This document shows positions 1 to 64,000 of a stretch of 64,000 nucleotides of DNA, piece after piece. How positions within the stretch are numbered: the first letter of the stretch is position 1; every line of letters begins with the position of its first letter. Made by a program: the position numbers and the translations under genes. The notes beneath the pieces were generated by a model that had not been told where the DNA came from, ran no database searches, and saw nothing but the letters and a program-made list of their open reading frames with translations. Source of the DNA: a virus. The stretch lies in the IMG/VR virus record IMGVR_UViG_3300012348_000111, positions 32,001 to 96,000 of that record; one strand, given 5' to 3'.

Positions 1-582
1 AATATTTACAACTCCAATGCTTGTACTTAAACTTGCAGTTATTAACAACCTATAACTCAAGTATGCCGTTGAGTTGCCTATCAAAGGACTCGTGTAGTTA
101 TTGCTATTGTGTCCAGCAACTGTATGTAAAGTTACCCAGTTAGAACCATTCCATCCTTGAAATTCCCAGTCTTTAGGTCCTTGTTCATTTCCGTTGTTTA
201 CTCCCTGTATTACGTATTGATTTATCGGTATTGCATTAGGAAATTGATATGAAATCCACCTTGGATTGGAAATATTTACAGCACCGCCACTCCACCAAGT
301 AGAAAGGCTGTTATCAAAAGCTCTAAACGCATCGTTTGTTGTTGGATTAGGAATATCGCTAGCAGAAACTATTCCAGAAGGACTAGTATTTGAAGTCATA
401 TCTGGAACCGCATCAACAATAGATTGTGCAGCATTTGTAAGCGTATCTACATTGATGTTTTGATCAATTGTTACAGTAAAATTGTTGGAAGCAACAACAT
501 CTCCTGCGGCAGGTTTTAAACCACCGTTCCACGTCGCAGGATTGCTCCAGTTGCCATTTGCTACAGCTACTCTTAATCCCAT
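1..582 (-). CDS. Tail/receptor-binding protein with discoidin (F5/8 type C)-like domain, 3'-truncated by the window edge
   Basis: Not in the ORF track. ATG at 582 (minus) reads MGLRVAVANGNWSNPATWNGG...AFRAFDNSLSTWW...WISYQFPNAIPINQY...GPKDWEFQGWNGSNWVTL with no stop to position 1. The AFD/W..F/PKDW.F.G..W pattern is discoidin-like. Confidence 0.75.
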   Translation of the reverse strand, partial: MGLRVAVANGNWSNPATWNGGLKPAAGDVVASNNFTVTIDQNINVDTLTNAAQSIVDAVPDMTSNTSPSGIVSASDIPNPTTNDAFRAFDNSLSTWWSGGAVNISNPRWISYQFPNAIPINQYVIQGVNNGNEQGPKDWEFQGWNGSNWVTLHTVAGHNSNNYTSPLIGNSTAYLSYRLLITASLSTSIGVVNI

Positions 583-584
583 GC

Positions 585-875
585 TTACAGACCTTTATCG
601 TTTATAAACTCTTGCAGTGTATTCATAATACCTGTAACCGCTTTCTCAAATGCAGGGTCGCTCTCTGCTACCTCAAATACGTCTAGTATAGACACAGCTT
701 TAGCGTAGTCAGGCTGAGCCTCTATTCCTCCCAACTCCAAGTCTCTGTATGGAGTTAATCTCAACGCAACAGATGCTCCCCTTGGAGGATCATACGGGCT
801 AATAGAAAGATTTACCAAAAAGTAAGGGTACTCTACCCCATCTACTATTGTTGGATTTGAACTTATTAATGGCAT
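585..875 (-). CDS. Hypothetical tail-associated protein
   Basis: 96-aa ORF packed tightly between structural genes. Confidence 0.6.
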   Translation of the reverse strand: MPLISSNPTIVDGVEYPYFLVNLSISPYDPPRGASVALRLTPYRDLELGGIEAQPDYAKAVSILDVFEVAESDPAFEKAVTGIMNTLQEFINDKGL

Positions 876-877
876 AA

Positions 878-1186
878 TTATGTGTATATGTGTGTATATC
901 GATTTGTCCAGTTTACATTGTTTGCTGTAAGTACAGTTGTTGTTCCGTCTTCTAGAATTTCTATTCTATTTATTGTCCAAAGAGAGTCTGATTCAGAAGC
1001 AGAAGAACTTGCTTTACCGCAATAAGAATAAATATTAAAATCGTGTTTTCTTTGAACAAAGATATTACCTACTGGGTATTTAACTGTTTTTCCTGTATCT
1101 AAAGAAATACCTACTAAATGAGTGGGTTGACCATCATTTAACTCTGATATTTTAACAGCATTAGCAGGAATATGATTGTTTTGCAT
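878..1186 (-). CDS. Hypothetical structural protein
   Basis: 102 aa; C-terminal YCGKA...W.I.RI...W.NR motif typical of small phage tail-region proteins. Confidence 0.6.
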   Translation of the reverse strand: MQNNHIPANAVKISELNDGQPTHLVGISLDTGKTVKYPVGNIFVQRKHDFNIYSYCGKASSSASESDSLWTINRIEILEDGTTTVLTANNVNWTNRYTHIYT

Positions 1187-1189
1187 AAC

Positions 1190-1549
1190 TTAAAGAATTA
1201 TATACTTTCCATTCTCAGTAATTAAAGCTATACTTTCTAATCTATTGGAAGGTAGTTTACTATATGTAAAAAGTAGATTTTGTGTTGGATATTTACTTTC
1301 AAATCTAAGATCTTCATTAGCTCTTGCATTGTCTAAAATTAACTCACAGGTTAATTCTAAAGTTATTTTAGGACCATTAAACTTTACTAAGTTATTCCCA
1401 ATAAACTTAATGTGTGATAATTCTTCTTTAAACTTTTGAAGAATATGTAAGTCATGACTATTAAGATATACTTTAGATGAAAACGAATTAAATATCTTTT
1501 CAGATAGTTTTAAAGCATACCCATTTGTCTGAAAGTACATATTTCTCAT
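1190..1549 (-). CDS. Hypothetical protein
   Basis: 119-aa ORF in operon orientation. Confidence 0.5.
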   Translation of the reverse strand: MRNMYFQTNGYALKLSEKIFNSFSSKVYLNSHDLHILQKFKEELSHIKFIGNNLVKFNGPKITLELTCELILDNARANEDLRFESKYPTQNLLFTYSKLPSNRLESIALITENGKYIIL

Positions 1550-1571
1550 TAGTACGACAATTCAGATTATA

Positions 1572-1763
1572 TTATTTTGAGTAAAAATATTTTTGAATCA
1601 AAAGACTATCATTTGTATTATGCAATTCAATTAAAACTTTCATTGCACTATCATGCATCTCTTGACTTTCCTCCACTTGCTCTTCTACTTTTTCTTCAAT
1701 TGTTGGTTGATTTGTAAGGGCTAAAATTAAAACAACAAGCCCTAACGCTGCTAAAAATTTCAT
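1572..1763 (-). CDS. Small membrane-anchored protein (spanin/lysis accessory candidate)
   Basis: N-terminal hydrophobic segment followed by an acidic helix; overlaps the upstream TM gene by 4 nt. Confidence 0.5.
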   Translation of the reverse strand: MKFLAALGLVVLILALTNQPTIEEKVEEQVEESQEMHDSAMKVLIELHNTNDSLLIQKYFYSK

Positions 1764-2017
1764 ATTTTACCTAATTTTTTATATAACGTAATTTCAGTAA
1801 CTAACGCACTACACAACGAATCTTGCGTTTTTAGTTGCTTGGATAGTTTTTCAAGTTTAGCCTCGCACTCCAACAACCTCTTCTCGCAGCGGTCATTGAT
1901 GCTTTTAGATTGACTTTCTGTGCGGTAGTATAACACGCTTACGACAACCAATAAAAGGAACATAATTGCCTTACTTGGGTCGCTCTTAAATTGTTCAAAG
2001 TCTATGGGTAGTTTCAT
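1760..2017 (-). CDS. Single-TM coiled-coil protein (holin/i-spanin candidate)
   Basis: AIMFLLLVVVSVLYY TM segment, then a coiled coil with 3 Cys. Confidence 0.5.
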   Translation of the reverse strand: MKLPIDFEQFKSDPSKAIMFLLLVVVSVLYYRTESQSKSINDRCEKRLLECEAKLEKLSKQLKTQDSLCSALVTEITLYKKLGKI

Positions 2018-2022
2018 TGGTA

Positions 2023-2265
2023 TCAGTTAGTTTCATCGAATGGGTTAGGTTGGATTACTTCAAATTCTGTTGGTTCTCCCAAAATAGGCAATAAAGATTC
2101 GTCAAATGCAATATACCAAAATTGCGGATTATTTAATTCTGCAAAGTTGTAATCCACCCAATGTTGAGTGACATCGGTAGGACTTGCAGGAATGCCGTAG
2201 TATGCGTCACATTGTTGACGTGATGCTATTGCTTCCGCTTCGGTGTTGTATTTGTATCCTTGCAT
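2023..2265 (-). CDS. Small partner/chaperone of the upstream lectin-like protein
   Basis: 80 aa, coupled by a 1-nt overlap to 2265..3137. Confidence 0.55.
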   Translation of the reverse strand: MQGYKYNTEAEAIASRQQCDAYYGIPASPTDVTQHWVDYNFAELNNPQFWYIAFDESLLPILGEPTEFEVIQPNPFDETN

Positions 2266-3137
2266 TAGTAGATAGAGTAAAAGTCGTTAATATTAGAATT
2301 AATATTAGTTAAATTTGATAATATTGAACTATCGTAATAAATTATTTCTGGGATATTACCATCCAAATATTGTAAGTTAGTTCCTAATGAGCCTATTAAA
2401 CATTTATTAGAAGCATTTTGCATTTGGTCGACAGAAACTCCTGCCCTTGTAACACTCTGCAATGAGTTGTTGTTATATATTGATGTCTCGTTAGCAAAAG
2501 ATTGATTTCCGTCATATAGTAATGATGTTACATATAATTGATTTAAACTAATAATATTCCCTGAAATGATATTATTTGAACTTGCTAATGCTGAATAAAC
2601 TTGAAAATCTATTGACCCTAATGAATTAAAAGTGCGTATTAAAAAATTTCTATTATCCCACCTCGAAAACAAAGTTGAATTTTCTTTATTAGAATTAATA
2701 GCATATACTAAAAAAATACTTGCTAAAGTTCTTGATACTGTAAAGGCTGCAATATCTAAAAAGTCATTTATCCCATCAAATTTTAAGCAAGGTTTACCAT
2801 TGTCTAAAATTACATTACCACTACTAACTATCTGTGGTTGATTTGCTGCCGTTGTTTGTGTTGCATTTCTACCATTACCACTTTGGTCATACCAAGTTGT
2901 TACAAATCCATTTGTACCACTGCAAAAACTTGTAATTGAAGATGTATCAAGTACATTATTTACAAATCCAATGTTTTGCTCTGTGTTATCGGAAGCCCTA
3001 CGCACACGAATAGCACTACCTGTGTATGCCGTGCGTAATTTACGCAATGAATAGGCAGCCGCTGCTCCGCTATATGTGTCAAGTAATAAATTACTTAACG
3101 TCGTAACTGATATGGTATTTGAATATGGGGTTATCAT
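2265..3137 (-). CDS. Concanavalin/LamG-like receptor-binding structural protein
   Basis: AYSLRKL...AIRVRR...FVTTWYDQSGNGRNATQ...QP...FDGIND...G.I.EIIYY lectin-like pattern. Confidence 0.75.
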   Translation of the reverse strand: MITPYSNTISVTTLSNLLLDTYSGAAAAYSLRKLRTAYTGSAIRVRRASDNTEQNIGFVNNVLDTSSITSFCSGTNGFVTTWYDQSGNGRNATQTTAANQPQIVSSGNVILDNGKPCLKFDGINDFLDIAAFTVSRTLASIFLVYAINSNKENSTLFSRWDNRNFLIRTFNSLGSIDFQVYSALASSNNIISGNIISLNQLYVTSLLYDGNQSFANETSIYNNNSLQSVTRAGVSVDQMQNASNKCLIGSLGTNLQYLDGNIPEIIYYDSSILSNLTNINSNINDFYSIY

Positions 3138-3364
3138 TATTCGCTAAATGGGAATTCAGGTGATGGTGGTGGTGTGTATTCGCCTTGTGGCAAATCAAAT
3201 AACCACATATATTCGGTATCTTGAAATAGTTCCTTGTCTTGCTCGGTTGCAAAGAAAAAAGGTATTCCATTTATGTCTTGAACGCAGTTAATAAAAAGGT
3301 AAGGTGTAATAAATTTACCTTGTACCTCGTTGTATTGTTCTACAGTTAAAATATAGCCTATCAT
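3137..3364 (-). CDS. Small partner protein of the 4131..5180 structural protein
   Basis: 75 aa with Pro-rich C-terminus; similar size and character to 2023..2265. Confidence 0.55.
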   Translation of the reverse strand: MIGYILTVEQYNEVQGKFITPYLFINCVQDINGIPFFFATEQDKELFQDTEYMWLFDLPQGEYTPPPSPEFPFSE

Positions 3365-4098
3365 ACTTGACGTTTTAAATTATTTATTATTTCTTTAAAT
3401 ATATCATTATCATAACTTCCTCTTGCTTTATTTGCCCACACACAAACAAACTGAACATTACCTTCCTCATATCCTAAATCGTTATTAATTCTATCTAACG
3501 ATATTAAATAAGGGCTAGATGTCATTTCACGCTTTTCGGTATATGTTTTAGGGCAAAGTAATTCAGAGCCAGTTAAAGCACATTTGTAATTTTGTAATTC
3601 TAAAACACTTTGCAGATATTCTATGCTTATATTAAATGGATAATTTCTTGACTTGGCATTCGCTTTCCATCTGTTAAATAAAGCATTATGTATGTCTTGT
3701 GTTCCTCCTTTATTGCAATTTCTTGCTTGACGCTTTCCATTAGCCCAAACTTTTGCCATAAAAGAACCTTTACCTTTCAACCTATCTATCCCGTTTCGGT
3801 CTAATAAAAACTTTACTTTTTCAGCACCGATTTTGTATTTTTTTGACAAGCCATTTTGAGATATACCATTTTTATAATCATCACACAAAGCATCCTCGTA
3901 ATCAAACTTTAATTGTTTAATGTTAGCGTACATTTCAGATTTGCCCATCATTGGTACACCTTGCATTTTTAATACTCTTCGAACCCTGTCTGTAGTGGCA
4001 TTTAAATCAGTTGCAATTTGTTGTACGGTTTTTTTGCCATAGTTACTTACAATGTAATTAGCATCTAATGGTTTTAATGTTGTCCATTGTCTTCCCAT
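3361..4098 (-). CDS. Free-standing His-Me finger (HNH-like) homing endonuclease with N-terminal HTH repeats
   Basis: CALTG...SLDRINNDLGYEEGNVQFVCVWANKAR motif. Start moved from 4125 to the MGRQW ATG (4098) because a TATATTTG promoter box lies 4 nt upstream. Confidence 0.75.
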   Translation of the reverse strand: MGRQWTTLKPLDANYIVSNYGKKTVQQIATDLNATTDRVRRVLKMQGVPMMGKSEMYANIKQLKFDYEDALCDDYKNGISQNGLSKKYKIGAEKVKFLLDRNGIDRLKGKGSFMAKVWANGKRQARNCNKGGTQDIHNALFNRWKANAKSRNYPFNISIEYLQSVLELQNYKCALTGSELLCPKTYTEKREMTSSPYLISLDRINNDLGYEEGNVQFVCVWANKARGSYDNDIFKEIINNLKRQV

Positions 4099-4130
4099 AA
4101 TACAAATATACAATAGTGTAATCATATTAC

Positions 4131-5180
4131 CTACACATTTCTATTTAAAGTGGTTTGAAATGCCTGTACTGCGGTGTAAAAGTTTGATTGTTCAGTATCC
4201 GTAAATCCTTCACCTATTGACGCAAACGCATTTTGTCTTGTATCATAATTAGATGCGGTCCCATTGTTATTGTTTGCCCCTAAATATATATTTTGCGATG
4301 CTGGTGAATTTGAATTATTTGCTTTTGAAGTTTTTGTTGTATTTTGAAAAAATTGCTCTGAAGTAGATGCAATTCTTGAAACAGTAAATAACCCTAATGA
4401 TGAGGTTACATTCGCACTCGTATTTCCTGAGGTATTATTAAAAGCTGAAAAATATGCGAGAACAGAACTTAATCGGGGATATATATACATACCTTTGCTC
4501 AATGCTTGTGAAGTAGCACCAATTGATGTAGTTGCTGATGTAGCATCGGTTCTTAAATAAACGCTAATATGACAATTATTTTGACTTAATTCAGATGCCA
4601 TATTTAAGCCTGTATTCATAAAAGCACTACTTGGAGTAACTCCTGTACTTGCAAAAGTCCAACCCGTAGAAAATGTACCAGTAAAACTTGAACTCTTTAA
4701 ATTTTGAGCACACGCTGCCGCACTTGCACCAACCATAGGGTAGATGGCTTTCATTTTAGTCCATAAAGAATAAGATTTTAAATCCAATACTAATTGGTTT
4801 ACCGCAGTTTGTTCAGTTGCTGAAAGTGAACCCCCAGCAGTAGTAACTCTATTAAAAAAGGCTTGTGCGTCTGGATCAGTTAATGATTCTGTACTTGCTC
4901 TTACTCTATAATAATAAGTTGTGTTTGGGTTTAATCCTATAACTACATAAGATGTAGTAGGGGCATTTACTTGTTGGTTTTCGTATATATTTATACCTGT
5001 TAATATATCGAAGGTAGGAGATGTACTAACATCTAATAGATAAACAACAGCACCTGGATAAGCGTTCCAATTAGCAGTAAATGAGGTTTGACCTATACCA
5101 GTAGCAGCAGTTGCTATTGGTGCAACTAAACCATAACCACCAACCTTTTGTTGTTTTACACCTATACCTATACCGATCAT
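4131..5180 (-). CDS. Structural protein: fibronectin III domain plus lectin-like C-terminal domain
   Basis: SFTANW...Y.LDVST...GLNPNTTYYYRVRA (FN3), followed by a DPDAQAFF...LWTKMKAIYP domain. Confidence 0.75.
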   Translation of the reverse strand: MIGIGIGVKQQKVGGYGLVAPIATAATGIGQTSFTANWNAYPGAVVYLLDVSTSPTFDILTGINIYENQQVNAPTTSYVVIGLNPNTTYYYRVRASTESLTDPDAQAFFNRVTTAGGSLSATEQTAVNQLVLDLKSYSLWTKMKAIYPMVGASAAACAQNLKSSSFTGTFSTGWTFASTGVTPSSAFMNTGLNMASELSQNNCHISVYLRTDATSATTSIGATSQALSKGMYIYPRLSSVLAYFSAFNNTSGNTSANVTSSLGLFTVSRIASTSEQFFQNTTKTSKANNSNSPASQNIYLGANNNNGTASNYDTRQNAFASIGEGFTDTEQSNFYTAVQAFQTTLNRNV

Positions 5181-5181
5181 A

Positions 5182-5490
5182 TTAGTATGCGATTACACTA
5201 CCTGAAGTAATAGTCCAACCTGTGATATCTTGTCCACCTGGAAGAAAAGCACCTTGTTTAAAAGTTACTCCACTCATACCACGAGCAGTAAGTACATCTA
5301 CACCATTTACAAAAAATGCAGAAAATACTGTGTCTTCTTGTACTACTAATGCTTCGTGTGTTACTCCAGTTACTACACCAGCTCCATAACGCATGAAACC
5401 TGATGTTCCTACAGCTAAAGATGTGCTGTCTTGAATTCTTCTTAAACGTTTTGCTTGTTCTCTAAGCAAATCATTGTTTTCCATTCCCAT
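5182..5490 (-). CDS. Hypothetical structural protein
   Basis: 102 aa ending ITSGSVIAY, beta-rich; directly downstream of a promoter. Confidence 0.65.
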   Translation of the reverse strand: MGMENNDLLREQAKRLRRIQDSTSLAVGTSGFMRYGAGVVTGVTHEALVVQEDTVFSAFFVNGVDVLTARGMSGVTFKQGAFLPGGQDITGWTITSGSVIAY

Positions 5491-5553
5491 AATATTTTTA
5501 TTTAAAGTTTTCGATTATAAAATCCGATCTAATTAGATCCGAATGAATTAGTA

Positions 5554-5583
5554 CAAAAATAATCTAATTAAAATTTTTGTCAA
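5554..5583 (-). promoter_or_regulatory. Bacteroidota sigma-A-type promoter
   Basis: Minus strand TTG-N19-TATTTTTG. Confidence 0.75.
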
Positions 5584-5607
5584 GAAAGTTAAAGATAACC
5601 CTGATAA

Positions 5608-8600
5608 TTAATTATCAAGGTCATCTTCGTTCAACTTTTCTATTTTTTTATCACTGATATTTCCCATTATACTTACTTTAGGTACAAATGGCAAATCTTG
5701 ACCATCCCATTTGTTACCAGATTTAGAAATATCTCTTCTCTTTTTTGTATAATTAGAAATTAAATTATTGATTTTTTCATTTGTTTCTTTATTGTCTTTA
5801 CCTAATGCTCTATTTATTCTTTGTTTTTCTCTTAATACTTTTATTTGTTTTTTAAATTGTCTTTCAAGAGAAGGTAAAGGTAATCTAGAAGGCATTTTTT
5901 CAATTTCATAATCTTTTTTGAATCTAGTTTGAAGATTATTACTATATGTTTTAGGCATATAATCATTGATTCTTCTGTTATTAAATTCCATTGCATCAGG
6001 ACTAATATCTACACCTCTTAAACCAAGATATTCAATTGCACCTACAGCCAATGCTGGTAAACCAGCAAGAAAAGGATGTGTTTTATCCCAATCTATTTTA
6101 GATTGATTCCAACGATAATAAGGATCCATATTAGTAAAATCATCAAGGTCCTTAAAGTATCTTCCTAAAATACCCACTGGTCCTGATAAAGCACCAAACA
6201 GTTTATCAGCGATACTAATACCGTTACTTTGTTCAATATAGTAAGTGTAAACAGCTTCGTTCATACCCCAAAGAGTAAACGCACCTTCTACTTCGTTTAC
6301 TATACGTTTCATAAAGTAACAAGCATAGTCTGCCCAATCAGCTTCTCCATCTTCTTCACAATTTGTTGCTTTCTGAAGAGCTATTAAAGTATTTACCATA
6401 GCATACCATACAGCAGCATTTAATGTTCCTTTAACTACTCCACCTTTAACTGCTTGAGATGACGTTCTATAAGCAGCAAATACATTTCCATTATAACGAT
6501 AAGAATCTCTTATCAATTGGGTAAATGCAGACCAAGAGCCTTCTGTTTCAAAACCAGCACCATAGTGAATAGTCGATCTACCGTAAATAGATTTTATATC
6601 ACCTAACACCCATTTCTTTAAAAATAGAACTAATTTTCCTAATGTATATCTGTTTGCTTCTGGTTGTGACATAGAATCGTATACACCTTGAGATCTTCTT
6701 ACAGCAACATAAATTTTATTTCTTACAAATTGAACTAGGTTGTCAAAGTTTTCTCCAAGTTCTACATCAGGTCTAGGCTGTAAAATACCATCTTTAATTT
6801 CAAACGCATCTTTTAAAGTAATAGTTTGATCTGAATCTTTTAATTTAACTCTGTATTGATTTAGATAAGCAAATCCAACCTGAGCTGCTATTTCAAATTC
6901 AGTATATTCTCGTATAGTATTTACAATCGATAAAACATCTCCATACTTTCTAAGACCAGTGTTGCCTGCTTTTTCACCTTGAAAGAAACTTTCTTTTTGT
7001 TCTACTCCAAAATAATCTAAAAGTTGTAAAGACTTAGGTTTGTTTCCTAATTGCCCATGATACAAAAAGAAATCTTTAGAAGCCATAGTAGCGTCTATAG
7101 TTCCTTTACGTAAACTACTAAGAGTTATACCATGACTTACGACATTTATAAGATTTTGTTTTAAACCTGTTACTAAGTTCTGAGGAATAGATAATAAGTT
7201 ATACCCTAATGATTTTCTACCCGCACTTGCTGTAGCCATTCTACTTATAGCATTAAAAGATTTAGATAATTTATCAGTACCTTTTAAAGACTGCCCGTAG
7301 AATAGTTTTTCAATCATTTTATCTATTTGGGTTTTATCTGATTCTGCAGTTGTTTTTTGACTAGCACTTAATACAACAGCTTGCATTTTTCTTAATGCTC
7401 TAAATTGATGCGATGCTCCTCCATAGTTAGCAATAGCTCCCAAGATATCATCTGATTGTTTAGATACGTCTAAAGGTTTTGCAAAACGCATAAAGATTTT
7501 TCTACTTTTAGAAAGATTATCAGTACCATAATCTAATTGAGAAAAATCAGATTCTTGTTCACCATAGCTTTCTTCTATATCAACATCTTGATCGCTTCTT
7601 GCTTGCCACCAATTTTTAACATTAGCCCGCCAAGAGCTAAAAGGATTACGTCTAAAACTAACAGCATCTATAAATCTATCTCTTCCAGATTTAAGTTGAC
7701 CTGGAATAACATCTCCTAATCTATCTTTAGCATAAAGACCCTTTTGGTTTTCCAAATGAAGACTTCTTAAATCATTTACAATAGACTTTTGATTATCTGT
7801 TAATTTAGAATAATCTTTATTAAGGTAAGGTCCACTTGTAACTTCTTTAAATTGTACTTGACCTTGTTTATAATTAGGATTTCTAAACTTAGGATTAACA
7901 ACAGCTCTATACCAATTGAATCCTGGTTGATTCTTTTCTACAAAATCAGGATTATTAGGTCTTGTTACACGCCAAACAAATAGTGGCTCATATACTTGTA
8001 CCATTGTTTGTGTATCGCTATCCCAACGATTCTTTAATATGTGATTATCTTTATACCATTGAGAATTAACATATTGTTGGTGAACTTGTCTATTAAGTTC
8101 TTCTTCTGTTATACTTGGATTCTTAGATACTATTTCAGATCTTAATTCATTTTGAATAGTTTCTTTGGTTTCTGTATAGTAAGAAGATACTGCAGTAGAT
8201 TGCAATTCGTCTAATTGTTTAAATAAAGGAAGAAGCTTGGTTTTTATATCAGCATCTAAAGGACTTCCCTCTTTCATCAATTGTTTGATACTTTCAATAC
8301 GTTGTTCTATTTCTTTAGACTTTGCAATAAGTTCTTTAGAATAATTAGAAGGTATATAGACACCACTTGTGTCTTTCTGACCTTTAAGTATGTTAAAGAG
8401 TTCTTCGTATTCTTTGGAGATATCCCCCCTACCTTTTAAATAGTATGAAATACCATCTAAGATTCTTTGTCTCTGATCGTAAAACTCTTGTTTATATGTA
8501 ATCCTTACGTTAATAGAACTCCAAGCATCAAAAACTTCTTGAGCTACTCTTCTTTCTTCATCTGTAGTAGCTTTACTTAAATTGTTTTGATAGGCTTCAA

Positions 8601-11496
8601 ATTGTTTTTTATATTCAATTTCAAAAGCTTGTCTTGAAGCGTCTGTTAATTCATAAGAAACTAACTCTTTTGCTTTTTTATCTTTCTTCCACTCAATAAT
8701 AGCTTCTGCATCTTGTAATGCTTTACCTGTTTTCTTATTACCTTTAGAATCATAAAGTCTCTCCATATCATCAAGTTCATATTGAAGAGTTTTAATTGAT
8801 TCTATAATAATAACATCATTTAAAGAATTACCATCAAAGTTACCTATACCTATTTGTTCTCTAAGAGAGTTTATTTTAGTATAGATTTCATTTCTACGTA
8901 TAGCGATATCTTCTGGGAGAGATTCTGATATTTGATAATACTCATCTGTAAACGGTCTTTCAGTATAATTTTTATAGAAATCGTTTATTTTCTTAGTAAG
9001 TTCTAGTTTTTCACTTTGTTCTGTAGCTTGAGATAATGCAAACTTAAGTTTAGTTATTTCGTTTTGAAGAGCAACTGTGTCTGTTTGAGTGTTTAAAGCT
9101 AAAACTTTTATTTTCCTAAGTTCATTTTCTTCTACGTAAAAATAATCTACTTCTCTAGTAACAAAGGAGTACATCTTATGCCTGTCTATAACAGCTCCAA
9201 ATGTTTCTCCGTTTTCTTTATTAATTCTTTCTTGAATTTTTTGAAGACGATTATTCATATTTTGTAGTTCAGGAATAACACCTTGCATTCCTTTTAGAAT
9301 ATAATCGGCTACAATTCTTACTGTAGGAGTATCTGTTAAGAAAGCACTATCAAAAGATTGTTTAAACCAATTGTTCTTGCTTTTTGGATCTAGAAGTAAA
9401 TTTTTTATGTCTTCAGGACCTTTAGGTAATTCGTTTAACCTTTTATTAATTTCTTTTATTTTTTGAGTTTTTGCTTGAGCAGGTATATTTTCTTTTTCAA
9501 TTTGTTTAATTTGATTTTTTAATTCAAAAGTCAACTCATCTATACCATTTTTAATACCAGCATAAAGTTCTTCACTTAAAGGTATTAGAGTACCTCTATT
9601 TGATTCTTCTTTAATAATATTAATCGTATCTTGAATTACTTTAATATTATAGAATACTAAATTGTTGTTTCGTTTCTGTCTGTCTTCAGTGGTAATTGCA
9701 TCTATAGTTTCCCTTACTCTTTCAGGAAACATATTTTTTAAGGCATTTATTTGTTTTTCAAAAGCTTCAGCTTGTTGATTTGCAAAATAAAGTGCTGATA
9801 ATTTAATTTGAGAAGGTAGTTCATCGTTTTCTTTATTTTCTCTTATCCTATGAACGACATTTCTTAAATGAAGATTCGATGTTGTTAGATAGTTAGCAAG
9901 CTCGTAGTAAGCTTCTGCTACGTCTTCTTTAGTTACAAGATTTTTAATTTTCTCTAAAGACTTTGCAGATTCATCTAGAAGTTTACTTTCTCCTTTTAAT
10001 CTTAATTTTTTAGTAGAGAAACGAATAGCATTTAAATCTTTGTCTGTTATTTTATCAGCTAATGTTTTTACTTTTTCTCCAAAAGACTGTTGTTCGTTAG
10101 TAGGTAAAAGTTCTATAGCTTCTTTAAACATTCTTCCTTTATCTTCAGAAGTAAAACGAGAAAACATATATTCAGCAAACTCTGGACTATATTGTTTTTC
10201 TATTAAATCTACTTCTTCTTTACTTAAAAGACTGTCTACTAAGTTACCAATGTTTGTTTTTTCACTTACTTCAAATGAAAAAAGATTTTTAAAATAGTCG
10301 TATATTTTTTGCCAGATAGTTTTAGAATCTCTATTTCTATACTCTACATCAGCTTGTTTTCCTAATTCTGTTGTTATTACCTCTTCCCAGAATGAATCAC
10401 TCAATCCATATTCAGGATATAAGGCCTTTACAATAGCATAGGACGAACTTATTGGATTGTCCTTATGTAAGTCTTCAATTTCTTTTTTAAGTTCGTTAAA
10501 TAGCTCAGGATTGTTTTGTCTAATACTTCTTACTAAGATGTGACCAAATTCATGCCAAGGTGTTTCACTTGTTATAAGGTTCGGATTAAACATTATTTCT
10601 CCAGTAGTTAGATTGATTTTAGCTACTTGATCTAAATAAGGATTATAAGACCAAGTTGTTCCTTTAAATTTAGTGCTTAGGAAATTTATTACTTTACTAA
10701 ACTTTTCAAATTGAGGATTATTTACAGCAAGTCCTGTATGGAATCTAGAATCAAACCATTGACCATCGAAAGGTAATACTTCACCATCAACAACAATAGT
10801 ATTAGATTCTTTCATTAAATTTAAGAAGTCAGCATCTTGATTAGCTAATGCTTCAAGAGCCTGCATTGCTTCTATTTCTGCATATAATGATTCTTCTTGA
10901 ACTTCATCTATAACTTCAATTAGTTTTTCATAATATCTATTGTTAACTGTAAGAACAAGTTCGTAACCACCATCTTCCAAACTTTCTAGTTTTGCTACTA
11001 CTGGTTCGTGAGTAAACCCATAGGTTTTATTTAGATTTGTTGCAATAGCATATGCATACCCTCTAAAGTTTTTATATGATTTATTTTTAGTGTCACCTCT
11101 AAATGTTTTATCAGTAGGTTTTATAAATACTCTATATCCATCTATTGTAACTGATTCTCTAGATTCTAATGGTCTTATTTCCCTATCAAAAATTAATCTT
11201 TGAATATATTTAGATTTTTGTGCAAGACTAAGCTCATTGTACTCTATATTGTTTGATAATTCTAAAATTAAATCTTTTACTTTTTCTTGCTGTAAATATT
11301 TAGAAATGATTTGTTCTTCTACTTGTTTAGAGTACATAGTAGAACGCATTTGTTGAGAAACAAAGTTCTTAAATCCTTCTATATCTTGTTTATTACCTAA
11401 AAAATTACCAGCAAACTCAAAAAAATGAGATTTAAAGTATTCATTAAACTCTGATTGAGAGTATTTTTTATTATTATATGTTATTATGCAAGCCAT
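5608..11496 (-). CDS. Large ejected cargo / polyvalent protein with zincin-like domain
   Basis: 1962 aa; WHEFGH...EE zincin motif near 10540-10557; helical body; hydrophobic C-terminal segments; lies downstream of the virion RNAP as in crAss-like phages. Confidence 0.75.
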   Translation of the reverse strand: MACIITYNNKKYSQSEFNEYFKSHFFEFAGNFLGNKQDIEGFKNFVSQQMRSTMYSKQVEEQIISKYLQQEKVKDLILELSNNIEYNELSLAQKSKYIQRLIFDREIRPLESRESVTIDGYRVFIKPTDKTFRGDTKNKSYKNFRGYAYAIATNLNKTYGFTHEPVVAKLESLEDGGYELVLTVNNRYYEKLIEVIDEVQEESLYAEIEAMQALEALANQDADFLNLMKESNTIVVDGEVLPFDGQWFDSRFHTGLAVNNPQFEKFSKVINFLSTKFKGTTWSYNPYLDQVAKINLTTGEIMFNPNLITSETPWHEFGHILVRSIRQNNPELFNELKKEIEDLHKDNPISSSYAIVKALYPEYGLSDSFWEEVITTELGKQADVEYRNRDSKTIWQKIYDYFKNLFSFEVSEKTNIGNLVDSLLSKEEVDLIEKQYSPEFAEYMFSRFTSEDKGRMFKEAIELLPTNEQQSFGEKVKTLADKITDKDLNAIRFSTKKLRLKGESKLLDESAKSLEKIKNLVTKEDVAEAYYELANYLTTSNLHLRNVVHRIRENKENDELPSQIKLSALYFANQQAEAFEKQINALKNMFPERVRETIDAITTEDRQKRNNNLVFYNIKVIQDTINIIKEESNRGTLIPLSEELYAGIKNGIDELTFELKNQIKQIEKENIPAQAKTQKIKEINKRLNELPKGPEDIKNLLLDPKSKNNWFKQSFDSAFLTDTPTVRIVADYILKGMQGVIPELQNMNNRLQKIQERINKENGETFGAVIDRHKMYSFVTREVDYFYVEENELRKIKVLALNTQTDTVALQNEITKLKFALSQATEQSEKLELTKKINDFYKNYTERPFTDEYYQISESLPEDIAIRRNEIYTKINSLREQIGIGNFDGNSLNDVIIIESIKTLQYELDDMERLYDSKGNKKTGKALQDAEAIIEWKKDKKAKELVSYELTDASRQAFEIEYKKQFEAYQNNLSKATTDEERRVAQEVFDAWSSINVRITYKQEFYDQRQRILDGISYYLKGRGDISKEYEELFNILKGQKDTSGVYIPSNYSKELIAKSKEIEQRIESIKQLMKEGSPLDADIKTKLLPLFKQLDELQSTAVSSYYTETKETIQNELRSEIVSKNPSITEEELNRQVHQQYVNSQWYKDNHILKNRWDSDTQTMVQVYEPLFVWRVTRPNNPDFVEKNQPGFNWYRAVVNPKFRNPNYKQGQVQFKEVTSGPYLNKDYSKLTDNQKSIVNDLRSLHLENQKGLYAKDRLGDVIPGQLKSGRDRFIDAVSFRRNPFSSWRANVKNWWQARSDQDVDIEESYGEQESDFSQLDYGTDNLSKSRKIFMRFAKPLDVSKQSDDILGAIANYGGASHQFRALRKMQAVVLSASQKTTAESDKTQIDKMIEKLFYGQSLKGTDKLSKSFNAISRMATASAGRKSLGYNLLSIPQNLVTGLKQNLINVVSHGITLSSLRKGTIDATMASKDFFLYHGQLGNKPKSLQLLDYFGVEQKESFFQGEKAGNTGLRKYGDVLSIVNTIREYTEFEIAAQVGFAYLNQYRVKLKDSDQTITLKDAFEIKDGILQPRPDVELGENFDNLVQFVRNKIYVAVRRSQGVYDSMSQPEANRYTLGKLVLFLKKWVLGDIKSIYGRSTIHYGAGFETEGSWSAFTQLIRDSYRYNGNVFAAYRTSSQAVKGGVVKGTLNAAVWYAMVNTLIALQKATNCEEDGEADWADYACYFMKRIVNEVEGAFTLWGMNEAVYTYYIEQSNGISIADKLFGALSGPVGILGRYFKDLDDFTNMDPYYRWNQSKIDWDKTHPFLAGLPALAVGAIEYLGLRGVDISPDAMEFNNRRINDYMPKTYSNNLQTRFKKDYEIEKMPSRLPLPSLERQFKKQIKVLREKQRINRALGKDNKETNEKINNLISNYTKKRRDISKSGNKWDGQDLPFVPKVSIMGNISDKKIEKLNEDDLDN

Positions 11497-12128
11497 ATTT
11501 GATTATTTTTTATTTTATAAATTGTTGTAGTTGAAACATTAAACTTATTGGCTAACTCTTTTACTGGTTTATTAGAACTTCTAATAAAAGAAACTTTATT
11601 CCAATTCAATTTAGCAGAATTATTATTTTCTCCTTTTTTAGATTCTGATAAATCTTTGGCTCTCTTTTGAGCAGCTAATTTAAGGTTTAATTTATGTTCT
11701 TCTGAAAATATTTTTCTCTTACCAGATTCAGACATTTTATTTTTAGTTTCTTCTGAAACTGTAAATCCATAACCTCTTACAGCTTTACCTTTTCTTTTTT
11801 CTGACATCTTTTGTTTAGTTTCATCTGATGCTTTTAAACCATAATTACTTTCTGCAATTAATCTAATATTAAACTTATTACTATACTGGTCTAAAAACCA
11901 CTGTTCTAATTTGATACAATATTCAGAAGGACAAGTAGCTAACACTTTAAAATCTATATTCTCAATTCCATATTTGTTTACAAAGTTTTGTAAGAGTTTG
12001 TTTACATGAAAATTAGACCTTAATTTATCAAAATGTGTTTTCTTTCTTAAAGAAAGATTAGTTGCAGAGCCTATATAAACTCTATCATCTATTTTAGAAA
12101 ATATTCCGTAAACTCCTGAATTTAACAT
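11484..12128 (-). CDS. GIY-YIG homing endonuclease with NUMOD3-like repeats
   Basis: SGVYGI...VYIGSA..L..R...H; E.W; S.ETK.KMSE repeats; C-terminal HTH. Confidence 0.9.
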   Translation of the reverse strand: MLNSGVYGIFSKIDDRVYIGSATNLSLRKKTHFDKLRSNFHVNKLLQNFVNKYGIENIDFKVLATCPSEYCIKLEQWFLDQYSNKFNIRLIAESNYGLKASDETKQKMSEKRKGKAVRGYGFTVSEETKNKMSESGKRKIFSEEHKLNLKLAAQKRAKDLSESKKGENNNSAKLNWNKVSFIRSSNKPVKELANKFNVSTTTIYKIKNNQIWLA

Positions 12129-12913
12129 ACTCTATCGATTTTACCAGTTTCTATTAATCTGTTTTCTATTTGCATAGAAGACTTACTTATAATAAATTGT
12201 CTAAATTGCTCATAAGTTCCATATTTAGCAAATTCACTATTTTGAAAAGCCATATAATCTTTGAAACCTTGAATATCAGCTTTAGATGAAAGTATGTAGA
12301 TTTGTTCTGGTTCAAATACTATATATTGATGAGCAAAATCTATATCCCCTACTATTCCATTATCAGCAAGTTTATCTATAGTTCTCAGTACCGCATCTCC
12401 TTGTCTATCCTGAGCCTGGGGATTATCAACTAGTTTTAAATTTTTAGCATTTAAAATCGCAGAAAAAACCTTTGCTGTTTTAACTGCATTGTATTCTTCT
12501 AAAGATTCAAACTGACTAAAGTCTATAGAACCTTCTGCATAAAAATCTGCAGTTTTTTTACTATCAGTAAAGTAAATTCCTTGGGTAGATTGTTTTGTAT
12601 TTTTACCAGCTTGGTTAATATCAAAACTATCAAAGCGACCATCAGGTGTTCCATGATAAACTATTTCTTTTACTTGGCTGGTTTTAAAAATAGTAGAAAG
12701 ATATTGCATGTATTGAGCTTTAGTACCAATAGCTGCAAGGTCTGGTGACTCTTTAAATACACTATCAATAGCTTCCATTTTCCTTTTAAATGAATCTATA
12801 ACATCTTTATTTTTACTAATAGATGTAGCAAATTCATTTTTATTATTAATAAAGTATTCTTTAAATTTTTCTTCAGAATACTGTTTCCCTTTATATGTTA
12901 TTATACAACTCAT
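12122..12913 (-). CDS. ADP-ribosyltransferase-like (ART-PolyVal type) cargo module
   Basis: IVYHGT..FDSFD...GIYFTDS...A..YA...YIVFEPEQI motifs of polyvalent-protein ARTs. Confidence 0.7.
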   Translation of the reverse strand: MSCIITYKGKQYSEEKFKEYFINNKNEFATSISKNKDVIDSFKRKMEAIDSVFKESPDLAAIGTKAQYMQYLSTIFKTSQVKEIVYHGTPDGRFDSFDINQAGKNTKQSTQGIYFTDSKKTADFYAEGSIDFSQFESLEEYNAVKTAKVFSAILNAKNLKLVDNPQAQDRQGDAVLRTIDKLADNGIVGDIDFAHQYIVFEPEQIYILSSKADIQGFKDYMAFQNSEFAKYGTYEQFRQFIISKSSMQIENRLIETGKIDRVC

Positions 12914-13575
12914 GCTTTTTTCCAGATTTTATTATTTTTAATTTGGTTTATGGTAGCTCTTGAACAACTAAATAATTCTGCTATTTCTTTATCTGTTTTA
13001 CTACCCACTAAAGATTTAATTTTTTTAACTTGTTCTATTGTAAGTTTAGAATATTTACCACCATTGGCTTTGGCTTCTTTCATTTTTTGTTTAGTTTCTT
13101 CACTTATTATTCTACCAGTTAATGCTTTACTCATTTTATCAAGAGTTTCTTGTGAATGAGTGTAATTACTTCTATCTACTTTCTGTCCAGTTTTAGCTTT
13201 GCTAATATTTAACTTAGCTTTTTCTGACATTTTATAACCTCTTTTTCTGTTTGCAGGAGGTCTTCCTACTGTTTGAGCTAAGTTTAATTCAGGTTTTAGT
13301 TTATCTACAAACCATTGTTCAGCTTTTAATAAATACTCTTGTGGGCATTTAATTAGTATTTCAAATTTAAGATTTTCTATTCCTAATTTTAAACAAAGTC
13401 TTTGAAAGTATCTATTAAAATGTTTTTGTTTTAGTATAGCTCTGTTGTGAGCTTGTAATCTTTCTTGTAAATTATTAGTAGAACCAATATAAAATCTGCT
13501 ATCATTATCAAAGTAAAGTTTATAAATAGCACAAACTCCTGTATATTGCCCTCTTTGTAAATCTTTTACGAACAT
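12910..13575 (-). CDS. GIY-YIG homing endonuclease with NUMOD3-like repeats
   Basis: AIYKL...FYIGST.NL..R...H; EQW; HSQET/SEETKQKM repeats; C-terminal HTH. Confidence 0.9.
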   Translation of the reverse strand: MFVKDLQRGQYTGVCAIYKLYFDNDSRFYIGSTNNLQERLQAHNRAILKQKHFNRYFQRLCLKLGIENLKFEILIKCPQEYLLKAEQWFVDKLKPELNLAQTVGRPPANRKRGYKMSEKAKLNISKAKTGQKVDRSNYTHSQETLDKMSKALTGRIISEETKQKMKEAKANGGKYSKLTIEQVKKIKSLVGSKTDKEIAELFSCSRATINQIKNNKIWKKA

Positions 13576-14339
13576 TGTTTATCAATTATTTTTTGAGATT
13601 TTAAATCATTTAACATACTATTATACAAATTGTCATCTATTTCTTCAACTTTACTATCAGGAAAGATAGTATCTAAATATGCAGAGTATTGTTGTATAGC
13701 TTGTTGTTTCTGTTGGGGGCTTATTTGTTGAATTTCATCAGAAGTTTTAATTCTAAAAGCTCTTTCTTCTGTACTATATCTACCATCTTTTTCAACTCCA
13801 TAATCTCCAATTTTTTCAGCAAATCCTTTTTTAGTTAATGCCAATAAAGTATTTATTTCAGCTTTTGAGTTATCAAAATCAGAATACAGTGTATCTCCAA
13901 ATTCATTTTTAGCCCAATCTGCAACAAGAGTATGAACTATTTGCCCATAACCTTGATTTTGGAACTCTTCATTTAATTTAATAGATAAACCTACTTCTTT
14001 ACTTCTTCTATCATTTTTTACAAGTTTTACTTCACCTATATTTTTTCCATTAAGTTTTATCCATTTCCAACCATCTCTTTCTTTAGTATCTAAAGATATA
14101 CCTTTAGTATTAAAACTTTTAAATCCTGAAGCTTCATACACAGCATTAGCTAACTCAGGATTAGATTCAAATAGTTCTACAATACCTTCTTTAATAACTG
14201 CGTTAGATAAATTATAATACTTAGCGGGAACTTCTCCTTCGTATTTATCCCATAGATAATATGCTAGATCAGGATGAACTTGTTCTAGTTTAGTAAATTG
14301 TTCTTTTATTTTAGGATCAGATAGATTTGGACAAAACAT
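13566..14339 (-). CDS. GNAT acetyltransferase-like cargo module
   Basis: IGEV...SIKLNEEFQNQGYG (acetyl-CoA-binding QxxGxG motif)...LYSD..NS...KKGF. Confidence 0.65.
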   Translation of the reverse strand: MFCPNLSDPKIKEQFTKLEQVHPDLAYYLWDKYEGEVPAKYYNLSNAVIKEGIVELFESNPELANAVYEASGFKSFNTKGISLDTKERDGWKWIKLNGKNIGEVKLVKNDRRSKEVGLSIKLNEEFQNQGYGQIVHTLVADWAKNEFGDTLYSDFDNSKAEINTLLALTKKGFAEKIGDYGVEKDGRYSTEERAFRIKTSDEIQQISPQQKQQAIQQYSAYLDTIFPDSKVEEIDDNLYNSMLNDLKSQKIIDKQCS

Positions 14340-14359
14340 TTTTATTTAAATTAATATTA

Positions 14360-14390
14360 CAAATATAGTTACGAAGTAAACTTTTAGCAA
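14360..14390 (-). promoter_or_regulatory. Bacteroidota-type promoter for the GNAT/ART/large cargo genes
   Basis: TTG-N20-TATATTTG. Confidence 0.7.
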
Positions 14391-17300
14391 TTATCCTTAT
14401 TCTTTTTGTTTTTATTTCTAATAGACATGAATGAATCTTGAGCTGCTTGATTGTATTCGGCAGATAGATCTAGTTGTTCAGAAACAATAGAAATAGGTGT
14501 AGTAGATTGTGTTTCAGTAGTAGCGGTATCTACTTCTTCATCTACTTTAGTTATTGTTTCACCATTAGATTTAGAAGGAGTAATATTTGGCCTACTTAAT
14601 ACGTAGTCTTTATAGAAGTTTAAGTCAGGATTAATATCTTTAACTTTTGCAAACTCTGGGTGATTTTCTCTAAAACGTTTAGTAAACTCACTTAACTTAG
14701 CTCTTTGTTCTTCTTCTGAAAGATTTGCAAAGTTTTCCAAGACAGTACTCATTGGATAAGTATAGATCTGTTCTGGGATAAGTGGTAAGTAAGAGTCAAA
14801 CTTTTTGTTTAATTGAGAACCCAATATACCAGCATAAGCAAAGTTCTTAAAGAATGTTTGCATATTTTCTATAAGTTGAGTATCTACTACTGGATCTAAT
14901 TGGGGGTGTGAATAATTAAACCCTTGATTAAACTGTTCTCTATAGAAATCTACACTGTAATCAAAAGAGTTTTGCTTTAGTCCTGTTCTTAAGAAGTTAG
15001 ATTTTTCATCTGTGTTAAAACGAACTAAATCAAAGATTCTATTTTGAGAAGTAATTTTCTTTTCAGCTAATTTCTTCTTAAGATATTCATATTGAGCTTT
15101 TAGATTTTTAGAATTTCTTTTATCTAGTAAAGATTCATATTGAATAATATTTGGAACTTCATTGATGTACATTGAATACAAGAAGTCATTCTTAAATACT
15201 CTAGATAAAGTTTCGTATTGTAAAAATTTATTTTTCTTCGCATATTGCTGATGTAGCTTAACAATACCATCTGTTACTGTTTTACTAGCTGATACAGGGA
15301 ATATCTCAACAAACTTATCTAAAACAGATGTTTGTACTTGGAATGGAGATACTACAGATTCAAAAATAACTTTATCGAATGCTTCTTCTTCAAAGAACTT
15401 TTCTTCTTTTAACTTTAATAGTTCACCGTCATTGGCTCTAAGTGATTCAAAGTTTTGAGGAGACAAAGTATCAAAGTCTGTGTTGGCAGAAAGTCTACGA
15501 ACTTTATCAGCTTGATTTTTCATTTCAAGGAAAAGACCTAATCTGTAAACATCAGAAATAACGTTTTCTTTAAATAGTCCTTTTAGAATAGTTTCAGTAT
15601 CGTACTTTTCTACAAGACCTCCTATTGTTAGGTTGATAAATTTCTTTTCTGAATATCCAAATTTACTTCTTGACTTTTGAACTATGTTTTTAATTGTTGG
15701 ATCTTGAATTTGTTCAACAATATTCATTATAGAACCAAAGTCATTTAACTTACTGTATTGAGCAATAAGAGAATCTTTACCTTTTTCTGAACTCATGTTA
15801 ACCAAGTTAACCATTGCTTCAAAAGGTGTTCCCAACATAGTAGCATAGTTGACAATAGGTGTTACTACGTTATTAAAGTTGATTAACGCAATTCTATCGT
15901 CTTTCTCAATATCTACGTGAGCACTAATCATTTGACCCTGTACAAGAGAAATAGGTTTACCTTTAGTATCTTTAGTTCCTTCAAATGTTAAGTTACCTTC
16001 TACTCTATTTGCAGGAAGAACATAGCGACTATTAGCTTGTTTGTCTACAATAGTCAATTTAGCTTTCTGTAAGATAGAATGAAGTACGTTGTTTTTAGCA
16101 TCTGTACCTAAAGCTTTCTTATATGTGTTAAGAGAGAATACATAAAGCTGATAGTTAGGATTAACTATGTTTGTGTAGTTTGCTTCGTTTGTAGGATTTT
16201 TAGTTAAACCATCAGCAGCTTTTTCTATTTCAGAAATAGAGTTAGGTGTAATTAAGTCTTCAAATATCTCTTCGTTAGTTAAACGATCAGACATATTAAA
16301 TAGAATGTTATTAGAAAATCTATTTCTTATTGCTTTTAATTCGTTTTTACTATCTGTTAACTCTTGATAGATTTCAGCCAAAGCGTCATTAGCTTCTTGA
16401 AGTCTAAAACTAAGTTTGGTTTCAGAATAATCTTGAAGAATAGAAGAAAGATTTTTAAGTTTAGCTTTTCTTTCAGCAAGTTTAGCTTTTTGATCTTTAG
16501 ATAAGTTCTTTTCAAGAATTTCTTTTCTTGATAAACCATTCTTAAACTTATCTAAAAGCATTTGCTTAGCATCCATCTCTTCATCTACTTCTACATCACC
16601 TTCAAACTTTTCAGCTCTAAGTTGTTTAAGTTGTTTGTAAACTTCGCTTACGCTTGAAATATTTTTAGATTTTAAAAACTCTTCTATTTCATTAAGAGTG
16701 TTTTGTTTTTCTTCTAAGTACTCTTTTACAATTTCTTTATTTGTTTGAATATCTAAAGCTAATTGTTTTTTGCGAGCAAACGCTTCTTTAGGTGTAAGAT
16801 TGTTTGTCATTACGCTTCCATCAGCTTCGATGAAAGGATCGTAACAGAACAACTTATCAATATCATAGTCAGAACCAGACTTAACAACCATCTCATCAGG
16901 AACTAAAATAATATCTCCTGTTTCTTCAGGTAAGAATTCTACTATTTCAAAACTTTCAATAGAGTTATATCCTTGTCCTGGAATACGAATAGCTACAATG
17001 TTTAATTGTCTTTCGTATTGTTTTCTAAAAGCAGGATCATTTAAAGCCTCATTAAGACGTTTTAAAGCAGTATGAGGATTGATGGGTTCACCTTTAGCGT
17101 TTAGTTCGCCTATAGGGCTTCCATTGTACTCTAAATTAAAAAGAGGATAGTAAAGCTTAGAGAAAGAAATCATTATTTCTGCTTTTGTTACCTTTCCGTC
17201 TTTTAAGTCATAGTACTTAAGTTTACGATCACTCATTAAAGATACAGGAAACTGTACTCTTTGAGCACCATTTACTTTTTGTCTAATAACTTTGTTTTTA

Positions 17301-20300
17301 ACAGAAGATACAATCGCACTTTCCATTACTGTTCTGTCTACTAAAGCGTCTAATAAGTATTGTAGTTTACCATCTTCTTTTATTTGAATTAAATCTTTTG
17401 TTGCTTGTGCAGCACCTTTACGGGATAATTCACCTACGATAAATTCTACAAGCTTTTCTTTATTGTCAAGTTTTTCTAAGAATTCGTTTGAATCGTATTC
17501 TACTAAGTTCTTAACGTAGTTTCTATAAAGTTCATATGCTTCTAATTCAGCATTTGTAGTTGCATCTTTGTAGATAAGTTTTCTTAACTGAGAAGAGAAT
17601 ATATTTTGGAAAGATTCTTTGTTTTCAACTATTACTTGTTCTTTAAGATATTTGATTTCAATAATACCTGGAGCACTTGGTGCAGTATCTACTTGACCAT
17701 CTTTAAATAAATCAATAGCTGGAACTGTTTCAGCAATCTTAGTTCCACTACTAAACACACCATAGTCTGCTCCTGAAGCATAAAGCTTAAATAAAATATC
17801 AGCTGCTCTAGGATTAGTTACTGCCTCTGAAGGAAGTAAAGGTTTAACTGAGTACTTATGGAAGATAGGAATAGAAGGACCAAATATAGACTGATTGTTT
17901 CCTGCATACTGAAGTTTCTTTACACTAAACTTAAATTTAGGTTTTTGGTTTAAAAGATTATCTAATTGTCTTTGAAGCATAACTGCTTCATACTGATTAG
18001 CATTCTTTAGTTGAAGATAAGTGCTCCAAATATTATTTTGGCGAGTAAACTCTTCTTCCATATCTAAAGTAATACCTGTAGACGTTGCATAGAATCTTCT
18101 AAAGAAATCCATAGTAGCTACAGACGCAGCGTCTTGTGCTTTAGAATCTTTATCTTTAGTGTAAGCGTCTCTTACTTTATCGTAAGCTGATGATTGAGCT
18201 GTTTCAGATACTACTGGATTATCATTAAATACTAAGTAAGAAAGTTTAGTAGGATCTTTAGGCAATACATTAATAGGAAGATTATTTTCTATTGCGTATT
18301 GTTGAAATGCTTTTTCTTGAGCATAAGAATCGTTTTCTACATTGTTTAAAGCAGCTACAGTAGTTCTATCCATATTGGTATATGTACCATAAGCATTCCA
18401 TGCAGACAAACGTTTCTCGATATCTTTAGCGTTTTTATAGTAGTAAGGATGATTAAAGAATAGTTTGTGTTGCTCTACACGCATTACAAAAGAATAGAAA
18501 TGATACTTAGCAAGTTGTTCGTTTGACAGATTGTATCCAGCTAAAGTGTCTTGACTTACTTCTACGTTGTTATTAAGATACTCGTTAAACTTAGAATAAA
18601 CTTCTTGAGCATAACTAAGTTTTAAGAAAGCATCTTCAAGTGTTGTGTTAGCAGGAAGTTCTTTAAGATCATTTATAAGACTTTGTTTTAAATCAGGACT
18701 GTCGATAATTTTTTCAAAGTAAGCAAGTTTTACATTTTCAAGTTTAGATTTAAATAAATTTTGATTAACCTTGCTATTTTGAGTGTCTATTTCTGATTTA
18801 AGAATAGGAAGAATGAATTGTGAAAATAAACGGAAGTCTATTCTTACTTCATTTTCTTTAGTAAAAGTGTATTCAATGTTGTCTGATTTAGCAAGACCTA
18901 AGAACTTTCTAGCTGATAGATCTAAACCAATACCTCTTGTTGTACTTTTACCTGATAGACGATTTAATTCTTCCACACCACCATTAAGTAATCCTACTAT
19001 GTCAGCATAGTGTTTCATGCTTGACAGAGAGTCAATGGTTTTTTCTCCATCAAATCCGTCTTCAATACCTAATAAGTTAACGATTTCAACTTTTCTAGGT
19101 TTACCGTTTTCAACTATTCTATTACCAGCTACATTAAAAAGATATTTTAATACCCAAGATCCTCTAGCGTTGGTATTCATTGCTTGATTCAAATGTGGTA
19201 TTTCTTTTTCTACATCTTCTAAAGTTTTATAGTTGGTACTATCATTCAAGATAGATAGAACTTTAGTCATGTAAGTATGTTGGTTAACACTCCATATTTG
19301 CTTTCCTACAGCATTATAACGCATGTCATTAGCGTATGTAGGGTTAGCATCTATTTCAAGATTTAAAAAGTAATTAACAGCACTTACTTCGGATTTAATT
19401 TTACCTGTTTCAGTTTTGTGTTCTTTACTTATTAAACCTAAAGGAGTAAGCATAGGTGTTCCTACATCAGAAAGAGATTTAAGTTTAGTTCTAATTAAAT
19501 TTAAGTTTTGAATTACTGTTTCTGGTTTTTCAGTTCTTAATGACTCCAGACCTAAAGAAGTATAGTTTAAACCTAAAGCTTGTAATTGTAAATAAACTTG
19601 ATCATAAAATCCTCTTAACGCATCAGGATCTCCTGTAGGAATGGATGGTGTCTTTTCAAACATACTAAAGAACTCTTCAGTATTTAATGCATAAGAACCA
19701 TTAGTAGTCAATACTTTAAATGGACCAGCCTCTGTATAGAAATCAGAATCTAACTGACTTCTTAATTGTACAGCATCTAATGAAAGTGCTTTAAGAACTT
19801 TAGTTTCTGTAATATTACCTTTGTCGTCTCTTTCTATTTTTACAGTAGAACCGTCTATGTAAGGCATAGTAAAGAGATTAAAGAATTGTACTTTAAATGC
19901 TAAATCTGTAATTCTTGTTATTGTATTATCAGCTTTAGGTAAGTAATCTAAGAAGGTATTAAATTGAGGAAACTTAACAGCAACTTCTTTGATTTTATTG
20001 TACATTTCATTGTACGTATTTAGTCCTGTTAATTCTCTTTGTAGAATAGTCCAGTTGCTTTCAAAATCACCAAGTAATGCAAAACCTAATACGGGATCAG
20101 TTACTTTTTCAGTTCCTTCATATCTAGGTAGTGTTCGTATAGCATTAATGATTACATCACTAGCCATATCTTTTTGAGACATTTCCTCTATAGATTTTTC
20201 AAACTCACCTATACCTTCATTCTCAGGTTCGTTAAGTACTTCATCTATAGCATTAAGAATGTTTGTAGACTTAATTTTATTGTCAAAAAGAGTAGAGTTA

Positions 20301-23300
20301 TTTTTATGAAAGTCTAAGATAGTTGCAATATTAACTATCTTTAGAGCTAAGTGATCTACTTTTTCAGCTTGATTAAAGTCATCTGGGTTCTGCTCAAGTA
20401 TTTCATATTCTTCTTGATATACAGTATCTAGATATTTTACTACGTTTTGATAGACTGTCTTTACTTGTTTAGGATTAAGAAGTACGTTTACTACACTTGC
20501 GTTGTAAGGCTTAAGGATAGCATTTGCAATATCTACAAATAAGCCATCAAACTCTTCTATTGTTTTTTGTGTTTCTGTATAAGAAAGAGCAAGAGGTTGA
20601 TCATTCTCATCTAAGATAACTAGTTTAGAAGAGTAAAGCTTTTTAAAGTAAGCGTTTTGTTCGTTACGTTTATAACGAGTAATGTTTCCTTTGTAAAGCT
20701 GATCAAAGTATTTATCTACTGTTTTTTTATCAGAGATTAAGTTAGTAATGAAGTCCCAAATCTTTTGAAAGATAGATTTAGTCTCTTTGTATTTTGCAAT
20801 CTCAGAAGGTATTGTTTGTCCTCCTGTTAAAGCATATTGACGGAAAGACTCAGCAATCTTTTCTTCAAGTTCCACAAAAGGTAAATCTCCCCATATCTTA
20901 CGTGCTTCAGAATAAAGTTTTTCTTTCTGATCACCATTAAGATATAATTGAGAAAACTCATGCCATGCTTCGTGATAAGCTTCTGCATAGTTAGCACCTT
21001 CAAATAATTGAATACCTGCTTTAGACCATATAGCATATGCTTCTGGATGAGCAATGGTAGTATCAAATATAAAAGGTGTATTCTTAAATATAGGATGACT
21101 TTCTACCCAAGCTTTAGCTGCTTCGTTTTCTTGTTTGGTTATTTTGTTAGAAAGTGTTCTAGCTCTTTTTAATGAATTAGGATCTATACCTGCGTCTTCA
21201 CCTCTACCTTTTATTTGAGAATTTGCACGTTCTATTAAACTTCTTCTTTTAGATACTGGTTTATTTTCTACTACAGGTTGAGTAGATTGTTCTAAAGCAG
21301 CTAGTTCTGCGTCGTACTTATCGTCTATCTGCTGACTTGTTAGGAACTCATTAAAACCCTGGTCAATAAATTCCGTAAACTGAATAAAACTTCCTTTAGT
21401 AAATCTTAATACTTTATTATTATTTACTTTAGTAATAATTGCTTTTCCTATCTGTGCATTACTCATACCTTTAATACGAGCTAGTTTGATAAAGTCATTA
21501 ATAGCCTTTAATCCTTTTTCATACTCTTCTTGTATTTCAGAATCAGACCAATCCTTGAATACAGAATTGGGATCTGTTTCTCTATCAATTTTAGCACTAT
21601 TAACGGTTACAATTACTCTAAGTCTTACACTGTTTGATTGTTCTTTTTGTCTTCTTGTTTCTATCTCAGCTTTAGCGTCTATAGATTGAGTAGATTCTTC
21701 TTTAGCTAAAGGATCTACAATGTTTTCTTCTACATCTTGAACAGACTTAGATGTTTCTGGTTGAGTAGGAACCATAGGTAAAGGTTGTTCAGCCTTTAAG
21801 GTTTTTTGCCAATCTTTTTTAACAGTGGCTCCAAAGTCAGAACTTAATACAAATTCTTTATATGTTTTGAACTCTTTAATAGTAGGTTGACCATTTACAA
21901 ACATAATTGCTTTGAATGGTTGTTCACTATTAAGTCTATTTGCAAATAAAGGTTTACGTATTTCTGTTTTAGATAAAAGTTCTTTTTGAGTAGACTTACC
22001 TATTACTTTAGCTTTTCCTTCTGGAGTAACAGCTTTAATATTAAGTTTATCACTATCTCTATTTTTACCAATAAAGAATTGACCTTGAGGAAAGTATCTT
22101 AATGTTTTATTTTTTCTTTCACTAAAGAAATTGTCAGCTATAAGTTCTAAAAACTCCTGCGGATCTGTAGGAAATTCTTTAGGAAGAGTTCCATTATTAA
22201 ATGCTTCAACTAGGTTAAAAAGATTACTACCCTCTACTTGAGGTAAGTCTATACGACTATAAGGATAGATAGCACCTTCTCTTTCTAGATAAACTGCTCC
22301 CTTTTCAAGAGTATATTTATTTCCAAATGGTGATTCTCTTTCTATAGTATCTGCTATATGAACATATACTTTTGATTTATCGTTTACTAAGCCAGCTAAA
22401 GGTACCGCTTTAGTCGTAGATGTTCCTTCTGTGCCAGTAATTGTAGCTAACACAGGAGTGTTGTTATTAGTAATTGCTGTTACTTGGTCTTTAGCAGGAC
22501 CTGATTTTAAAGGTGTAATTAACGGTGCTCCTGTTTCAGATGTACCTATATAACCTTCAGGAGTAAAGTAAATTACTTCTCCTTCTTTATTTGTAATTAT
22601 AGTTAGAGCTGCTCCTTGATTATTTACAGCTGCAGGGTTTTTAGCAAAAAAGTCAATAAAAGCTTGATCTACTATTTTGATACCATTAAAAGTAAATATA
22701 CTTTCTAGTTCTTTTTTCTGTTCTGCATTAAGTGGTTTCTTTTCGTTAATAAAAGATTCTACTCTTCCAAATCTTTCTTTAGATAGAATAGTTTTTAAAG
22801 TATTTAAAGGTAATTGAATTAGAATAGCAACATCAGCATTTGCACCACCTCTTATTTTATTATCTATTACTTGAACAATATTTAATGCTCTTAAATTGAA
22901 TGGGTTTTCTGTTAGTCTATCCTGTCTATCTAATTCAACAATGTTTAACTGTAAAGTATTTTTATTTACAGCTTGGGTTTTATTGTCTTCTTGTTGATTA
23001 AGTTCGTTTTTATGATTAACGTTATTCTCTTCTATTTCAGATTCTGTAGGTTTACTGTCTGAAATAGTATCTCCTTCTTCTTCTTGTTTATCAACTTTTT
23101 CTTGTTCTTTAGGTGTTAGGTTATTTTTCAAACCCATCATACGAGTTTGAAAGTCTTCTAGCATTACTACAGGAAGAAAAGAAGTTCCTTCTAAACTAAA
23201 GTTAGGCTCATTAGAATAAAGAGAATCAAAAAACTTTGTAATTGCTTTCTCTTCACCTGGAAAGAATCCTAACATTGCTGCTTCAGCTTCAGCTAAAGAT

Positions 23301-26300
23301 TCTATTTCGGGATTATTTATTAGGTAATCAAAGAAGTCTATTCTTACACCACTATTGAATTTACTAGTTTCTACTTTTCTATCTTCTTCAGATTCTAAAG
23401 GTACTAACTGATCTTCTAAAGATTCCTGAGTTCTTAATCTTTCGTTTCTAAATTGATTATAAATATCTTCATTTAATGGTCTTTCAGAAACTACTACAGT
23501 TTTTTCTTCTTTGGGTTCTTTACTTGATGCAGGAGTAAATCCTCTTTCAAAAGGTTTTTCTTCTTCAGTTGGTTTTGATTTTTCTTCTTTAGGTTCTTCT
23601 TTAGGTTCTTCTTTCTTCTCTTCTTTTTTACTTTCTTCAGTTTTAGAAAGTTCTTCTTTAATTTCTTTATCTGTAACAGGTTTGATATTAGCTTTATCTA
23701 GAATAGATTTATTAATATCTTTTATTACTGTTAAAGATTCTTCTGGAGTAAGACCTTTAGTAGAAAGTTCATAAAAATTATTAGCATATTCTCTATATGC
23801 TTCTAGTTGTGTTTTTTTGTTAGGGTCTGTTTCTTTTGATGCAGCATGTCTTTCTAACATATTACCTAACAATAAACGTTGAGCATCTGTTAAATGTTGA
23901 TGTGCATCTGCTTCTAACTGACCAGATTCTAATTCAGCTTGAGATAATTCAGCCGATGTCATTACAGCAACCTGTGCATCTTTAGTTTCTGGATTAGTTA
24001 AGTTAAATGAACCTTCAGCTATAGATTGATCTCTATCTAATTTCTTTCTTGTTTCTATTTCACTATTTATAAGATCAATTAAATCTTGTTCATAAAAATT
24101 TTGAAGTTGTGGTCCTGATGTTGGTACAAAAGGTGCGTTAATAGCTTCTTGTCTTTTAGATCCTTTATATTGTTGTAAGAAAGGTATAAAGTTTGTTTTT
24201 GCTAATTCGAGTTCAAGAAGTGTTAATTTTTCAGGAGACTCTTCTAGTAGTTGTTGAAAACCATCTAACCTATCTGCAACTGTAGCCTCTACTTCTGTTA
24301 TAAACTTATCATATTCAGCACTTATAAAGTCTTGTCTTTCATCTTCTGGAGATACTAGAACTCTATTTACAGCTGTTTGATTTAATGTGTTTACAAGCGT
24401 TGTTAGGCTATTATCTGAACTAGTGGCCGTCTTAGCTTGTTTAGCAAACATATTAGAGATAATGCCTTTCTTTTCTTGTTCAGTAAGACCTACGTATTTT
24501 TCAATTCTTTTTTTAGAATTAAGAACAACATCGCTAGCATCTGAAAGTTGTTTTTCGTAAGCTGCTATTTGTTCAGGTGTAAAAGTAGAAGTATCAATAG
24601 AAAGTAAATCTTCTATGTCTTCTACACTATTAAAGTAATTGAACTGTGCGTCTCTATCGTCTAATAGTGTAGAAATATTCTTTAAAGAGTTTATATCTGT
24701 AATAGAGTCTAATCTTGTTTTTAATCCGTTTACAGCTGCTGTTCTTTCTACAGCCTGTTCTTTGGTTAATTTACCGTTTTGAACTTGTTTGTTAATAAAC
24801 GAAAGATATTGTTCAGGATTATTAGCTATATCCCATCTGGCTTGACTTCTTCTAGAACGAGAATCAAATGCTGCTGGAACACCAGAAATAAACAATGAAG
24901 GAATAAATCCACTTACAAATGTTTCTAATCCATTCTGTAAAGTAAGATCGTTTGATTCTTCTACTGTAAAGTCTTTACTTGCAGCATACTTATCTACAAA
25001 GTAATTACCTAGTAATGAAAATTCTTCTTCTAATGATTCCTGAACTGCACCAGATAAGGTTTTTCTAATAGCTGATGGTGCTACAAGTAAAGCAGCTTTA
25101 GTTGGTGATATTGCGTTTTTGGGCAATAGTCCTAATAATACATCACGATTGTAAGTCATTCGTGAAAAGTTAGTAGGATCTAATTTACCAGCTTTCTTAA
25201 GTAACCCGTCTAAAGGACCTAAACTTCTATCGGCTTTAAAGAAATCAGTATCGGGAATTATAGTTTCTGATAAAGCTTCTACACCAGATCTAAGCAAAGC
25301 TACATTACGAGCATCTCCATCATTTTTAAAGTTGTTTCTTTCTTCTGCATAAAATCTAGGAAATGTAGTAGCGAATGTATTACCAAAAGTAGATATCCTT
25401 GGAGCTACTTCTTTTAAAAATGTTTTTTGAGCAGTAGTAGATAGTCCAGCTGACTTACTTATATTAGACCAAGAAAGATTCATTCCTCTACCTGCAGCAC
25501 CTACACCTCTACTTAACAGAATTGTTTGAGCCACATCAATAGCTATAGGAAGTGTTTGTTCAGTTGCTGCTGATAAGTTCCAATGACCTTCTCCTTTTTC
25601 ATCTACCCAATGTACATTAGATACATATATAGGATTGTCTTGAGAATCTTTAATTACTTCATTAGATTCTATTAATGAGTTTTTATTTAAATCATTTACT
25701 CTACGATACTGTGGAGGAGCAAACGATTTAGCACCTAAGTTAAATCCAAATGCACCTACTTTATCTCCTGTTAAAGCTGCTATACCTGCTACTTGATTTG
25801 TAGCATTAGAAAGCATTTGTTCACCACCTCTATATGCAATACTTTTAGCTTTTCTAAGAGGGTGTTGATACCAGCTACTTGTCGCTAAATCATTATAAAG
25901 AATTTCTGATTTTTCTTTCTTTACTTCTTCTCTATATAGTTCAGGATAAGATAGCTTGTAAAATTCTTTTTTGTCCTGAAGTGGTTCAAGCTTTTTACTT
26001 AGATCTTTAGTGAAGAGTAGGTTTTCTTCAAGCTGTTTCTTTTGGTTTAAAACATTTTGATTATTAGGATCTTTTTCAAGTTGTTGATTTACTTCAATTA
26101 AAGATTGAGATAGTTCTTGTTCTTTATTTTTAGCAGCTACACCCATTAAATTAGTGTAGTTGTAGTTTATGTTTGCTAATTCAGTAACATATTCTTTTTG
26201 AGACTGTACACCTATCTTACCTCCTATACTTTGAGTAATAGGATTTACAGACATAAATTTTGCAAAAGTACTAGAACTAAATATAGGAGAAAGTTCTAAA

Positions 26301-27121
26301 GAACTATTTTTAACAGCATTAAGATTTTCAGTATTATATACAAATGACCCTGGCACATAAGACTGAACATCTAACATATCAGTTAAAAGTTTTTGTTTAC
26401 TTTCAGTATCGTTAGGATCTATACCTATATTGTAGGCAAAGTTGTACGCATTACTGGTAGCATTAGCTTGATTAATTTGATTAAGAAAACTTTGTTTTTG
26501 GTTTTTATCAGTACTTTCTAAAAACTTATTAAAGTTTTGTTCAGCAAAACCATAAACTTTTTTATCATTATAATATCTAGTTAAATCAGTATATTCTTTT
26601 TGAAGTTTTTCTCTTGCTTCATCAGATAATAGTCCTGAACCATATGCTTTTTGAAAATAAGTTTTTAGTTCTGTTAATGCGTTTAGATCACCTTCTTCTA
26701 ACTTACGACTTAATACACCAGCTACTGTTCCAAAAGAAGATTTAGTTTTAGGATCTAAAGATATTTTATCAAGATTGATAGTTTCAAAGTTTCTATCTTG
26801 AGTACCCATAAGTAAACCAGACCCTCCTATAGAACCACTTAAACTTTCAGTTCTTGTAGCAATTTTTTTATTATTAGGATTAGATAGTAACCCTTGTTGA
26901 TTGTCTACTAAATAATTTTTTTCTAATATATCAGATATACTTGAAACATAATCATTTTGTTTTATGGGCTGTTGTAGTGATTGTCTATTGTATTCTGAAA
27001 TTTGATTTATTTCATTGATTCCGCTAACAAGTCCTAATCTAGATTGTTCAGCTGTTTTACCTGTTTCAGCAATTGATAGGGCATCAATTTTTTGTAGAAA
27101 TAAACTTTTATCGCTTGGCAT
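14384..27121 (-). CDS. Giant virion-packaged RNA polymerase polyprotein (crAss-like, phi14:2 gp66-related) with zincin domain
   Basis: 4245 aa; AIRIPGQG followed by GSDYDIDKLF (DxDxD catalytic motif, ~16856-16870); upstream Lys motifs (KLQYAG, HKYS, SGTK); YHEAWHE zincin at ~20956-20980. Confidence 0.88.
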   Translation of the reverse strand: MPSDKSLFLQKIDALSIAETGKTAEQSRLGLVSGINEINQISEYNRQSLQQPIKQNDYVSSISDILEKNYLVDNQQGLLSNPNNKKIATRTESLSGSIGGSGLLMGTQDRNFETINLDKISLDPKTKSSFGTVAGVLSRKLEEGDLNALTELKTYFQKAYGSGLLSDEAREKLQKEYTDLTRYYNDKKVYGFAEQNFNKFLESTDKNQKQSFLNQINQANATSNAYNFAYNIGIDPNDTESKQKLLTDMLDVQSYVPGSFVYNTENLNAVKNSSLELSPIFSSSTFAKFMSVNPITQSIGGKIGVQSQKEYVTELANINYNYTNLMGVAAKNKEQELSQSLIEVNQQLEKDPNNQNVLNQKKQLEENLLFTKDLSKKLEPLQDKKEFYKLSYPELYREEVKKEKSEILYNDLATSSWYQHPLRKAKSIAYRGGEQMLSNATNQVAGIAALTGDKVGAFGFNLGAKSFAPPQYRRVNDLNKNSLIESNEVIKDSQDNPIYVSNVHWVDEKGEGHWNLSAATEQTLPIAIDVAQTILLSRGVGAAGRGMNLSWSNISKSAGLSTTAQKTFLKEVAPRISTFGNTFATTFPRFYAEERNNFKNDGDARNVALLRSGVEALSETIIPDTDFFKADRSLGPLDGLLKKAGKLDPTNFSRMTYNRDVLLGLLPKNAISPTKAALLVAPSAIRKTLSGAVQESLEEEFSLLGNYFVDKYAASKDFTVEESNDLTLQNGLETFVSGFIPSLFISGVPAAFDSRSRRSQARWDIANNPEQYLSFINKQVQNGKLTKEQAVERTAAVNGLKTRLDSITDINSLKNISTLLDDRDAQFNYFNSVEDIEDLLSIDTSTFTPEQIAAYEKQLSDASDVVLNSKKRIEKYVGLTEQEKKGIISNMFAKQAKTATSSDNSLTTLVNTLNQTAVNRVLVSPEDERQDFISAEYDKFITEVEATVADRLDGFQQLLEESPEKLTLLELELAKTNFIPFLQQYKGSKRQEAINAPFVPTSGPQLQNFYEQDLIDLINSEIETRKKLDRDQSIAEGSFNLTNPETKDAQVAVMTSAELSQAELESGQLEADAHQHLTDAQRLLLGNMLERHAASKETDPNKKTQLEAYREYANNFYELSTKGLTPEESLTVIKDINKSILDKANIKPVTDKEIKEELSKTEESKKEEKKEEPKEEPKEEKSKPTEEEKPFERGFTPASSKEPKEEKTVVVSERPLNEDIYNQFRNERLRTQESLEDQLVPLESEEDRKVETSKFNSGVRIDFFDYLINNPEIESLAEAEAAMLGFFPGEEKAITKFFDSLYSNEPNFSLEGTSFLPVVMLEDFQTRMMGLKNNLTPKEQEKVDKQEEEGDTISDSKPTESEIEENNVNHKNELNQQEDNKTQAVNKNTLQLNIVELDRQDRLTENPFNLRALNIVQVIDNKIRGGANADVAILIQLPLNTLKTILSKERFGRVESFINEKKPLNAEQKKELESIFTFNGIKIVDQAFIDFFAKNPAAVNNQGAALTIITNKEGEVIYFTPEGYIGTSETGAPLITPLKSGPAKDQVTAITNNNTPVLATITGTEGTSTTKAVPLAGLVNDKSKVYVHIADTIERESPFGNKYTLEKGAVYLEREGAIYPYSRIDLPQVEGSNLFNLVEAFNNGTLPKEFPTDPQEFLELIADNFFSERKNKTLRYFPQGQFFIGKNRDSDKLNIKAVTPEGKAKVIGKSTQKELLSKTEIRKPLFANRLNSEQPFKAIMFVNGQPTIKEFKTYKEFVLSSDFGATVKKDWQKTLKAEQPLPMVPTQPETSKSVQDVEENIVDPLAKEESTQSIDAKAEIETRRQKEQSNSVRLRVIVTVNSAKIDRETDPNSVFKDWSDSEIQEEYEKGLKAINDFIKLARIKGMSNAQIGKAIITKVNNNKVLRFTKGSFIQFTEFIDQGFNEFLTSQQIDDKYDAELAALEQSTQPVVENKPVSKRRSLIERANSQIKGRGEDAGIDPNSLKRARTLSNKITKQENEAAKAWVESHPIFKNTPFIFDTTIAHPEAYAIWSKAGIQLFEGANYAEAYHEAWHEFSQLYLNGDQKEKLYSEARKIWGDLPFVELEEKIAESFRQYALTGGQTIPSEIAKYKETKSIFQKIWDFITNLISDKKTVDKYFDQLYKGNITRYKRNEQNAYFKKLYSSKLVILDENDQPLALSYTETQKTIEEFDGLFVDIANAILKPYNASVVNVLLNPKQVKTVYQNVVKYLDTVYQEEYEILEQNPDDFNQAEKVDHLALKIVNIATILDFHKNNSTLFDNKIKSTNILNAIDEVLNEPENEGIGEFEKSIEEMSQKDMASDVIINAIRTLPRYEGTEKVTDPVLGFALLGDFESNWTILQRELTGLNTYNEMYNKIKEVAVKFPQFNTFLDYLPKADNTITRITDLAFKVQFFNLFTMPYIDGSTVKIERDDKGNITETKVLKALSLDAVQLRSQLDSDFYTEAGPFKVLTTNGSYALNTEEFFSMFEKTPSIPTGDPDALRGFYDQVYLQLQALGLNYTSLGLESLRTEKPETVIQNLNLIRTKLKSLSDVGTPMLTPLGLISKEHKTETGKIKSEVSAVNYFLNLEIDANPTYANDMRYNAVGKQIWSVNQHTYMTKVLSILNDSTNYKTLEDVEKEIPHLNQAMNTNARGSWVLKYLFNVAGNRIVENGKPRKVEIVNLLGIEDGFDGEKTIDSLSSMKHYADIVGLLNGGVEELNRLSGKSTTRGIGLDLSARKFLGLAKSDNIEYTFTKENEVRIDFRLFSQFILPILKSEIDTQNSKVNQNLFKSKLENVKLAYFEKIIDSPDLKQSLINDLKELPANTTLEDAFLKLSYAQEVYSKFNEYLNNNVEVSQDTLAGYNLSNEQLAKYHFYSFVMRVEQHKLFFNHPYYYKNAKDIEKRLSAWNAYGTYTNMDRTTVAALNNVENDSYAQEKAFQQYAIENNLPINVLPKDPTKLSYLVFNDNPVVSETAQSSAYDKVRDAYTKDKDSKAQDAASVATMDFFRRFYATSTGITLDMEEEFTRQNNIWSTYLQLKNANQYEAVMLQRQLDNLLNQKPKFKFSVKKLQYAGNNQSIFGPSIPIFHKYSVKPLLPSEAVTNPRAADILFKLYASGADYGVFSSGTKIAETVPAIDLFKDGQVDTAPSAPGIIEIKYLKEQVIVENKESFQNIFSSQLRKLIYKDATTNAELEAYELYRNYVKNLVEYDSNEFLEKLDNKEKLVEFIVGELSRKGAAQATKDLIQIKEDGKLQYLLDALVDRTVMESAIVSSVKNKVIRQKVNGAQRVQFPVSLMSDRKLKYYDLKDGKVTKAEIMISFSKLYYPLFNLEYNGSPIGELNAKGEPINPHTALKRLNEALNDPAFRKQYERQLNIVAIRIPGQGYNSIESFEIVEFLPEETGDIILVPDEMVVKSGSDYDIDKLFCYDPFIEADGSVMTNNLTPKEAFARKKQLALDIQTNKEIVKEYLEEKQNTLNEIEEFLKSKNISSVSEVYKQLKQLRAEKFEGDVEVDEEMDAKQMLLDKFKNGLSRKEILEKNLSKDQKAKLAERKAKLKNLSSILQDYSETKLSFRLQEANDALAEIYQELTDSKNELKAIRNRFSNNILFNMSDRLTNEEIFEDLITPNSISEIEKAADGLTKNPTNEANYTNIVNPNYQLYVFSLNTYKKALGTDAKNNVLHSILQKAKLTIVDKQANSRYVLPANRVEGNLTFEGTKDTKGKPISLVQGQMISAHVDIEKDDRIALINFNNVVTPIVNYATMLGTPFEAMVNLVNMSSEKGKDSLIAQYSKLNDFGSIMNIVEQIQDPTIKNIVQKSRSKFGYSEKKFINLTIGGLVEKYDTETILKGLFKENVISDVYRLGLFLEMKNQADKVRRLSANTDFDTLSPQNFESLRANDGELLKLKEEKFFEEEAFDKVIFESVVSPFQVQTSVLDKFVEIFPVSASKTVTDGIVKLHQQYAKKNKFLQYETLSRVFKNDFLYSMYINEVPNIIQYESLLDKRNSKNLKAQYEYLKKKLAEKKITSQNRIFDLVRFNTDEKSNFLRTGLKQNSFDYSVDFYREQFNQGFNYSHPQLDPVVDTQLIENMQTFFKNFAYAGILGSQLNKKFDSYLPLIPEQIYTYPMSTVLENFANLSEEEQRAKLSEFTKRFRENHPEFAKVKDINPDLNFYKDYVLSRPNITPSKSNGETITKVDEEVDTATTETQSTTPISIVSEQLDLSAEYNQAAQDSFMSIRNKNKKNKDNC

Positions 27122-27154
27122 ATGTAAATGTAAATATAACTTTAAATTTTGATT

Positions 27155-28810
27155 TTAAGATTCGTCAGATTTTCTTTTTCTTCCTGAGAATGTTTCTATT
27201 GTGTTTGTTTGAGCTAAAGATTCTATATTTTTTAAACTAGATATAGGAATTGAAAGTAAATCATTTCCTGTTGCCATTTGAGTATCACCGTCTTTAAAGT
27301 TAACTACAAATGTTCTATTAGCTAATTGACTTGTATATTGATTTAAAGTTTTTTCATAATCTTTAATTTGAACAGAAGTTAAATCAGATTTATTTTGTAA
27401 AGCATCAATTGCTTCTTCAACATCCTCATTTATTATACCTTTATTTAAAAACTTAAAGAATTGAACAACAGCTTGTTTTTGATTTGTTGGAGCAACTCTA
27501 GTTGCTTCTTTACCCGCAATAACATCACCTAATACAAATTTGTCTATATCCATGTTAACTGTAGGATCTGAAAGAACCTGAGGAATTACAATTAGATCTT
27601 GAGTAGAAACATTACCCATGTTCCAAAGGGTTTCTTTTTTCTTTAGTAAGTTTTCAGGTTTAGCTGATTCTAATCTAGCTTTTACTTTTTCTTTTTCAAT
27701 ATCTAAGTTATTTTTCAAAACTTCAAGATTTTGTTTTTGAACTACATCCCAAACTTTATCATCTTTAAGATCTCTAGATACTTTTTGAGTAGTGTAAAGG
27801 TTAGCTAAATTAGTTACAAATTGATTTTGATATGTTTCAAAATAATCATTTGGATTGAATTCTTCAAACTTTTTAGATGAATTTTGTTTAGCTCCTAAAT
27901 AGTATTGAGATAGAACTTGAACGTTTTGTTTAGCGGCATCGATTTCTTTTTGTACAGAAGGTGATTTAACTCTAGCATTAGATGCTTCTAATATCGCAAG
28001 TTGCTCTTTTGCATTAGTAAGACTTTCATCAATAGCAACCATTTTAGTTGTTTGATCTTCTATGTACGACTGATATGCTCTCTGTGGTCCTAAAGCATTA
28101 TAATAATACTCTGTGTCTATTTGAAGTTGTCTAGCTGCTTTTGGATCAGTTGAAAGCATACCTTTGACTTTATTTGCTAACTGTGTTGTATTAAAACCCT
28201 GTTGAGTTATTTTTTCTATGTATCCAGTAGGTGTTCCTTCACCAACAGTATAGAATTCGTTTTGTTCTTCTTTAGATAATGTTTTAACAAAATCAAAAAC
28301 CTTTTCAGAAATATCATAAAACTCATCGTATTCTTTGTCTTGCAAAGATATACCTAATTTATTAGCACTTAAATAATCATTAACATCTTTAGTATAAAAC
28401 CAATCGTTAGTAGCAGATCTTTTAGAAGAATCTAACTCAGATAATGTTTTTTGTCTTTTCTGAATTATTCTACCATTTTTTACAGCATTGATAATGTTTC
28501 TGTCTTTTTCTAAAGGTTTACCTATACCAAGAACCGATTGAACATTTGCTTTTTTTGAAAAATCTAAACCAGCACTATCGTTAACAGCTTTAACCATGCT
28601 AGTCATGGTTTCATCAAAGTACTGTTGTTCAATAGGAGTATAGATTTGATTTCTTAACTCACTGTAAGCATCTATTTGTGACTGTACTTGAGTTACTCCT
28701 TCATCAAACATTTGTTGCTTATATAAAGCAACTTTAATTAAGTCTTCAGCTGGTAGTGGAGATATATAATCTGGGTATTCGAATTTCGTATGATTTGCAG
28801 AAATTGCCAT
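27155..28810 (-). CDS. Ejected cargo protein
   Basis: 551-aa helical protein directly upstream of the vRNAP, the usual crAss-like cargo position. Confidence 0.6.
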   Translation of the reverse strand: MAISANHTKFEYPDYISPLPAEDLIKVALYKQQMFDEGVTQVQSQIDAYSELRNQIYTPIEQQYFDETMTSMVKAVNDSAGLDFSKKANVQSVLGIGKPLEKDRNIINAVKNGRIIQKRQKTLSELDSSKRSATNDWFYTKDVNDYLSANKLGISLQDKEYDEFYDISEKVFDFVKTLSKEEQNEFYTVGEGTPTGYIEKITQQGFNTTQLANKVKGMLSTDPKAARQLQIDTEYYYNALGPQRAYQSYIEDQTTKMVAIDESLTNAKEQLAILEASNARVKSPSVQKEIDAAKQNVQVLSQYYLGAKQNSSKKFEEFNPNDYFETYQNQFVTNLANLYTTQKVSRDLKDDKVWDVVQKQNLEVLKNNLDIEKEKVKARLESAKPENLLKKKETLWNMGNVSTQDLIVIPQVLSDPTVNMDIDKFVLGDVIAGKEATRVAPTNQKQAVVQFFKFLNKGIINEDVEEAIDALQNKSDLTSVQIKDYEKTLNQYTSQLANRTFVVNFKDGDTQMATGNDLLSIPISSLKNIESLAQTNTIETFSGRKRKSDES

Positions 28811-28817
28811 AGGTTGT

Positions 28818-31331
28818 TTATTTAGTTTTTCTTGTTGTTACTTTTTCTTCAGGAATAACATCTGTAGTTTTAGTCGATTTTGCATCAGTTTTTTTATTCT
28901 TTTTCAATAACTGATCTTCTTCTTTAGGAACTATTCCAAAATTAAATACAGGTCTTCCTTCAGGATCTACCGTCATAGAATAAGGCTTGTCTTTTCCTAT
29001 TTCAAAAGCTGACTGAAGATTATCTAAATAAAGAGATTTAAGATTTTCATCTTGATCGTATTTAGCTTTATTTTTAATAATACTAGTTATAGCTGCTTGT
29101 TGTTCTGCAGTAGCAGCATCTCTTGCTTCAGCTATTAAATTATTATATGTACGATCAAACAATTGCGCATTCATCATATCTGCACGTTGTTGTGATTGTG
29201 CATTAAACATGTCTGCTTGCATTCTACCTTGAGCATCAAAGTTTTGTTTAGATTGGAATGCTTTTTCTTTTCCACCAATACCTGCAATATAAGCTGATAG
29301 GGGATCTGCTCCTGCTCTTATTGATGCTTGACCCATATTATCTATGTCTTGTAATTGAGATTGAATATTAAGGGTTTGAGGACGTAAATAAGGACTATCT
29401 ATTTCAGGTATAGCATATGGAAAAGTTTCTTGAGCATTTGCTAATCCCATTATACCAGGTATAGCTTGTTCTAAAGGAAAAGCTTGTCTATAATACTTGC
29501 CTGAGTTTTTACCTTCTGCTTTTTCAAACTTTGGTGTTTGATATGTTTGATTTTCAACTTTAGTTTCTTCTGCTTTATTTTCCGTTGCTTTAGCTGGTTC
29601 AGTAGCTTCAGGTGTTGCTTCAACTGGTGTTTCTTCCTGTTTAGGCATTAGTGTTCTTGTACCTAATTTACCATCAACGTATGCTTTTTTAAGTTTAGCT
29701 AAATTTTCATTAGTAAGAGCACTTGGATCAAACTTACCATCTTTAGTTAATTTAACTAAAGTAGAATCTTTCTTTCCTTCGTTAGTAAGTCCATATTCTA
29801 ACCACATTTGCTTAATAGACTCTGGATTATTTTTTAATGCATAATCATATATTGATGATTGAAAATCACCTTCTGTCATATTTTCAGCATTAGGAATAAT
29901 GTTTTTCCAAGGAGCAATGTATTCTTCTACTTTTTTAGTACGTGCAAAACTAGATTTACCTGTTGGTGTTTTAGCACCTTGAGCTGTTAAAGATTCTAGA
30001 TATAATTTTAATTTAGCTTTATCTTTAGGATCATTAGATTTAGAAAGATCGTTTATAATCTTAGCTGATTGCGGATCTATATTTTGATTATTATTTAATA
30101 CTAATTCTGGTCCAGACATAGGTAATGCTGGAGTTGTATTAGTGTTTCCCATAACATCAGGAACCTGCATTGTAGAAAACAAAGATTGTCCCATTGGAAG
30201 TCCTGGTGTTGTATTTGTAGATCCCATTAAATCAGGAACAGTCATTACACCATTTTGACTATTATTCCAGTCTTGTTCCGTATACCAATTATCACCGTCT
30301 TGAAGTTTAGGAAGACTATATCCTCCATACTCCATATTAGAGATGATTTTATTTTGTACTGCCTTAGGGAGTGCTCTAAATCCAGGATTGTTAATTGATG
30401 CTCCGTATTTAGCCATTGGCTCTCCATTGGAGTTACCGTTCATTAACTGTTGATCCATGAATAGTTTATCAAGAACCTTTTGATTCTTTTGTTTCATGAT
30501 CATTGCGGTATCTTTATCTACTTGTTTAGAAAACTTATTATTTAGTATTTCGTCGTATTTAGTATTGTCATACTTTTTAGCCATTTGGGCAAATGTCTTT
30601 TTTGAACCCATTGGTTTCATATGATTAGAAAATACTTTTGTACCATCAGGGAGAGATGTTTGTATTCCTCCATTACTATGAGATGGTCCATATGCCATTT
30701 CTGTTGACATATCTGGAAGTTGTAAGTATTCTCCACCTTCTATCTCTACATTATTAATAGAGTTTGGTGTATTGTATCTTTTGTTTATTTGTGCTCCCAT
30801 TTGTGCTTTTACTATAGGTTGATATTCTGTACCCCCATCTGTAGTTCTACCATACATGTAGTTGTAGTCGTATTGAGGTTGAGATTGTCTATCTTGTATA
30901 GAACTATAAAGGTCTTGTCTGTTTTGTAATTCTTGGTTTCTATTTAAACCCATACTAGTTAAACCCATACCTAAAGTTAAAAGAGAATATGGATCTACTG
31001 CTCTTTTACTTGTTTCAGTTTCTTCTTCTTCTTTTGGTTGTTCATTTTCAATATCTCTTTCATTATATTGACCTTGTGTAAGTGGTCCTAGATCTAATTG
31101 AGAGTTATTTAGATTAACATCATAAATATTTAAAGGAGATAAGAAAGGAGTATATGTGTTTTCTGCTTGTTTGTTACTAAATACACCAGGAGCAAAAGAA
31201 GCATCTTGTGTAGTAATAGTTCCTTCAGGTTGATCAGTTGTGGTATAATTACCAAAAGGAGCTGGTTTTTTAAACGCTCCATTTTGATATTTTTTTAACT
31301 TATTGTTTTTGTTCTGTTTAGATGATTTCAT
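28818..31331 (-). CDS. Cargo protein (crAss C1-like)
   Basis: 837 aa; VEIEGGE...GPSHSNGGI...VFS motif; several [YMAL]-x-x-G-[GA] repeats; Gln/Ala-rich helical C-terminus. Confidence 0.65.
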   Translation of the reverse strand: MKSSKQNKNNKLKKYQNGAFKKPAPFGNYTTTDQPEGTITTQDASFAPGVFSNKQAENTYTPFLSPLNIYDVNLNNSQLDLGPLTQGQYNERDIENEQPKEEEETETSKRAVDPYSLLTLGMGLTSMGLNRNQELQNRQDLYSSIQDRQSQPQYDYNYMYGRTTDGGTEYQPIVKAQMGAQINKRYNTPNSINNVEIEGGEYLQLPDMSTEMAYGPSHSNGGIQTSLPDGTKVFSNHMKPMGSKKTFAQMAKKYDNTKYDEILNNKFSKQVDKDTAMIMKQKNQKVLDKLFMDQQLMNGNSNGEPMAKYGASINNPGFRALPKAVQNKIISNMEYGGYSLPKLQDGDNWYTEQDWNNSQNGVMTVPDLMGSTNTTPGLPMGQSLFSTMQVPDVMGNTNTTPALPMSGPELVLNNNQNIDPQSAKIINDLSKSNDPKDKAKLKLYLESLTAQGAKTPTGKSSFARTKKVEEYIAPWKNIIPNAENMTEGDFQSSIYDYALKNNPESIKQMWLEYGLTNEGKKDSTLVKLTKDGKFDPSALTNENLAKLKKAYVDGKLGTRTLMPKQEETPVEATPEATEPAKATENKAEETKVENQTYQTPKFEKAEGKNSGKYYRQAFPLEQAIPGIMGLANAQETFPYAIPEIDSPYLRPQTLNIQSQLQDIDNMGQASIRAGADPLSAYIAGIGGKEKAFQSKQNFDAQGRMQADMFNAQSQQRADMMNAQLFDRTYNNLIAEARDAATAEQQAAITSIIKNKAKYDQDENLKSLYLDNLQSAFEIGKDKPYSMTVDPEGRPVFNFGIVPKEEDQLLKKNKKTDAKSTKTTDVIPEEKVTTRKTK

Positions 31332-31350
31332 AACTTTAAAAGTTATAACA

Positions 31351-31371
31351 TAATAAGTTATTAACTTATTA
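31351..31371. promoter_or_regulatory. Perfect inverted repeat (operator candidate) in the cargo-operon leader
   Basis: TAATAAGTTA-T-TAACTTATTA. Confidence 0.45.
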
Positions 31372-31388
31372 GTTTATAGATAGATATA

Positions 31389-31418
31389 CAAATATACAAG
31401 ATTATGTAAAAAAAGCAA
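31389..31418 (-). promoter_or_regulatory. Bacteroidota-type promoter of the cargo/vRNAP operon
   Basis: TTG-N19-TATATTTG. Confidence 0.75.
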
Positions 31419-31423
31419 GATAA

Positions 31424-31567
31424 TTATCTACCTTGCCCTTTGTACGTTTTCTTATAGTTTTTGCTTTGTTTTAGTCCACTGGTTTTAGTTTTAGCATGTA
31501 CACCAGGTCTGTTAACTTTTGGTTTTTCTTTATGTAAAGAAGAGGTTTGGGTTTTTACTTTTGCCAT
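31424..31567 (-). CDS. Small basic protein (47 aa)
   Basis: Not in the ORF track: MAKVKTQTSSLHKEKPKVNRPGVHAKTKTSGLKQSKNYKKTYKGQGR*; fills the gap in operon orientation. Confidence 0.75.
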   Translation of the reverse strand: MAKVKTQTSSLHKEKPKVNRPGVHAKTKTSGLKQSKNYKKTYKGQGR

Positions 31568-31575
31568 TATATTAG

Positions 31576-33600
31576 TTATTTAAATTTTTTTGTTTTTAAG
31601 TAGGATCTCTGTAATCCACCATATTTCTTTTTTTCTAATTGAGATGCTCCTAAAGCTGTAGCTGCTGGTGCTCCCCACAATCTATTAAATAAAGCTGCTA
31701 ATTTTTTAGGATCTTTATCTATAACATTAAGAAATTTTGGATCTACAAATTTTGCATTTTCTGGAATTTCAATTTTTCTTATTATGTCTTTAGCCATTTC
31801 TGGAGTAACCATAGTAGATTGTTCTGGAGTCATTCCTAAAAGGTTTCTTAACTGCATAATTCTAGCATGCATTTCAGTTGGTTTAGCTAGATATTCTAAA
31901 TGAAAGGCTTCGGGTGAATAATCATATGTACCACTAGACATACTTTTCTTTAAATTATCAGAGTATAGATCTTTTATAAAATCGGTTTGTCCAGATTCTC
32001 TTAATAAGTAATTAGAAGTCCAATCATGAGTTCCTTCATGTATAGTAGTAGAGCGTCTTTGTGCTGAAGACCTAGAAGGAATTCTACTAATAAAACTACC
32101 CATTTTAGGATTATTTAATGTTTCTGGCATTAATCTTTCATAAGGATCTTTTCTATGGAGGTAACTTACACCAGTATTACCAGAATGCATATGAGTATCA
32201 CCAGAAAAAAGATCTTTTAATTGTTGTGAAAAAGGATATTCTTTAGAAATAGGTGTAAATGATTTAGCTTGCTGATAACCTAATCCATATTGATCATTTC
32301 TTTGAGAGGCCCAAGCTAAATCATTTTCTATTTTATTTTGAGTTATTGGATCAGCTATCCAATTCTTTAACCAGGTATTTCCTTCTTCAATAGCTTTTCT
32401 ATTTTTACCACCTTTAATTATTTCTCCTTTTAATTCACTACCTATACTTTTAATATTTGCTACTCTATCTGGTATACCAAATATATCTAAAAGATCAGTA
32501 ATTGTACTCTCTGCTTCTCCTAAATTAGAAATACTTGCTGGATTACGTTTATAAATATTCTTTATGGGTTGTTTTAATAATCCTGCTCCAAGTAAATTAG
32601 TTGGATCTAATACCGCATCAACTGCAAATGCTCCGTAAGGATTTTGAATATTCATTGCCTCAGAAGGGGTTTGTACTTTACCAGTAACAGCATAAGTTGC
32701 TGCATACTGAGGGGCATTCATAGATTCAAATGCAAGGTTCATAAATGGATTAGGTTGTTTATACCATTCAGATCCTCCTGTTGCATCACTTATTCTTTTA
32801 GCATAAGATCTTCCAAATTTTCTTAAAGGTCTTTGTATATAGTTATCAAACCATCCTTTATCTTTAGCACGTACATGTACTTGTCCTATTGTTTCTGGGT
32901 TTTGTTCTGTTGATACTTCTCCAGCATCTTGATAAGATTTTAACCAACCACCGCCTTGCATTCTAGGTTTAATCATAGGAGCTAATCTAGTATTGTCTTG
33001 ATAACCTCCAAATTGAGTTTGCTGATAAGGATTTGAATTTAGAATAGTTCTTGCTCTATCTACTGGTTGAGTAAAACTATTACCTATTTTAGATGCTCTA
33101 TTTAAATTGTGTGAGCTAGATGCCAATCCTCTTGCTAGGTTACGAGTTCCTGCATTATTAGCAACTCTTGCTGCAGCCATAAAGCCTTTAGCAGCACCTC
33201 CAGTCAAAATATTTGCAGTATTTAATCCTGCACCTAACCAATCACCTTGATACAAATCATAAGCTAATCCTAATCCTGATGCAGTCATGCCAACTGGTCC
33301 TGGTATCATAGAAGTAACATCTAATGCTACTTCTGCACCATTCTGCATTTTACGTTCATAAACAGAATTATCATTAGGAAAAGAATACTCTCTTCCTGGT
33401 TGCATAATTTGTTTTTGTCCTGATTGCATACCTATGCCCATAATAGGAGAGTCAAAGTAATCTGATTCTCCATTAGGACCTTTCATCGTAATCCTATTAG
33501 AAGGAACTACTACAGGATCGTTTTGATACCACATACCCGTATTACTTACAGGTGTTTTAGTAAATCTTTTTTTAGCTTGATATGTATTTTTTAATCCCAT
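31576..33600 (-). CDS. Virion protein with zincin metalloprotease-like domain
   Basis: 674 aa; TIHEGTH...YLAKPTEMHAR zincin pattern; MQNGA/MQGGG/YQDAG/KYGG motifs. Confidence 0.65.
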   Translation of the reverse strand: MGLKNTYQAKKRFTKTPVSNTGMWYQNDPVVVPSNRITMKGPNGESDYFDSPIMGIGMQSGQKQIMQPGREYSFPNDNSVYERKMQNGAEVALDVTSMIPGPVGMTASGLGLAYDLYQGDWLGAGLNTANILTGGAAKGFMAAARVANNAGTRNLARGLASSSHNLNRASKIGNSFTQPVDRARTILNSNPYQQTQFGGYQDNTRLAPMIKPRMQGGGWLKSYQDAGEVSTEQNPETIGQVHVRAKDKGWFDNYIQRPLRKFGRSYAKRISDATGGSEWYKQPNPFMNLAFESMNAPQYAATYAVTGKVQTPSEAMNIQNPYGAFAVDAVLDPTNLLGAGLLKQPIKNIYKRNPASISNLGEAESTITDLLDIFGIPDRVANIKSIGSELKGEIIKGGKNRKAIEEGNTWLKNWIADPITQNKIENDLAWASQRNDQYGLGYQQAKSFTPISKEYPFSQQLKDLFSGDTHMHSGNTGVSYLHRKDPYERLMPETLNNPKMGSFISRIPSRSSAQRRSTTIHEGTHDWTSNYLLRESGQTDFIKDLYSDNLKKSMSSGTYDYSPEAFHLEYLAKPTEMHARIMQLRNLLGMTPEQSTMVTPEMAKDIIRKIEIPENAKFVDPKFLNVIDKDPKKLAALFNRLWGAPAATALGASQLEKKKYGGLQRSYLKTKKFK

Positions 33601-33610
33601 GTATTATGGA

Positions 33611-34075
33611 TTAGCATTTCCAACGTCTACGTGCTTGTCTAATTCTTGAGTTAGGATCGTTCTGTGTTTTTTGAGAAGAACGTTTTAATTGACCTAATGA
33701 TCTTGCACAATATGACTTTCTACGGTTAGCAGCTTTTGAGCCAGGCTTTACTTTACCTGTTACAGCTGTTTTAAGCTTAGATCCAGGATTAGCACGTCTA
33801 TATGCCATTACTCCCTTTTGAGTCATTCCTGCACCAGATTTAGTGGGTCTATAGTTAGCTCCAGGTCCTTTAGTTGTTTTAGGTATAGTTCCACCTTTAG
33901 CCATGTATGCTTGTTTAAGACGACCACCCATACCCATAGATTTAGATTTAATTTTTTTCTCTTGAGCTAGCATTTCTTTTGTAGGCTTTTTACCAGAACC
34001 TTTATTAGCTCTAATATTATCCCACAAACCGCGTTGAGAGTAAGATCCATCTTTACGTTTAAGCATTTGTTTCAT
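33611..34075 (-). CDS. Highly basic head/internal protein
   Basis: GLWDNIRA, RRKSYCARS, PNSRIRQARRRWKC motifs common in phage basic proteins. Confidence 0.7.
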   Translation of the reverse strand: MKQMLKRKDGSYSQRGLWDNIRANKGSGKKPTKEMLAQEKKIKSKSMGMGGRLKQAYMAKGGTIPKTTKGPGANYRPTKSGAGMTQKGVMAYRRANPGSKLKTAVTGKVKPGSKAANRRKSYCARSLGQLKRSSQKTQNDPNSRIRQARRRWKC

Positions 34076-34078
34076 GAC

Positions 34079-34465
34079 TTATTTTTTTAATTTGGCTTTG
34101 TTCTTTAAGCTAGATCCTTTACCAGCATTTCTTGCTGCAAAAGATTGACCGCTTTTACTCATAGGAGTAGAAGCTACAACTGTACCTTGAACACGAGGAA
34201 CCATCATTCCCATCTGACCTTTATTCATTTTAGAAAGAGTCTTAGCAAGATTAGCTCTCTTTACTGTAGTAGAAGAAAACTTTTCTTTGTTTGCTAATAC
34301 TTTGTCTCTGAATGCAGGTACAGACATTCCTGCTTTTTTAGCCTGTGCAGTAAATGATCCTGGGTTTTTAGAAACTGCTTTTTTTATCCAATTACCTCCA
34401 CTTTTCATTTTTACTTTACCGCCACAAGACATACAAGACTTGTAAGCATTTTTTAATTTATTCAT
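34079..34465 (-). CDS. Highly basic head/internal protein
   Basis: NWIKKAVSKNPGSFT...KRANLAKTL motif; Lys-rich. Confidence 0.7.
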   Translation of the reverse strand: MNKLKNAYKSCMSCGGKVKMKSGGNWIKKAVSKNPGSFTAQAKKAGMSVPAFRDKVLANKEKFSSTTVKRANLAKTLSKMNKGQMGMMVPRVQGTVVASTPMSKSGQSFAARNAGKGSSLKNKAKLKK

Positions 34466-34470
34466 ATCTT

Positions 34471-35055
34471 TTATCTATTTAAAAATTCAATTAATTGTTC
34501 TTTTGTATTGTTTCTAGTACCATATATATTATGGAAACTTCCTTTAATAGATGGATTATGACACTTATTACAAAGAGTTATACCATTATCTACACAATAT
34601 CTTAAATCCTCGTGATTAGAGTAGTTTAATATATGGTGTGCATGTAAATTACTTCCAGTAGAATCTTTACATTTTTTACAAGTATAACAATCTCTAGAAT
34701 ATACAGCATCTCTCCATTCTTTATATTCTTTTGTTCTTTTGTCTATAGAACGAATATCAGATATTCCCCCTTTCCAATTTGGAGATTTATTTCCTATATA
34801 CGTTTTAGCCCACAATGTCTGTCTACAAATATTACTACATGCAATTGCAGTATGTTCTCTATACTTTTTTACTTTAAAAATAACACCACAATTTTTACAA
34901 GAAATATCTACATGTTTATTTTTAGGTTTAGCTTTTCCTTTAGCTGAACATATTTTAGAACAAAATTTACCAGCTCCTTTTCTATGCCATGCTGCTTTAG
35001 TAGTAAATTCTTTACTACATAATTGACAAACACATAAAACATCAGAAGAAGACAT
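34471..35055 (-). CDS. HNH endonuclease with N-terminal Zn-binding repeats
   Basis: CxxC...CS..C repeats; NWKGG; RD.YTCKKC...HAHHI...NGITLCNKCH. Confidence 0.9.
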   Translation of the reverse strand: MSSSDVLCVCQLCSKEFTTKAAWHRKGAGKFCSKICSAKGKAKPKNKHVDISCKNCGVIFKVKKYREHTAIACSNICRQTLWAKTYIGNKSPNWKGGISDIRSIDKRTKEYKEWRDAVYSRDCYTCKKCKDSTGSNLHAHHILNYSNHEDLRYCVDNGITLCNKCHNPSIKGSFHNIYGTRNNTKEQLIEFLNR

Positions 35056-35058
35056 ATT

Positions 35059-35439
35059 TTATGTTAGACTTAATAGATATTGAGTCTTAGAATAAAGAGC
35101 AATAATCTCATCAATAATATTTTGAAGATGTGTATTGTCTTTACCAAAAACTTCTCTGTGTTTCATTAAATATTCTTTAATGTATTTAATGTGAGCTTGA
35201 GCATTCATATATTCAGATGCTGGGATCTTAATATTTAATCTTTTACCTATTGTTCCATAATAGGATTCAATTAAATCGTCAACAAGATCTAATAAAGAAT
35301 CATAAAGACCATTTAATGCTTTGTGTTCAGCATACGATGTTGTTGCTAAATGAGTCAAATGAATGATGTCTCTTGACTGAAAAAGTTGACCTAAAACTAA
35401 TTCAGGTTTAATTGTGGTGAAAAGTTCTTTTTCTTTCAT
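35059..35439 (-). CDS. Dps/ferritin-like protein
   Basis: HLTHL.TTSYAEHKAL..LYD......D.LIE ferroxidase-like pattern; LQNIIDEI...YLLSL. Confidence 0.75.
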   Translation of the reverse strand: MKEKELFTTIKPELVLGQLFQSRDIIHLTHLATTSYAEHKALNGLYDSLLDLVDDLIESYYGTIGKRLNIKIPASEYMNAQAHIKYIKEYLMKHREVFGKDNTHLQNIIDEIIALYSKTQYLLSLT

Positions 35440-35445
35440 GGTATT

Positions 35446-38400
35446 TTAGTTGGTTTGTGTTATTTGTAAATGATTAATAAATCTGTAACGTGAATACTTA
35501 TCTTGAATTAATCTTACTTTACATAAATCAGATTTGATTTTTTGTTTCTGATAAGATACAGAAGAAGGTATTACAGTTTTAGTATTTGGTACTTTATCTA
35601 TTGGGTGTTGTAATTTCTTATCATCCCATTTAGTTGACCATAACGGTTGCCCATTAGATTGATTCACAATGCTCCAAAATCCATTAAACGTATATATGTT
35701 CTCTCTACGTGAGATAATCGTTTCTATGCCGTTTAAAGTGGTTCTAGGGTACATTATCTTTTGGCGAGTATTACCAAACTCTTCAGGAATAAGATTAATT
35801 ATTCCAGATGACTGCTCTCTATTGTAAATAATAGCTTTGGTAAAGTTTGCCAAGTTTTTATTATTTGCTGTTGCAATAGAGTAGTATTCGTAATCAGAAT
35901 AGTATTCTTGAATATCTTGAATTAAACTGATTGAGTTTGTTGTTGCTGTTTTAGGAAAAGAGTTTACATTGTATTCAAGAATGTAAGGATACAACTTATT
36001 GTAGTAAGTTTGATATGTAAGATTATTTAAGTTATGATTCCAAGTAGACGATCCTAATGGTGTGTTTATTATTGTTTGGAAGTTACCTAACAATGAAACA
36101 TAGTAGTTAGGAGTAAATGAATAGAAAGAAATAAAGTTTTTAAGTTTAGGTGAATACCCTATAGTCCAAGAATGATTTTCCCAAATATCTTCATTTGAAA
36201 ATAATGCTTCTGTTTGAGTTCCTGTTATAACAAACTTTTTAGTTTCGTCATTATAAGTAACACTTGTTTTACCAGTTAACTTATAATCGAGTTTAGTTAT
36301 AAATACTCTTTCAAATCTCTCATCCCATCCCATAGAAATACCAATTCCTTTTGCTGGATTATCTATATCCGCATTAGGGAAATCTTTTAGTATTCTAAAT
36401 GGAAGGTTTTGTTTAAACCAGTTAAAGTTTGTATCTGATTTAATTTCACTAAATCCTTGTTTAGAAATTTGATAAATATGTCCTCTTTTAGCATCTACCC
36501 AGAATGTTCCGAATTCAGTTCTTATTTGAGCTTTATGTTGTGAACCTACATAACCAATATCTGATTTAGATATGTCTATAGGTTTTTGTTTAAACATACT
36601 AGCATCTCCTATTTCTAGTTGAACAGGTGATGTAGATTCTATTTGTACTCTTGCACCATATACTTTAGTTGTGTTTTCAAAACGAGCATAAACTAATTCG
36701 TTTTCTCCACCAGTAAGGTTAATAAGTCTTCCTCCTTCTTTAGGGAAATCAAAGAAGTTACCTCTCTTAAATGTTTGCCACCCATCACTAAAATATTTAG
36801 TAGTATTTGCTTTTTCAGAATAAATAACTCTATTCGGATGTACTACTACACATGTTCTATTTGGATTATCTACTGTGTATGGTAAGTTAGGGCTTATATT
36901 TTGAGCAGAGTATGTTGCGTTATAGTGATAGAAGTTATCAAACTTAATTGGTACGTTTACTTCTTTTAACCACTCGTCAGGAATTTCATCACTTACGTTA
37001 GGATAGAAGTTTTCTTCTCTATCGTTTCTACCGTGTCTAAAGTCTACGTTAACATCTGACTCTACAAAGAAAATAGGAATACCATAAGAAGCTGTATAGA
37101 ACTGTCCTTTCTTATAAAGAGAAACTGAGCTATTAGCTGAATCTAAATTTATCTTAGGTTTCTTTATATCGTAAAGTGAAGCTAGTGCTAATTGTATGGC
37201 TCCTATTTGTAATACTTGAGCAGCATTAGTTGCTCCAGCAGGAATAGGAGTCGGTAATATATTATTAGCTGATATTACAGAAGCAGTTGCTACTCCTATA
37301 GCTGTTGCGGCAGCACCAACCAATATACCCAAAGATACCCAATCAATTTCATCTGAAGAAGTTCCTATGAAGTAAGTAGGATAAGCTAAGTTAGGAAATA
37401 ACCAGTAATCAAAAGGCATGTCTTTTGTTTTAGCTGGAAGATTTGCTAAGTTTCTAGTAAAGAAAGAATGCTTGCGTTTAAGAGCAAATTTATTAATATA
37501 AGTATCTCCTCCAAATGCAGGATAATACTTAGGTTTTAATACTGCTTTATCTGCAACAAAATTATCTTCTAAATCTACTATGTAACCAGTTGATACGTAC
37601 CTTATGTTTTCTATTTGGCCGTATTGATTTTCAAATGTTCTTTTAACTGAAGTATAGTAAGCTCTAGTTCTTTTAGAACTATCTACAAGTATTGGATTTT
37701 TCTTTATTGTAGGATCTTGAATTTCAGAAATAGTATATCTAGATGTATCGTAGTTATCATCAACTATAGGGCCAGTATGATGAATAAAAGTATCATTTGT
37801 TTTTAAATATACACTTGATTCTCTTAATCTATTATGTACTGGAATATCGTCTTCAACACTAGATATTTTAGAATCTAAATATTTTCCTATGTCTAGAAAT
37901 CTTCTTTTGTTTCCTGTGTTACCAATAGGAGAATAATTGTTGTATGCAGCTACTGAGTTATATTGCCAAGCAAAGTTTATGTAAGGTACTAACTTTTCTA
38001 TAATATCGTAAAGAAGTTGTGTTTGAGCAACTTGATTTGCAATATTGGTTGTTAGTTCAGAACCTAGTGGTTCGGTTGCTGAAGCTTTTACAGAACCCGT
38101 AAGTATATAAGCAGCTCCCGCACCTAGTACAAAAATTAAAGAATCGGATACTAGATTTAAAAACTTATATTCAGGATGTTCTTCTACTGGTACAAAGTGA
38201 CCTAATACTTGACCATACTCAATTGTTTCAAGTTTAAGTTCAGTTCCTATCTTAGGATATTGAAAAGTAGTGTCTGGTGAATAGAAAGTAAAACGATTTT
38301 GTAATCTAGGAGTTCCTTGATAGTTAAAAGGATTTTGCTGAAAAGAAGTACTTAATGATTCACCCCTATCTCCTTCTTCATACCATTCAGCTTTGTTTGC

Positions 38401-40416
38401 CAAATAAGGATCAGCACTTAAATCATTATAAGGATAGTTAGAATAATAGTATTTTTTTATAATATCACCATCTTCGTTTTCTTCTTCGTATCTAGCTACA
38501 TCATAAACTAATCCTTTTGCAATAACAGACTTATTGTTTACACGATTACCTCTTACTAATTCAAAACCACATATAAGATCCCTAATAGGTATGTTTTTAT
38601 CTTGAATAGGATCGTATACAGTAAATGGTCCATTATCATCAGATCCACCATTTAATAAATTTTCAAAAATAAATCTATCTAATCTTACACCAATAGGATG
38701 CATAATAGACTCACCTTCAAATCCTCTTTCTTCATTTATACCGTCGTGTATGTGATTAACTAAAGAGTCAGGAAACTTATGATGTCTTATAGGTTGATCT
38801 GCAAGTTCTCCCCATATTCTAGCATCACATGGATATTTTTCAGTAGATTCCCAATATGCAAATTCACCATATTTATGGCTAGTTACTTTACAGTTGAACT
38901 GCTTTTCTACATATTCTGATAAATCAGGATCGTTTAAAGCATCTCCTATTTGACTACCTGTATTATATACTTTCCATTTAGGCAAAGTTGATGGTACTTG
39001 AATACAATCATTATCTGATAAGAAAAGATCTTTGTTTGTATCTAAAATAGGTGTTAAGTCATCTGATTTAATAGATCTACCAGGAATATGAAATACGTCT
39101 GTATATTTTCCGTTCTTTAATCTGAATTTAATTCCAAATGGATAAACTTCATCACGTTGATATGTGCGGAAGAAATATGCTACTTCTGGATTACTATAAT
39201 CAAATTCACCATCTGCTGGCATATTGACTGTTTCCCAAAGTAACTTTATTTTATTTGCAAAAGGCTGAAAGTTATATTTAGGTGTTTCTTCTAAATCAGC
39301 AAGCATAAGTATATCGTTCTGTTTTTCGATAATACCTGCTGTATCATAATGAGGTGTACGTAGAAGAGGAACTATACCAGAAAATGTAGATTTATAATCT
39401 CCAGTATATACTATTTCATTTACTCCGTTTGTACTTACTCTATATGTACCTACTAAGTGATAAGTAGTTGTTTCGTTTATGTTTTCAGCTACAACTAAAT
39501 TAAAGTGATAGAATTGAGGAGTATCGTGTTCAATTCTTACTTTAATTGATTGTGATGTTACATATTCGGTTTGTTCTGTAATCTTTCTTTCAAAGATTGG
39601 AATAGGGTTAGATAAATCATGGTAGTCTGTAATTTCACCACCATCATCATCTGTATAACCTATTGCAAAAGAATATACTCCTGCTTTAAGTGTTCCTCCA
39701 CTTTCTACAGCAACAGGATGTATTTTAGGGTGACAGTAGCTAGGAAAAATATCTAGATTTGCACAAGCTTTATCTAAACATGGAATAGCATTACCGCAAT
39801 TATCAGTTCCTAAAGGTCTTTCAAGAATAAATTTTCTAGGGGGATTATTTTTAGATATAAAGAAAATCTTTGTTTCACATTCATCTATACGATATACAGC
39901 TTCTACTGGATACTCTATTGACAAGTTAAGACAACAATTTTCTTTGTTAAATCCTATTACAGCACAATCAGAAGTATCACAGTTATCTGTAATAAGTGGT
40001 GCATAAGTACAGCAAGAATTTAAACTATTTGAAGCTGGATAAGTAGTAACTACTTGACTTTCAATTAGTTTACCATCTGGACAATTACAATCTTTTTCTA
40101 TAGAAACAACTGATTGACAATCATCATTAAGATTTGTAAGTACTCCTATTTCAGATCTACCATCTTCATGAGCTAACCAAACTATAAGTTTACTTTGTTC
40201 TATGATCGGAAGTCTACCTACAATTTTAAATCCTGGTTTATTTGTTTCAAAATCATAGCAGTATTGATTAGATGGTTCATTAGTATATGTAAATGAATCA
40301 CCATCTATTCCTTGAACATTAGCGTTAAGAGCATATGTAACTAAACCGTCTTTAATCTGCCAATTGACAGAATCAAGGTTTAGTCCAGCTACATTCTGAT
40401 TTACTTTATTCTCCAT
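35446..40416 (-). CDS. Tail stabilisation / muzzle protein (P22 gp10-like)
   Basis: 1656 aa; GLNLD...YALNA N-terminus; RDEVYPFGI, FGGDTYI, GSQH, FWVDAKRG, SFYSFTP; follows the ring and IHF genes as in Crassvirales. Confidence 0.8.
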   Translation of the reverse strand: MENKVNQNVAGLNLDSVNWQIKDGLVTYALNANVQGIDGDSFTYTNEPSNQYCYDFETNKPGFKIVGRLPIIEQSKLIVWLAHEDGRSEIGVLTNLNDDCQSVVSIEKDCNCPDGKLIESQVVTTYPASNSLNSCCTYAPLITDNCDTSDCAVIGFNKENCCLNLSIEYPVEAVYRIDECETKIFFISKNNPPRKFILERPLGTDNCGNAIPCLDKACANLDIFPSYCHPKIHPVAVESGGTLKAGVYSFAIGYTDDDGGEITDYHDLSNPIPIFERKITEQTEYVTSQSIKVRIEHDTPQFYHFNLVVAENINETTTYHLVGTYRVSTNGVNEIVYTGDYKSTFSGIVPLLRTPHYDTAGIIEKQNDILMLADLEETPKYNFQPFANKIKLLWETVNMPADGEFDYSNPEVAYFFRTYQRDEVYPFGIKFRLKNGKYTDVFHIPGRSIKSDDLTPILDTNKDLFLSDNDCIQVPSTLPKWKVYNTGSQIGDALNDPDLSEYVEKQFNCKVTSHKYGEFAYWESTEKYPCDARIWGELADQPIRHHKFPDSLVNHIHDGINEERGFEGESIMHPIGVRLDRFIFENLLNGGSDDNGPFTVYDPIQDKNIPIRDLICGFELVRGNRVNNKSVIAKGLVYDVARYEEENEDGDIIKKYYYSNYPYNDLSADPYLANKAEWYEEGDRGESLSTSFQQNPFNYQGTPRLQNRFTFYSPDTTFQYPKIGTELKLETIEYGQVLGHFVPVEEHPEYKFLNLVSDSLIFVLGAGAAYILTGSVKASATEPLGSELTTNIANQVAQTQLLYDIIEKLVPYINFAWQYNSVAAYNNYSPIGNTGNKRRFLDIGKYLDSKISSVEDDIPVHNRLRESSVYLKTNDTFIHHTGPIVDDNYDTSRYTISEIQDPTIKKNPILVDSSKRTRAYYTSVKRTFENQYGQIENIRYVSTGYIVDLEDNFVADKAVLKPKYYPAFGGDTYINKFALKRKHSFFTRNLANLPAKTKDMPFDYWLFPNLAYPTYFIGTSSDEIDWVSLGILVGAAATAIGVATASVISANNILPTPIPAGATNAAQVLQIGAIQLALASLYDIKKPKINLDSANSSVSLYKKGQFYTASYGIPIFFVESDVNVDFRHGRNDREENFYPNVSDEIPDEWLKEVNVPIKFDNFYHYNATYSAQNISPNLPYTVDNPNRTCVVVHPNRVIYSEKANTTKYFSDGWQTFKRGNFFDFPKEGGRLINLTGGENELVYARFENTTKVYGARVQIESTSPVQLEIGDASMFKQKPIDISKSDIGYVGSQHKAQIRTEFGTFWVDAKRGHIYQISKQGFSEIKSDTNFNWFKQNLPFRILKDFPNADIDNPAKGIGISMGWDERFERVFITKLDYKLTGKTSVTYNDETKKFVITGTQTEALFSNEDIWENHSWTIGYSPKLKNFISFYSFTPNYYVSLLGNFQTIINTPLGSSTWNHNLNNLTYQTYYNKLYPYILEYNVNSFPKTATTNSISLIQDIQEYYSDYEYYSIATANNKNLANFTKAIIYNREQSSGIINLIPEEFGNTRQKIMYPRTTLNGIETIISRRENIYTFNGFWSIVNQSNGQPLWSTKWDDKKLQHPIDKVPNTKTVIPSSVSYQKQKIKSDLCKVRLIQDKYSRYRFINHLQITQTN

Positions 40417-40417
40417 T

Positions 40418-41251
40418 TTACTTTATGTGATATCTGAAGAATGGTTTCTTTTGTCTTACTACGTTATCTGCCATCTGTTGTCTAGATGGTGTCATTAGAT
40501 ATGCTAAAGCTGCTTGTAGCTTAGAGTATTGATCGTTCTTATAGTATTGTAGTTTTGATACAATTTGATTTACTGATTCATCCATTATAGAATGCCACAA
40601 TACTTCAAAAAATTTAAACTTTAGGTACGCTTTTACGTACTCTTCTACTTCAAGTATTTCTGGAATGAGAGGTATCCCATCATCATCAACAGGCCTAGCA
40701 AAATATCTAATATAAACACAGCCAGTTTCAAAAGTAGAAGAAACCTTTGAGTTCTCGAAGATTTGTAGTACGTCAGACGAAGATACCGATAGATTTTCAC
40801 AACCCTCTGTGCAATATTGTTTGGAAGCATGATAAACTCTAATCCACTGTGGTTGTTTCATTATTAGTTTAAATCCTACACCTGGAACGGTAATAGTTTC
40901 ATATATTTCTTCTTTATTGTCACAATCATTACAGTTTGTACATGTTAATGATTTGTACCAATATCCTTGCATTGAATTAACTCCAGCAGACCATTCTACT
41001 TGATTGTCATACATCATTGCTCTATCTAATAAAACAAAATCACAAGGTAATTCTGATTTATAGTTTACAAAGTGTAAAACGGCTTCTTCTGGTTTGAGTG
41101 CAAGTGCTCTAAGTTTTCTTAAGGCTTGATCAATAAAAGTAGGAATAAGTACTTCAGATATTGCACCCGATTCAAAATAAGTTTTGAGTTCCTGTTTAAC
41201 CTCAGCTATTAGTGAGTTAGCAGAAATGTAATTTATATTCTCGTAGTGCAT
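40418..41251 (-). CDS. Tail ring / tubular protein (P22 gp4-like)
   Basis: ELPCDF...G.VYIRY...PVDDDGIPLIP motif; synteny. Confidence 0.75.
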   Translation of the reverse strand: MHYENINYISANSLIAEVKQELKTYFESGAISEVLIPTFIDQALRKLRALALKPEEAVLHFVNYKSELPCDFVLLDRAMMYDNQVEWSAGVNSMQGYWYKSLTCTNCNDCDNKEEIYETITVPGVGFKLIMKQPQWIRVYHASKQYCTEGCENLSVSSSDVLQIFENSKVSSTFETGCVYIRYFARPVDDDGIPLIPEILEVEEYVKAYLKFKFFEVLWHSIMDESVNQIVSKLQYYKNDQYSKLQAALAYLMTPSRQQMADNVVRQKKPFFRYHIK

Positions 41252-41259
41252 ACTGTTTG

Positions 41260-41715
41260 TTATTTTACTTTGTTGTTAAAAATCAATTTTCCTAAATTTC
41301 TTTTGTTTGTTCTATTCAACATAAAGTTGAAACATGAAAGTATAGGATTCCTTTTATAATTAAGATAAAGATGTACTTTAAACATGTATCCATTAGTATG
41401 AGAGTTTCTATTTAGAACTCTTTCTCCTGTTTTTCTAAAGTGATTCCAATCAACTCTAGAAGCATTTTTACTAAATGGTTTTATCTTAATTAATTTTAGA
41501 ACTCCTAACTCAGGTATTTTAATGTAATAGCTTTGAGAGTACAGTTTGTTTATCATCTTTTCGTGTACTAAAACAGGTATCGATGAAAACATTTCGTAGC
41601 TAATATCTTTTCTACCAGTGTCTTTTAAGAATCTTCTGTATGCAGACATGTTTAACATGTTCACATCTGATTCTAAGTTTTTTCTTTGTTTAGGGTTGGT
41701 TTGGTTTTCTGACAT
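41260..41715 (-). CDS. IHF/HU-like DNA-binding protein
   Basis: IPELGVLKL...VDW...NSHTNGY; sits between ring genes as in crAss-like phages. Confidence 0.65.
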   Translation of the reverse strand: MSENQTNPKQRKNLESDVNMLNMSAYRRFLKDTGRKDISYEMFSSIPVLVHEKMINKLYSQSYYIKIPELGVLKLIKIKPFSKNASRVDWNHFRKTGERVLNRNSHTNGYMFKVHLYLNYKRNPILSCFNFMLNRTNKRNLGKLIFNNKVK

Positions 41716-41717
41716 TA

Positions 41718-42359
41718 TTATAATTGTTCGTCTCTATTATTATCTTGTTCTTCTGGGGCAAGTTTATGATAATTAATTAAAGACTGATTGCAAAGTTCTA
41801 CAAGAGGATCAATTAAGTAAGCGGGTATTTTAAATTCTTTATCATACATACTTACGCAATTAACACCATCAATATCTTCTATTGATTCTGTAAAGTATGC
41901 GTATATATTAATCCTTTCAACATCTGGATCCAAAACGTATAAATAACTATCTTTGATAGTGTAGAATTTTTTGGGCGATTTGATCCTAAGCTGGCTATGA
42001 TTAATATAATCTCTTATTGAAGTTGGGTGAATTTCTACAGAATTAGATGGATTAAACACACCTTGAATAAAGTAAGAATATAAACCTTCTTCTATTTTTG
42101 GTAACTTTTTTCTAGTTCTTCTTACTGGACAATTCAAATCACACTCCGTACCATTAACTAAAACAAGATCAACACATTCGTAATTTTGATATAAGTTGTC
42201 TGATGTAAGAAGTTTTCTTTGATTCCCCTCCCTTTTAATAAGAACAGATGCTTTCTGCTTTAAAAGACTATATAAATAACGATCACTGATTAAATCATCA
42301 TCAGCAAGAAACTTGTTTGCATTTTTCAGCCTAGAAATTAAATCAGCGTTAGATACCAT
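41718..42359 (-). CDS. Tail ring protein
   Basis: 213 aa; EFKIPAYLID...DNNRD C-terminus; synteny. Confidence 0.65.
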   Translation of the reverse strand: MVSNADLISRLKNANKFLADDDLISDRYLYSLLKQKASVLIKREGNQRKLLTSDNLYQNYECVDLVLVNGTECDLNCPVRRTRKKLPKIEEGLYSYFIQGVFNPSNSVEIHPTSIRDYINHSQLRIKSPKKFYTIKDSYLYVLDPDVERINIYAYFTESIEDIDGVNCVSMYDKEFKIPAYLIDPLVELCNQSLINYHKLAPEEQDNNRDEQL

Positions 42360-42387
42360 TATTTTTTAAATAAAGTTTGGGGTGATA

Positions 42388-42418
42388 CAAATATAATATA
42401 ATTTATAAGTTTTGTCAA
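42388..42418 (-). promoter_or_regulatory. Bacteroidota-type promoter
   Basis: TTG-N20-TATATTTG. Confidence 0.75.
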
Positions 42419-42439
42419 TAAATAGAAATTAGTTTAAAC

Positions 42440-42464
42440 TAAAAGAGCCTGAATTAACAGGCCC
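42440..42464 (-). terminator. Rho-independent terminator
   Basis: Minus strand GGGCCTG-TTAATT-CAGGCTC-TTTT. Confidence 0.75.
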
Positions 42465-42472
42465 ATTCTAGC

Positions 42473-42501
42473 GACAGGAAAACCAACCAAAAATACCCGT
42501 C
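42473..42501 (-). ncRNA. Putative regulatory hairpin with UUGGUUGGUUUU loop (3'-UTR element or sRNA)
   Basis: Minus strand GACGGG-UAUUUUUGGUUGGUUUU-CCUGUC; the G-U pair forms only on the minus strand; directly precedes the terminator. Confidence 0.5.
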
Positions 42502-42509
42502 AATATTTT

Positions 42510-44492
42510 TTATTCAACTGCCCAGGTAATTCCACCTAAAGTTACGATTAAATAATCTCCAGTGTTCATACCTATAGTTGAACCAGTATAGTTAAATAAA
42601 GATAAGAATGGTGAGCCAGAAGAAGTTTCTATTCTTAAAATAAGCATATATACTCCTTGTAATGTTCCACCACTACTATAGTGTTGTACTGGAAGAATAC
42701 ACTCAGTATCACCTCCAAAAGAAAGACCTATTGAACTTGCTTGGAAACAATCAATACCTGTGTTGTTTGGCATAGATTGAGCTGATCCAGGATTAGTTAC
42801 TTTAAATCCAGCAGTACCTCCTTTAAAAGTTGCAAGTCCACTTGATTCAAAATGTTTAATTGTAGGATAAACAGTACAGTTTCTTCCCAAATCTACGCTA
42901 AATGGTCCACCACTTATTGGGAATGTAGGACTAGCAATCGGAACAAGAGTGTAATCTTGAAGGATTGGTAAAGAAACAACTCCTTCTAAATAACCAGAAG
43001 ATCCATTATATTGATATGCTGAACTCCATTGTGTTTGTTGAGTTGATCCCGCTACTTTTCTATATACACCTGTTCTAATAAGTTTAGGTTGCCAGCTAGA
43101 AGATCCTATACCAGTAAGAATATGATGAGTTAAGTTTGTTACCGAACCATAAGACACATCACCCATATTAGATAAAACGCAAGATTCTAAAGAAGAACAA
43201 CTAAATGTTGATCCTCCAACAAGACTAATAGTGGGTCCACAAGATGTATTTGTTACAACAAAGTCAGAACTAAATTTAAGATTAAGTGCTGAAAGTGCAG
43301 TAGCAATTTGATTTAAGTGTGTTTGAAGAGTTGTTGTGTTTGTAAAACTACCTAATGCTTGAACATTAAATACAGAATTAGGTGTATATGGTGCAGTAAA
43401 ACAACCCCAGTTAACTGTATAGTTAGAAGAAGGTGTTGCTCCTACTGCTGCAATTGTAGAACAAAGTTGAGATACAAGTAAGTTTACAGCATCTTTTAAA
43501 GAAGATGTAGTTGATCCACCAGTTAAGCAAGAAGTATTTACAGATGTTGGAAGTGGTGCTGAAGGAGATCCTGTGATATACTGATTTATGTTAGAAACAA
43601 CAAGATTAGTAGAAGATAAAGAATTACTTAAAACTGAGTGTATACCACACATGTTATTAGTAACCCAGTTGATGTATTCATATACATTGCTAGATGTGGG
43701 TTTAGATGTAAATGCGTATCCTATGCAAGGGTTAGCATTTACACTTGTCATTGTTAGATTTGTATCGTGAGTACAAATTTTAGATCCGTAAGAATCTAAA
43801 ATATTGACAAGAGTAGATGTTCCACTTGTAAGAACTCCTGTAAGGCAAGAAGGTACTACAATTGCTGGTTTTTCTAATGCTTTAACTCTAGTGTTAATTG
43901 AACATAATGCAGCAGCAGTAGCTTCTACAAATCCTTCAGCATTGGTAATAGGTGTACCTACTGATTCTAAGTTACCTCCTACTCTTAAACAACCATAGTT
44001 AAATCCTGTATAGTCTAATCCACTAGGGCTAGTAGATGCGATTAAACAAAGTCTGTTGTTAAAGTTTTGAATTACTGAATCTAAGTCAGCACCATTTGCA
44101 ATAACTGCAGCTAAAGTAGATATGGTAATTGTAATATTGTTTGTTGGTGATGTCCCACCTAATAAAGTACCTGCAATAGTTAATGTGTCGGATACTTCAT
44201 AACTAGATCCACTATTATTTAAAGTTACTTCGTATGTAGTAGATCCTGCTCTACGAATAACAGTAAATGTTGCTGATGTTCCATTACCTCCTGTTGCAGA
44301 TGCTACAACTGTAGTATCAACAGATGGTGCTACAGCAGTTCCAGTGAAACCAAATGTAGCAATAGCTCCTGATTGACAGAATAGGTTTGAACCACTATAT
44401 GTGATACATTTAGCATAGTTTGTAGAAAGACAACCTACTGATCCACAAGGTTGTGCTGTATTGGTTCCGTAGCAATCGTTACAAGTAGACAT
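42510..44492 (-). CDS. Cys/Ser/Thr-rich tail or fibre structural protein
   Basis: 660 aa; Cys-rich N-terminus (C..YSG) shared with 44507..45019; GSSY..SDTLTIAG beta repeat. Confidence 0.65.
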   Translation of the reverse strand: MSTCNDCYGTNTAQPCGSVGCLSTNYAKCITYSGSNLFCQSGAIATFGFTGTAVAPSVDTTVVASATGGNGTSATFTVIRRAGSTTYEVTLNNSGSSYEVSDTLTIAGTLLGGTSPTNNITITISTLAAVIANGADLDSVIQNFNNRLCLIASTSPSGLDYTGFNYGCLRVGGNLESVGTPITNAEGFVEATAAALCSINTRVKALEKPAIVVPSCLTGVLTSGTSTLVNILDSYGSKICTHDTNLTMTSVNANPCIGYAFTSKPTSSNVYEYINWVTNNMCGIHSVLSNSLSSTNLVVSNINQYITGSPSAPLPTSVNTSCLTGGSTTSSLKDAVNLLVSQLCSTIAAVGATPSSNYTVNWGCFTAPYTPNSVFNVQALGSFTNTTTLQTHLNQIATALSALNLKFSSDFVVTNTSCGPTISLVGGSTFSCSSLESCVLSNMGDVSYGSVTNLTHHILTGIGSSSWQPKLIRTGVYRKVAGSTQQTQWSSAYQYNGSSGYLEGVVSLPILQDYTLVPIASPTFPISGGPFSVDLGRNCTVYPTIKHFESSGLATFKGGTAGFKVTNPGSAQSMPNNTGIDCFQASSIGLSFGGDTECILPVQHYSSGGTLQGVYMLILRIETSSGSPFLSLFNYTGSTIGMNTGDYLIVTLGGITWAVE

Positions 44493-44506
44493 TTTATTTT
44501 ATTTTA

Positions 44507-45019
44507 TTATGCACAGCAAGAGCAAATTTTACCTATTAGTGCTTGAAGTAAATCTTTTAATGTAATAATTTCACCAGTATCACAATAAGATCTTAAACAA
44601 TCTAAATCAAAGTGATTACCAAGAGGTAGATCTACCCAGTGTAAATTACCAGAATTAATATTTATATTTTCAGAAGTAAGATAATTTAATCTAGAACGTA
44701 ATTCACAAATAACTCCTACTAAAGATTGAACTACTTCAGAAGAGTAGTATTTACCATCTTTAACTGTTAAAGAAGATGTGTTAATTACAGGAACTAAACC
44801 ACAAGCTACATTTTGATTATCGAAAGCTATTTTATCTAGACCTACTCTTTTATCTAAGTCAGCTAAAGTAATATCGAATAGATTAACAATATCGTTTAGA
44901 TATGGATCACAGTAGTTTTGTTTTACTATTAATCCTGCAGGTGCAATAGCACCAGTATATCTAACGCATCCAGAAGGTACGATCTCAACACAGTTATTTG
45001 TTACGCAGCAATTACTCAT
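44507..45019 (-). CDS. Cys-rich structural protein
   Basis: CVRYTG motif paralogous to the N-terminus of 42510..44492. Confidence 0.6.
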   Translation of the reverse strand: MSNCCVTNNCVEIVPSGCVRYTGAIAPAGLIVKQNYCDPYLNDIVNLFDITLADLDKRVGLDKIAFDNQNVACGLVPVINTSSLTVKDGKYYSSEVVQSLVGVICELRSRLNYLTSENININSGNLHWVDLPLGNHFDLDCLRSYCDTGEIITLKDLLQALIGKICSCCA

Positions 45020-45027
45020 TGTAATAG

Positions 45028-45231
45028 TTATTTGGTAAATTTCTTAATTTTAATTTTTAAAGTAGAATTAGTATCACAATCTAAACAGTCCATATACTTA
45101 AGGTAACGCATAAGATGTTTACCTTTTTTATAAGTCTTTTTAGTAAGATACTTTATACTTTGAAGTTCTTTATAAGCTGAGAGGGCTAGATCTTTTTTAA
45201 CAGAGTCCCTCAATTCGTCTAAGTAAGTCAT
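45028..45231 (-). CDS. Small tail-hub-associated protein
   Basis: 67 aa, overlaps the upstream gene. Confidence 0.5.
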   Translation of the reverse strand: MTYLDELRDSVKKDLALSAYKELQSIKYLTKKTYKKGKHLMRYLKYMDCLDCDTNSTLKIKIKKFTK

Positions 45232-45703
45232 CAGCTTTTATGTAAAGTTCAGTTGCTTTGTTTGGATTACATAGATCAGCGTGAGCTTCTGCACCTTTTA
45301 GTAGAAATTCAATTCTATCTAAATCTTGCAAAGTTTTCTCATCATCGCAACAATCTACATATTGTGCCCATTGTTCTGCTAGGCGACAGTTAATTTTACA
45401 CGTTCTAAGGTGATATCTTTTACATTCACCTGTGTCAGGACATGTTGTAAGGTTTAAAGTGTATACACCGTCTGGAAGTGGTGCAAAATCACTTGTTGAT
45501 GAAGTAGTAAACCCAAAACTATAAGAGTTAAAGATATTTACTTCACCTAGTATAAATTCAAATTCGAATGGTGTTGAATAACCAGGAACAGCTATTGTAA
45601 GATTAGCAGAATCTATTGGTGATGGATAAAATGATGTATCCAATACAGATAGATATGCACAATCTTTTGCTGTTAATACTTCTAAGTTACGTTGAACATT
45701 CAT
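45197..45703 (-). CDS. Tail hub-like protein
   Basis: D.S.YP...LPDGVYTL...A..LY.KA pattern; synteny. Confidence 0.6.
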   Translation of the reverse strand: MNVQRNLEVLTAKDCAYLSVLDTSFYPSPIDSANLTIAVPGYSTPFEFEFILGEVNIFNSYSFGFTTSSTSDFAPLPDGVYTLNLTTCPDTGECKRYHLRTCKINCRLAEQWAQYVDCCDDEKTLQDLDRIEFLLKGAEAHADLCNPNKATELYIKADDLLRRIEGLC

Positions 45704-45719
45704 TTCGTTTGAATTAATA

Positions 45720-45749
45720 CAAAAATATAGTTTTTAAAAAATTTGTAAA
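45720..45749 (-). promoter_or_regulatory. Bacteroidota-type promoter (variant -33)
   Basis: TTTA...TATTTTTG. Confidence 0.55.
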
Positions 45750-45764
45750 GGGATCTTTTTAATT

Positions 45765-45796
45765 GAAAAAAAATATTGGGGAGATTTCTCTCCCCA
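45765..45796 (-). terminator. Rho-independent terminator
   Basis: TGGGGAGA-N4-TCTCCCCA stem followed by a T-run on the minus strand. Confidence 0.75.
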
Positions 45797-45803
45797 TATA
45801 AAA

Positions 45804-46265
45804 TTAAAGAATTGCAAAAGCAATTTTTACAGCAGAATCAAGTACTCCTGAACCACCATTACCAACAACAACTTTAAATGAACCAGCAGTAATATCATCA
45901 ATATATACTAAAGGTAAATCATTTGTAGCAATAGTAGGATCATAATCTACAATGTTAGCTAGTACAATAGAGTCAGCTTTCACATAAGAGTTAGTTACAA
46001 TAAAAGGCAATTCAGCTGCATTAGCAGCTGTAGTTAAAGCTACAGTAGTAATAACACCTGAAGGTGAATTAATAGTTACTCCTGTAGTAATACTTGTAGC
46101 TTGAGTTACAGTTGACTTTGATAAAGTCACGTGTTTAGCACAACATGTTGGACTTTTTAACAACTCAACTACGTAGTCTTCCAAAGATTGTCCTGGAATA
46201 TTACTTGAAGTTGAAGTTTTTACTGTTTTGTAAAAAGTTCCTGGTTTTAATATGATATCTTTCAT
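45804..46265 (-). CDS. Capsid-associated/decoration protein
   Basis: VTQATSITTGVTIN..SGVITT...F.VTNS.V beta-rich motif; downstream of the auxiliary capsid gene. Confidence 0.55.
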   Translation of the reverse strand: MKDIILKPGTFYKTVKTSTSSNIPGQSLEDYVVELLKSPTCCAKHVTLSKSTVTQATSITTGVTINSPSGVITTVALTTAANAAELPFIVTNSYVKADSIVLANIVDYDPTIATNDLPLVYIDDITAGSFKVVVGNGGSGVLDSAVKIAFAIL

Positions 46266-46269
46266 TTAT

Positions 46270-46309
46270 TTTTTTTTAAATTATTAGGGGGAGGGTTTAG
46301 CTCCCCCTA
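46270..46309 (-). terminator. Strong stem-loop after the auxiliary capsid gene (terminator or mRNA stabiliser)
   Basis: TAGGGGGAG-N7-CTCCCCCTA. Confidence 0.6.
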
Positions 46310-46327
46310 GGATTAAACTTAGATTAA

Positions 46328-47365
46328 TTAGTCAACAAAAGTCTTACCAGTCAAAGCATTTACAAATGCACGAACAGCAGCTTCGTTAGCACCACCTTCT
46401 TCAGATAAGATGATAACTGAATGAACGTTACGAGTCTTCTTTTCGAATCCTACAGGAGAATCTTCTAAGTAAGTGATTTCGTACATTTCAAATCCGTTAG
46501 CAGCAGTGAATGAAGGTACATACAAGAACTCATCAGAGTCATTGTTGTAGATAGGGTTCCAGTAACGACGAGCTTCATGGGTTGCAGGTAAGTTATTTCC
46601 GAAGAAATGACGTTCCATTTCAGCCATAGCAGCTTTAGCACCAATAGGATATTTGATTTCTTGAGTGTTGGTAATAGTCCAAGCAGAACAGAAATCTTCA
46701 ATATCAAAATCTTGAGTGTTGTAAGGACCAGCGTGAACGATTGCCTTAAAACGAACCAAGTTGAATACGTAAGGAACTGCATCAGGAACACAAGCATTAC
46801 CGAATTCATCCAAAACTTTACCTTCAATAAGAATTTCTTCTTGTTCTCCATTGTAACTAGCTGTTACATATTTACTCAACAAAGGATTCTCATTGATTTT
46901 GTCTACCAACTCTTCTAAGTAAGTAGCAACTGGCAAAGAATCGCATCCACCAGAACAAGTATCGCAACATGCAGTTTTAACACGTACTGATTCTTGGATC
47001 ATTGGTTGAAAAATACCTTTAGACCAGTATTCGTCAATTTTCAAAGTCAATACGTACTCTTCATCGCAAGAGAAAGTACCAGTTGGCTTAACACTTGTTT
47101 CTTGTTGTGTAATAGACAAATCAGCATTAGTCTTAGTTACAGACAAAATGTTGCTTTGTTTAATAGTGCTTGATTTGAAAGTACCGAATTTAGAACTTCC
47201 AGAACCAAATACTAATTTAAATTCAGCAGGAGCTGAAGGAGTACCACCCAAGTTGGTAGCCAAGTCAGGGGTAAAAGCAGCTAATTCTTTTTCAAGAACT
47301 GCAGTAGTAGCACCAGTAGTACGCAACGCACTTACTGGAAAAATTTGTGTGATTTTGTGATTCAT
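46328..47365 (-). CDS. Auxiliary capsid protein (crAss gp36-like)
   Basis: 345 aa; codon usage like the MCP; position after the ring gene in the MCP block. Confidence 0.6.
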   Translation of the reverse strand: MNHKITQIFPVSALRTTGATTAVLEKELAAFTPDLATNLGGTPSAPAEFKLVFGSGSSKFGTFKSSTIKQSNILSVTKTNADLSITQQETSVKPTGTFSCDEEYVLTLKIDEYWSKGIFQPMIQESVRVKTACCDTCSGGCDSLPVATYLEELVDKINENPLLSKYVTASYNGEQEEILIEGKVLDEFGNACVPDAVPYVFNLVRFKAIVHAGPYNTQDFDIEDFCSAWTITNTQEIKYPIGAKAAMAEMERHFFGNNLPATHEARRYWNPIYNNDSDEFLYVPSFTAANGFEMYEITYLEDSPVGFEKKTRNVHSVIILSEEGGANEAAVRAFVNALTGKTFVD

Positions 47366-47379
47366 AGTAGTATGATATT

Positions 47380-48096
47380 TTATTCAGAATTTTTAGTTAA
47401 ACGATCATCTGCGTAAACAGATTGAGATTGATTGTCATTTGCTTGTGCGGCAAACTTAACAGCTAGATCAACAATGTCATCTTTAGAGTACTCTGGTAGT
47501 TCACAATCATTATTAGTAGAAGAAGTACCATCAAACTTTGTATAACCTTGGATGTCTATTTTTTGCGGATAGCGAAGGTAGTTGATGAAAACTTTATCTA
47601 TCTGAAATGTGTCGTCGGTATATACTGTTAATTCATCATTCCCTAACGTTACTAACGTGGTTCTCCATTCAAAAGAGGGGGAAAAGTTAACATCTAGATA
47701 CCTAGTAGTTAAATCACCAGACTTAACTAAATCATTTGTTAAAATTGCTTCGCAGTTATTTTTGTTTGCTACAGTATATGAACTAATATAGAACATATAA
47801 TCTTTAGCATCTGACAGAGAGCAACTATATCCTTTACGTAACAGATCGTTTGTTTTTACGGGTTTAAGCTCAATATCACCTACTTTAAGTATCTGAACAT
47901 CATCTATTCTTTTACGGATAGATTCAAATCCAGATCTATAAATATTATTTGGGTTAATTTTTGTTTTAACCCAAGACATCTGAGCTTTATTTAAATAGAC
48001 AATGATATCTTCGATAGGAACGTTTACATTGTCCTGTCTATTAACTTTATTTAAAGCTAACTTAAATTCGTAAACTAATTCTTCTACTGATATCAT
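47380..48096 (-). CDS. Ring/adaptor protein
   Basis: YLNKAQ...YLRYP...CELPE....IVDLAV motif. Confidence 0.75.
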   Translation of the reverse strand: MISVEELVYEFKLALNKVNRQDNVNVPIEDIIVYLNKAQMSWVKTKINPNNIYRSGFESIRKRIDDVQILKVGDIELKPVKTNDLLRKGYSCSLSDAKDYMFYISSYTVANKNNCEAILTNDLVKSGDLTTRYLDVNFSPSFEWRTTLVTLGNDELTVYTDDTFQIDKVFINYLRYPQKIDIQGYTKFDGTSSTNNDCELPEYSKDDIVDLAVKFAAQANDNQSQSVYADDRLTKNSE

Positions 48097-48115
48097 TGTC
48101 TATTATTATTTAGTC

Positions 48116-49057
48116 TTAAAGACTATTCATTCTATACTTGTTAATTAACTTTTCTTTGAAGGCTTCGTATTCTTCTGTATGTTTTGGATCAGCCAAGAAT
48201 AATTCAAATTCTTCAATTGATTTAGACCATACAAATTCTCCTTCATATACAATACCACTTTTAACTCTCACTACGTTTTCACTAACAAGGTCTTTAACCA
48301 AAGCTTTAACGTCTAACAAGTCATCTGAGTAAGCTGTAATTGTATTAAACTTCTCAATAGGATCATAACCTAGTCCTGAAGTAGAAGTACGCAAGAACTC
48401 ATCAATTGCATTATATACTTCTTCTTCTGTAGCTAAGTTAGATAATCCCAAACCGATAAGTTTTTGGATTTTCTTACGTTTCAAAGAACTAATAGTATCA
48501 AGAGTAGCAATTGCACTATTGATGCGTTTCTTACGTTCAAAAGTAGATTTAGTTTCAATTTCTCCATCGTAAACATAAAATCTTACAATGTTAGTATCAA
48601 CTCTCTTACTTTCTACTTCATCTAGAGATTTTGCAATCATTTCGGTTTCCATCAACCAGTAATAGTTTACTGCGTCTCTTGGATTATCCATATTGAAAAG
48701 ATTATCTGTATCTTCTAGATTGTATCCATTTTCTTTTATTTCATCATAGAACGTACTGTTTGGTTCTAAAGATTCGTCAAGGATTGATTCGTAATAAAGT
48801 CTTAAACTTTTTACTCTTTCGAATTCTTGATCTCTAGCAGTAGAACTTTCGATTGCTCTAATTCTAATAGAGTTTTCATCAAGTCCAGTTCTAATTACAC
48901 CACGTGAATCAACACGAGGGAAAAATTTCTTAATTGTTCCAGGTACAAAATTGTAACCTTCTTTGTACAACGACCCTTCTAATGTTCTCATATTAGAGGG
49001 TTCTCTTCTGATTGGGCGAATTACTTTTACGCCTTTTGATTGATTGGTTTCTGACAT
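48116..49057 (-). CDS. Conserved Crassvirales MCP-adjacent protein (gene 75-like)
   Basis: Position right after the MCP; RTGLDE motif. Start probably MSETNQ (49057) rather than 49084. Confidence 0.6.
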   Translation of the reverse strand: MSETNQSKGVKVIRPIRREPSNMRTLEGSLYKEGYNFVPGTIKKFFPRVDSRGVIRTGLDENSIRIRAIESSTARDQEFERVKSLRLYYESILDESLEPNSTFYDEIKENGYNLEDTDNLFNMDNPRDAVNYYWLMETEMIAKSLDEVESKRVDTNIVRFYVYDGEIETKSTFERKKRINSAIATLDTISSLKRKKIQKLIGLGLSNLATEEEVYNAIDEFLRTSTSGLGYDPIEKFNTITAYSDDLLDVKALVKDLVSENVVRVKSGIVYEGEFVWSKSIEEFELFLADPKHTEEYEAFKEKLINKYRMNSL

Positions 49058-49086
49058 ATTTGTTGGTTTATTTTTTAAAGCCAATT

Positions 49087-49108
49087 GGGAGGGCTTTTAT
49101 ACCCTCCC
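49087..49108. other. GC-rich stem-loop downstream of the MCP
   Basis: GGGAGGG-N8-CCCTCCC; T-tract only on the plus side, so on the MCP transcript it is more likely a stabiliser or partial terminator. Confidence 0.55.
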
Positions 49109-49130
49109 TTTTTGACCTAGATTTTATTTA

Positions 49131-50660
49131 TTAGAGACGTGGGAATTCTTTGATGATCACTGTTTTGGTAGGATCTTCCAAGAAAATACCACAGAAGTCT
49201 TTCATGATGTAAGTAGAGTAAGGATCTTTACTTGCTACTACAGTCTGTGATTGACCGAATCCAGTAGTACCAGGGATATAGTGATACTGCATGTTAGGAC
49301 GAGTAGACAATTTTACCTCACGGATACCAGCACCTTCTTGACCAGATACATCCAAGATAATGAAAATTGGAGGAGTCTTCTTGTTAGGACCTAATTCCAA
49401 GAAAGTAGCATGCATGTTCAATTGTTCTAGTTCTACGAACTCAACTGGACCAGTTTCTACAGTCATGAAGTGATCGAATTGGAAAGCATAACCTTGCTTC
49501 AAGCGATCTTTACCATCCAAGAATTTCTCAGCGTCAACCATAAAGTTTTGACCATTGAAGTCTTTGCGAATAGCAGTAGATGCCAATTCCATACCTGAAC
49601 GGTTAGTGTAAATTTTAACACGACGATCAGCCAATTTAACACGGTTATAGAACAAGTCTCCGATAGCTGCACGAATCAAGTTCAAAGAGAATTGACCTTT
49701 ATCGTAGTAGATAACGTTACCTAAGTGAAGTTGTTGCCACAAACCAGCTTTTAAACGGGTAGGACGACCTTTTTCATCTACGGTGTTACCTTGACGACCC
49801 CACATCAACATGTTTGCTTTCATACGCATCATTTCCATACGTAACAAACGAGATACTGTAGGTTCCCAACCAACGATCTTAGTTTTTTCAGCAGTAGCGT
49901 TAGGATCAGTTACAGAGTAGTAGGTGATATCCATAGGATTACCAGTAGCATCTGTAGGCATACCAAGTTTGGTTGCATCAGCCCAGTCAGTAAGAGTGTG
50001 CTCTACACCATATTGGTTAAGAACATCAGCCATAACTTCCAAGTTACCATCAAACAAACCAAGTCCAGAGAATGAAGTGGTGTACTCACCCAATACGTTA
50101 CCAATTTTGAAGTATTCAGTACCTACTGTCAAGAAACGAGCAGGAACAGCATCAGCAGCAGTTGCACCAGCAGCACGACATTTAAATTTGTAACCATTTT
50201 GATGACGCTCACCTTCAGATACGATTTGAACCTGAACTTCTTGCTCATAACGATGTGCAGTGATGATATCGTTTACAGCAAATGCATTCTTATCGAATAC
50301 CAATTCAAATTCAGCTCCATCAGCACCTTTAGCTGAATCGCTAGCACCAAAGCCTACAATAACTTTAGGAAGTTCTGCACGCTTCTTAATTTTGTAGGTA
50401 AAGATACCATTAGGATCATTTACCATGAAGGGTTTCTCAGACTTCATTACTGTATCCAACAAATCGTTAGAATACAATTGAGTGTCTGTGAAAAGACGCA
50501 ACATCATTTTGTCATACTGATCAGGCTTTGTACGCAACATAGTTTCTACAAAGTTCTTTTCAGTGAATTTACCCAAGGCGTTCTTACTATAGAACGAGCT
50601 AGTCATGTGGGCATTGGCTATCACACGACCATTAACTCTTGGAATGTTTTGATTAGGCAT
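49131..50660 (-). CDS. Major capsid protein
   Basis: 509 aa; GLWQQL, G..LEDPTK C-terminal motif; higher GC and biased codons; follows portal and scaffold. Confidence 0.88.
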   Translation of the reverse strand: MPNQNIPRVNGRVIANAHMTSSFYSKNALGKFTEKNFVETMLRTKPDQYDKMMLRLFTDTQLYSNDLLDTVMKSEKPFMVNDPNGIFTYKIKKRAELPKVIVGFGASDSAKGADGAEFELVFDKNAFAVNDIITAHRYEQEVQVQIVSEGERHQNGYKFKCRAAGATAADAVPARFLTVGTEYFKIGNVLGEYTTSFSGLGLFDGNLEVMADVLNQYGVEHTLTDWADATKLGMPTDATGNPMDITYYSVTDPNATAEKTKIVGWEPTVSRLLRMEMMRMKANMLMWGRQGNTVDEKGRPTRLKAGLWQQLHLGNVIYYDKGQFSLNLIRAAIGDLFYNRVKLADRRVKIYTNRSGMELASTAIRKDFNGQNFMVDAEKFLDGKDRLKQGYAFQFDHFMTVETGPVEFVELEQLNMHATFLELGPNKKTPPIFIILDVSGQEGAGIREVKLSTRPNMQYHYIPGTTGFGQSQTVVASKDPYSTYIMKDFCGIFLEDPTKTVIIKEFPRL

Positions 50661-50687
50661 AATTATTTATGTGTATTAGTGTTTGTG

Positions 50688-51851
50688 TTATCTAAAATAT
50701 TTTGCAAATAAATCATCTTGTTTACCTGATTTACTTGATGTTTTTGTTTTTGTTTTTAGACCTTTGAAAATTGTATTTGTTTCTTCACTTACTGCTTTCT
50801 TTTTAACAGGACTTAGATCCAAATCTTTTTGAACTAATCTTGCTACAGCTAAAAACTTTTTAGGGTCTTCTTGACGCATTGTAGCTAGACGATATTCAAA
50901 ATCAGATATTCTTTGACCGTTAGGAAGAACGTGTGGTTTATCTAAAACAAAAGAAAATAGTTCTTCAGCATCGGAGTTATTAATAGGATATCCTTGAATA
51001 TCTCCAGCCTTTACTGATTCTTCTAACGTTTTAGCATAAAGTTCTTCTCTTTCTTGCTCACGTTTTTGAATATCTTGCATTCTTACTTCTGCTTCTTGAG
51101 CTAAACGTAGACGTTCTTCTTGCATTTTTTCTACCAATTTACCTTGATATTTTCCTGCATAAGCTTCTAGTCTTCCGTTATCTCTAGCATAAGCTAACTG
51201 ATCCTCGATTTCATCATCGTCCATTCCAGTCTTTGCTAAGTAAAGTCTAAAGATTCTTTCCTGATTTATTTCTTCAGAAAGATCTACATTCTCTACTGTT
51301 TGTTCATTACTGAACATTTGCAAATACTGAGGAACTGGAACCTTATTAATAAAGATGTCTTCGATTAACTTTACTCCAGCTTCACCGTATGTTTCCATTG
51401 CTAATTCTTCCATCTTAGCCCACATACGATTGTCTACAGTTTTTTCCATCACGTTAATGAATGATTTTTCATTCCATTCTTCAACTTGATTATCTTCATC
51501 TTCAAGATCTAGAATTCCTGCTTGAGCAAGACCCTTTGCAAATACTTCGAAGGTGTTGTCTGATTCATCATCATCATCATCATCTGATGTAGTATCTTCT
51601 TCCTCTTCTTCTTCTTCCTCTTCTTTAGGAGTTGGAGGTGTTGGTGTTATTTCTTTCTTAGGTAGAGGTAAATCATCTTCAGAATCATCTGAATCAGTAT
51701 CCTCTAAAGGATCAAAATCTTCACCGTTTAAAATATCTGGTTTGATATTTTCGTTAGGGTCTGGAGTAAGTCCATCTGAATCATCCAGAGGATCGTTATC
51801 CATAAAACTTTCAAAGAACTCTAAACTTTCGAGTTTGTTATCGGTACTCAT
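50688..51851 (-). CDS. Acidic scaffold-like protein (gene 77-like)
   Basis: D/E-rich N-terminus, coiled coil, directly upstream of the MCP. Confidence 0.7.
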   Translation of the reverse strand: MSTDNKLESLEFFESFMDNDPLDDSDGLTPDPNENIKPDILNGEDFDPLEDTDSDDSEDDLPLPKKEITPTPPTPKEEEEEEEEEDTTSDDDDDDESDNTFEVFAKGLAQAGILDLEDEDNQVEEWNEKSFINVMEKTVDNRMWAKMEELAMETYGEAGVKLIEDIFINKVPVPQYLQMFSNEQTVENVDLSEEINQERIFRLYLAKTGMDDDEIEDQLAYARDNGRLEAYAGKYQGKLVEKMQEERLRLAQEAEVRMQDIQKREQEREELYAKTLEESVKAGDIQGYPINNSDAEELFSFVLDKPHVLPNGQRISDFEYRLATMRQEDPKKFLAVARLVQKDLDLSPVKKKAVSEETNTIFKGLKTKTKTSSKSGKQDDLFAKYFR

Positions 51852-51873
51852 AATGGTTGGTTTTAGTTTAATT

Positions 51874-51903
51874 CAAAAATAGTATTTTAAAAAAATAACA
51901 CAA
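51874..51903 (-). promoter_or_regulatory. Bacteroidota-type promoter of the scaffold/MCP operon
   Basis: TTG-N19-TATTTTTG. Confidence 0.75.
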
Positions 51904-51935
51904 GATGTTAATAATTTCGGGTAGTACTATAGCTA

Positions 51936-54389
51936 TTACTTCTTACCTTTAGGTTTATCGTATTGATTTTTGTTAATAGTAGCTATCTTTAACTTATTAT
52001 CAATATCCTTTTCCTTAAGTTGTAACTCTTTCTCTTTCAATGACATCTCTTTAGATTTTACTGCTTTTTCAAAGTTTTGCTTAGAAATATCTTGAGAAAG
52101 TTTAGTTTGTTTAATAAGAAGATCTGTGGTATCTACTGTAGGACTGAATGAACCCTCATTAGCAATACCTCTTAGTTTTTCTACCTCTAATCGGTTTTGT
52201 CTATCTAGTTCTTTATTCATGTCTTCTCTTTGAGCATCTTCCATTCTACGCTGTTCTTCAACCTGCAACTTCATTTGGAATTGTTCTTGTTGTTGCTGCA
52301 TTTGCTGTTGTTGCATAGCGTTTTGTTGATCAAGGATAGCTTGCTTACGTTTTTGTACATCTTGAAGAGTTCTACGTAATGAACGTTCTGAATCAGCAGT
52401 AAACAAATCTAACATCTCAGAAAGTTCTGCTCCATTCTGCATAGCAGGTTGAGCTAACTGTTTAAGTTGTTCAAGAGTTTGTTTATCTTCAGCATAAGAA
52501 GTTACAAATACAAATAGTTCGTGAAGAAGTTCGTTATTATTGATTCTTAAGAAAACATTCTCTAAATCTGTATTTAAGTAGTTTAGAGTAGATGTAGGTT
52601 TTTGTAATTCTACATATTGAGAAATTTCAAGTATAGTTTGGTACACATCTCTTAATACTGAATCGTGGAAAGCAAACCAGTTTTCTGTTTGAGCAAATGA
52701 TTGTTGTAAAGCATTGTTGTTTACAGTTGCTGCTTCAGATGCTTGTGCTGATCCCAAACGTTGTGGAGTAATACCAATAAGTTGATAAGCTTCTACTCTT
52801 AATTGTTGTGCTAATTGAATACGTACTTGGATTTCAGCAGAACGAGTTAAATCTAAACGAGAGAACTGATTAAATTGTACTGCTCCTCCTGTATTTTCAA
52901 TAGAAGTATCGATAAGCAATGTGCCTCTATTCTTTGCGTTCCAAAGCATTGTTTCAATTGGATCTTGAGAATCTTTACGAGGAACTACTTTCATGTCTCC
53001 CAAGAACACTACACCTATTTCTTTTTCAAGAAGTTCCCATAACTGATTCATACAGATATTATAAAGAACTTGATAAGGTTTAATAAGATCTAGAAGTGAT
53101 TTACCTTGAGTGTTTCTAGAAGTATTGATAATACCTACAATAGGTGCTCTATCGATAAACTCCAAAGGTTCTACATCAATATAAATATCTGCTCCAATCT
53201 TTACTCCTTTCCACCACTCATTAATCCAAAGTTCTTCTAATGAGATATCGCCAGCTTCTTTGTCAAAACCATAATCTTCAGACACAAACATTTCTTGTTG
53301 GTATCCTTCTTCATCCATGTATGTACGTTTGAAGATTTTCTTTTTTGATTGCCAGTAAGAAGTAACAACAGTAAATGCGTGTTGAGAGTTAAATGAGAAT
53401 ACGTTAGTATCTATACCACCATTAGCAAAGTCACCTACGTTTTCAAAAGTAAGTTGCCATAATGGATCTTGAGGATCTGGAAGAGCTGGAGCTAATGGAG
53501 AGTATTCGTTATTACGTAAGTTTTGTAAAGCCCTTTCATTTAAGTGTTCTACTTCTTCTCCTGTTAGAGTATAACGATCAATAATTTCACTCATTGAAAG
53601 TACTTCGATAGTTCCTAGTGCCCAACAATCATCTGTTGTTTGAGCATTACGATTTGCCAAATACCACACGTTAGATGGGTTCTCTACTTTATAGTTAAAA
53701 CCGATACGTGAGTTGTCTGGATAGAAGTGGTGAAACTCTTTACCTGTAATTAGAAAGTCTAAGAAAGCTTGTTGAGATTTATCTTTAAAATTAAAAGTAT
53801 ATTTTAAAGCTGTTAGAAGCTTATTACCCCATTCTTCAGCAGTAGATGTGTAGTCAAGAATTTGGTTTTGAACTTGTTGTTCCATTTGCATTCTTTGCTC
53901 TGGATCTATCTCTTGACCTTCTAGTGAAGCATATAGATTTTGAAGAAAGAAATCTTTAATAAGATTTGTTCTATAATCTATAGTTTCGTTAATTGCTTCA
54001 TCGTCTATAGCTTTAACTTTATATTTATGGGGTCTATTGTTTAGTTCTCCTTTTAATTGATTAATAGGAGGAGTTACAATAGAATAGTGTTTTAAGTGTT
54101 GTGGAATTTCAGGATCTTGTTCAGGTACATCTGACAAGTACTGAACCATTTCTTGAATCTCTGCAGAATTGTTATAGTCTTCAAAGTTAAATTCACCATT
54201 GAACAATCTGTAGTTTTTACGAAATGTTACATTTTGTTTGTATTGAGCAAAAGCAATATTTGCAAAATAATCAAGGGTAGATTTAATCCAATGTTCAGTT
54301 TCTTTCTCTTTCTTAGAAATAAATTGTTTTGGATAGAAGTACGCGTGATTTACTGGATCAGTGTACTCTTTTAATGCTTCAATTATCAT
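51936..54389 (-). CDS. Portal protein
   Basis: 817 aa; LKHY.I..P.IN.L.GE, WINEWW.G.KIG, SL.DL.KPYQ.LYN, GITPQRLG; Gln-rich tail. Confidence 0.9.
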   Translation of the reverse strand: MIIEALKEYTDPVNHAYFYPKQFISKKEKETEHWIKSTLDYFANIAFAQYKQNVTFRKNYRLFNGEFNFEDYNNSAEIQEMVQYLSDVPEQDPEIPQHLKHYSIVTPPINQLKGELNNRPHKYKVKAIDDEAINETIDYRTNLIKDFFLQNLYASLEGQEIDPEQRMQMEQQVQNQILDYTSTAEEWGNKLLTALKYTFNFKDKSQQAFLDFLITGKEFHHFYPDNSRIGFNYKVENPSNVWYLANRNAQTTDDCWALGTIEVLSMSEIIDRYTLTGEEVEHLNERALQNLRNNEYSPLAPALPDPQDPLWQLTFENVGDFANGGIDTNVFSFNSQHAFTVVTSYWQSKKKIFKRTYMDEEGYQQEMFVSEDYGFDKEAGDISLEELWINEWWKGVKIGADIYIDVEPLEFIDRAPIVGIINTSRNTQGKSLLDLIKPYQVLYNICMNQLWELLEKEIGVVFLGDMKVVPRKDSQDPIETMLWNAKNRGTLLIDTSIENTGGAVQFNQFSRLDLTRSAEIQVRIQLAQQLRVEAYQLIGITPQRLGSAQASEAATVNNNALQQSFAQTENWFAFHDSVLRDVYQTILEISQYVELQKPTSTLNYLNTDLENVFLRINNNELLHELFVFVTSYAEDKQTLEQLKQLAQPAMQNGAELSEMLDLFTADSERSLRRTLQDVQKRKQAILDQQNAMQQQQMQQQQEQFQMKLQVEEQRRMEDAQREDMNKELDRQNRLEVEKLRGIANEGSFSPTVDTTDLLIKQTKLSQDISKQNFEKAVKSKEMSLKEKELQLKEKDIDNKLKIATINKNQYDKPKGKK

Positions 54390-54400
54390 TTGTGTGTTGT

Positions 54401-56407
54401 TTAAAGTCTAAATGGGGAACGTGTTTGTCTAAAAAGAGATGGTTTTTTTGTAGATCTAAAATACTCTTTCATACGAGTATCATCATCATTGTTTCTAATT
54501 ACTACTTGAGTATTTAGTGATTTTGCCATAGCAAGTGTTAAGCCGAAAGAAACTACTCGGTCAACGTTAAGTTTAGGGGTAAATTTAATAAGTTCTTTAA
54601 GTAAGAGTGGGTCTAATATTCTAGACACACCTAATCTTTCTCTTGTTGTATTTCCTTGTTCGTCTCTTTCTATATCAATTACTTCTGTTAGATATTCTAT
54701 GATTAAGGAAAGGATATAGTTTTTTATATCTTTAGTCATGTGTATTCCATAATCACGATTAACAGTAGAGTTAGGATGTATATCGTTAAGAAAAGTAGGT
54801 GTTCTTTCGAGAAGTCTTTGTCCTTCATTTTTATCTACGCAATGCTGTATAAAACCATAGTCCATGTTTTCGACTAATGATTTAGCGTTATAGTATTTAA
54901 GTAATAGTTTGGTTGTTTCATACCAGGTATCTATCTTTTTAGGACGACCCGTATAAGAAGCTACTACTATGTTTTGCCAACCTTCACCAGCTAATCCGTG
55001 TACTCTTTTGTATATGTAGGTTGAACCTAAAGATGTAGAGTAATGAGCTTGAGATTGTTTGTATGGGTCAGTTCCAGCTGTGTAAAGACCATAGGGTGCG
55101 TCCATTAAAGGATATTCCCATATTTGAATACATCCTTCTAGATTATCTGAAGGTTTGGTTGGAAAGTTTTCTACAGGTTTTTTATCTGTAAATTTATGTC
55201 TCACTTTACCTTCAACATCTAAGTATAATTCTACGTTATCAGCTTTAATGTCTTGATTGATAAGTTTACTTAGTTGTTCTTGAAGTAAGTCTACTGGAAA
55301 AATGTTTTGAGATAATTCTAAGAAACACTCTTCATGTGTTAGAGGATAATACATTACCTCTTTAAGGTAAGCCTCTAGACCACTAGATTTCTTTGTTTGT
55401 TCTCTAGTCTTTAGGATCTGTTCTTTACCTTTTTCTTCATCTGCTATCCAAATAGTTATATTGTCTAATTCAGATGCTTCTTTTACTTCTAAATGTAATC
55501 CTAATGGTACTGGGGTTTTAGGTACTTTAAGAGATTTTGTTCCTGGTACAAACAAACCATATGACTTTCCTGTTTCATTTGTTTCAACTGAAAGAAAGTT
55601 ATAAGCTTCTGGATTATTGAAGAGTTCTTCAAGATCTCCTGCTTTAGTCATGTCTCCAGAAGTTCCAATAACAATAGGAGAACAACGCCATCCATAAGGT
55701 GAGTCAAAACAAGGAATGGTCGCAGCAAGACAAGCTAACATATCTCCTTTACCTGCTTCTTCTAACATAAAAGAAGAAAGTGTAAGACCTGCTGCTGCTT
55801 CCGTATTGTTTCCTTCATTGAAGTTTCTTACGTGAATCTTTGACCATTCATGTCTTTGGTTGGTTTTTTTGTCTTTATATCCAAGAGTTACTTGTCTTTT
55901 CCAATCGTCTTCTATACGAGGAAATCTAAAATACTCTGGTAAGTTTCTAAGAGTTAAATCTACGGCTTGAGTAGTATTGTTTAAGTCAGGTTGATTTAGA
56001 GCTGAGATAAGGTGATCTCCACCTTTAAGAGTAATTGCTTTATGTGCAATATAAGACGATGTGAGCATAGTCTTTGAAATACGACGACTACCTACAATAA
56101 CAACACCTTTCTTTCCATCTTCATGTGTTTCTGCTCTTGTGATAGCATTATCGATTTCAAAGTAAGTATCCCATAGCTGAGGTCTACCTAATTGACGAAC
56201 TACTCTTTTACCTTGTTGTATATCTAAGTAAAGAGAAGCATAGTTTAAATGCCAATAAATAAAAGGAGAAAAATAAAAACCATTGATTGTTATACCTTCA
56301 GTAATTTTTTTATCTTCATTTTCCCAAAATGCAGTATACTCCCTTGATTCTGGATCAGGGATTGATTTAACATTTATTAGAAATTCCGAACTATTAAAAT
56401 TACTCAT
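54401..56407 (-). CDS. terL: Terminase large subunit
   Basis: Walker A-like GSRRISKT, Walker B FMLEEAG, motif C GTSG, nuclease AGTDPY...E...DRV. Confidence 0.92.
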   Translation of the reverse strand: MSNFNSSEFLINVKSIPDPESREYTAFWENEDKKITEGITINGFYFSPFIYWHLNYASLYLDIQQGKRVVRQLGRPQLWDTYFEIDNAITRAETHEDGKKGVVIVGSRRISKTMLTSSYIAHKAITLKGGDHLISALNQPDLNNTTQAVDLTLRNLPEYFRFPRIEDDWKRQVTLGYKDKKTNQRHEWSKIHVRNFNEGNNTEAAAGLTLSSFMLEEAGKGDMLACLAATIPCFDSPYGWRCSPIVIGTSGDMTKAGDLEELFNNPEAYNFLSVETNETGKSYGLFVPGTKSLKVPKTPVPLGLHLEVKEASELDNITIWIADEEKGKEQILKTREQTKKSSGLEAYLKEVMYYPLTHEECFLELSQNIFPVDLLQEQLSKLINQDIKADNVELYLDVEGKVRHKFTDKKPVENFPTKPSDNLEGCIQIWEYPLMDAPYGLYTAGTDPYKQSQAHYSTSLGSTYIYKRVHGLAGEGWQNIVVASYTGRPKKIDTWYETTKLLLKYYNAKSLVENMDYGFIQHCVDKNEGQRLLERTPTFLNDIHPNSTVNRDYGIHMTKDIKNYILSLIIEYLTEVIDIERDEQGNTTRERLGVSRILDPLLLKELIKFTPKLNVDRVVSFGLTLAMAKSLNTQVVIRNNDDDTRMKEYFRSTKKPSLFRQTRSPFRL

Positions 56408-56412
56408 TAGTA

Positions 56413-56730
56413 TTATTCAAATCGTTTCATTTTACCATTTATCTCTTGAGAGCCTCTAGCTTCAGCTTTCTGCTCTTCTTTTTCTCTTAGCTTATCTACC
56501 ACTTCAAGTAAGGCAAGATATTCCTTCATAGTGTCTCTAAGAGACTTAATTTGAGATTCTATAGAAGCAATTACCATAGGCATGGTTCCACCTTTAGATG
56601 TTGGCTTCCATTCTATTCTGTCCTTTAGAGTATTGATGGGGTTAGCATCAATATAATCTCTCCATTCTGTTAACTTAGATTCAGCCCAATCTAGTTCTGC
56701 AGATACGTATGTTTGTTTTTTAGTTGCCAT
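56413..56730 (-). CDS. Conserved helical protein upstream of TerL (TerS candidate)
   Basis: 105-aa helical protein ending E.RG...; position. Confidence 0.5.
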   Translation of the reverse strand: MATKKQTYVSAELDWAESKLTEWRDYIDANPINTLKDRIEWKPTSKGGTMPMVIASIESQIKSLRDTMKEYLALLEVVDKLREKEEQKAEARGSQEINGKMKRFE

Positions 56731-56929
56731 ACTTTTCTAAAAATTCTTCTAAGTCTAAATTGGATAAATCTTCAAGGACAGTAGTGTAGAAATCTTCTTG
56801 TTTACCTGTGTGATGATAAGCATAACCTGCTTTCCAAAATATCTTCCATGTTGCATAGAGTTTATCTTGAAGAGTTGGGTTTAGATTTAAAGGTTTCTTT
56901 TTTAATTGATTGGTTGGTTGGTTTTCCAT
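56720..56929 (-). CDS. Hypothetical protein
   Basis: 69 aa, overlaps the next gene. Confidence 0.6.
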   Translation of the reverse strand: MENQPTNQLKKKPLNLNPTLQDKLYATWKIFWKAGYAYHHTGKQEDFYTTVLEDLSNLDLEEFLEKYGN

Positions 56930-56939
56930 AGTACGCTAA

Positions 56940-57065
56940 TTAGGCAGCTTTTAATTTCATGTAAGGCATAATGTAGACTTCTACACCACACTTAGTTCCT
57001 TTTTTACCACCACATCCATTGGTGACATTGAAACGTTTAACTTTAGGTTTTAAATTATTTTTCAT
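56940..57065 (-). CDS. Small basic protein (41 aa)
   Basis: Not in the ORF track: MKNNLKPKVKRFNVTNGCGGKKGTKCGVEVYIMPYMKLKAA*; fills the gap and overlaps the upstream stop. Confidence 0.55.
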   Translation of the reverse strand: MKNNLKPKVKRFNVTNGCGGKKGTKCGVEVYIMPYMKLKAA

Positions 57066-57432
57066 ATTTTGTCCATTTAAGGTCTTGTTGTTTATCAGGA
57101 TTTTTCTTATTCCAATATTCTATTCCGCAATTGGAATCGAGAGATGATACTTTGTACTGTATGACACATCCACATAGTGAACAATGAAATTCAGATCTGC
57201 TAGTCTCGTAGTTGTTACCTTTGAGGGATCTATATTCATCGGATACTTGTGCATTTCTGGAATTGTAGGGACAGTTGTTACATATGTCCATTCGCTCTGA
57301 GATAACTCTTTGCTTGTCTTCAGATAAAAGTTTAAATTGGTTTGCGACATCATTCTTTACTCCTTCTAATACTTTATCTATATTTTTCAACCCATTCTTC
57401 GTGAGTTGTAGATATTCTTTGAATTGATTCAT
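57055..57432 (-). CDS. Zn-finger protein
   Basis: RMDICNNCPYN...CSLCGC...K......C...W. Confidence 0.7.
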   Translation of the reverse strand: MNQFKEYLQLTKNGLKNIDKVLEGVKNDVANQFKLLSEDKQRVISERMDICNNCPYNSRNAQVSDEYRSLKGNNYETSRSEFHCSLCGCVIQYKVSSLDSNCGIEYWNKKNPDKQQDLKWTKYEK

Positions 57433-57943
57433 ATATTTCTTTGGTTTTTTGTGAAAGTAAAATATGTCTATTTATATTGTATTCGTATTGATCTTTCGAT
57501 ATAGCTCCTTTACTGTTCATTTTATGTAAACGAATTATATATGTGTCTAGTGTTTTTACAATCTTATCATAACGATTTAAAATAAGATTATATACTCCAG
57601 TTAGTTTTTTTACTGACTCTTCGCCTGCAGCAACTCTATCTTTGAGTACATTGTAATATTCCATTATGGAAGTTATCTTTTCAATATAGACTCTAGTTGC
57701 ACTCATTCCTTTTTTAGGATTAAATCTAATTTTACCTAATCCTTTTAACATTGCTTGAATAGAATCTCCTTCCAATAGTTCTTTAACTGTATTTTTAATG
57801 TACCAAGAATAGACTGAATCTATTTGGTCTATAGTTAAAGGTTGTTGAGTTGTTTTTGAAGCAGCCGCAACTTCAGAATATAAACCGTAAGATTTAAATT
57901 CTACACCTCTGTCTTTGTGGTTAGGAGTATCGTATTTAAACAT
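57374..57943 (-). CDS. HU/IHF-like protein
   Basis: Helical N-terminus, then L.EG...MLKGLGKIRF as in HU/IHF. Confidence 0.5.
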   Translation of the reverse strand: MFKYDTPNHKDRGVEFKSYGLYSEVAAASKTTQQPLTIDQIDSVYSWYIKNTVKELLEGDSIQAMLKGLGKIRFNPKKGMSATRVYIEKITSIMEYYNVLKDRVAAGEESVKKLTGVYNLILNRYDKIVKTLDTYIIRLHKMNSKGAISKDQYEYNINRHILLSQKTKEIYESIQRISTTHEEWVEKYR

Positions 57944-58287
57944 TAGTCCTTTTTAGTTTCTACACCTAAAAGTAAAACTAAACTAATTGCTTCTTTATCT
58001 GCAGGAACTAGTTTTCTGTTTACTTGATTTTTTTCAAGAACACCTAGTTTTCTAAGTCTTGTGATTCCATTAGAAATTACTTGTACAGATGTGTTGTTTT
58101 TTTCAGCAAGAATCTGTTTTACATTTTTGTCTAGTTTTCCATAATAAGATACATTGGCTAAAATATTAGTGTATAAGTCAGATAGTCTGTATCCAGCAAG
58201 TCTTAGAATAATATCTATATATGCTTGTTGGAATGCGACTCCGTCATCATACTTTCTAGCTATTTTAGCTGATTTAACGGCTTTCAT
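57943..58287 (-). CDS. Putative winged-HTH DNA-binding protein
   Basis: LAEKNNTSVQVISNGITRLRKLGVL helix-turn-helix. Start reassigned to MKAVKS (58287) because the promoter box lies inside the longer ORF. Confidence 0.6.
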   Translation of the reverse strand: MKAVKSAKIARKYDDGVAFQQAYIDIILRLAGYRLSDLYTNILANVSYYGKLDKNVKQILAEKNNTSVQVISNGITRLRKLGVLEKNQVNRKLVPADKEAISLVLLLGVETKKD

Positions 58288-58315
58288 TTTGATTGGTTTA
58301 TTTTTAAAATTAAAC

Positions 58316-58345
58316 CAAATATACAATCGTAATAAAAAAAGTCAA
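58316..58345 (-). promoter_or_regulatory. Bacteroidota-type promoter of the packaging operon
   Basis: TTG-N19-TATATTTG. Confidence 0.75.
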
Positions 58346-58468
58346 GTATTATGTTATAAAACTTTAATATTATTTATTATAAAATGAAAGGTAATTTAAA
58401 AGATTAACAAATATTGTTATGTTGAAATCTACAAAAAAGATGAGTTTTCCACAAACGAACGTATTATC

Positions 58469-58499
58469 TTGAACTCGGTAGACCATTGTTGTATATTTG
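58469..58499 (+). promoter_or_regulatory. Plus-strand Bacteroidota-type promoter driving the putative ncRNA
   Basis: TTG-N20-TATATTTG, same spacing as the minus-strand promoters. Confidence 0.7.
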
Positions 58500-58502
58500 G
58501 AC

Positions 58503-58812
58503 CGACACCGTTACTCAACGATCATCTGTGAGGGCCAAAAGGTAGTTAGCAGATCAGAAGTCGGATAGTAATCTACAGAACTGAAATAATGTTCAACCAT
58601 AGTGGATGAGGTTTCTCCGATAGTGTCGAAAAAAGTGTTCATTGAAAGTTACAGTATTGCGACCTACAACTAATAGACCGTAGGCAATGAGTGGACAAAA
58701 CGCAAATTCAAAGAGTAATCTTTGTCTGGTAGAACGACGACTGTAATATAAGATGAATGTTAAAATAGAAATATCTCCTTAATAGGGGGAAAATCTTCTA
58801 TTTTCTTTTTTC
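58503..58812 (+). ncRNA. Unclassified structured RNA (~305 nt)
   Basis: No ORF; GC above its flanks; many nested helices with G-U pairs valid only on the + strand; promoter at the 5' end and hairpin plus U-tract at the 3' end. Confidence 0.65.
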
Positions 58813-58866
58813 ACAATCTCGAGGAGGGCTACATTAAGCCATATCATTAATCTAATATATAAAACA

Positions 58867-59004
58867 ATGTTAAGTATTAAACTACATTTTCCACATGATA
58901 GATTTGCTATTGGTTGGGAAATATTCTATCCAGACGAAGAATATAATTCTACAGTAATCATATTGTTTTTAACAGTAGTTACATTAGAATTTGAATTTAA
59001 CTAA
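58867..59004 (+). CDS. Small protein (45 aa), the only credible plus-strand CDS
   Basis: MLSIKLHFPHDRFAIGWEIFYPDEEYNSTVIILFLTVVTLEFEFN*; A-rich leader TATAAAACA; followed by a terminator. Confidence 0.7.
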   Translation: MLSIKLHFPHDRFAIGWEIFYPDEEYNSTVIILFLTVVTLEFEFN

Positions 59005-59006
59005 AA

Positions 59007-59045
59007 TAAAAAAAGCTATGACAATTAAATCATAGCTTTTTATTC
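59007..59045. terminator. Bidirectional terminator between the small plus-strand ORF and the amidase
   Basis: AAAAAGCTATGA-N8-TCATAGCTTTTT. Confidence 0.8.
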
Positions 59046-59135
59046 TTTTACTACCCCACTGCTGTTGGAGAAGTAGACTAAGACCTATAGACAATGTTTT
59101 TAGACTATGTTGGATCGCTAATAGTTACGTCTAAT

Positions 59136-59792
59136 TTAGATTAAGTCTTTTAATGACTTTAACATTTCAATTAATTTAGGATGTGGATACACATCTACTT
59201 TATCTGTTCTAACAGAGTTATGAGTAAATATTCCATTTTCTCCTTTTAATGCTCTAGTAGATAATTCCCATATATCTTCATTATATTCTACTGAAATACC
59301 ATATACTTCTGACCAATATAATAAAAGTTTTTTTACACTTTCAATTTGTGCATCAGTATAGTTCTCATAATATTTAAATCCTCTGTGTGGAGTTTCTAAT
59401 TCACATACATCAGAAGCAGGAACTTCTTTATTTAAATAATTATAGAACTTACCATTCTTCAATGTAAGTTGTCCCCAGTTTGTTATCTCAATACCTATAG
59501 ATGTTTTATCTAAGTTTTTGTATTTGAGATCTTGGATACCAAAATGTTTATTTCCAAGGCCCAAATGATAAGCCCAGAATTTCGATGGAAAACCTTGTAC
59601 AATTTCACCTTTTTTATCTATTACAACGCAAGTACCTACAGTAACGTTATCTGCTTTCCACCAATTCCAAACACTATCTGCACTAGGTCCAGATGCTGTA
59701 TGGTGAAGATAGATTTGAGTTTTCTTAACTGCTTCTTTATTAAAGTCTGAAAATTCCACCATTCTTAATGGAGGTAACTGATGTTTAGGCAT
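59136..59792 (-). CDS. N-acetylmuramoyl-L-alanine amidase (Amidase_2 endolysin)
   Basis: IYLHHTA, AYHLG, SIGIEI, YTDAQ, THNSV...KVDVYP. Confidence 0.88.
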   Translation of the reverse strand: MPKHQLPPLRMVEFSDFNKEAVKKTQIYLHHTASGPSADSVWNWWKADNVTVGTCVVIDKKGEIVQGFPSKFWAYHLGLGNKHFGIQDLKYKNLDKTSIGIEITNWGQLTLKNGKFYNYLNKEVPASDVCELETPHRGFKYYENYTDAQIESVKKLLLYWSEVYGISVEYNEDIWELSTRALKGENGIFTHNSVRTDKVDVYPHPKLIEMLKSLKDLI

Positions 59793-59794
59793 AA

Positions 59795-60001
59795 TTATTT
59801 TCTATTAGTAAATTTTTCAACTACGGTTCCAAATACTGTAGCAATAGTCATATATTCTACTGCTGATATAACCTCATCTTTGTGGTTTTCATCTGCAATA
59901 AAAAGAAGAACTACTAAAGATATAAATCCAATTGTTCCTAATACTCTTTTATGTGATGTGCCTTCTGCATTTGAAAACATTGTTCTAATAAACTCTCTCA
60001 T
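59795..60001 (-). CDS. Holin candidate
   Basis: SHKR followed by two hydrophobic segments; directly upstream of the amidase. Confidence 0.6.
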   Translation of the reverse strand: MREFIRTMFSNAEGTSHKRVLGTIGFISLVVLLFIADENHKDEVISAVEYMTIATVFGTVVEKFTNRK

Positions 60002-60021
60002 ATTGTTTGTTTTGTTTTATA

Positions 60022-60051
60022 CAAAAATATCCATATATAAAAAAAAGTCAA
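60022..60051 (-). promoter_or_regulatory. Bacteroidota-type promoter of the lysis cassette
   Basis: TTG-N19-TATTTTTG; the -33 box overlaps the upstream terminator. Confidence 0.7.
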
Positions 60052-60070
60052 GGAGTTACCCCTGACTTTT
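60039..60070 (-). terminator. Rho-independent terminator
   Basis: AAAAGTCA-N12-TGACTTTT stem with a long T-run on the minus strand. Confidence 0.7.
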
Positions 60071-60092
60071 AGTTAACGTAGTTTTTACGTTA

Positions 60093-60356
60093 TTAGAAGT
60101 TTTCTAATAGTTGAGCTTTAGCAAGAACTGTAAGTTGTTCGTTACCTTCAATAAAGCTTTTTAAAATAGATGTGTCACTAGGATCTAAATCTAGTTCTTC
60201 ACCTGCGTACAATTTGGTTGCCCAATAGTACATTTTAATAGCGTTTTCTTTTGTGGAAGCAGAAGCAAGCATTTGTGCAAGCAATTGTCCTAAGTCAGAA
60301 TTTTCAATTTCTTTTCCTGACAAATCAATAATTGGTTTTTTTAAATTCAATTTCAT
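60093..60356 (-). CDS. Tail-fibre-associated small protein
   Basis: 87 aa; DL.G...A.KLY....LDL..D...LK..I pattern. Confidence 0.6.
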   Translation of the reverse strand: MKLNLKKPIIDLSGKEIENSDLGQLLAQMLASASTKENAIKMYYWATKLYAGEELDLDPSDTSILKSFIEGNEQLTVLAKAQLLENF

Positions 60357-60359
60357 ATA

Positions 60360-60653
60360 TTATTCGGTTACTTTGATAAATCCTAATTCGTTTAATGCCC
60401 AATCAATTACATACTCATCATCAGTTCCCCAATTGTTATAGGTTTCTTGATTCATAGTAATGTTTCCTTCTAAGATTAACTTACCAGGACCCATTGTAGG
60501 AGTTCCTTCTTCAGTTTGTCCGTTTTGCGTTTCTTCGAACACAGACCAGTAAAAACTTACTGATGTAGGATTAGGGGGAAAGTTCAACGCAAGAAGGTTA
60601 AAATATTTTCCAGTTCCTTTGGTTGGAACCATAACGTCTTGAATCTTAATCAT
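60360..60653 (-). CDS. Tail fibre assembly chaperone-like protein
   Basis: EGNITM...Y..WG.DD.Y...W...LG motif; follows the fibre genes. Confidence 0.6.
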   Translation of the reverse strand: MIKIQDVMVPTKGTGKYFNLLALNFPPNPTSVSFYWSVFEETQNGQTEEGTPTMGPGKLILEGNITMNQETYNNWGTDDEYVIDWALNELGFIKVTE

Positions 60654-60657
60654 ATTG

Positions 60658-60688
60658 CAAATATAATATAATATAAAAAATAAATCAA
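60658..60688 (-). promoter_or_regulatory. Promoter, probably for a leaderless transcript
   Basis: TTG-N20-TATATTTG ending 4 nt before the ATG at 60653. Confidence 0.6.
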
Positions 60689-61485
60689 TTGATTTCTGTA
60701 GCTATAAATTTTATTTGATACTGATTGCTGTTTGGATTATCAACATAAACGACTGGAAACTGTGAACCTAACATTCCTACTGAAAAATTTAAATTCATTC
60801 CAGAACCAATTTGAGTATTTCCAATTAAAGAAAAAGAAGAATCTGGAGTAGAAGAACTATTAAAAGTTGCAGTAATAATTCCCATTTGTTGAGTATCTTG
60901 ATTTACAGTATCTACTGCCCAATATTCTATTTTTAGAAAACCTAAAAAATAAGCTGTAGAAGATTGATATAGAGTAGTTCCATTAGCGTTACCATTAACG
61001 TTAATTACTATTGGTGAGGGTGAACTACCTCCACTACCATTTGAAGCCGCTGTAAGCCTTCCCTGAGCGTCTACAGTAATATTAGCGTTAGTGTAAGAAC
61101 CAGGAGTAACAGCAGTATTAGCTAAACTGATTGTTCCACTAGATGTAATTGTTCCTCCAGATAATCCAGTACCAGTAGAAATTGAAGTTACTGTTCCTAA
61201 ATATGTTTCTCCACTTATAGGTGTAAAACCTAAAGCATTGACAACATCAGTTCCAGACAGAGTAACCGCACCCTGTCTGGAATTGAAACTTGTAACTAAA
61301 TTAGCAGTATTTAAAGAAAGAGTAACATCTCCAGTACCAGAATCTACTCCAGTAAATAGCATGTTTAATCCGCCTCCAACAATTAGTTTGGTGATTAATG
61401 CTTGTCCTGGAGTAGTAGTATTAATGTCAGGTCTTCCTACTGAATAATCTTCAATTAATCTTCCTGATATTTGTGTTCTAGCCAT
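60685..61485 (-). CDS. Tail fibre protein
   Basis: [47 protein letters not shown] repeats. Confidence 0.75.
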
Positions 61486-63482
61486 TATGGTTTAAGATAA
61501 GAAATTCTGATTTTATCTGTTGAAGTAGGAGTAAATGTCATTTGAATAGTAAGAGGATTCAAAGCAGTAACTGTGTAGTCATTACCTGCACCAGGTTCCA
61601 TCAATACACCATTCAAATATACGTGTTCGCTATTAGGAACAGCTTCTCCACTACAAGTAAAAGTAGTAGCACTATTATCTGGTAATGGTCCAGGAGTTTC
61701 TCTAGTAACAACATCTGCAATATTTACAGTACCTCCAGGTAAATCAAGAATTGAAAGTGAACTACCTGAAGTCACACGACCTTTAGCATCAACAGTAACT
61801 TTAGTATAAGTACCTGCAGTTACTCCAGAATTAGCTAAAGTTAAACTAATAGCTGTAGTTCCTGATCCACTAGCATCTCCACTTACTGTAATGTTTTGGT
61901 TGCCTGTAATAAAATTTGGTGTCCAGTTAACCCATTTATTTGTTCCTCCACCAGAATAACGAAGTATTTGACCATCAGCAGGAGTTGTGATAGTAACATC
62001 ACCTAATCCACTTAAGTTACTAATCAAGTTAATTGGGGTATTGGTAACACCTGTTACACGACCTTTAGAGTCTACAGTAAATACAGGTACTTGAGTAGCA
62101 CTACCATATGTTCCAGAAGTTACACCTGAGTTAGCCAAAGAAACAGTAATACCTGTTGCACCACTACCTGTTACGTCACCAGAAAGTGTAATTGTTTGGT
62201 TACTAGTTAAATACGTGTTTGTATCTAAAGCCCAAGTATTAGCTGCAGTTTTCTTTAGAAATCCAATAGTTCCAGCTAAAGCAGCAATTGCAGATAAGTC
62301 AGCATCATATGCTTGAACATCAGTACCAATAACTAACTCTAAAGCTGTTCTAGCTGTACTTGCGGAAGCAGCCCCAACTAATGATCTACCAAATGTTGTA
62401 AAAGCAGTAGTTGCTGCAACATCAACACCAGTAAAATAAATTAAGGTATCTGCTGCAGTAGTTACTCCAGCAATAGCTGTTAATGTAGAATCTAAGTTTT
62501 GTTTAGCATTTAGTTGTGCTTGAATAGGACTCGTAGTTCCAGTTAAGTATCCTAATTCAACAGAAGTTACTGTACTCGCACTTACTTTACCAGATCCATC
62601 AGAAATTAATGCTCTAGAAGCAGTAAGGTTAGCACTAACAATAGAAGAAGCACCTCCAATAATTGCAGCTCTTGCTCTAGAGTCTTGAAAATAAAGATTT
62701 GTACCTTCAGCAATATCAGTAGTAGTTGCTTGTGTTGCACTAGTGGCTCTACCATAAACGTCTAAAGTTACTTTGGTGTATGATCCAGCACTTACTCCAG
62801 TAGTTGCCAAATCAATGCTATCAGCATTAACTACAATTCTAGAAGAAGAAGCACTTACTACATCAAAAGTTAACCCTGTTTTTGTTAAACCAGCCCCAGC
62901 TGTATAGTCAGCTGCACCAGAAAACTGAGAAAATACAATAGAAGTAGAACCTATAGTAATAGGTCCTGGAGTACTTTGTACCCAACCAGTTGCTTGTAAT
63001 GTATTACCACTTTGAACAAAGTAAAAAGCATTTACTAATTCTGTTCCTGCATCTGAATCACTTGATCTAGTCCAAGATCCAGCAGATACATCATATACAC
63101 CATTTTCAGAAGATATTGACTGGTTTTTAACAAGAACTCTATCACCAGCAATAACTGATACGCCATCTATGGTTTGTGTACCACTTAAAACAATATTAGC
63201 AGTTGTTGCTGCTTTAACAGCTGTTTTTGTACTTAAACCCTGAGCTACAGAATCTACATAAGCTTTAGTTGCAGCATCTGTATTTGCTGTAGGTGTACCT
63301 AAGTTAGTAGCTTTAAATCCACCAAATGATTGATCAGCTGTAAATGCTATTGAACCATCTTTTTTAAGAAAGTTTGCCCCATCTGCTAATTTTGATGTAG
63401 CAATTGCTGCGTTACTAGCAATGTCATTGTTGACTATTGTTAACGCATCAAGTTGGGATTTTTTAATTTTAGTTAGTGCCAT
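61485..63482 (-). CDS. Tail fibre protein
   Basis: [18 protein letters not shown]...ENGVY, repeated SGV..G.Y..VTVD..GR units. Confidence 0.8.
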
Positions 63483-63499
63483 TTTATTTTTGTTTTATT

Positions 63500-64000
63500 T
63501 TATAATTGTTCATATTCAATGATTAGTCTATCCGAAGGTACAGGACTGTAAAATAGACTTATTTGATTTGTAAATGCTTCAATATAATCGTATTCAGATC
63601 CTGGAGTTAACCTTTGACCATTTAAATATACTCTTGTTGTTCCTATTTTAAAATGTTGAGATGTACTAAAATTTGTATTTGAACCATCTTTAATACCTGT
63701 TATATTATAATCGTAATCAATTTTTAAATTAGCAGAACCACCCCCACCTCCAGATATAGAAATATCTCCAGACCCAAGTAGTGAGTAACCATTAATTGTT
63801 TTTATATTTTGACCACTGATAAGTACGGCTTGCTTCGCATTTAAAGCTTGTACTACAGAATCGGGTAATGGAAGATTTCTTAACTTAGAAAAACCATTAA
63901 TATTCTGTTCAGTAACTACAATTAAAAGTATATCATCTAACGAAGGATTTAATATCTCATCAAAATCTGTTATTTGTTTATATTCTTGTTCTTGGTTCAT
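63500..64000 (-). CDS. Tail-fibre-associated protein (possibly 5'-truncated)
   Basis: KQ..L.SG.NIKTING.SLLGSG, VYLNGQR..PG..DY. Confidence 0.65.
   Translation of the reverse strand: MNQEQEYKQITDFDEILNPSLDDILLIVVTEQNINGFSKLRNLPLPDSVVQALNAKQAVLISGQNIKTINGYSLLGSGDISISGGGGGSANLKIDYDYNITGIKDGSNTNFSTSQHFKIGTTRVYLNGQRLTPGSEYDYIEAFTNQISLFYSPVPSDRLIIEYEQL

Follow-up and report, generated by a model that had tools for sequence, protein, structure and literature searches.

Facing terminal cysteines suggest a disulfide-linked chain of phage cargo proteins with homing endonuclease genes in its junctions

Introduction

Why does a block of giant phage proteins that is almost free of cysteine keep this residue at the ends of consecutive gene products? 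The question is raised by a gene block in a 64,000-nucleotide stretch of viral DNA (positions 32,001 to 96,000 of IMG/VR record IMGVR_UViG_3300012348_000111), which is referred to here as the window. The proteins encoded by this block resemble those of crassviruses, the most abundant group of phages in the human gut, which carry a protein cargo of approximately 5 MDa.

A head-to-tail disulfide chain formed by such terminal cysteines, if true, would account for the 1:1 stoichiometry of separately encoded giant proteins, would fix the order in which they exit and would account for the loss of cysteine elsewhere. It would also allow the block to consist of one gene, of three or of six, depending on the phage, with its function kept, and it predicts that the polymerase and the ADP-ribosyltransferase (ART) and GNAT effectors are released by reduction in the host cytoplasm.

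The cargo gene block and its terminal cysteines

The block comprises four large or modular ORFs, a short spacer and two inserted genes. All of these genes are located on the minus strand.

27121..14384, minus strand: 4245-aa ORF, first member of the proposed chain, in which gp47-like and gp50-like parts (both named after the crAss001 proteins) are fused
14340..14383, minus strand: AT-rich spacer of 44 nt between the 4245-aa and 257-aa ORFs, the only one of the three junctions without an inserted gene
14339..13566, minus strand: 257-aa GNAT-like module (ORF257) with a type-A head, a GNAT-like insert and a type-b tail
13575..12910, minus strand: endonuclease 1 (221 aa), a predicted free-standing homing endonuclease of the GIY-YIG type that separates the tail of the GNAT module from the head of the ART module
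12913..12122, minus strand: 263-aa ART-PolyVal module (ORF263) with a type-B head, an ADP-ribosyltransferase domain and a type-b tail
12128..11484, minus strand: endonuclease 2 (214 aa), a second predicted free-standing homing endonuclease of the GIY-YIG type, which separates the tail of the ART module from the head of the 1962-aa protein
11496..5608, minus strand: 1962-aa ORF (ORF1962), last member of the proposed chain, gp49/g065-like, with a zincin motif (HEFGH) at aa 315

The 4245-aa ORF contains a zincin motif (HEAWH, aa 2050) in its gp47-like part and an RNA polymerase motif (DYDID, aa 3418) in its gp50-like part. It has no head cysteine, and its only two cysteines are Cys3426 and Cys4245; the latter is the final residue of the KNKDNC* terminus and is encoded by a TGC codon (14389..14387) directly followed by TAA. 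ORF257 starts with MFCPNLSDP (Cys3), ends with KIIDKQCS* (Cys256) and has no other cysteine. Its GNAT assignment is based on two Pfam matches just under the cut-off (PF13302, 21.2 versus 25.4; PF00583, 19.9 versus 20.7) and on its relatives, some of which carry precomputed PF00583 matches and are labelled GNAT by one source.

ORF263 carries the head MSCIITYKGKQYS, which starts with MSCIITY (Cys3), and the tail GKIDRVC* (Cys263), again without any further cysteine. It matches PF18760 above threshold (38.1 bits versus a Pfam cut-off of 31.2 bits), and its best Foldseek matches are the catalytic domains of tankyrase/PARP and the RES toxin (E = 2.5e-4); the TM-scores are modest (0.3-0.5). In its AF2 model, ORF263 has a long C-terminal helix (residues 234-255), followed by a floppy end of eight residues that bears the cysteine. 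ORF1962 has a type-B head, MACIITYNNKKYS, starting with MACIITY (Cys3), and no tail cysteine; its two remaining cysteines, at 1713 and 1726, form an internal C-x12-C pair that is kept in relatives.

Thus, the terminal cysteine layout of the four proteins, which had been reported in a first-pass annotation of the window, is borne out by the residue positions, as is the absence of further cysteines from the GNAT and ART modules. The annotation had also stated that each C-terminal cysteine faces the M-x-C of the next cargo gene. This applies directly to the junction between the virion RNA polymerase (vRNAP) and the GNAT module, across the 44-nt gap, but endonuclease genes intervene at the other two junctions.

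If cysteines were placed at random within their own proteins, the joint chance of the window's terminal cysteines would by simple arithmetic be about 1e-11. The 41 other ORFs of the window, used as a control, contain 1.13% cysteine; four of them have a cysteine in the first 8 residues and three in the last 10, and these are mostly cysteine-rich proteins.

The four proteins, i.e., the giant RNA polymerase, the GNAT and ART modules and the 1962-aa protein, are most likely packed into the particle and injected as cargo. This assignment is suggested by weak homology to crAss001 gp47, gp50 and gp49, together with the DYDID polymerase motif. Searches of GenBank phages gave no match to the window DNA, nor to ORF263 or ORF1962 as protein; IMG/VR gave no match to the C-terminal 499 aa of the 4245-aa ORF, a PDB sequence search with ORF1962 gave no match, and Pfam gave none for the 4245-aa ORF or its virion neighbours.

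Conservation of the terminal cysteines among relatives

In 277 metagenomic relatives, 435 of 484 cysteines are found in the first 8 (249) or the last 10 (186) residues, leaving 49 internal ones (0.035%, compared with 1.13% in the window control). The IMG/VR loci, 112 viral contigs in total, contain 85 distinct tail-to-head pairs. Among adjacent ORFs of these 112 loci, both partners carry the facing cysteine in 79 cases and neither in 108, while 32 are discordant (odds ratio 49, p = 1e-28). Discordant close junctions (32 of 226) are mostly due to small inserted genes, to non-cargo neighbours or to a tail cysteine located about 67 residues from the end, and not all of them are accounted for.

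In five close relatives, every module junction consists of a tail cysteine and an M-x(1-4)-C head, whether an endonuclease is present or absent. Both TGT and TGC codons are found at the tail and head sites of these relatives, which indicates selection on the amino acid. More than 25 contigs encode a giant ORF ending in ..ILKQIC*, ..LSKNC* or ..NFCGGA*, followed by an ORF starting with MATCPN, MFCPN or MICPN. The tail cysteine is often followed by one to three more residues instead of the stop codon.

The numbers of tails and heads match within each genome, and tail type correlates with head type among relatives, an association to which common ancestry could have contributed. Adaptors as small as 89 and 92 aa contain a head cysteine and a tail cysteine only. 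Fused forms have no cysteine at their internal borders, as observed for L003, L006, L007, L008, P0211-P0222 and the gp47|gp50 border of the window's own 4245-aa ORF. The cysteine pair is present only at real polypeptide breaks.

The same rule is found in cultured phages. In crAss001, the sole cysteine of gp47 is residue 2339 of 2341, gp50 carries Cys5 and Cys2404, and the sole cysteine of gp49 is Cys5; the arrangement in DAC15 is the same. In phi14:2, g067 ends with ..NTIC*, g066 has only Cys3 and Cys2179, and g065 has only Cys3. The rule is also kept in crAss002, cr3_1, cr4_1 and the cyanophage Leptolyngbya phage Lbo-JY46. Conservation in homologues had been named in the first-pass annotation as one of the points on which its proposal could fail, and the terminal cysteines proved to be conserved across Crassvirales and beyond. 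crAss001 gp47 and its DAC15 homologue, the first members of their chains, are encoded on the strand opposite to their partners, and the signal therefore resides at the protein level. The order of the crAss001 proteins deduced from their cysteines (gp47, gp50, gp49) corresponds to the colinear order in the fused and adjacent ORFs of the window.

A proposed disulfide-linked ejection chain

These data make it fairly probable that the block codes for a single functional ejection polyprotein divided into four pieces, namely the gp47+gp50-like RNA polymerase protein, the GNAT module, the ART module and the gp49-like protein, which are re-joined head-to-tail by disulfides into a single thread. Each piece with a successor would contribute a cysteine in its last one or two residues, and each piece with a predecessor a cysteine at residue 3. 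Within the particle, a tail would dock onto the following head, and the terminal cysteine pair would be joined by a disulfide. The linked pieces would form a near-linear thread of approximately 6,700 residues, packed at fixed stoichiometry and pushed through the tail in order and partly unfolded. The reducing cytoplasm of the host would then open the links and free the polymerase and the enzymes. The absence of cysteine from the rest of the chain would prevent wrong links, and it is proposed that the chain is cysteine-free elsewhere for this reason. For the window phage, the disulfide bond, ordered ejection and release by reduction are inferred, and disulfides between the cargo proteins of other crassviruses are likewise putative.

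The idea that tail and head cysteines string the cargo proteins into one chain, to which new effectors could be added, had been put forward in the first-pass annotation. It is now partly supported by the conservation of the cysteines, the fused borders, the matching tail and head counts, the pairing of types, the adaptors and the A4 structure described below, while the two endonuclease-occupied junctions had been overlooked.

The host cytoplasm and the habitat of the gut relatives are reducing or anoxic, which counts against a disulfide. A further point against the proposal is that a pair of thiols might instead bind metal, or form tail-to-tail or head-to-head pairs.

Comparison with known ejection proteins

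The closest structural precedent is the cyanopodophage A4 (Anabaena phage A-4L). In its cryo-EM structure, Cys1715 of gp27 is bonded through a disulfide to Cys5 of gp26, and gp27 docks into gp26 by its C-terminal helix (PNAS 2025, PMC12002296). Inspection of the two sequences showed that these are the sole cysteines of gp27 (1717 aa) and gp26 (1114 aa). As in the window, the two proteins are encoded by adjacent ejection-protein genes and carry the same signature, the upstream cysteine being third from the C-terminus and the downstream one at residue 5. In A4, however, there is a single link in a small podophage of T7-like size, and it was reported as a structural detail rather than as a rule (PMC12002296). 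In the window, three consecutive links are predicted, the enzyme modules have both head and tail, and endonuclease genes lie within the junctions.

crAss001 gp47, gp49 and gp50 were detected in virions by mass spectrometry and constitute capsid cargo that would have to unfold in part for exit (PMC10172136). Inter-subunit disulfides are present in crAss001 virions, located elsewhere than in this cargo. The gp47/gp50/gp49 proteins of crAss001 (PMC10172136), g067/g066/g065 of phi14:2 (bioRxiv 10.1101/2020.03.07.982082) and their DAC15 counterparts are homologous to the window cargo and follow the same terminal-cysteine rule. The papers on these phages do not mention cysteine for these proteins, and they propose proteolytic cleavage of fused polyproteins instead of re-joining. 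Compared with the cargo block of cultured Crassvirales, gp47 and gp50 are fused in the window, and the GNAT and ART links are added.

The virion RNA polymerases and ejection proteins of N4-like phages (Schitoviridae) are also giant and ejected, and their extreme cysteine depletion was attributed to passage through the cell envelope (PMC11445570). They are reported to lack cysteine altogether, whereas the window cargo retains it at the facing termini. Since N4-like phages eject a similar polymerase without any cysteine, a chain is not generally required.

Injected multi-enzyme cargo with ART and acetyltransferase modules is also represented by the polyvalent proteins of phages and conjugative elements, from which Pfam ART-PolyVal PF18760 is derived. 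A disulfide tether opened by a reducing target cell is known from di-chain AB toxins, in which a single disulfide holds the chains together until its reduction in the target cytosol. Polyvalent proteins, however, are single polypeptides, and the chains of AB toxins originate from one nicked precursor, in which the bond closes an internal loop instead of connecting termini.

Alternative explanations

Among the alternatives, a link between neighbours via a shared metal ion or other thiol chemistry, or a tether between each protein and a component of the capsid or portal, fares best and is considered unlikely. It would be in line with the reducing habitat and cytoplasm and with the sequence-based nature of the evidence for a crassvirus disulfide. 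Ferritin-like and DUF5856 genes occur in the cargo junctions of some relatives, and a DUF5856 gene is also present in the window (35059-35439), which hints at nearby metal or redox chemistry. One cysteine per terminus, however, provides two ligands only, and neither His nor Asp nor a further Cys is conserved beside it. Equal numbers of tails and heads per genome, with first members lacking the head cysteine and last members lacking the tail cysteine, also argue against this reading, and in A4, the sole solved example, the link is a tail-head disulfide.

Still less likely is a role of the cysteines within their own protein, be it an intramolecular N-to-C disulfide, a signal for processing or packaging, lipidation or homotypic tail-tail or head-head dimers, without formation of a chain. 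With one cysteine at each end, the GNAT and ART modules could in principle close into rings, and tail b and head B do occur together in ORF263. Such a role leaves unexplained why, in all genomes checked, first members have only a tail cysteine and last members only a head cysteine, and why the cysteines are lost from the borders upon module fusion. Signal peptide and lipobox are both absent, and the bond in A4 connects the tail of one protein with the head of another.

It is very improbable that the pattern is a by-product of nucleic-acid or translational features (an endonuclease ATG over a TGY codon, ribosome hopping from a pre-stop Cys codon to a downstream one as in T4 gene 60, an intein or intron vestige, or a recombination site): the endonuclease ATG overlaps the tail Cys codon as A-TG-Y in both window cases and in 16 of 22 cases in relatives, and the vRNAP-to-GNAT junction has a TGC-TAA codon pair with a TGT codon 53 nt downstream, but most Cys-pair junctions contain no endonuclease, all downstream ORFs have their own ATG, TGT and TGC are interchangeable, the tail cysteine often lies one to three residues before the stop, Rfam revealed neither an intron nor another RNA family in 11000-14800, and there is no Hint/intein Pfam match, the cysteines being at the distal ends and not at intein positions. 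The opposite-strand location of crAss001 gp47 and of its homologue in DAC15 already contradicts this reading.

Homing endonucleases in the junctions

Returning to the proposed disulfide chain, two of its three junctions in the window are occupied by endonuclease genes, each embedded in a conserved block.

12650..13695, minus strand: conserved block 1, running from the ORF257 tail (approximately aa 215 onwards) through endonuclease 1 into the head and scaffold of ORF263 (aa 1-87)
11354..12324, minus strand: conserved block 2, running from the ORF263 tail (approximately aa 197 onwards) through endonuclease 2 into the head of ORF1962 (aa 1-47)

Both endonucleases are composed of GIY-YIG, NUMOD3 and HTH domains, with Pfam matches to PF01541 (35 and 31 bits versus a cut-off of 22.6 bits) and PF07460 and a match to PHROG 314 (E = 1e-23). 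Their classification as free-standing GIY-YIG homing endonucleases is derived from these domains and from their presence or absence among relatives, and cleavage is predicted. The ATG of endonuclease 1 overlaps the codon of the ORF257 tail Cys256 (caATGTtcg), and its stop codon overlaps the ATG of ORF263. Likewise, the ATG of endonuclease 2 overlaps the codon of the ORF263 tail Cys263 (gtATGTtaa), and the gene runs at its 3' end into the first four codons (M-A-C-I) of ORF1962.

The blocks are sharply bounded, with 82-92% nucleotide identity inside and flanks without detectable DNA similarity. Block 1 is 82-90% identical to L047, L048 and L049; block 2 shares 92% identity with L050 and L005 and 84% with L054, its flanks again showing no detectable DNA similarity. 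Fused, endonuclease-free alleles are found at the homologous site in L003, L006 and L007, and the scaffold is continuous in L007 (..FEPEQIHILGNKQDIEGFK..). Homing into a continuous scaffold is the most likely origin of the endonuclease-occupied breaks, or the most likely way in which they spread.

It is conceivable, and is suggested here tentatively, that the block of tail, endonuclease and head constitutes a mobile 'split-and-staple' cassette. In such a cassette, the endonuclease would enter a continuous polyprotein gene together with a stop, a start, a Cys-ended docking tail and an M-x-C docking head, and docking and a disulfide would bring the two halves together again once they had been translated. 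If true, this would represent a third route, beside introns and inteins, by which a selfish endonuclease can reside inside a coding sequence at low cost, and it would provide a ready-made way of adding effector modules to an injected chain. The endonuclease blocks are a possible mechanism of both chain breakage and effector swapping.

A related arrangement is known from 'fractured genes', in which a free-standing homing endonuclease lies between split-intein halves, and from the endonuclease-split nrdA of Aeromonas phage Aeh1. In these cases, too, an endonuclease gene is located between the halves of an elsewhere single gene, and extra terminal segments reunite the halves. Unlike split inteins, the window segments have neither a Hint fold nor intein motifs; re-joining would occur by docking and a disulfide, and two polypeptides would remain. 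Splicing chemistry is impossible, since the cysteines lie at the far end of each extra segment.

Several other origins of the junctions were considered and rejected. Group I introns were discarded in view of the endonuclease ORFs, which occupy the entire space between the cargo ORFs; an Rfam search of 11000-14800 gave one chance-level lncRNA match and no intron. A split intein or trans-splicing was dismissed because there is no Hint or intein Pfam match, the cysteines are the last tail residue and head residue 3, and the heads of 32-50 aa have no HN motif. A split-intein-like pair in relatives (..AKHGLVIPKN* / MYKNIKVEAEHNEL..) has no His-Asn junction, and one of its members is without cysteine. 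Ribosomal bypass of the T4 gene 60 type is incompatible with a gene of approximately 650 nt in two of the gaps, with downstream ORFs that have their own ATG and with the opposite-strand partners in crAss001 and DAC15. The endonuclease start codon was rejected as the origin of the tail cysteine, most Cys pairs having no endonuclease between them.

A resemblance between the GNAT and ART tails had been noticed in the first-pass annotation and holds true: both fit the pattern [ILV][DEQ][KR]xC, which in relatives, too, precedes heads of the MxCIITY type. The likeness of the two endonuclease-junction tail/head pairs of the window is explained by the position of each pair within a conserved tail-endonuclease-head block.

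Terminal cysteines of the cargo proteins

All genes of the cargo region, comprising the proteins most likely packed and injected, are carried on the minus strand.

Features of the cargo region, in transcription order
27121..14384, minus strand: 4245-aa ORF, the first to be transcribed
Between the 4245-aa and 257-aa ORFs, minus strand: 44-nt spacer
14339..13566, minus strand: 257-aa ORF (GNAT module), GNAT Pfam match just under cut-off
13575..12910, minus strand: 221-aa ORF (endonuclease 1), GIY-YIG + NUMOD3 + HTH homing endonuclease
12913..12122, minus strand: 263-aa ORF (ART module), ART-PolyVal Pfam match over cut-off
12128..11484, minus strand: 214-aa ORF (endonuclease 2), GIY-YIG + NUMOD3 + HTH homing endonuclease
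11496..5608, minus strand: 1962-aa ORF, the last to be transcribed, weak alignment to crAss001 gp49

The 4245-aa protein, to which crAss001 gp47 aligns near residue 2100 and gp50 near residue 3300, contains a zincin motif (HEAWH) and a polymerase motif (DYDID at 3418). In crAss001, gp47, gp49 and gp50 are capsid cargo, and their exit requires partial unfolding (PMC10172136). The 263-aa protein, as modelled by AF2 (pLDDT 78.5), has fold matches to PARP/tankyrase and RES-toxin.

Translation bore out the termini and Cys counts given for four cargo proteins in the first-pass annotation. The 4245-aa protein ends in KNKDNC and has Cys at 3426 and 4245 only; the 257-aa protein runs from MFCPN to IIDKQCS (Cys 3 and 256), the 263-aa protein from MSCIITY to KIDRVC (Cys 3 and 263), and the 1962-aa protein starts with MACIITY (Cys 3, 1713 and 1726). 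Three upstream virion ORFs (551, 837 and 674 aa) contain no Cys, and the Cys content across all 41 other ORFs in the window is 1.13%.

Cys3426 (window 16844-16846), the sole internal Cys of the 4245-aa protein, lies four residues past the catalytic DYDID (GSDYDIDKLFC) and is absent from phi14:2 g066. The only conserved non-terminal Cys of the chain are the C-x12-C pair of the 1962-aa protein (1713/1726; window 5608-11496), which is kept in gp49-like relatives (2125/2138, 1678/1691, 2053/2066 and 2551/2564) and has a C-x8-C counterpart (1324/1333) in the relative L002. Elsewhere in the window, a 154-aa DUF6321 protein (33611-34075) ends in ..RRRWKC, and no head-Cys partner is present in the ORF after it. 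Upstream of the DUF6321 gene, and separated from it by a 128-aa ORF (34079-34465), a minus-strand 194-aa ORF (34471-35055) contains 15 Cys in CxxC-like spacing and has no Pfam match.

Conservation among relatives

The survey of homologues proposed in the first-pass annotation found the terminal Cys conserved in Crassvirales and cyanophage Lbo-JY46. The pattern extends beyond the window, whose distinctive features are the two small enzyme links and the two endonuclease blocks. Five relatives were retrieved from IMG/VR with the ART protein as query. Whether or not an endonuclease is present, each of their module junctions pairs a tail (C-terminal) Cys with a head (N-terminus) of the form M-x(1-4)-C; TGT and TGC serve interchangeably as the junction codons, and each downstream ORF starts at an ATG of its own. 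With the head of the 257-aa protein as query, more than 25 further contigs were retrieved, in which a giant ORF (>3000 aa) ends in ..ILKQIC, ..LSKNC or ..NFCGGA and the following ORF opens with MATCPN, MFCPN or MICPN.

Among reference phages, crAss001 has Cys at 2339 of 2341 in gp47 (its sole Cys), at 5, 1334 and 2404 of 2412 in gp50, and at 5 in gp49 (its sole Cys), and the arrangement in DAC15 is the same. In phi14:2, g067 ends in ..NTIC, g066 has Cys only at 3 and 2179 of 2180, and g065 only at 3. The rule also holds in cr3_1, cr4_1 and Lbo-JY46, and in crAss002 if gp33 starts at Met33 instead of its over-long annotated start. The Cys-derived crAss001 order, gp47 to gp50 to gp49, is the one in which the homologous parts follow each other colinearly in the window. 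Because the first chain member is encoded on the strand opposite to its partners in crAss001 and DAC15, ribosome hopping, read-through or a DNA motif can be ruled out as the cause.

The two small modules have 277 metagenomic relatives in the set examined, with 144,903 residues and 484 Cys; 249 of these Cys fall within the first 8 residues (202 of them at position 3), 186 in the last 10 (90 as the last residue) and 49 internally. For adjacent ORFs in 112 viral loci, both partners carry the Cys in 79 cases, neither in 108 and only one in 32 (odds ratio 49, p = 1e-28); most one-sided junctions contain a small inserted gene or involve the first non-cargo gene past the chain. The pairing of tail type with head type may in part reflect shared ancestry. 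A literature search found no description of a terminal-Cys rule for crassviruses.

The annotated start of crAss002 gp33 (MVLDYS..; L040:5270-5370) probably lies 32 codons upstream of the true one, and from Met33 the protein reads MSCTPSNPKLDKL, which is a normal Cys head; the 170-nt gap downstream of gp32 contains a GC-rich hairpin. In the contigs L015-L032 (about 10001-10186), a CPN-type head (MTPFCPNFSNKQVK) occurs in a 68-codon open frame amid many short frames, and codon 14 of cr4_1 gp27 (L042:12437-12480) is an in-frame stop; both observations suggest stop-codon reassignment in late genes.

Fused and split modules

The same modules also occur in one ORF, in relatives such as L003, L006, L007, L008 and P0211-P0222.

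Examples of fused ORFs
L006: GNAT + scaffold + gp49-like, 2375 aa
L003: ART at residues 391-615 of 1796

These fused ORFs contain Cys only at their extreme ends and in the conserved C-x12-C, with none at the internal module borders. The fused gp47/gp50 border of the window's 4245-aa ORF likewise lacks Cys, while the same border is split in crAss001, DAC15 and phi14:2, with a Cys pair there. Judged from these sequences, the Cys pair is thus tied to polypeptide breaks and is found nowhere else. The phi14:2 polymerase preprint presumes that fused polyproteins are cleaved (bioRxiv 10.1101/2020.03.07.982082).

Mini-adaptor ORFs of 89 aa (L050:7456-7725) and 92 aa (L005:4558-4833) comprise little beyond a Cys head (MACTITY.., MANCINK..) and a Cys tail (..YFLSCKL, ..IEKKCS), with no enzyme domain between.

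Homing endonucleases in the junctions

The first-pass annotation held that each C-terminal Cys faces the M-x-C of the next cargo gene; the termini stand, but two intervening endonuclease genes had been left out. The 221-aa endonuclease exactly fills the GNAT-to-ART junction and the 214-aa one the ART-to-1962 junction, their ATGs overlapping the tail Cys codons (caATGTtcg, gtATGTtaa) and their 3' ends the ATG of the next cargo gene. Compared with the continuous scaffold of L007 (..QQYSAYLDTIFPGSTVKDIVYHG[ART]VVFEPEQIHILGNKQDIAGFKKFVA..), each window split brings an extra Cys-ending tail (23 or 40 aa) and an extra M-x-C head (32 or 50 aa), and duplicates the adjoining scaffold segment.

Window 11354-12324, which covers the ART tail, endonuclease 2 and the 1962-aa head, shares 92% nucleotide identity with the relatives L050 and L005 and 84% with L054, with no detectable nucleotide similarity to these three outside this segment; window 12650-13695 behaves in the same way against L047-L049. 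Among relatives, GIY-YIG genes occupy 14 of the 15 junctions whose head is of the MxCIITY type, and in 16 of 22 cases the tail Cys codon is overlapped by the endonuclease ATG. Tail, endonuclease and head are therefore jointly conserved as one block, as would fit a mobile unit, which may have created the window breaks or invaded breaks already there. Since distant phages such as Lbo-JY46, phi14:2, L055 and L059 also have MxC(V/I)..Y.GK.Y heads but no endonuclease beside them, this head type predates the endonuclease association.

Proposed disulfide thread

We infer that in this phage every tail docks on the head that follows it and that the terminal Cys pair forms a disulfide. The product would be a nearly linear thread, branched only by the 1-2 residues ahead of the head Cys and the few past the tail Cys, which would pass a narrow channel in order, as a single polypeptide would, and be opened and released by the reducing cytoplasm. 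Such a thread would explain both why the Cys are placed at the extreme termini and why other Cys have been purged.

A precedent is found in cyanopodophage A4, in which cryo-EM shows a disulfide joining Cys1715 of the ejection protein gp27, whose C-terminal helix is docked in gp26, to Cys5 of that adjacent protein (PMC12002296); these are the sole Cys of the two proteins (1717 and 1114 aa; GenBank record). Inter-subunit disulfides are present in tail and portal-vertex proteins of crAss001 virions (PMC10172136). Cysteine in the cargo proteins is mentioned neither in that paper nor in the phi14:2 polymerase preprint (bioRxiv 10.1101/2020.03.07.982082), and the ejection proteins of N4-like phages are reported to be Cys-free (PMC11445570).

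Variable cargo and inserted genes

In the alignment of the ART-module family (A1), the central part (columns ~110-390, ~90-195 in ORF263) is hypervariable and differs greatly in length; near-identical flanks enclose it, from the head to ..VKDIVYHG and from VVFEPEQIHILG onward, a layout that resembles a polymorphic-effector cassette.

A recurring arrangement at a cargo junction (L049:1535-5336, L046:668-5998, L068:328-4567, L085:2434-5998) starts with a cargo ORF whose tail-like Cys lies ~67 residues from the end (..IEKDC followed by KLKAEKGL...AKHGLVIPKN). The second ORF starts with MYKNIKVEAEHNEL, has a CxxC at 42/45, no terminal Cys and the peptidoglycan-related domains YkuD and PG_binding, and is followed by an MSC head. 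This suggests that a gene for a cell-wall enzyme has been inserted into the junction; an intein was rejected.

Exactly between tail-Cys and head-Cys ORFs, several relatives carry a small ferritin-like (PF00210) gene (L064:5342-5830, L089:6688-7176, L117:4998-5492) or a DUF5856 gene (L058:6809-7159, L114:5430-5780); that these genes assist the Cys links through redox or metal chemistry is speculation only. The window genome has one DUF5856 gene (35059-35439), in the virion block and adjoining the Cys-rich 194-aa ORF.

Follow-up and report, generated by a model that had tools for sequence, protein, structure and literature searches.

Why should an RNA hairpin located between a stop codon and a terminator in a crAss-like phage present a loop complementary to the translation start sites of several of its late genes? 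The window, that is, the whole 64,000-nucleotide stretch of DNA analysed here, comprises bases 32001-96000 of a 105,101-bp IMG/VR virus record (IMGVR_UViG_3300012348_000111), with a G+C content of 32%. Nearly all of its genes lie on the minus strand, and its gene content is that of a crAss-like phage, including a P22-like portal (817 aa), a major head protein (509 aa), crAss tail ring protein 2 (213 aa, PF25702), a DUF5856/Dps-like protein and giant virion proteins. Promoters have the Bacteroidota form (TTG ... TAnnTTTG). The nearest cultured relatives of the ring protein are phages of Flavobacterium psychrophilum and Cellulophaga baltica, at 25-29% identity, and the host is therefore probably a member of the Flavobacteriia.

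A first-pass annotation, made from the sequence alone, had proposed that a 3'-UTR-derived sRNA pairs through this hairpin loop with AACCAA motifs at six gene starts, acting either as a repressor or as an anti-SD-like adaptor. To determine whether this proposal holds, we re-examined the locus, tested the matches against chance within the genome, and then analyzed the hairpin and its putative targets in close and distant relatives.

Anatomy of the hairpin and its matches at start sites

All coordinates and matches given in the first-pass annotation were confirmed. The features of the locus and of the proposed targets are as follows.

42473-42501, minus strand: hairpin 1 (seed hairpin), a 6-bp stem (42496-42501 with 42473-42478; one G-U pair) with a 17-nt loop (42479-42495) that holds the core GGUUGGUU (42481-42488).
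42438-42472, minus strand: hairpin 2, a long stem-loop/intrinsic terminator (upper stem 42445-42464, then a U-rich tail partly paired with an A-rich 5' flank).
42510-44492, minus strand: 660-aa ORF whose 3' UTR carries the element; it has no Pfam or PHROG family and is variable between relatives, and the gene at the same position in Cellulophaga phage phi17:2 is annotated as tail fibre.
42388-42418, minus strand: Bacteroidota-type promoter of the next gene (TTGACA at 42413-42418; TATATTTG at 42388-42395), conserved in relatives.
41718-42359, minus strand: downstream gene, crAss tail ring protein 2 (PF25702), used as the anchor to find relatives.
56914-56929, minus strand: target 1, start of the 69-aa gene; the tag runs from the G of the ATG (13-14 nt complement, with a second overlapping copy).
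51849-51864, minus strand: target 2, leader and ATG of the 387-aa scaffold-position gene (11-nt complement at -13 to -3), about 12 nt downstream of its own promoter box.
49052-49069, minus strand: target 3, leader of the 312-aa gene after the major capsid protein (8-nt complement at -11, and AACCAAUCAAUC after the ATG), with no promoter upstream.
58282-58299, minus strand: target 4, leader of the 113-aa gene (termed the HTH gene in the first-pass annotation; no Pfam family above cut-off here), 7 nt perfect, or 13 bp if one G-U pair is allowed.
41694-41715, minus strand: target 5 (weaker), first codons of the 151-aa IHF-like gene, with two overlapping 9-nt complements.
35437-35456, minus strand: target 6 (weaker), leader of the 126-aa DUF5856/Dps-like gene (8 nt at -16).

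The hairpin begins 8 nt after the TAA of the 660-aa ORF (42510-42512), and hairpin 2 follows at once. Here, a terminator scan identified a 7-bp stem at 42445-42464 with 5 G-C pairs, followed by UUUUAGUUU. In folds of the terminated transcript the loop core is left unpaired (P about 0.85). By contrast, in a transcript that reads through the terminator, the minimum-energy fold pairs GGUUGGUUU of the loop with AAACUAAUU downstream of the terminator, so that the seed might be hidden in read-through RNA and exposed only in terminated RNA. The stretch 42477-42490 is the exact complement of 56914-56927, which starts at the G of the ATG of the 69-aa gene, while 11 nt are complementary to the scaffold leader (51854-51864) and 7-9 nt to the other four starts. 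A 13-nt complement of the loop was also found well inside a coding sequence, at 55853-55865 (minus strand; codons K-K-T-N-Q), about +540 from the start of the 668-aa terminase-like gene, which could be a further target site or a coincidence of codons.

Within this one genome, the statistical support was positive but modest. The 14-mer with up to 2 mismatches occurs 3 times against 0.54 expected. AACCAA occurs 19 times in 120 start windows against 63 times in gene bodies, a five-fold enrichment (binomial p about 1e-7), and is the commonest of all 15 A4C2 permutations there. Further, duplexes of -14 kcal/mol or better with the loop occur at 6 of 120 starts against 16 of 1752 internal windows. 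However, start regions are about 50% A, many A-rich hexamers are similarly enriched (3-5-fold), and shuffled loops also find 8-10-nt matches in start windows (p=0.03 in the own genome; p=0.09 by duplex energy). An exact scan of IMG/VR for the 14-mer returned over 119 mostly unrelated contigs and was uninformative as such. The weight of the evidence comes from conservation and covariation in relatives.

Conservation of the hairpin in close and distant relatives

Neither a nucleotide search of the region against GenBank phages nor a search for related loci with the 660-aa protein gave any match. The ring protein, in turn, retrieved 48 IMG/VR contigs at 57-75% identity. All 48 have the hairpin at the same place, with loop core GGUUGGUU, although the C-terminus of the upstream gene differs widely. 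There are 29 distinct versions, all of which fold into the same two hairpins with the core open, and hairpin 2 shows compensatory changes at 11 of 14 pairs. In some relatives the U-run of the terminator is interrupted; in one close-clade subgroup (loci L150, L152-L159, L162, L165 and L166) it reads UUUUGGUUUAA, about 55-60 nt after the loop, which gives a second UUGGUU at the very 3' end of the presumed RNA. In four other close relatives (L122, L124, L131 and L132), when the core was held unpaired, the 5' arm of hairpin 1 (UUGGCAGGAU) could pair instead with the spacer and the lower 5' arm of hairpin 2 (AUCUUGCUAG), which may be an alternative conformer or an artefact of the folding constraint.

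An alignment-based locus search with the close-clade ring protein only re-found the same clade. A profile of more divergent ring proteins, however, brought in 32 loci (L319-L350) in which that protein is only 23-38% identical. Most of these loci have a hairpin with wholly different stems, placed directly before the ring-protein gene or about 0.7 kb upstream of it, in which the loop reads (U)UUGUUGGUUU(U) and a strong terminator follows immediately. The hairpin plus terminator was also kept in all five complete or near-complete distant genomes that were retrieved. MAFFT could not align the 3' arm of hairpin 1 across clades, and formal pair counting was therefore done on the 8 lineages that share one loop geometry. 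In these, 8 of 8 stem pairs show changes on both sides, and 91.7% of cells are paired, against 56.5% in shuffles (0 of 500 shuffles reach this) and 33-56% when the partner is slid. Nine loop bases are invariant, with UUGUUGGUU kept in the 8 distant lineages while the stems vary, and UUGGUU is invariant in 27 diverse elements. The same architecture passed our filter at only about 1.6% of other TTGGTT sites; those in the genome that passed do not resemble the element, and each genome has one copy.

No Rfam family reaches E<1 on 42200-42700, and none reaches gathering score in the whole window, the only hits being noise (snoRNA models, E above 1); there was thus no match to GcvB, c4, FopS or any other curated covariance model.

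The cultured Cellulophaga phage phi17:2 (NC_021798.1) has the element in the same place. After its tail-fibre gene and before its ring-protein homologue (19888-19960 of the retrieved locus) lies an 11-bp stem with loop UUUUUGGUUUUU, followed by a terminator. Five of 18 sense-strand AACCAA copies in the 40-kb stretch lie in start windows, which make up 3.2% of that sequence, and AACCAA lies at the starts of gp047, gp048, gp051, gp053 and gp055. Phage phi4:1, of almost the same length and with the same protein match, probably carries the element too. The feature is not universal among crAss-like phages, since Bacteroides phage crAss001 (MH675552.1) has neither the element nor the tag, and the ring-protein region of Flavobacterium phage FpV4 that was read also shows neither. 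In crAss001, the gap before gp40 holds only a terminator and a promoter, and the starts of gp13, gp27, gp31, gp33 and gp38 show purine-rich, SD-like GGAG/GAAG stretches 5-12 nt before the ATG instead of C/A-rich tags. Translation signals therefore differ between branches of crAss-like phages.

Covariation between loops and start-site tags

We next investigated whether the tags follow the loop. Loci around the terminase-like gene were retrieved from 34 of the close relatives. The orthologues of the HTH gene, the 69-aa gene, the scaffold gene and the 312-aa gene after the capsid gene nearly always carry AACCAACC-like tags at their starts, whereas the capsid, portal, terminase and six other genes never carry the tag. 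In the 69-aa orthologues the tag sits in different reading frames, and it is therefore conserved as nucleotides, not as codons. Between the capsid gene and the tagged leader of the next gene lies a small G+C-rich hairpin (49070-49095, minus strand; AAAGCC...GGCUUU in the window, with GGGGAGG-type stems before other late genes in relatives); these may be attenuators or processing sites within the late operon.

A first covariation was observed in G001, the most divergent member of this set (108 kb, retrieved whole). Its loop has only one GGUU, the loop complement reads ..AAAACCAAUAAACC.., and its orthologous HTH, scaffold, post-capsid and 69-aa starts carry AAAACCAAU or AAAACCAAA instead of AACCAACC. 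A 70-aa gene of this phage (31550-31762; L209) carries a 14-nt perfect complement just before its ATG. The base after AACCAA is C in 3 of 33 start-window copies in G001, against 21 of 66 in the three other whole genomes. Within its terminase-like orthologue, at the same distance from the start as the internal site in the window, lies a 10-nt match to its own loop variant, with AAC changed to AAU.

In distant phages, the loop complement matches 13 nt perfectly in the leader of the post-capsid gene in locus L330 and 10 nt in L319, and this gene is the best-ranked start by duplex energy in L330, L319, L324, L328, L335 and L305. In G006, one of the distant genomes, the full 9-nt complement lies just before the ATG of the 419-aa, 340-aa (twice), 66-aa and 119-aa genes, and six starts have 8 nt or more, against 1.15 in shuffles; 7 of the 8 genomic copies of the 9-mer are sense-strand tags at or near gene starts, and the eighth is the loop. 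Three further distant genomes, G007, G008 and G009, show the same before genes of 414-420 aa, 334-337 aa and 46-75 aa. By synteny and weak similarity, the genes of about 415 aa lie between portal and capsid (the scaffold position), and the genes of about 335 aa follow the capsid gene. Capsid and portal are only 23-28% identical to those of the window, so the target set is very old. Over all, the longest non-self match to the loop complement lies in a start window in 10 of 10 genomes analysed.

Taken across lineages, the bases 5' of UUGGUU in the loop and those 3' of AACCAA in the tags take four matched forms: UUGG with CCAA in the main clade; UUUG with CAAA in the distant clade, before the 415-420-aa, 334-340-aa and 46-75-aa genes of G006-G009; UUUA with UAAA in G001, in the HTH and scaffold leaders; and UUAA with UUAA in L330. 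Against composition-matched shuffled loops, the single-lineage tests were weak (p from 0.01 to above 0.5), since A-rich words abound at starts, but they combined to Fisher p=1.5e-4 over 17 lineages outside the main clade, not all of which are independent. Not every test favoured pairing. Departures of tags from the perfect complement are mostly A/C register shifts (AAACCAAACC), not the C-to-U or A-to-G changes that RNA pairing would favour (28% wobble-compatible in targets against 39% in controls). Further, in a loop-swap test within the close clade, loop flanks and tag flanks did not covary consistently, and other clades' loops sometimes matched better.

In line with the first-pass annotation, AACCAA is enriched at starts and the loop is conserved, far beyond close relatives, so that both sequence-based tests it had named came out in its favour. 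No support was found for its anti-SD-like adaptor variant, although no comparison with a Bacteroidota 16S rRNA was made, and its target list needs revision. The deeply conserved targets are the scaffold-position gene, the gene after the major capsid protein, a gene of about 70 aa and, in the closer clade, the HTH gene, while the IHF-like and Dps-like genes are conserved targets in only some lineages.

A putative riboregulator and its alternatives

In order to reconcile these results, we favour, with moderate confidence and in the absence of expression data, a conserved riboregulator built into the 3' UTR of the tail-fibre-like gene. It would consist of a seed hairpin presenting a G/U-rich loop (core UUGGUU; here UUGGUUGGUUUU), followed directly by an intrinsic terminator, and may act as the 3' end of the long late transcripts or as a stable fragment of about 70-80 nt processed from them. 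In either form, the loop is inferred to base-pair with a C/A-rich tag (AACCAA plus 2-6 further bases) within about -25 to +20 of the start codon in a small, conserved set of mainly head-assembly genes, although many individual pairings are only 7-9 nt. The features on both sides are RNA features: a covarying stem, an open loop and a terminator on one, and on the other sense-strand tags that track the start codon, including inside coding sequence and, for the post-capsid gene, where no promoter is near. Since Bacteroidota ribosomes probably initiate on unstructured A-rich regions without Shine-Dalgarno pairing, a duplex at that place would most likely block 30S loading and lower translation as late transcripts accumulate; repression is nevertheless an inference.

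Among the alternatives, all of which we consider unlikely, the best surviving is that of two independent features, in which the tag is simply an unstructured translational enhancer of a few highly expressed genes, and the loop binds a protein, for example a phage or host termination/antitermination or RNA-stability factor acting on the adjacent terminator. The A/C register shifts, the constant position of the hairpin directly upstream of a terminator, and a stem sequence in the close clade (TTGRCAGG/CCTGTCA) more conserved than structure alone requires are in line with this. However, it does not explain why loop and tags changed together in four states across lineages and in several orthologous genes at once, nor the 13-14-nt perfect matches in the window's own genome, G001 and L330.

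Somewhat less likely is a DNA-level motif, that is, one asymmetric double-stranded site (AACCAAC-like) bound by a phage DNA-binding protein, for which the HTH or IHF-like gene products are candidates, and used in one orientation near gene starts and in the other upstream of the ring-protein promoter. Covariation of a motif and its inverted copy is equally expected for a protein's operator set, and sequence covariation alone cannot separate the two. In the HTH and scaffold genes the tag lies 12-18 nt downstream of the promoter -7 box, a classic operator position, and the loop lies about 95 bp upstream of the next promoter. Against this, the inverted copy is always framed by a covarying stem, presented in its loop and followed by a terminator, tags also occur just after the ATG and before the post-capsid gene where there is no promoter, and all tags are on the sense strand.

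It is also doubtful that the same pairing occurs only in cis, with the hairpin remaining on the polycistronic late mRNA in a 3'-UTR to start-region contact like icaR of Staphylococcus aureus. The scaffold promoter (near 51880), the post-capsid gene and the hairpin lie on one strand with no strong terminator scanned between them here, so they may share a transcript, and there is no room for a separate promoter between the stop codon and the hairpin. However, the tagged genes upstream of the scaffold promoter (69-aa gene, HTH) and downstream of the terminator (IHF-like, Dps-like), and the tags on the opposite-strand early region, could not be reached in cis; transcript boundaries are unknown. 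Finally, a compositional artefact, in which a U/G-rich loop always finds A/C-rich partners in A-rich start regions, as shuffled loops and other enriched hexamers might suggest, is very unlikely given the invariance of the loop across phages with capsid and portal proteins only 23-28% identical, the covarying states and the combined shuffle test.

The proposed mechanism resembles that of the enterobacterial GcvB sRNA, whose G/U-rich single-stranded R1 seed pairs with C/A-rich elements in and upstream of translation initiation regions of many mRNAs, the C/A-rich site itself acting as a translation enhancer (PMC4474525, citing Sharma et al. 2007). GcvB, however, is a free-standing, Hfq-dependent chromosomal gene of Proteobacteria with a linear seed, while here the seed lies in a hairpin loop inside a phage 3' UTR, the targets are the phage's own head genes and the host phylum appears to lack Hfq. 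The GibS and FopS sRNAs of Bacteroides thetaiotaomicron also repress by pairing with translation initiation regions of Shine-Dalgarno-poor mRNAs (PMC11697453), but are host-encoded with their own promoters, and carry a different seed at a single-stranded 5' end. The c4 antisense RNA of phages P1 and P7 is, in all likelihood, processed from a longer transcript and pairs through exposed loops with the ribosome-binding region of the phage's own genes, yet acts on one downstream operon (icd-ant) for immunity and is not a 3'-UTR element. In the icaR 3' UTR and the RsaE/RoxS-type C-rich loops of Firmicutes, the pairing motifs are apparently anti-Shine-Dalgarno (UCCC against GGGA) rather than directed at a private C/A-rich tag. 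The start-associated sequences of Cluster K mycobacteriophages (Pope et al. 2011) seem to be a comparable phage-private tag at the starts of a subset of genes, with a different sequence and host phylum and no established antisense partner.

More tentatively, the circuit may be ancient and span a whole family-level branch of environmental crAss-like phages of Flavobacteriia-type hosts, controlling how much scaffold, post-capsid (auxiliary capsid) and small head-module proteins are made relative to the untagged major capsid protein. This would be RNA-based stoichiometry or timing control of head assembly in hosts that do not use Shine-Dalgarno pairing.

Very little is known about post-transcriptional control in crAss-like phages, or about how phages of Bacteroidota set translation levels without Shine-Dalgarno sequences. 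If the favoured reading holds, this would be the first riboregulator family described for this phage group, with a small, deeply conserved regulon of head-assembly genes and a seed that has co-evolved with its targets over divergences at which capsid proteins keep only about 24% identity.

Follow-up and report, generated by a model that had tools for sequence, protein, structure and literature searches.

What is encoded by the small plus-strand island that separates two minus-strand gene blocks in this phage genome, given that its first part holds no open reading frame? The window, by which we mean the whole 64,000-nt stretch analysed (bases 32001-96000 of a 105-kb IMG/VR virus record), carries a gene for a crAss-type large terminase, TerL (54401-56407, minus strand), on one side of the island and an amidase gene (59136-59792, minus strand) on the other. 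The island itself comprises a promoter-like pairing of TTG with TATATTTG, an ORF-free stretch reaching to about position 58812, a 45-aa ORF on the same strand (58867-59004) that has neither a family match nor a promoter of its own, and a bidirectional intrinsic terminator (59010-59041, both strands), recovered by the terminator scan, which closes both the island and the amidase operon. GC content is 41% across 58500-58700, against about 30% in the surrounding DNA. The packaging operon is transcribed away from the island, from a promoter outside the RNA at 58316-58345 on the minus strand (TTGACT-N-TGTATATTTG, 28 nt ahead of the ATG at 58288), which upholds the divergent arrangement described in an earlier note on this DNA. 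The three tRNAs of this genome lie about 15 kb from the RNA gene.

The best explanation of the locus, and one that we consider on balance probable, is that positions 58503-58812 (plus strand) form a gene in its own right, encoding a stable and highly structured non-coding RNA some 310 nt long, which belongs to a previously unrecognised family of crAss-like phages and may act as a scaffold or decoy. The first element of this explanation, that the locus is a real and independent structured RNA gene of a new family, is held with high confidence. The earlier note had proposed a plus-strand transcription unit standing alone for an unclassified two-domain structured RNA; although the unit is predicted from sequence, the proposal is supported, and much strengthened, by comparison with relatives.

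Our comparison set consisted of 36 IMG/VR contigs whose TerL is related to that of the window, in most cases at 76-81% identity. A homologous stretch was found by nhmmer in 29 of them, about 2.3 kb upstream of terL and on the opposite strand, and the matches cover query positions 51-375, which correspond to window positions 58490-58814 and thus to the ends of the predicted unit. These homologues, at the same place in their genomes, carry compensatory changes: RNAalifold returned 53 pairs from 21 distinct sequences, and in 30 of these pairs both sides had changed in a compensatory manner. The same pattern emerged when a hand-drawn structure was scored on structure-blind MAFFT alignments, with controls in which the 3' partners were slid by 1-3 columns. 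In domain 1 (alignment A2), 97.3% of cells were paired and 14 of 24 pairs had changed on both sides (slid controls, 21-48%), while in domain 2 (alignment A3) the corresponding values were 91.2% and 25 of 30 (slid controls, 27-44%), so that changes on both sides were seen at 39 of the 54 pairs when the domains were pooled. Folding energy, which the earlier note had suggested comparing with shuffled controls, proved no better than modest. The whole RNA had a z of -1.7, with 4 of 100 shuffles folding equally well, and the individual domains gave z values of -1.1 to -1.7, with the reverse strand scoring no worse. Because folding energy alone is weak, the case rests on comparative evidence.

The strand is settled by G-U pairs, since these would read A-C on the other strand. 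All 65 members compared have G-U as the basal pair of P4, and C-to-U changes yield U-G variants in P1 and P4 where the reverse strand would give A-C mismatches, bearing out the earlier claim that the G-U pairs fit the plus strand only. The same observations bear on whether the site might not be an RNA at all, being instead a conserved DNA element (a pac site, an origin or an operator cluster) or a protein gene in another code. Its position in an inter-operon gap adjoining the packaging genes could suit such an element, and the minus strand holds a 96-codon open stretch if TGA is read as a residue. However, pairing is kept by compensatory change at most tested pairs, G-U is tolerated on one strand only, and there is no protein-like substitution pattern. 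Furthermore, within conserved blocks the alignment of relatives has indels of 1, 2, 4 and 8 nt, and every frame of the RNA region is interrupted by stops; a protein gene, including one with reassigned stops, is therefore excluded. As the earlier note had stated, there is no useful ORF: given the alignment indels, every reading frame is broken, also under reassignment of a single stop. Covariation and the indel pattern together refute the DNA-element and protein-gene readings, to which we assign next to no probability.

The conserved hallmark of the family is domain 1 (58503-58628, plus strand), a four-way junction supported by covariation and fold. It is closed by P1 (58503-08/58623-28, CGACAC/GUGUCG) and contains P2 (58509-12/58517-20, CGUU/AACG), P3 (58524-29/58549-54, AUCUGU/GCAGAU) and P4 (58560-65/58616-21, GUCGGA/UCCGAU), with CAGAA as J3/4 (58555-59), A58622 as J4/1 and a P4 extension at 58571-76/58602-07 and 58578-81/58591-94, all on the plus strand. 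These four helices had been read from a single sequence, whose fold reproduces them, and are now confirmed via covariation; the GAAC/GUUC helix of the extension (58578-81/58591-94) is confirmed in the same way, in this clade only. P3 has been swapped whole between clades, from AUCUGU/GCAGAU to GCAGAU/AUCUGC or the reverse. Domain 1 also carries an invariant AGAAG, and P4 is closed by the G-U pair noted above. Across 65 diverse members, 96.5% of cells were paired, covariation was 0.63 versus 0.17 in shuffled alignments, and up to six pair types occurred per position. Since this alignment was fitted to the domain-1 model and the search pattern fixes part of P4, we regard it as corroboration and not as the primary test. 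Beyond the positions set by the search pattern, the A preceding GAAG and the C preceding P3 are almost invariant. The A6 linker that follows (58629-58634, plus strand) is present as described in the earlier note, and the linker after P1 is A-rich in most family members.

Domain 2 (58635-58760, plus strand) is likewise defined by covariation. Its outer helices, Pa (58636-42/58753-59, UGUUCAU/AUGAAUG) and Pb (58649-55/58740-46, UUACAGU/ACUGUAA), were confirmed as first drawn, and Pb has been exchanged whole between clades (UUACAGU/ACUGUAA versus AUGUAGU/ACUACAU). The inner part had to be redrawn. A compound helix had been proposed from ATTGC..CTAC and GTAG..GCAAT; its CCUAC/GUAGG portion stands as Pd (58663-67/58680-84), but ATTGC/GCAAT is unsupported and UUGCG/CGCAA covaries in its place as Pc (58657-61/58701-05), with CUCUG/CAGAG, CCAUA/UAUGG and UUUCC/GGAAA as variants in relatives. 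The proposed helix between TGGACAAA and TTTGTCTG is unconserved in relatives and had to be abandoned: GUGGACA sits in a conserved unpaired 16-nt junction, CAAUGAGUGGACAAAA (58685-58700), and a local CAAAGA/UCUUUG hairpin, Pe (58709-14/58719-24), is supported instead. Eight of the helices first drawn thus stand and two were wrong. Domain 2 is also the more variable half of the molecule. The window type occurs in only 35 of 100 metagenome loci bearing domain 1, among the matches listed, and the remaining members have a larger or much smaller second domain that keeps the A-rich linker, the closing helix and a GUGGRYRRAA-like motif.

The RNA appears to have its own promoter (58469-58499, plus strand), in which a TTG at 58469-71 is followed by a TAnnTTTG-type box, TATATTTG, at 58492-99; both elements were found where the earlier note had located them. 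Its further claim, that this geometry is common to the other promoters of the phage, also holds, as the TTG-N17-21-TAnnTTTG layout recurs at 17 sites in the window, several of which directly precede start codons. The RNA promoter and the packaging-operon promoter (58345-58316) have TTGTATATTTG in common, and of 87 distinct family members, about 40 have a TAnnTT[TC]G box 4-7 nt ahead of the base at which P1 begins. We take the layout to be the -33/-7 promoter consensus of Bacteroidota, and because the promoter is of this type, it points to transcription by the host polymerase beginning at P1, with a likely predicted RNA start at about 58503-58505. The hosts of the carrier phages are likely Bacteroidota: among the cultured phages nearest by TerL are phages of Cellulophaga, Flavobacterium and Bacteroides, in keeping with a Bacteroidota-type promoter.

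At the other end, the final hairpin and U-tract (58762-58812, plus strand) fold as the earlier note had drawn them, with a stem at 58762-70/58796-804, an inner stem at 58774-78/58786-90 and a fold energy of -11.7 kcal/mol. A role as terminator in the window is plausible, as AAUAGGGGG...CCCCCUAUU hairpins act as terminators elsewhere in this genome. However, the hairpin sequence is unconserved, and the consensus terminator scan made no call at 58762-58812. Relatives have other hairpins at this site, and about 160-175 nt past P1 a purine run, A(A/G)GG(G)A, is often present. Because the hairpin is not kept as such in relatives, the 3' end is the least certain feature of the unit.

What lies beyond the 3' end bears on another possibility raised in the earlier note, that the RNA is a leader controlling the 45-aa ORF or, more broadly, a cis-acting leader, attenuator or riboswitch for this or another downstream gene. 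The position of the ORF in the window, on the same strand and without its own promoter, would suit such a role, as would the lysin gene that begins about 110 nt past domain 1 in two members (L318 and L424) and the SD-like AAGGGGAU followed by an AUG that some distant members carry past the RNA. Yet no consistent ORF lies behind this SD-plus-AUG motif, which we therefore rejected as leader evidence, and no consistent downstream ORF was found across 88 distinct members. A same-strand equivalent of the 45-aa ORF is absent from the relatives; because it is unconserved there, the ORF probably falls outside the RNA unit. A convergent gene comes next after the RNA in most of the clade, L008 and L002 included, the window RNA terminates in a hairpin and U-tract, and the T-box and riboswitch models in Rfam gave no match. 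With the ORF unconserved and a convergent gene following the RNA, the proposed control of the 45-aa ORF is rejected. The leader reading as a whole is already largely refuted by synteny, and we consider it very unlikely.

Presence and absence among close relatives are similarly informative. In L026, a relative with a 77% identical TerL and the same operon, a gap of only 150 nt separates the two flanking operons where the RNA would lie, and neither model R1 nor model R2 (the domain-1 model, run with filters off) finds the RNA in this gap. Because so close a relative does without it, the RNA is dispensable, and because it is cleanly absent there, it is best described as an accessory cassette of about 0.4-0.8 kb, oriented against its neighbours. 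Most relatives have a further gene in the cassette, upstream of the RNA, for a protein of about 90 aa ('c5'). As a partner protein, c5 was discarded: it belongs to no PHROG or Pfam family and has no homologue in this genome. Its predicted structure is a three-helix model without a PDB match. Across the loci compared, no consistently co-occurring partner protein was found.

The same relative weighs heavily on a role in DNA packaging or another step of virion assembly, analogous to that of phi29 pRNA, which the earlier note had listed among the possible functions. The likeness is one of kind and of place: both RNAs are phage-encoded, structured and built of two domains, and the present one lies beside DNA-packaging genes in this clade. 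In about 20 of 58 diverse loci it is the divergent neighbour of the terminase operon, and it occupies the same position in L386 although the TerL of that phage is of a different type. Other members, however, sit in unrelated gene contexts; the TerL of these phages is complete and of the classical type with a nuclease domain; and no Rfam scan returned the pRNA family. Because L026 has the same packaging genes and is entirely without the RNA, a packaging role is unlikely, and we would give this analogy very little weight.

The crAss-like phages are among the most abundant viruses known and, to our knowledge, almost nothing is known about their RNA biology. A family search pattern derived from domain 1 (GAAGTYGGRT, 25-55 nt, TNTCYCCRATAGTG) was found in at least 120 metagenome stretches, including TARA Oceans scaffolds, and in 56 viral contigs, with 95 distinct cores among the metagenome and viral matches listed. 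The carriers, uncultured crAss-like phages, number well above a hundred and come from lakes and oceans as well as other environments. In contrast to these phages, the 406 bacterial genomes searched, of which 401 were a sample of the phylum that includes a Flavobacterium MAG and five were picked, all lacked the pattern; the RNA family is phage-borne in the DNA searched. A degenerate domain-2 pattern gave 120 matches in bacterial genomes, all at chance level and none fitting the profile or the models, and the domain-2 pattern matches in L268 and L293 are coding sequence for GKKWTE. Models R1 and R2 found no match in 80 amidase-linked loci, GenBank phages gave no blastn match to the RNA, and Leptolyngbya phage Lbo-JY46, which has the nearest cultured TerL (40% identity), has no copy of it. 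The RNA in the window thus founds an undescribed and widespread RNA family, and the derived model and pattern enable a search for a cultured carrier.

The gene neighbourhoods of distant members give a hint, and only a hint, of a link to tRNA or translation. In L354/L432 and L396/L422 the RNA lies behind tRNA arrays on its own strand, and in L401 it comes before one; these arrays, in line with the RNA, comprise 6-26 tRNA genes and represent three distant lineages. In L384, a genuine tmRNA (107.5 bits) has a gene of its own, 0.6 kb downstream of the RNA. Among the matches listed, only 9 of 95 distinct loci have a tRNA or tmRNA gene no more than 1.5 kb away, and in only five of those is it on the same strand. 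The two members with a downstream lysin gene also resemble each other on the upstream side: L318 has a HAD_SAK_2 gene (PF18143, E 7e-20), for a HAD phosphatase of the RNA-repair type, directly upstream, and a BLAST-clustered homologue of this gene lies about 0.6-1.2 kb upstream in L424. A search for antisense targets of the RNA elsewhere in the genome returned only the generic terminator hairpins of the phage.

How might such an RNA act? Its promoter, which is of the same type as those of the structural operons of the phage, would let the host RNA polymerase make it alongside the late genes. The RNA folds into the strictly conserved four-way junction, the A-rich linker, the variable second domain and the end hairpin, and is not translated. 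It may work in trans as a scaffold or decoy that binds protein or RNA, for which the putative contact sites are two: the invariant purines left single-stranded in the junction, and GUGGRYRRAA in domain 2. Its role would be accessory, potentially in host takeover or counter-defence, and possibly tied to tRNA or translation. We propose this trans-acting scaffold or decoy mechanism tentatively, as it is less likely to be correct than not. A more specific form, in which the family would be a new functional class of RNA acting on host tRNA or translation, with the invariant four-way junction and GUGGRYRRAA as its core for recognition or catalysis, seems improbable at present; such an RNA could bind or process tRNA, or could serve as a decoy against tRNA-targeting defence nucleases. 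The presence of the RNA in one phage and its absence from a near-identical one offer a natural genetic contrast. Ranked from more to less likely, the rivals to a trans-acting scaffold or decoy are an RNA that assembles with itself, a ribozyme, a leader and a packaging RNA; the first two of these are best weighed against known RNA classes.

Covariance models from Rfam 15 (4227 families) assigned the RNA to none of these classes, so that it remains unclassified. At the gathering threshold nothing was found in the 64-kb window or on the RNA in the loci of 24 relatives, and at E<=10, a threshold applied to the RNAs of the window, L133 and L396, only chance-level matches to unrelated small RNAs appeared. 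This lack of an Rfam match, together with the strong compensatory change, supports the suggestion in the earlier note of a phage-encoded non-coding RNA of no described class. The same note had recognised no tRNA, tmRNA or RNase P signature, and this assessment was confirmed, with no ARAGORN call at the locus and no Rfam match. Domain 1 does resemble tRNA in being a cloverleaf-like four-way junction, and some members are clustered with tRNA or tmRNA genes; however, the RNA has no T-loop and no encoded CCA, it is called by neither ARAGORN nor Rfam, and the domain-1 model scores tRNA at just 8.8 bits (E 1.5). Non-coding RNAs associated with reverse transcriptases, as in retrons, DRT/UG27 systems (UG27: PMC9226505) and DGRs, were set aside with no RVT_1 match in the 105-kb genome; moreover, since the RNA sequence is present there in a single copy, there is no template/variable repeat pair. 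Ro-associated Y RNAs were also rejected, as the genome has no TROVE match and the scans gave no Rfam Y-RNA match.

Bacterial RNase P RNA (Rfam RF00010/RF00011) deserves closer comparison, as it is the model for one rival explanation: that the RNA is a ribozyme, either a reduced RNase P-like or other tRNA-processing catalyst serving the phage tRNA arrays or a self-cleaving RNA. Size (300-400 nt), the two-domain build and the occasional tRNA neighbours all recall RNase P RNA, and several members lie in line with tRNA arrays or tmRNA. In addition, the short purine-rich motifs AGAAGUCGG, ACAGAAC..GACUUA and GGGUGAAA resemble CR-I, CR-V and J11/12 of RNase P RNA, a resemblance that we treat as a lead and not as a test. 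Against this, the RNase P models gave no match even at E<=10 on the RNAs of three members (the window, L133 and L396). A P4-like AAGUC/GACUU pairing is possible in the majority clade only: the 3' partner of AAGUC reads AAUUC, GAUUC, GACUC or AAAAC in the window, L002, L014, L133 and L285 and is absent from the L323 type, and we count the pairing as lost in the window, L002, L014, L285 and the L323 type. The topology also differs, in that the two domains here are sequential and not nested, the 5' and 3' ends do not pair with each other, and P1 closes domain 1 only. Most carriers, furthermore, have no nearby tRNA. Identity with RNase P RNA thus fails on model match, on a conserved P4 and on topology, and a ribozyme of any of these kinds appears quite unlikely.

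ROOL and GOLLD are the closest known kind of RNA, without any relation in sequence or structure. Both are phage-encoded RNAs of unknown function that are often found near tRNA islands, and GOLLD rises during lysis (PMC12286853). The present family is likewise phage-encoded and has an elaborate conserved secondary structure; some of its members lie beside tRNA islands, and its setting is a late or lysis region. As in GOLLD, one half is universally conserved while the other is variable. The differences are equally clear: the conserved half is here the 5' domain, the RNA measures about 300 nt as opposed to about 580 to more than 800 nt, neither the window nor the loci of relatives match the Rfam models in sequence or structure, and the hosts and phage lineage are different, being here crAss-like phages likely of Bacteroidota.

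This comparison raises the possibility that the RNA is, like ROOL and GOLLD, an 'ornate' phage RNA that self-assembles from RNA only, forming homo-oligomers late in infection as a cage or scaffold. A ROOL/GOLLD lifestyle common to both (PMC12286853) would be compatible with this, as would the position in a late region beside lysis and packaging genes, the tRNA arrays next to some members and the lack of a consistently co-occurring partner protein. However, the RNA is much smaller and matches no ROOL or GOLLD model, no conserved palindromic or kissing loop was found, and the single inter-domain loop pairing tested, between the P4 extension and domain 2, is inconsistent across family members. 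We therefore consider self-assembly unlikely, if the foremost of the rivals to a scaffold or decoy acting in trans. By whichever mechanism it acts, the RNA joins ROOL and GOLLD on the very short list of large structured RNAs borne by phages, and its smaller size and compact invariant core should ease biochemistry, cryo-EM and pull-downs.

Genes for tRNAs, and in one case tmRNA, lie close to several members of the RNA family. Locus L384 carries a genuine, phage-borne tmRNA gene (L384:1063-1442, + strand; Rfam 107.5 bits; ARAGORN tag VTANVTTLQVLEPQKEQELAIAA), with a family member located ~0.6 kb upstream on the same strand. In two other phages the RNA is directly preceded by the end of a tRNA array encoded on its own strand: 26 genes at L354:3227-8575 (+; L432 represents the same phage) and 18 genes at L396:2881-7398 (-; same phage as L422). 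One tRNA of the L354/L432 array is an amber suppressor with anticodon CUA, a hint that this phage may recode TAG. The only tRNA genes in the window's own genome (Ser-GGA, Gln-UUG, and a third for which ARAGORN calls an odd two-base anticodon) are outside the window at G000:C1:881-1605, ~15 kb from the RNA when counted across the contig ends.

Protein-coding neighbors are found on both sides of the RNA. In most relatives, the gene directly 5' of the RNA, sharing its strand, encodes a conserved acidic protein of ~90 aa (L008:3703-3996, -, and 11 other loci, e.g., L319:2373-2642, -). AlphaFold predicts a three-helix bundle for this protein (pLDDT 75.6), comparisons with PHROG, Pfam, and PDB returned no match, and the window's genome contains no copy. 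In L318, the gene just 5' of the RNA (L318:2260-2784, +) encodes a "Swiss Army Knife RNA repair"-type HAD phosphatase (PF18143, E 7e-20), and a peptidoglycan-binding lysin is encoded just 3'. The lysin counterpart in L424 also scores as an M23 peptidase. The HAD-gene homologue there, assigned by BLAST clustering, is farther upstream of the RNA than in L318. Downstream of the RNA in the window, the 45-aa ORF (58867-59004, +) matched no family and lacks an equivalent in all relatives, so that it is either an orphan gene or, more probably, no gene at all.

The back-to-back promoters at window positions 58316-58345 (-) and 58469-58499 (+) have TTGTATATTTG in common, and their TTG-N17-21-TAnnTTTG layout recurs at 15 more sites in the window, several directly preceding start codons (e.g., 60688-60658 and 60051-60022). 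Recurrent hairpins of the form AAUAGGGGG...CCCCCUAUU (G000:C1:25685-25712 and ~15277-15315) look like the usual intrinsic terminators of this phage, and the AAUAGGGGG motif is also present in the 3' hairpin of the RNA.

Within the RNA, the internal loop above helix P4 (window 58566-58570 and 58608-58612) takes two forms in the A1/A2 alignment, GGAU-AGUA...AGAGG-UUUC versus GGAU-UGUG...UUGGU-UUUC, with ~7 positions changing together. The forms are exchanged between otherwise near-identical sequences (L008 versus L006; L021 versus L004), which, from the alignment, looks like coupled motif exchange or recombination. The AGUA-hairpin-GAA layout of short-form members resembles a sarcin-ricin/loop-E module.

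The closest cultured TerL, at 40% identity, belongs to Leptolyngbya phage Lbo-JY46 (PP438436.1), whose recorded host is cyanobacterial. Immediately upstream of its packaging operon is an array of 14 annotated tRNA genes (within the fetched stretch), occupying the position held by the RNA in the window.
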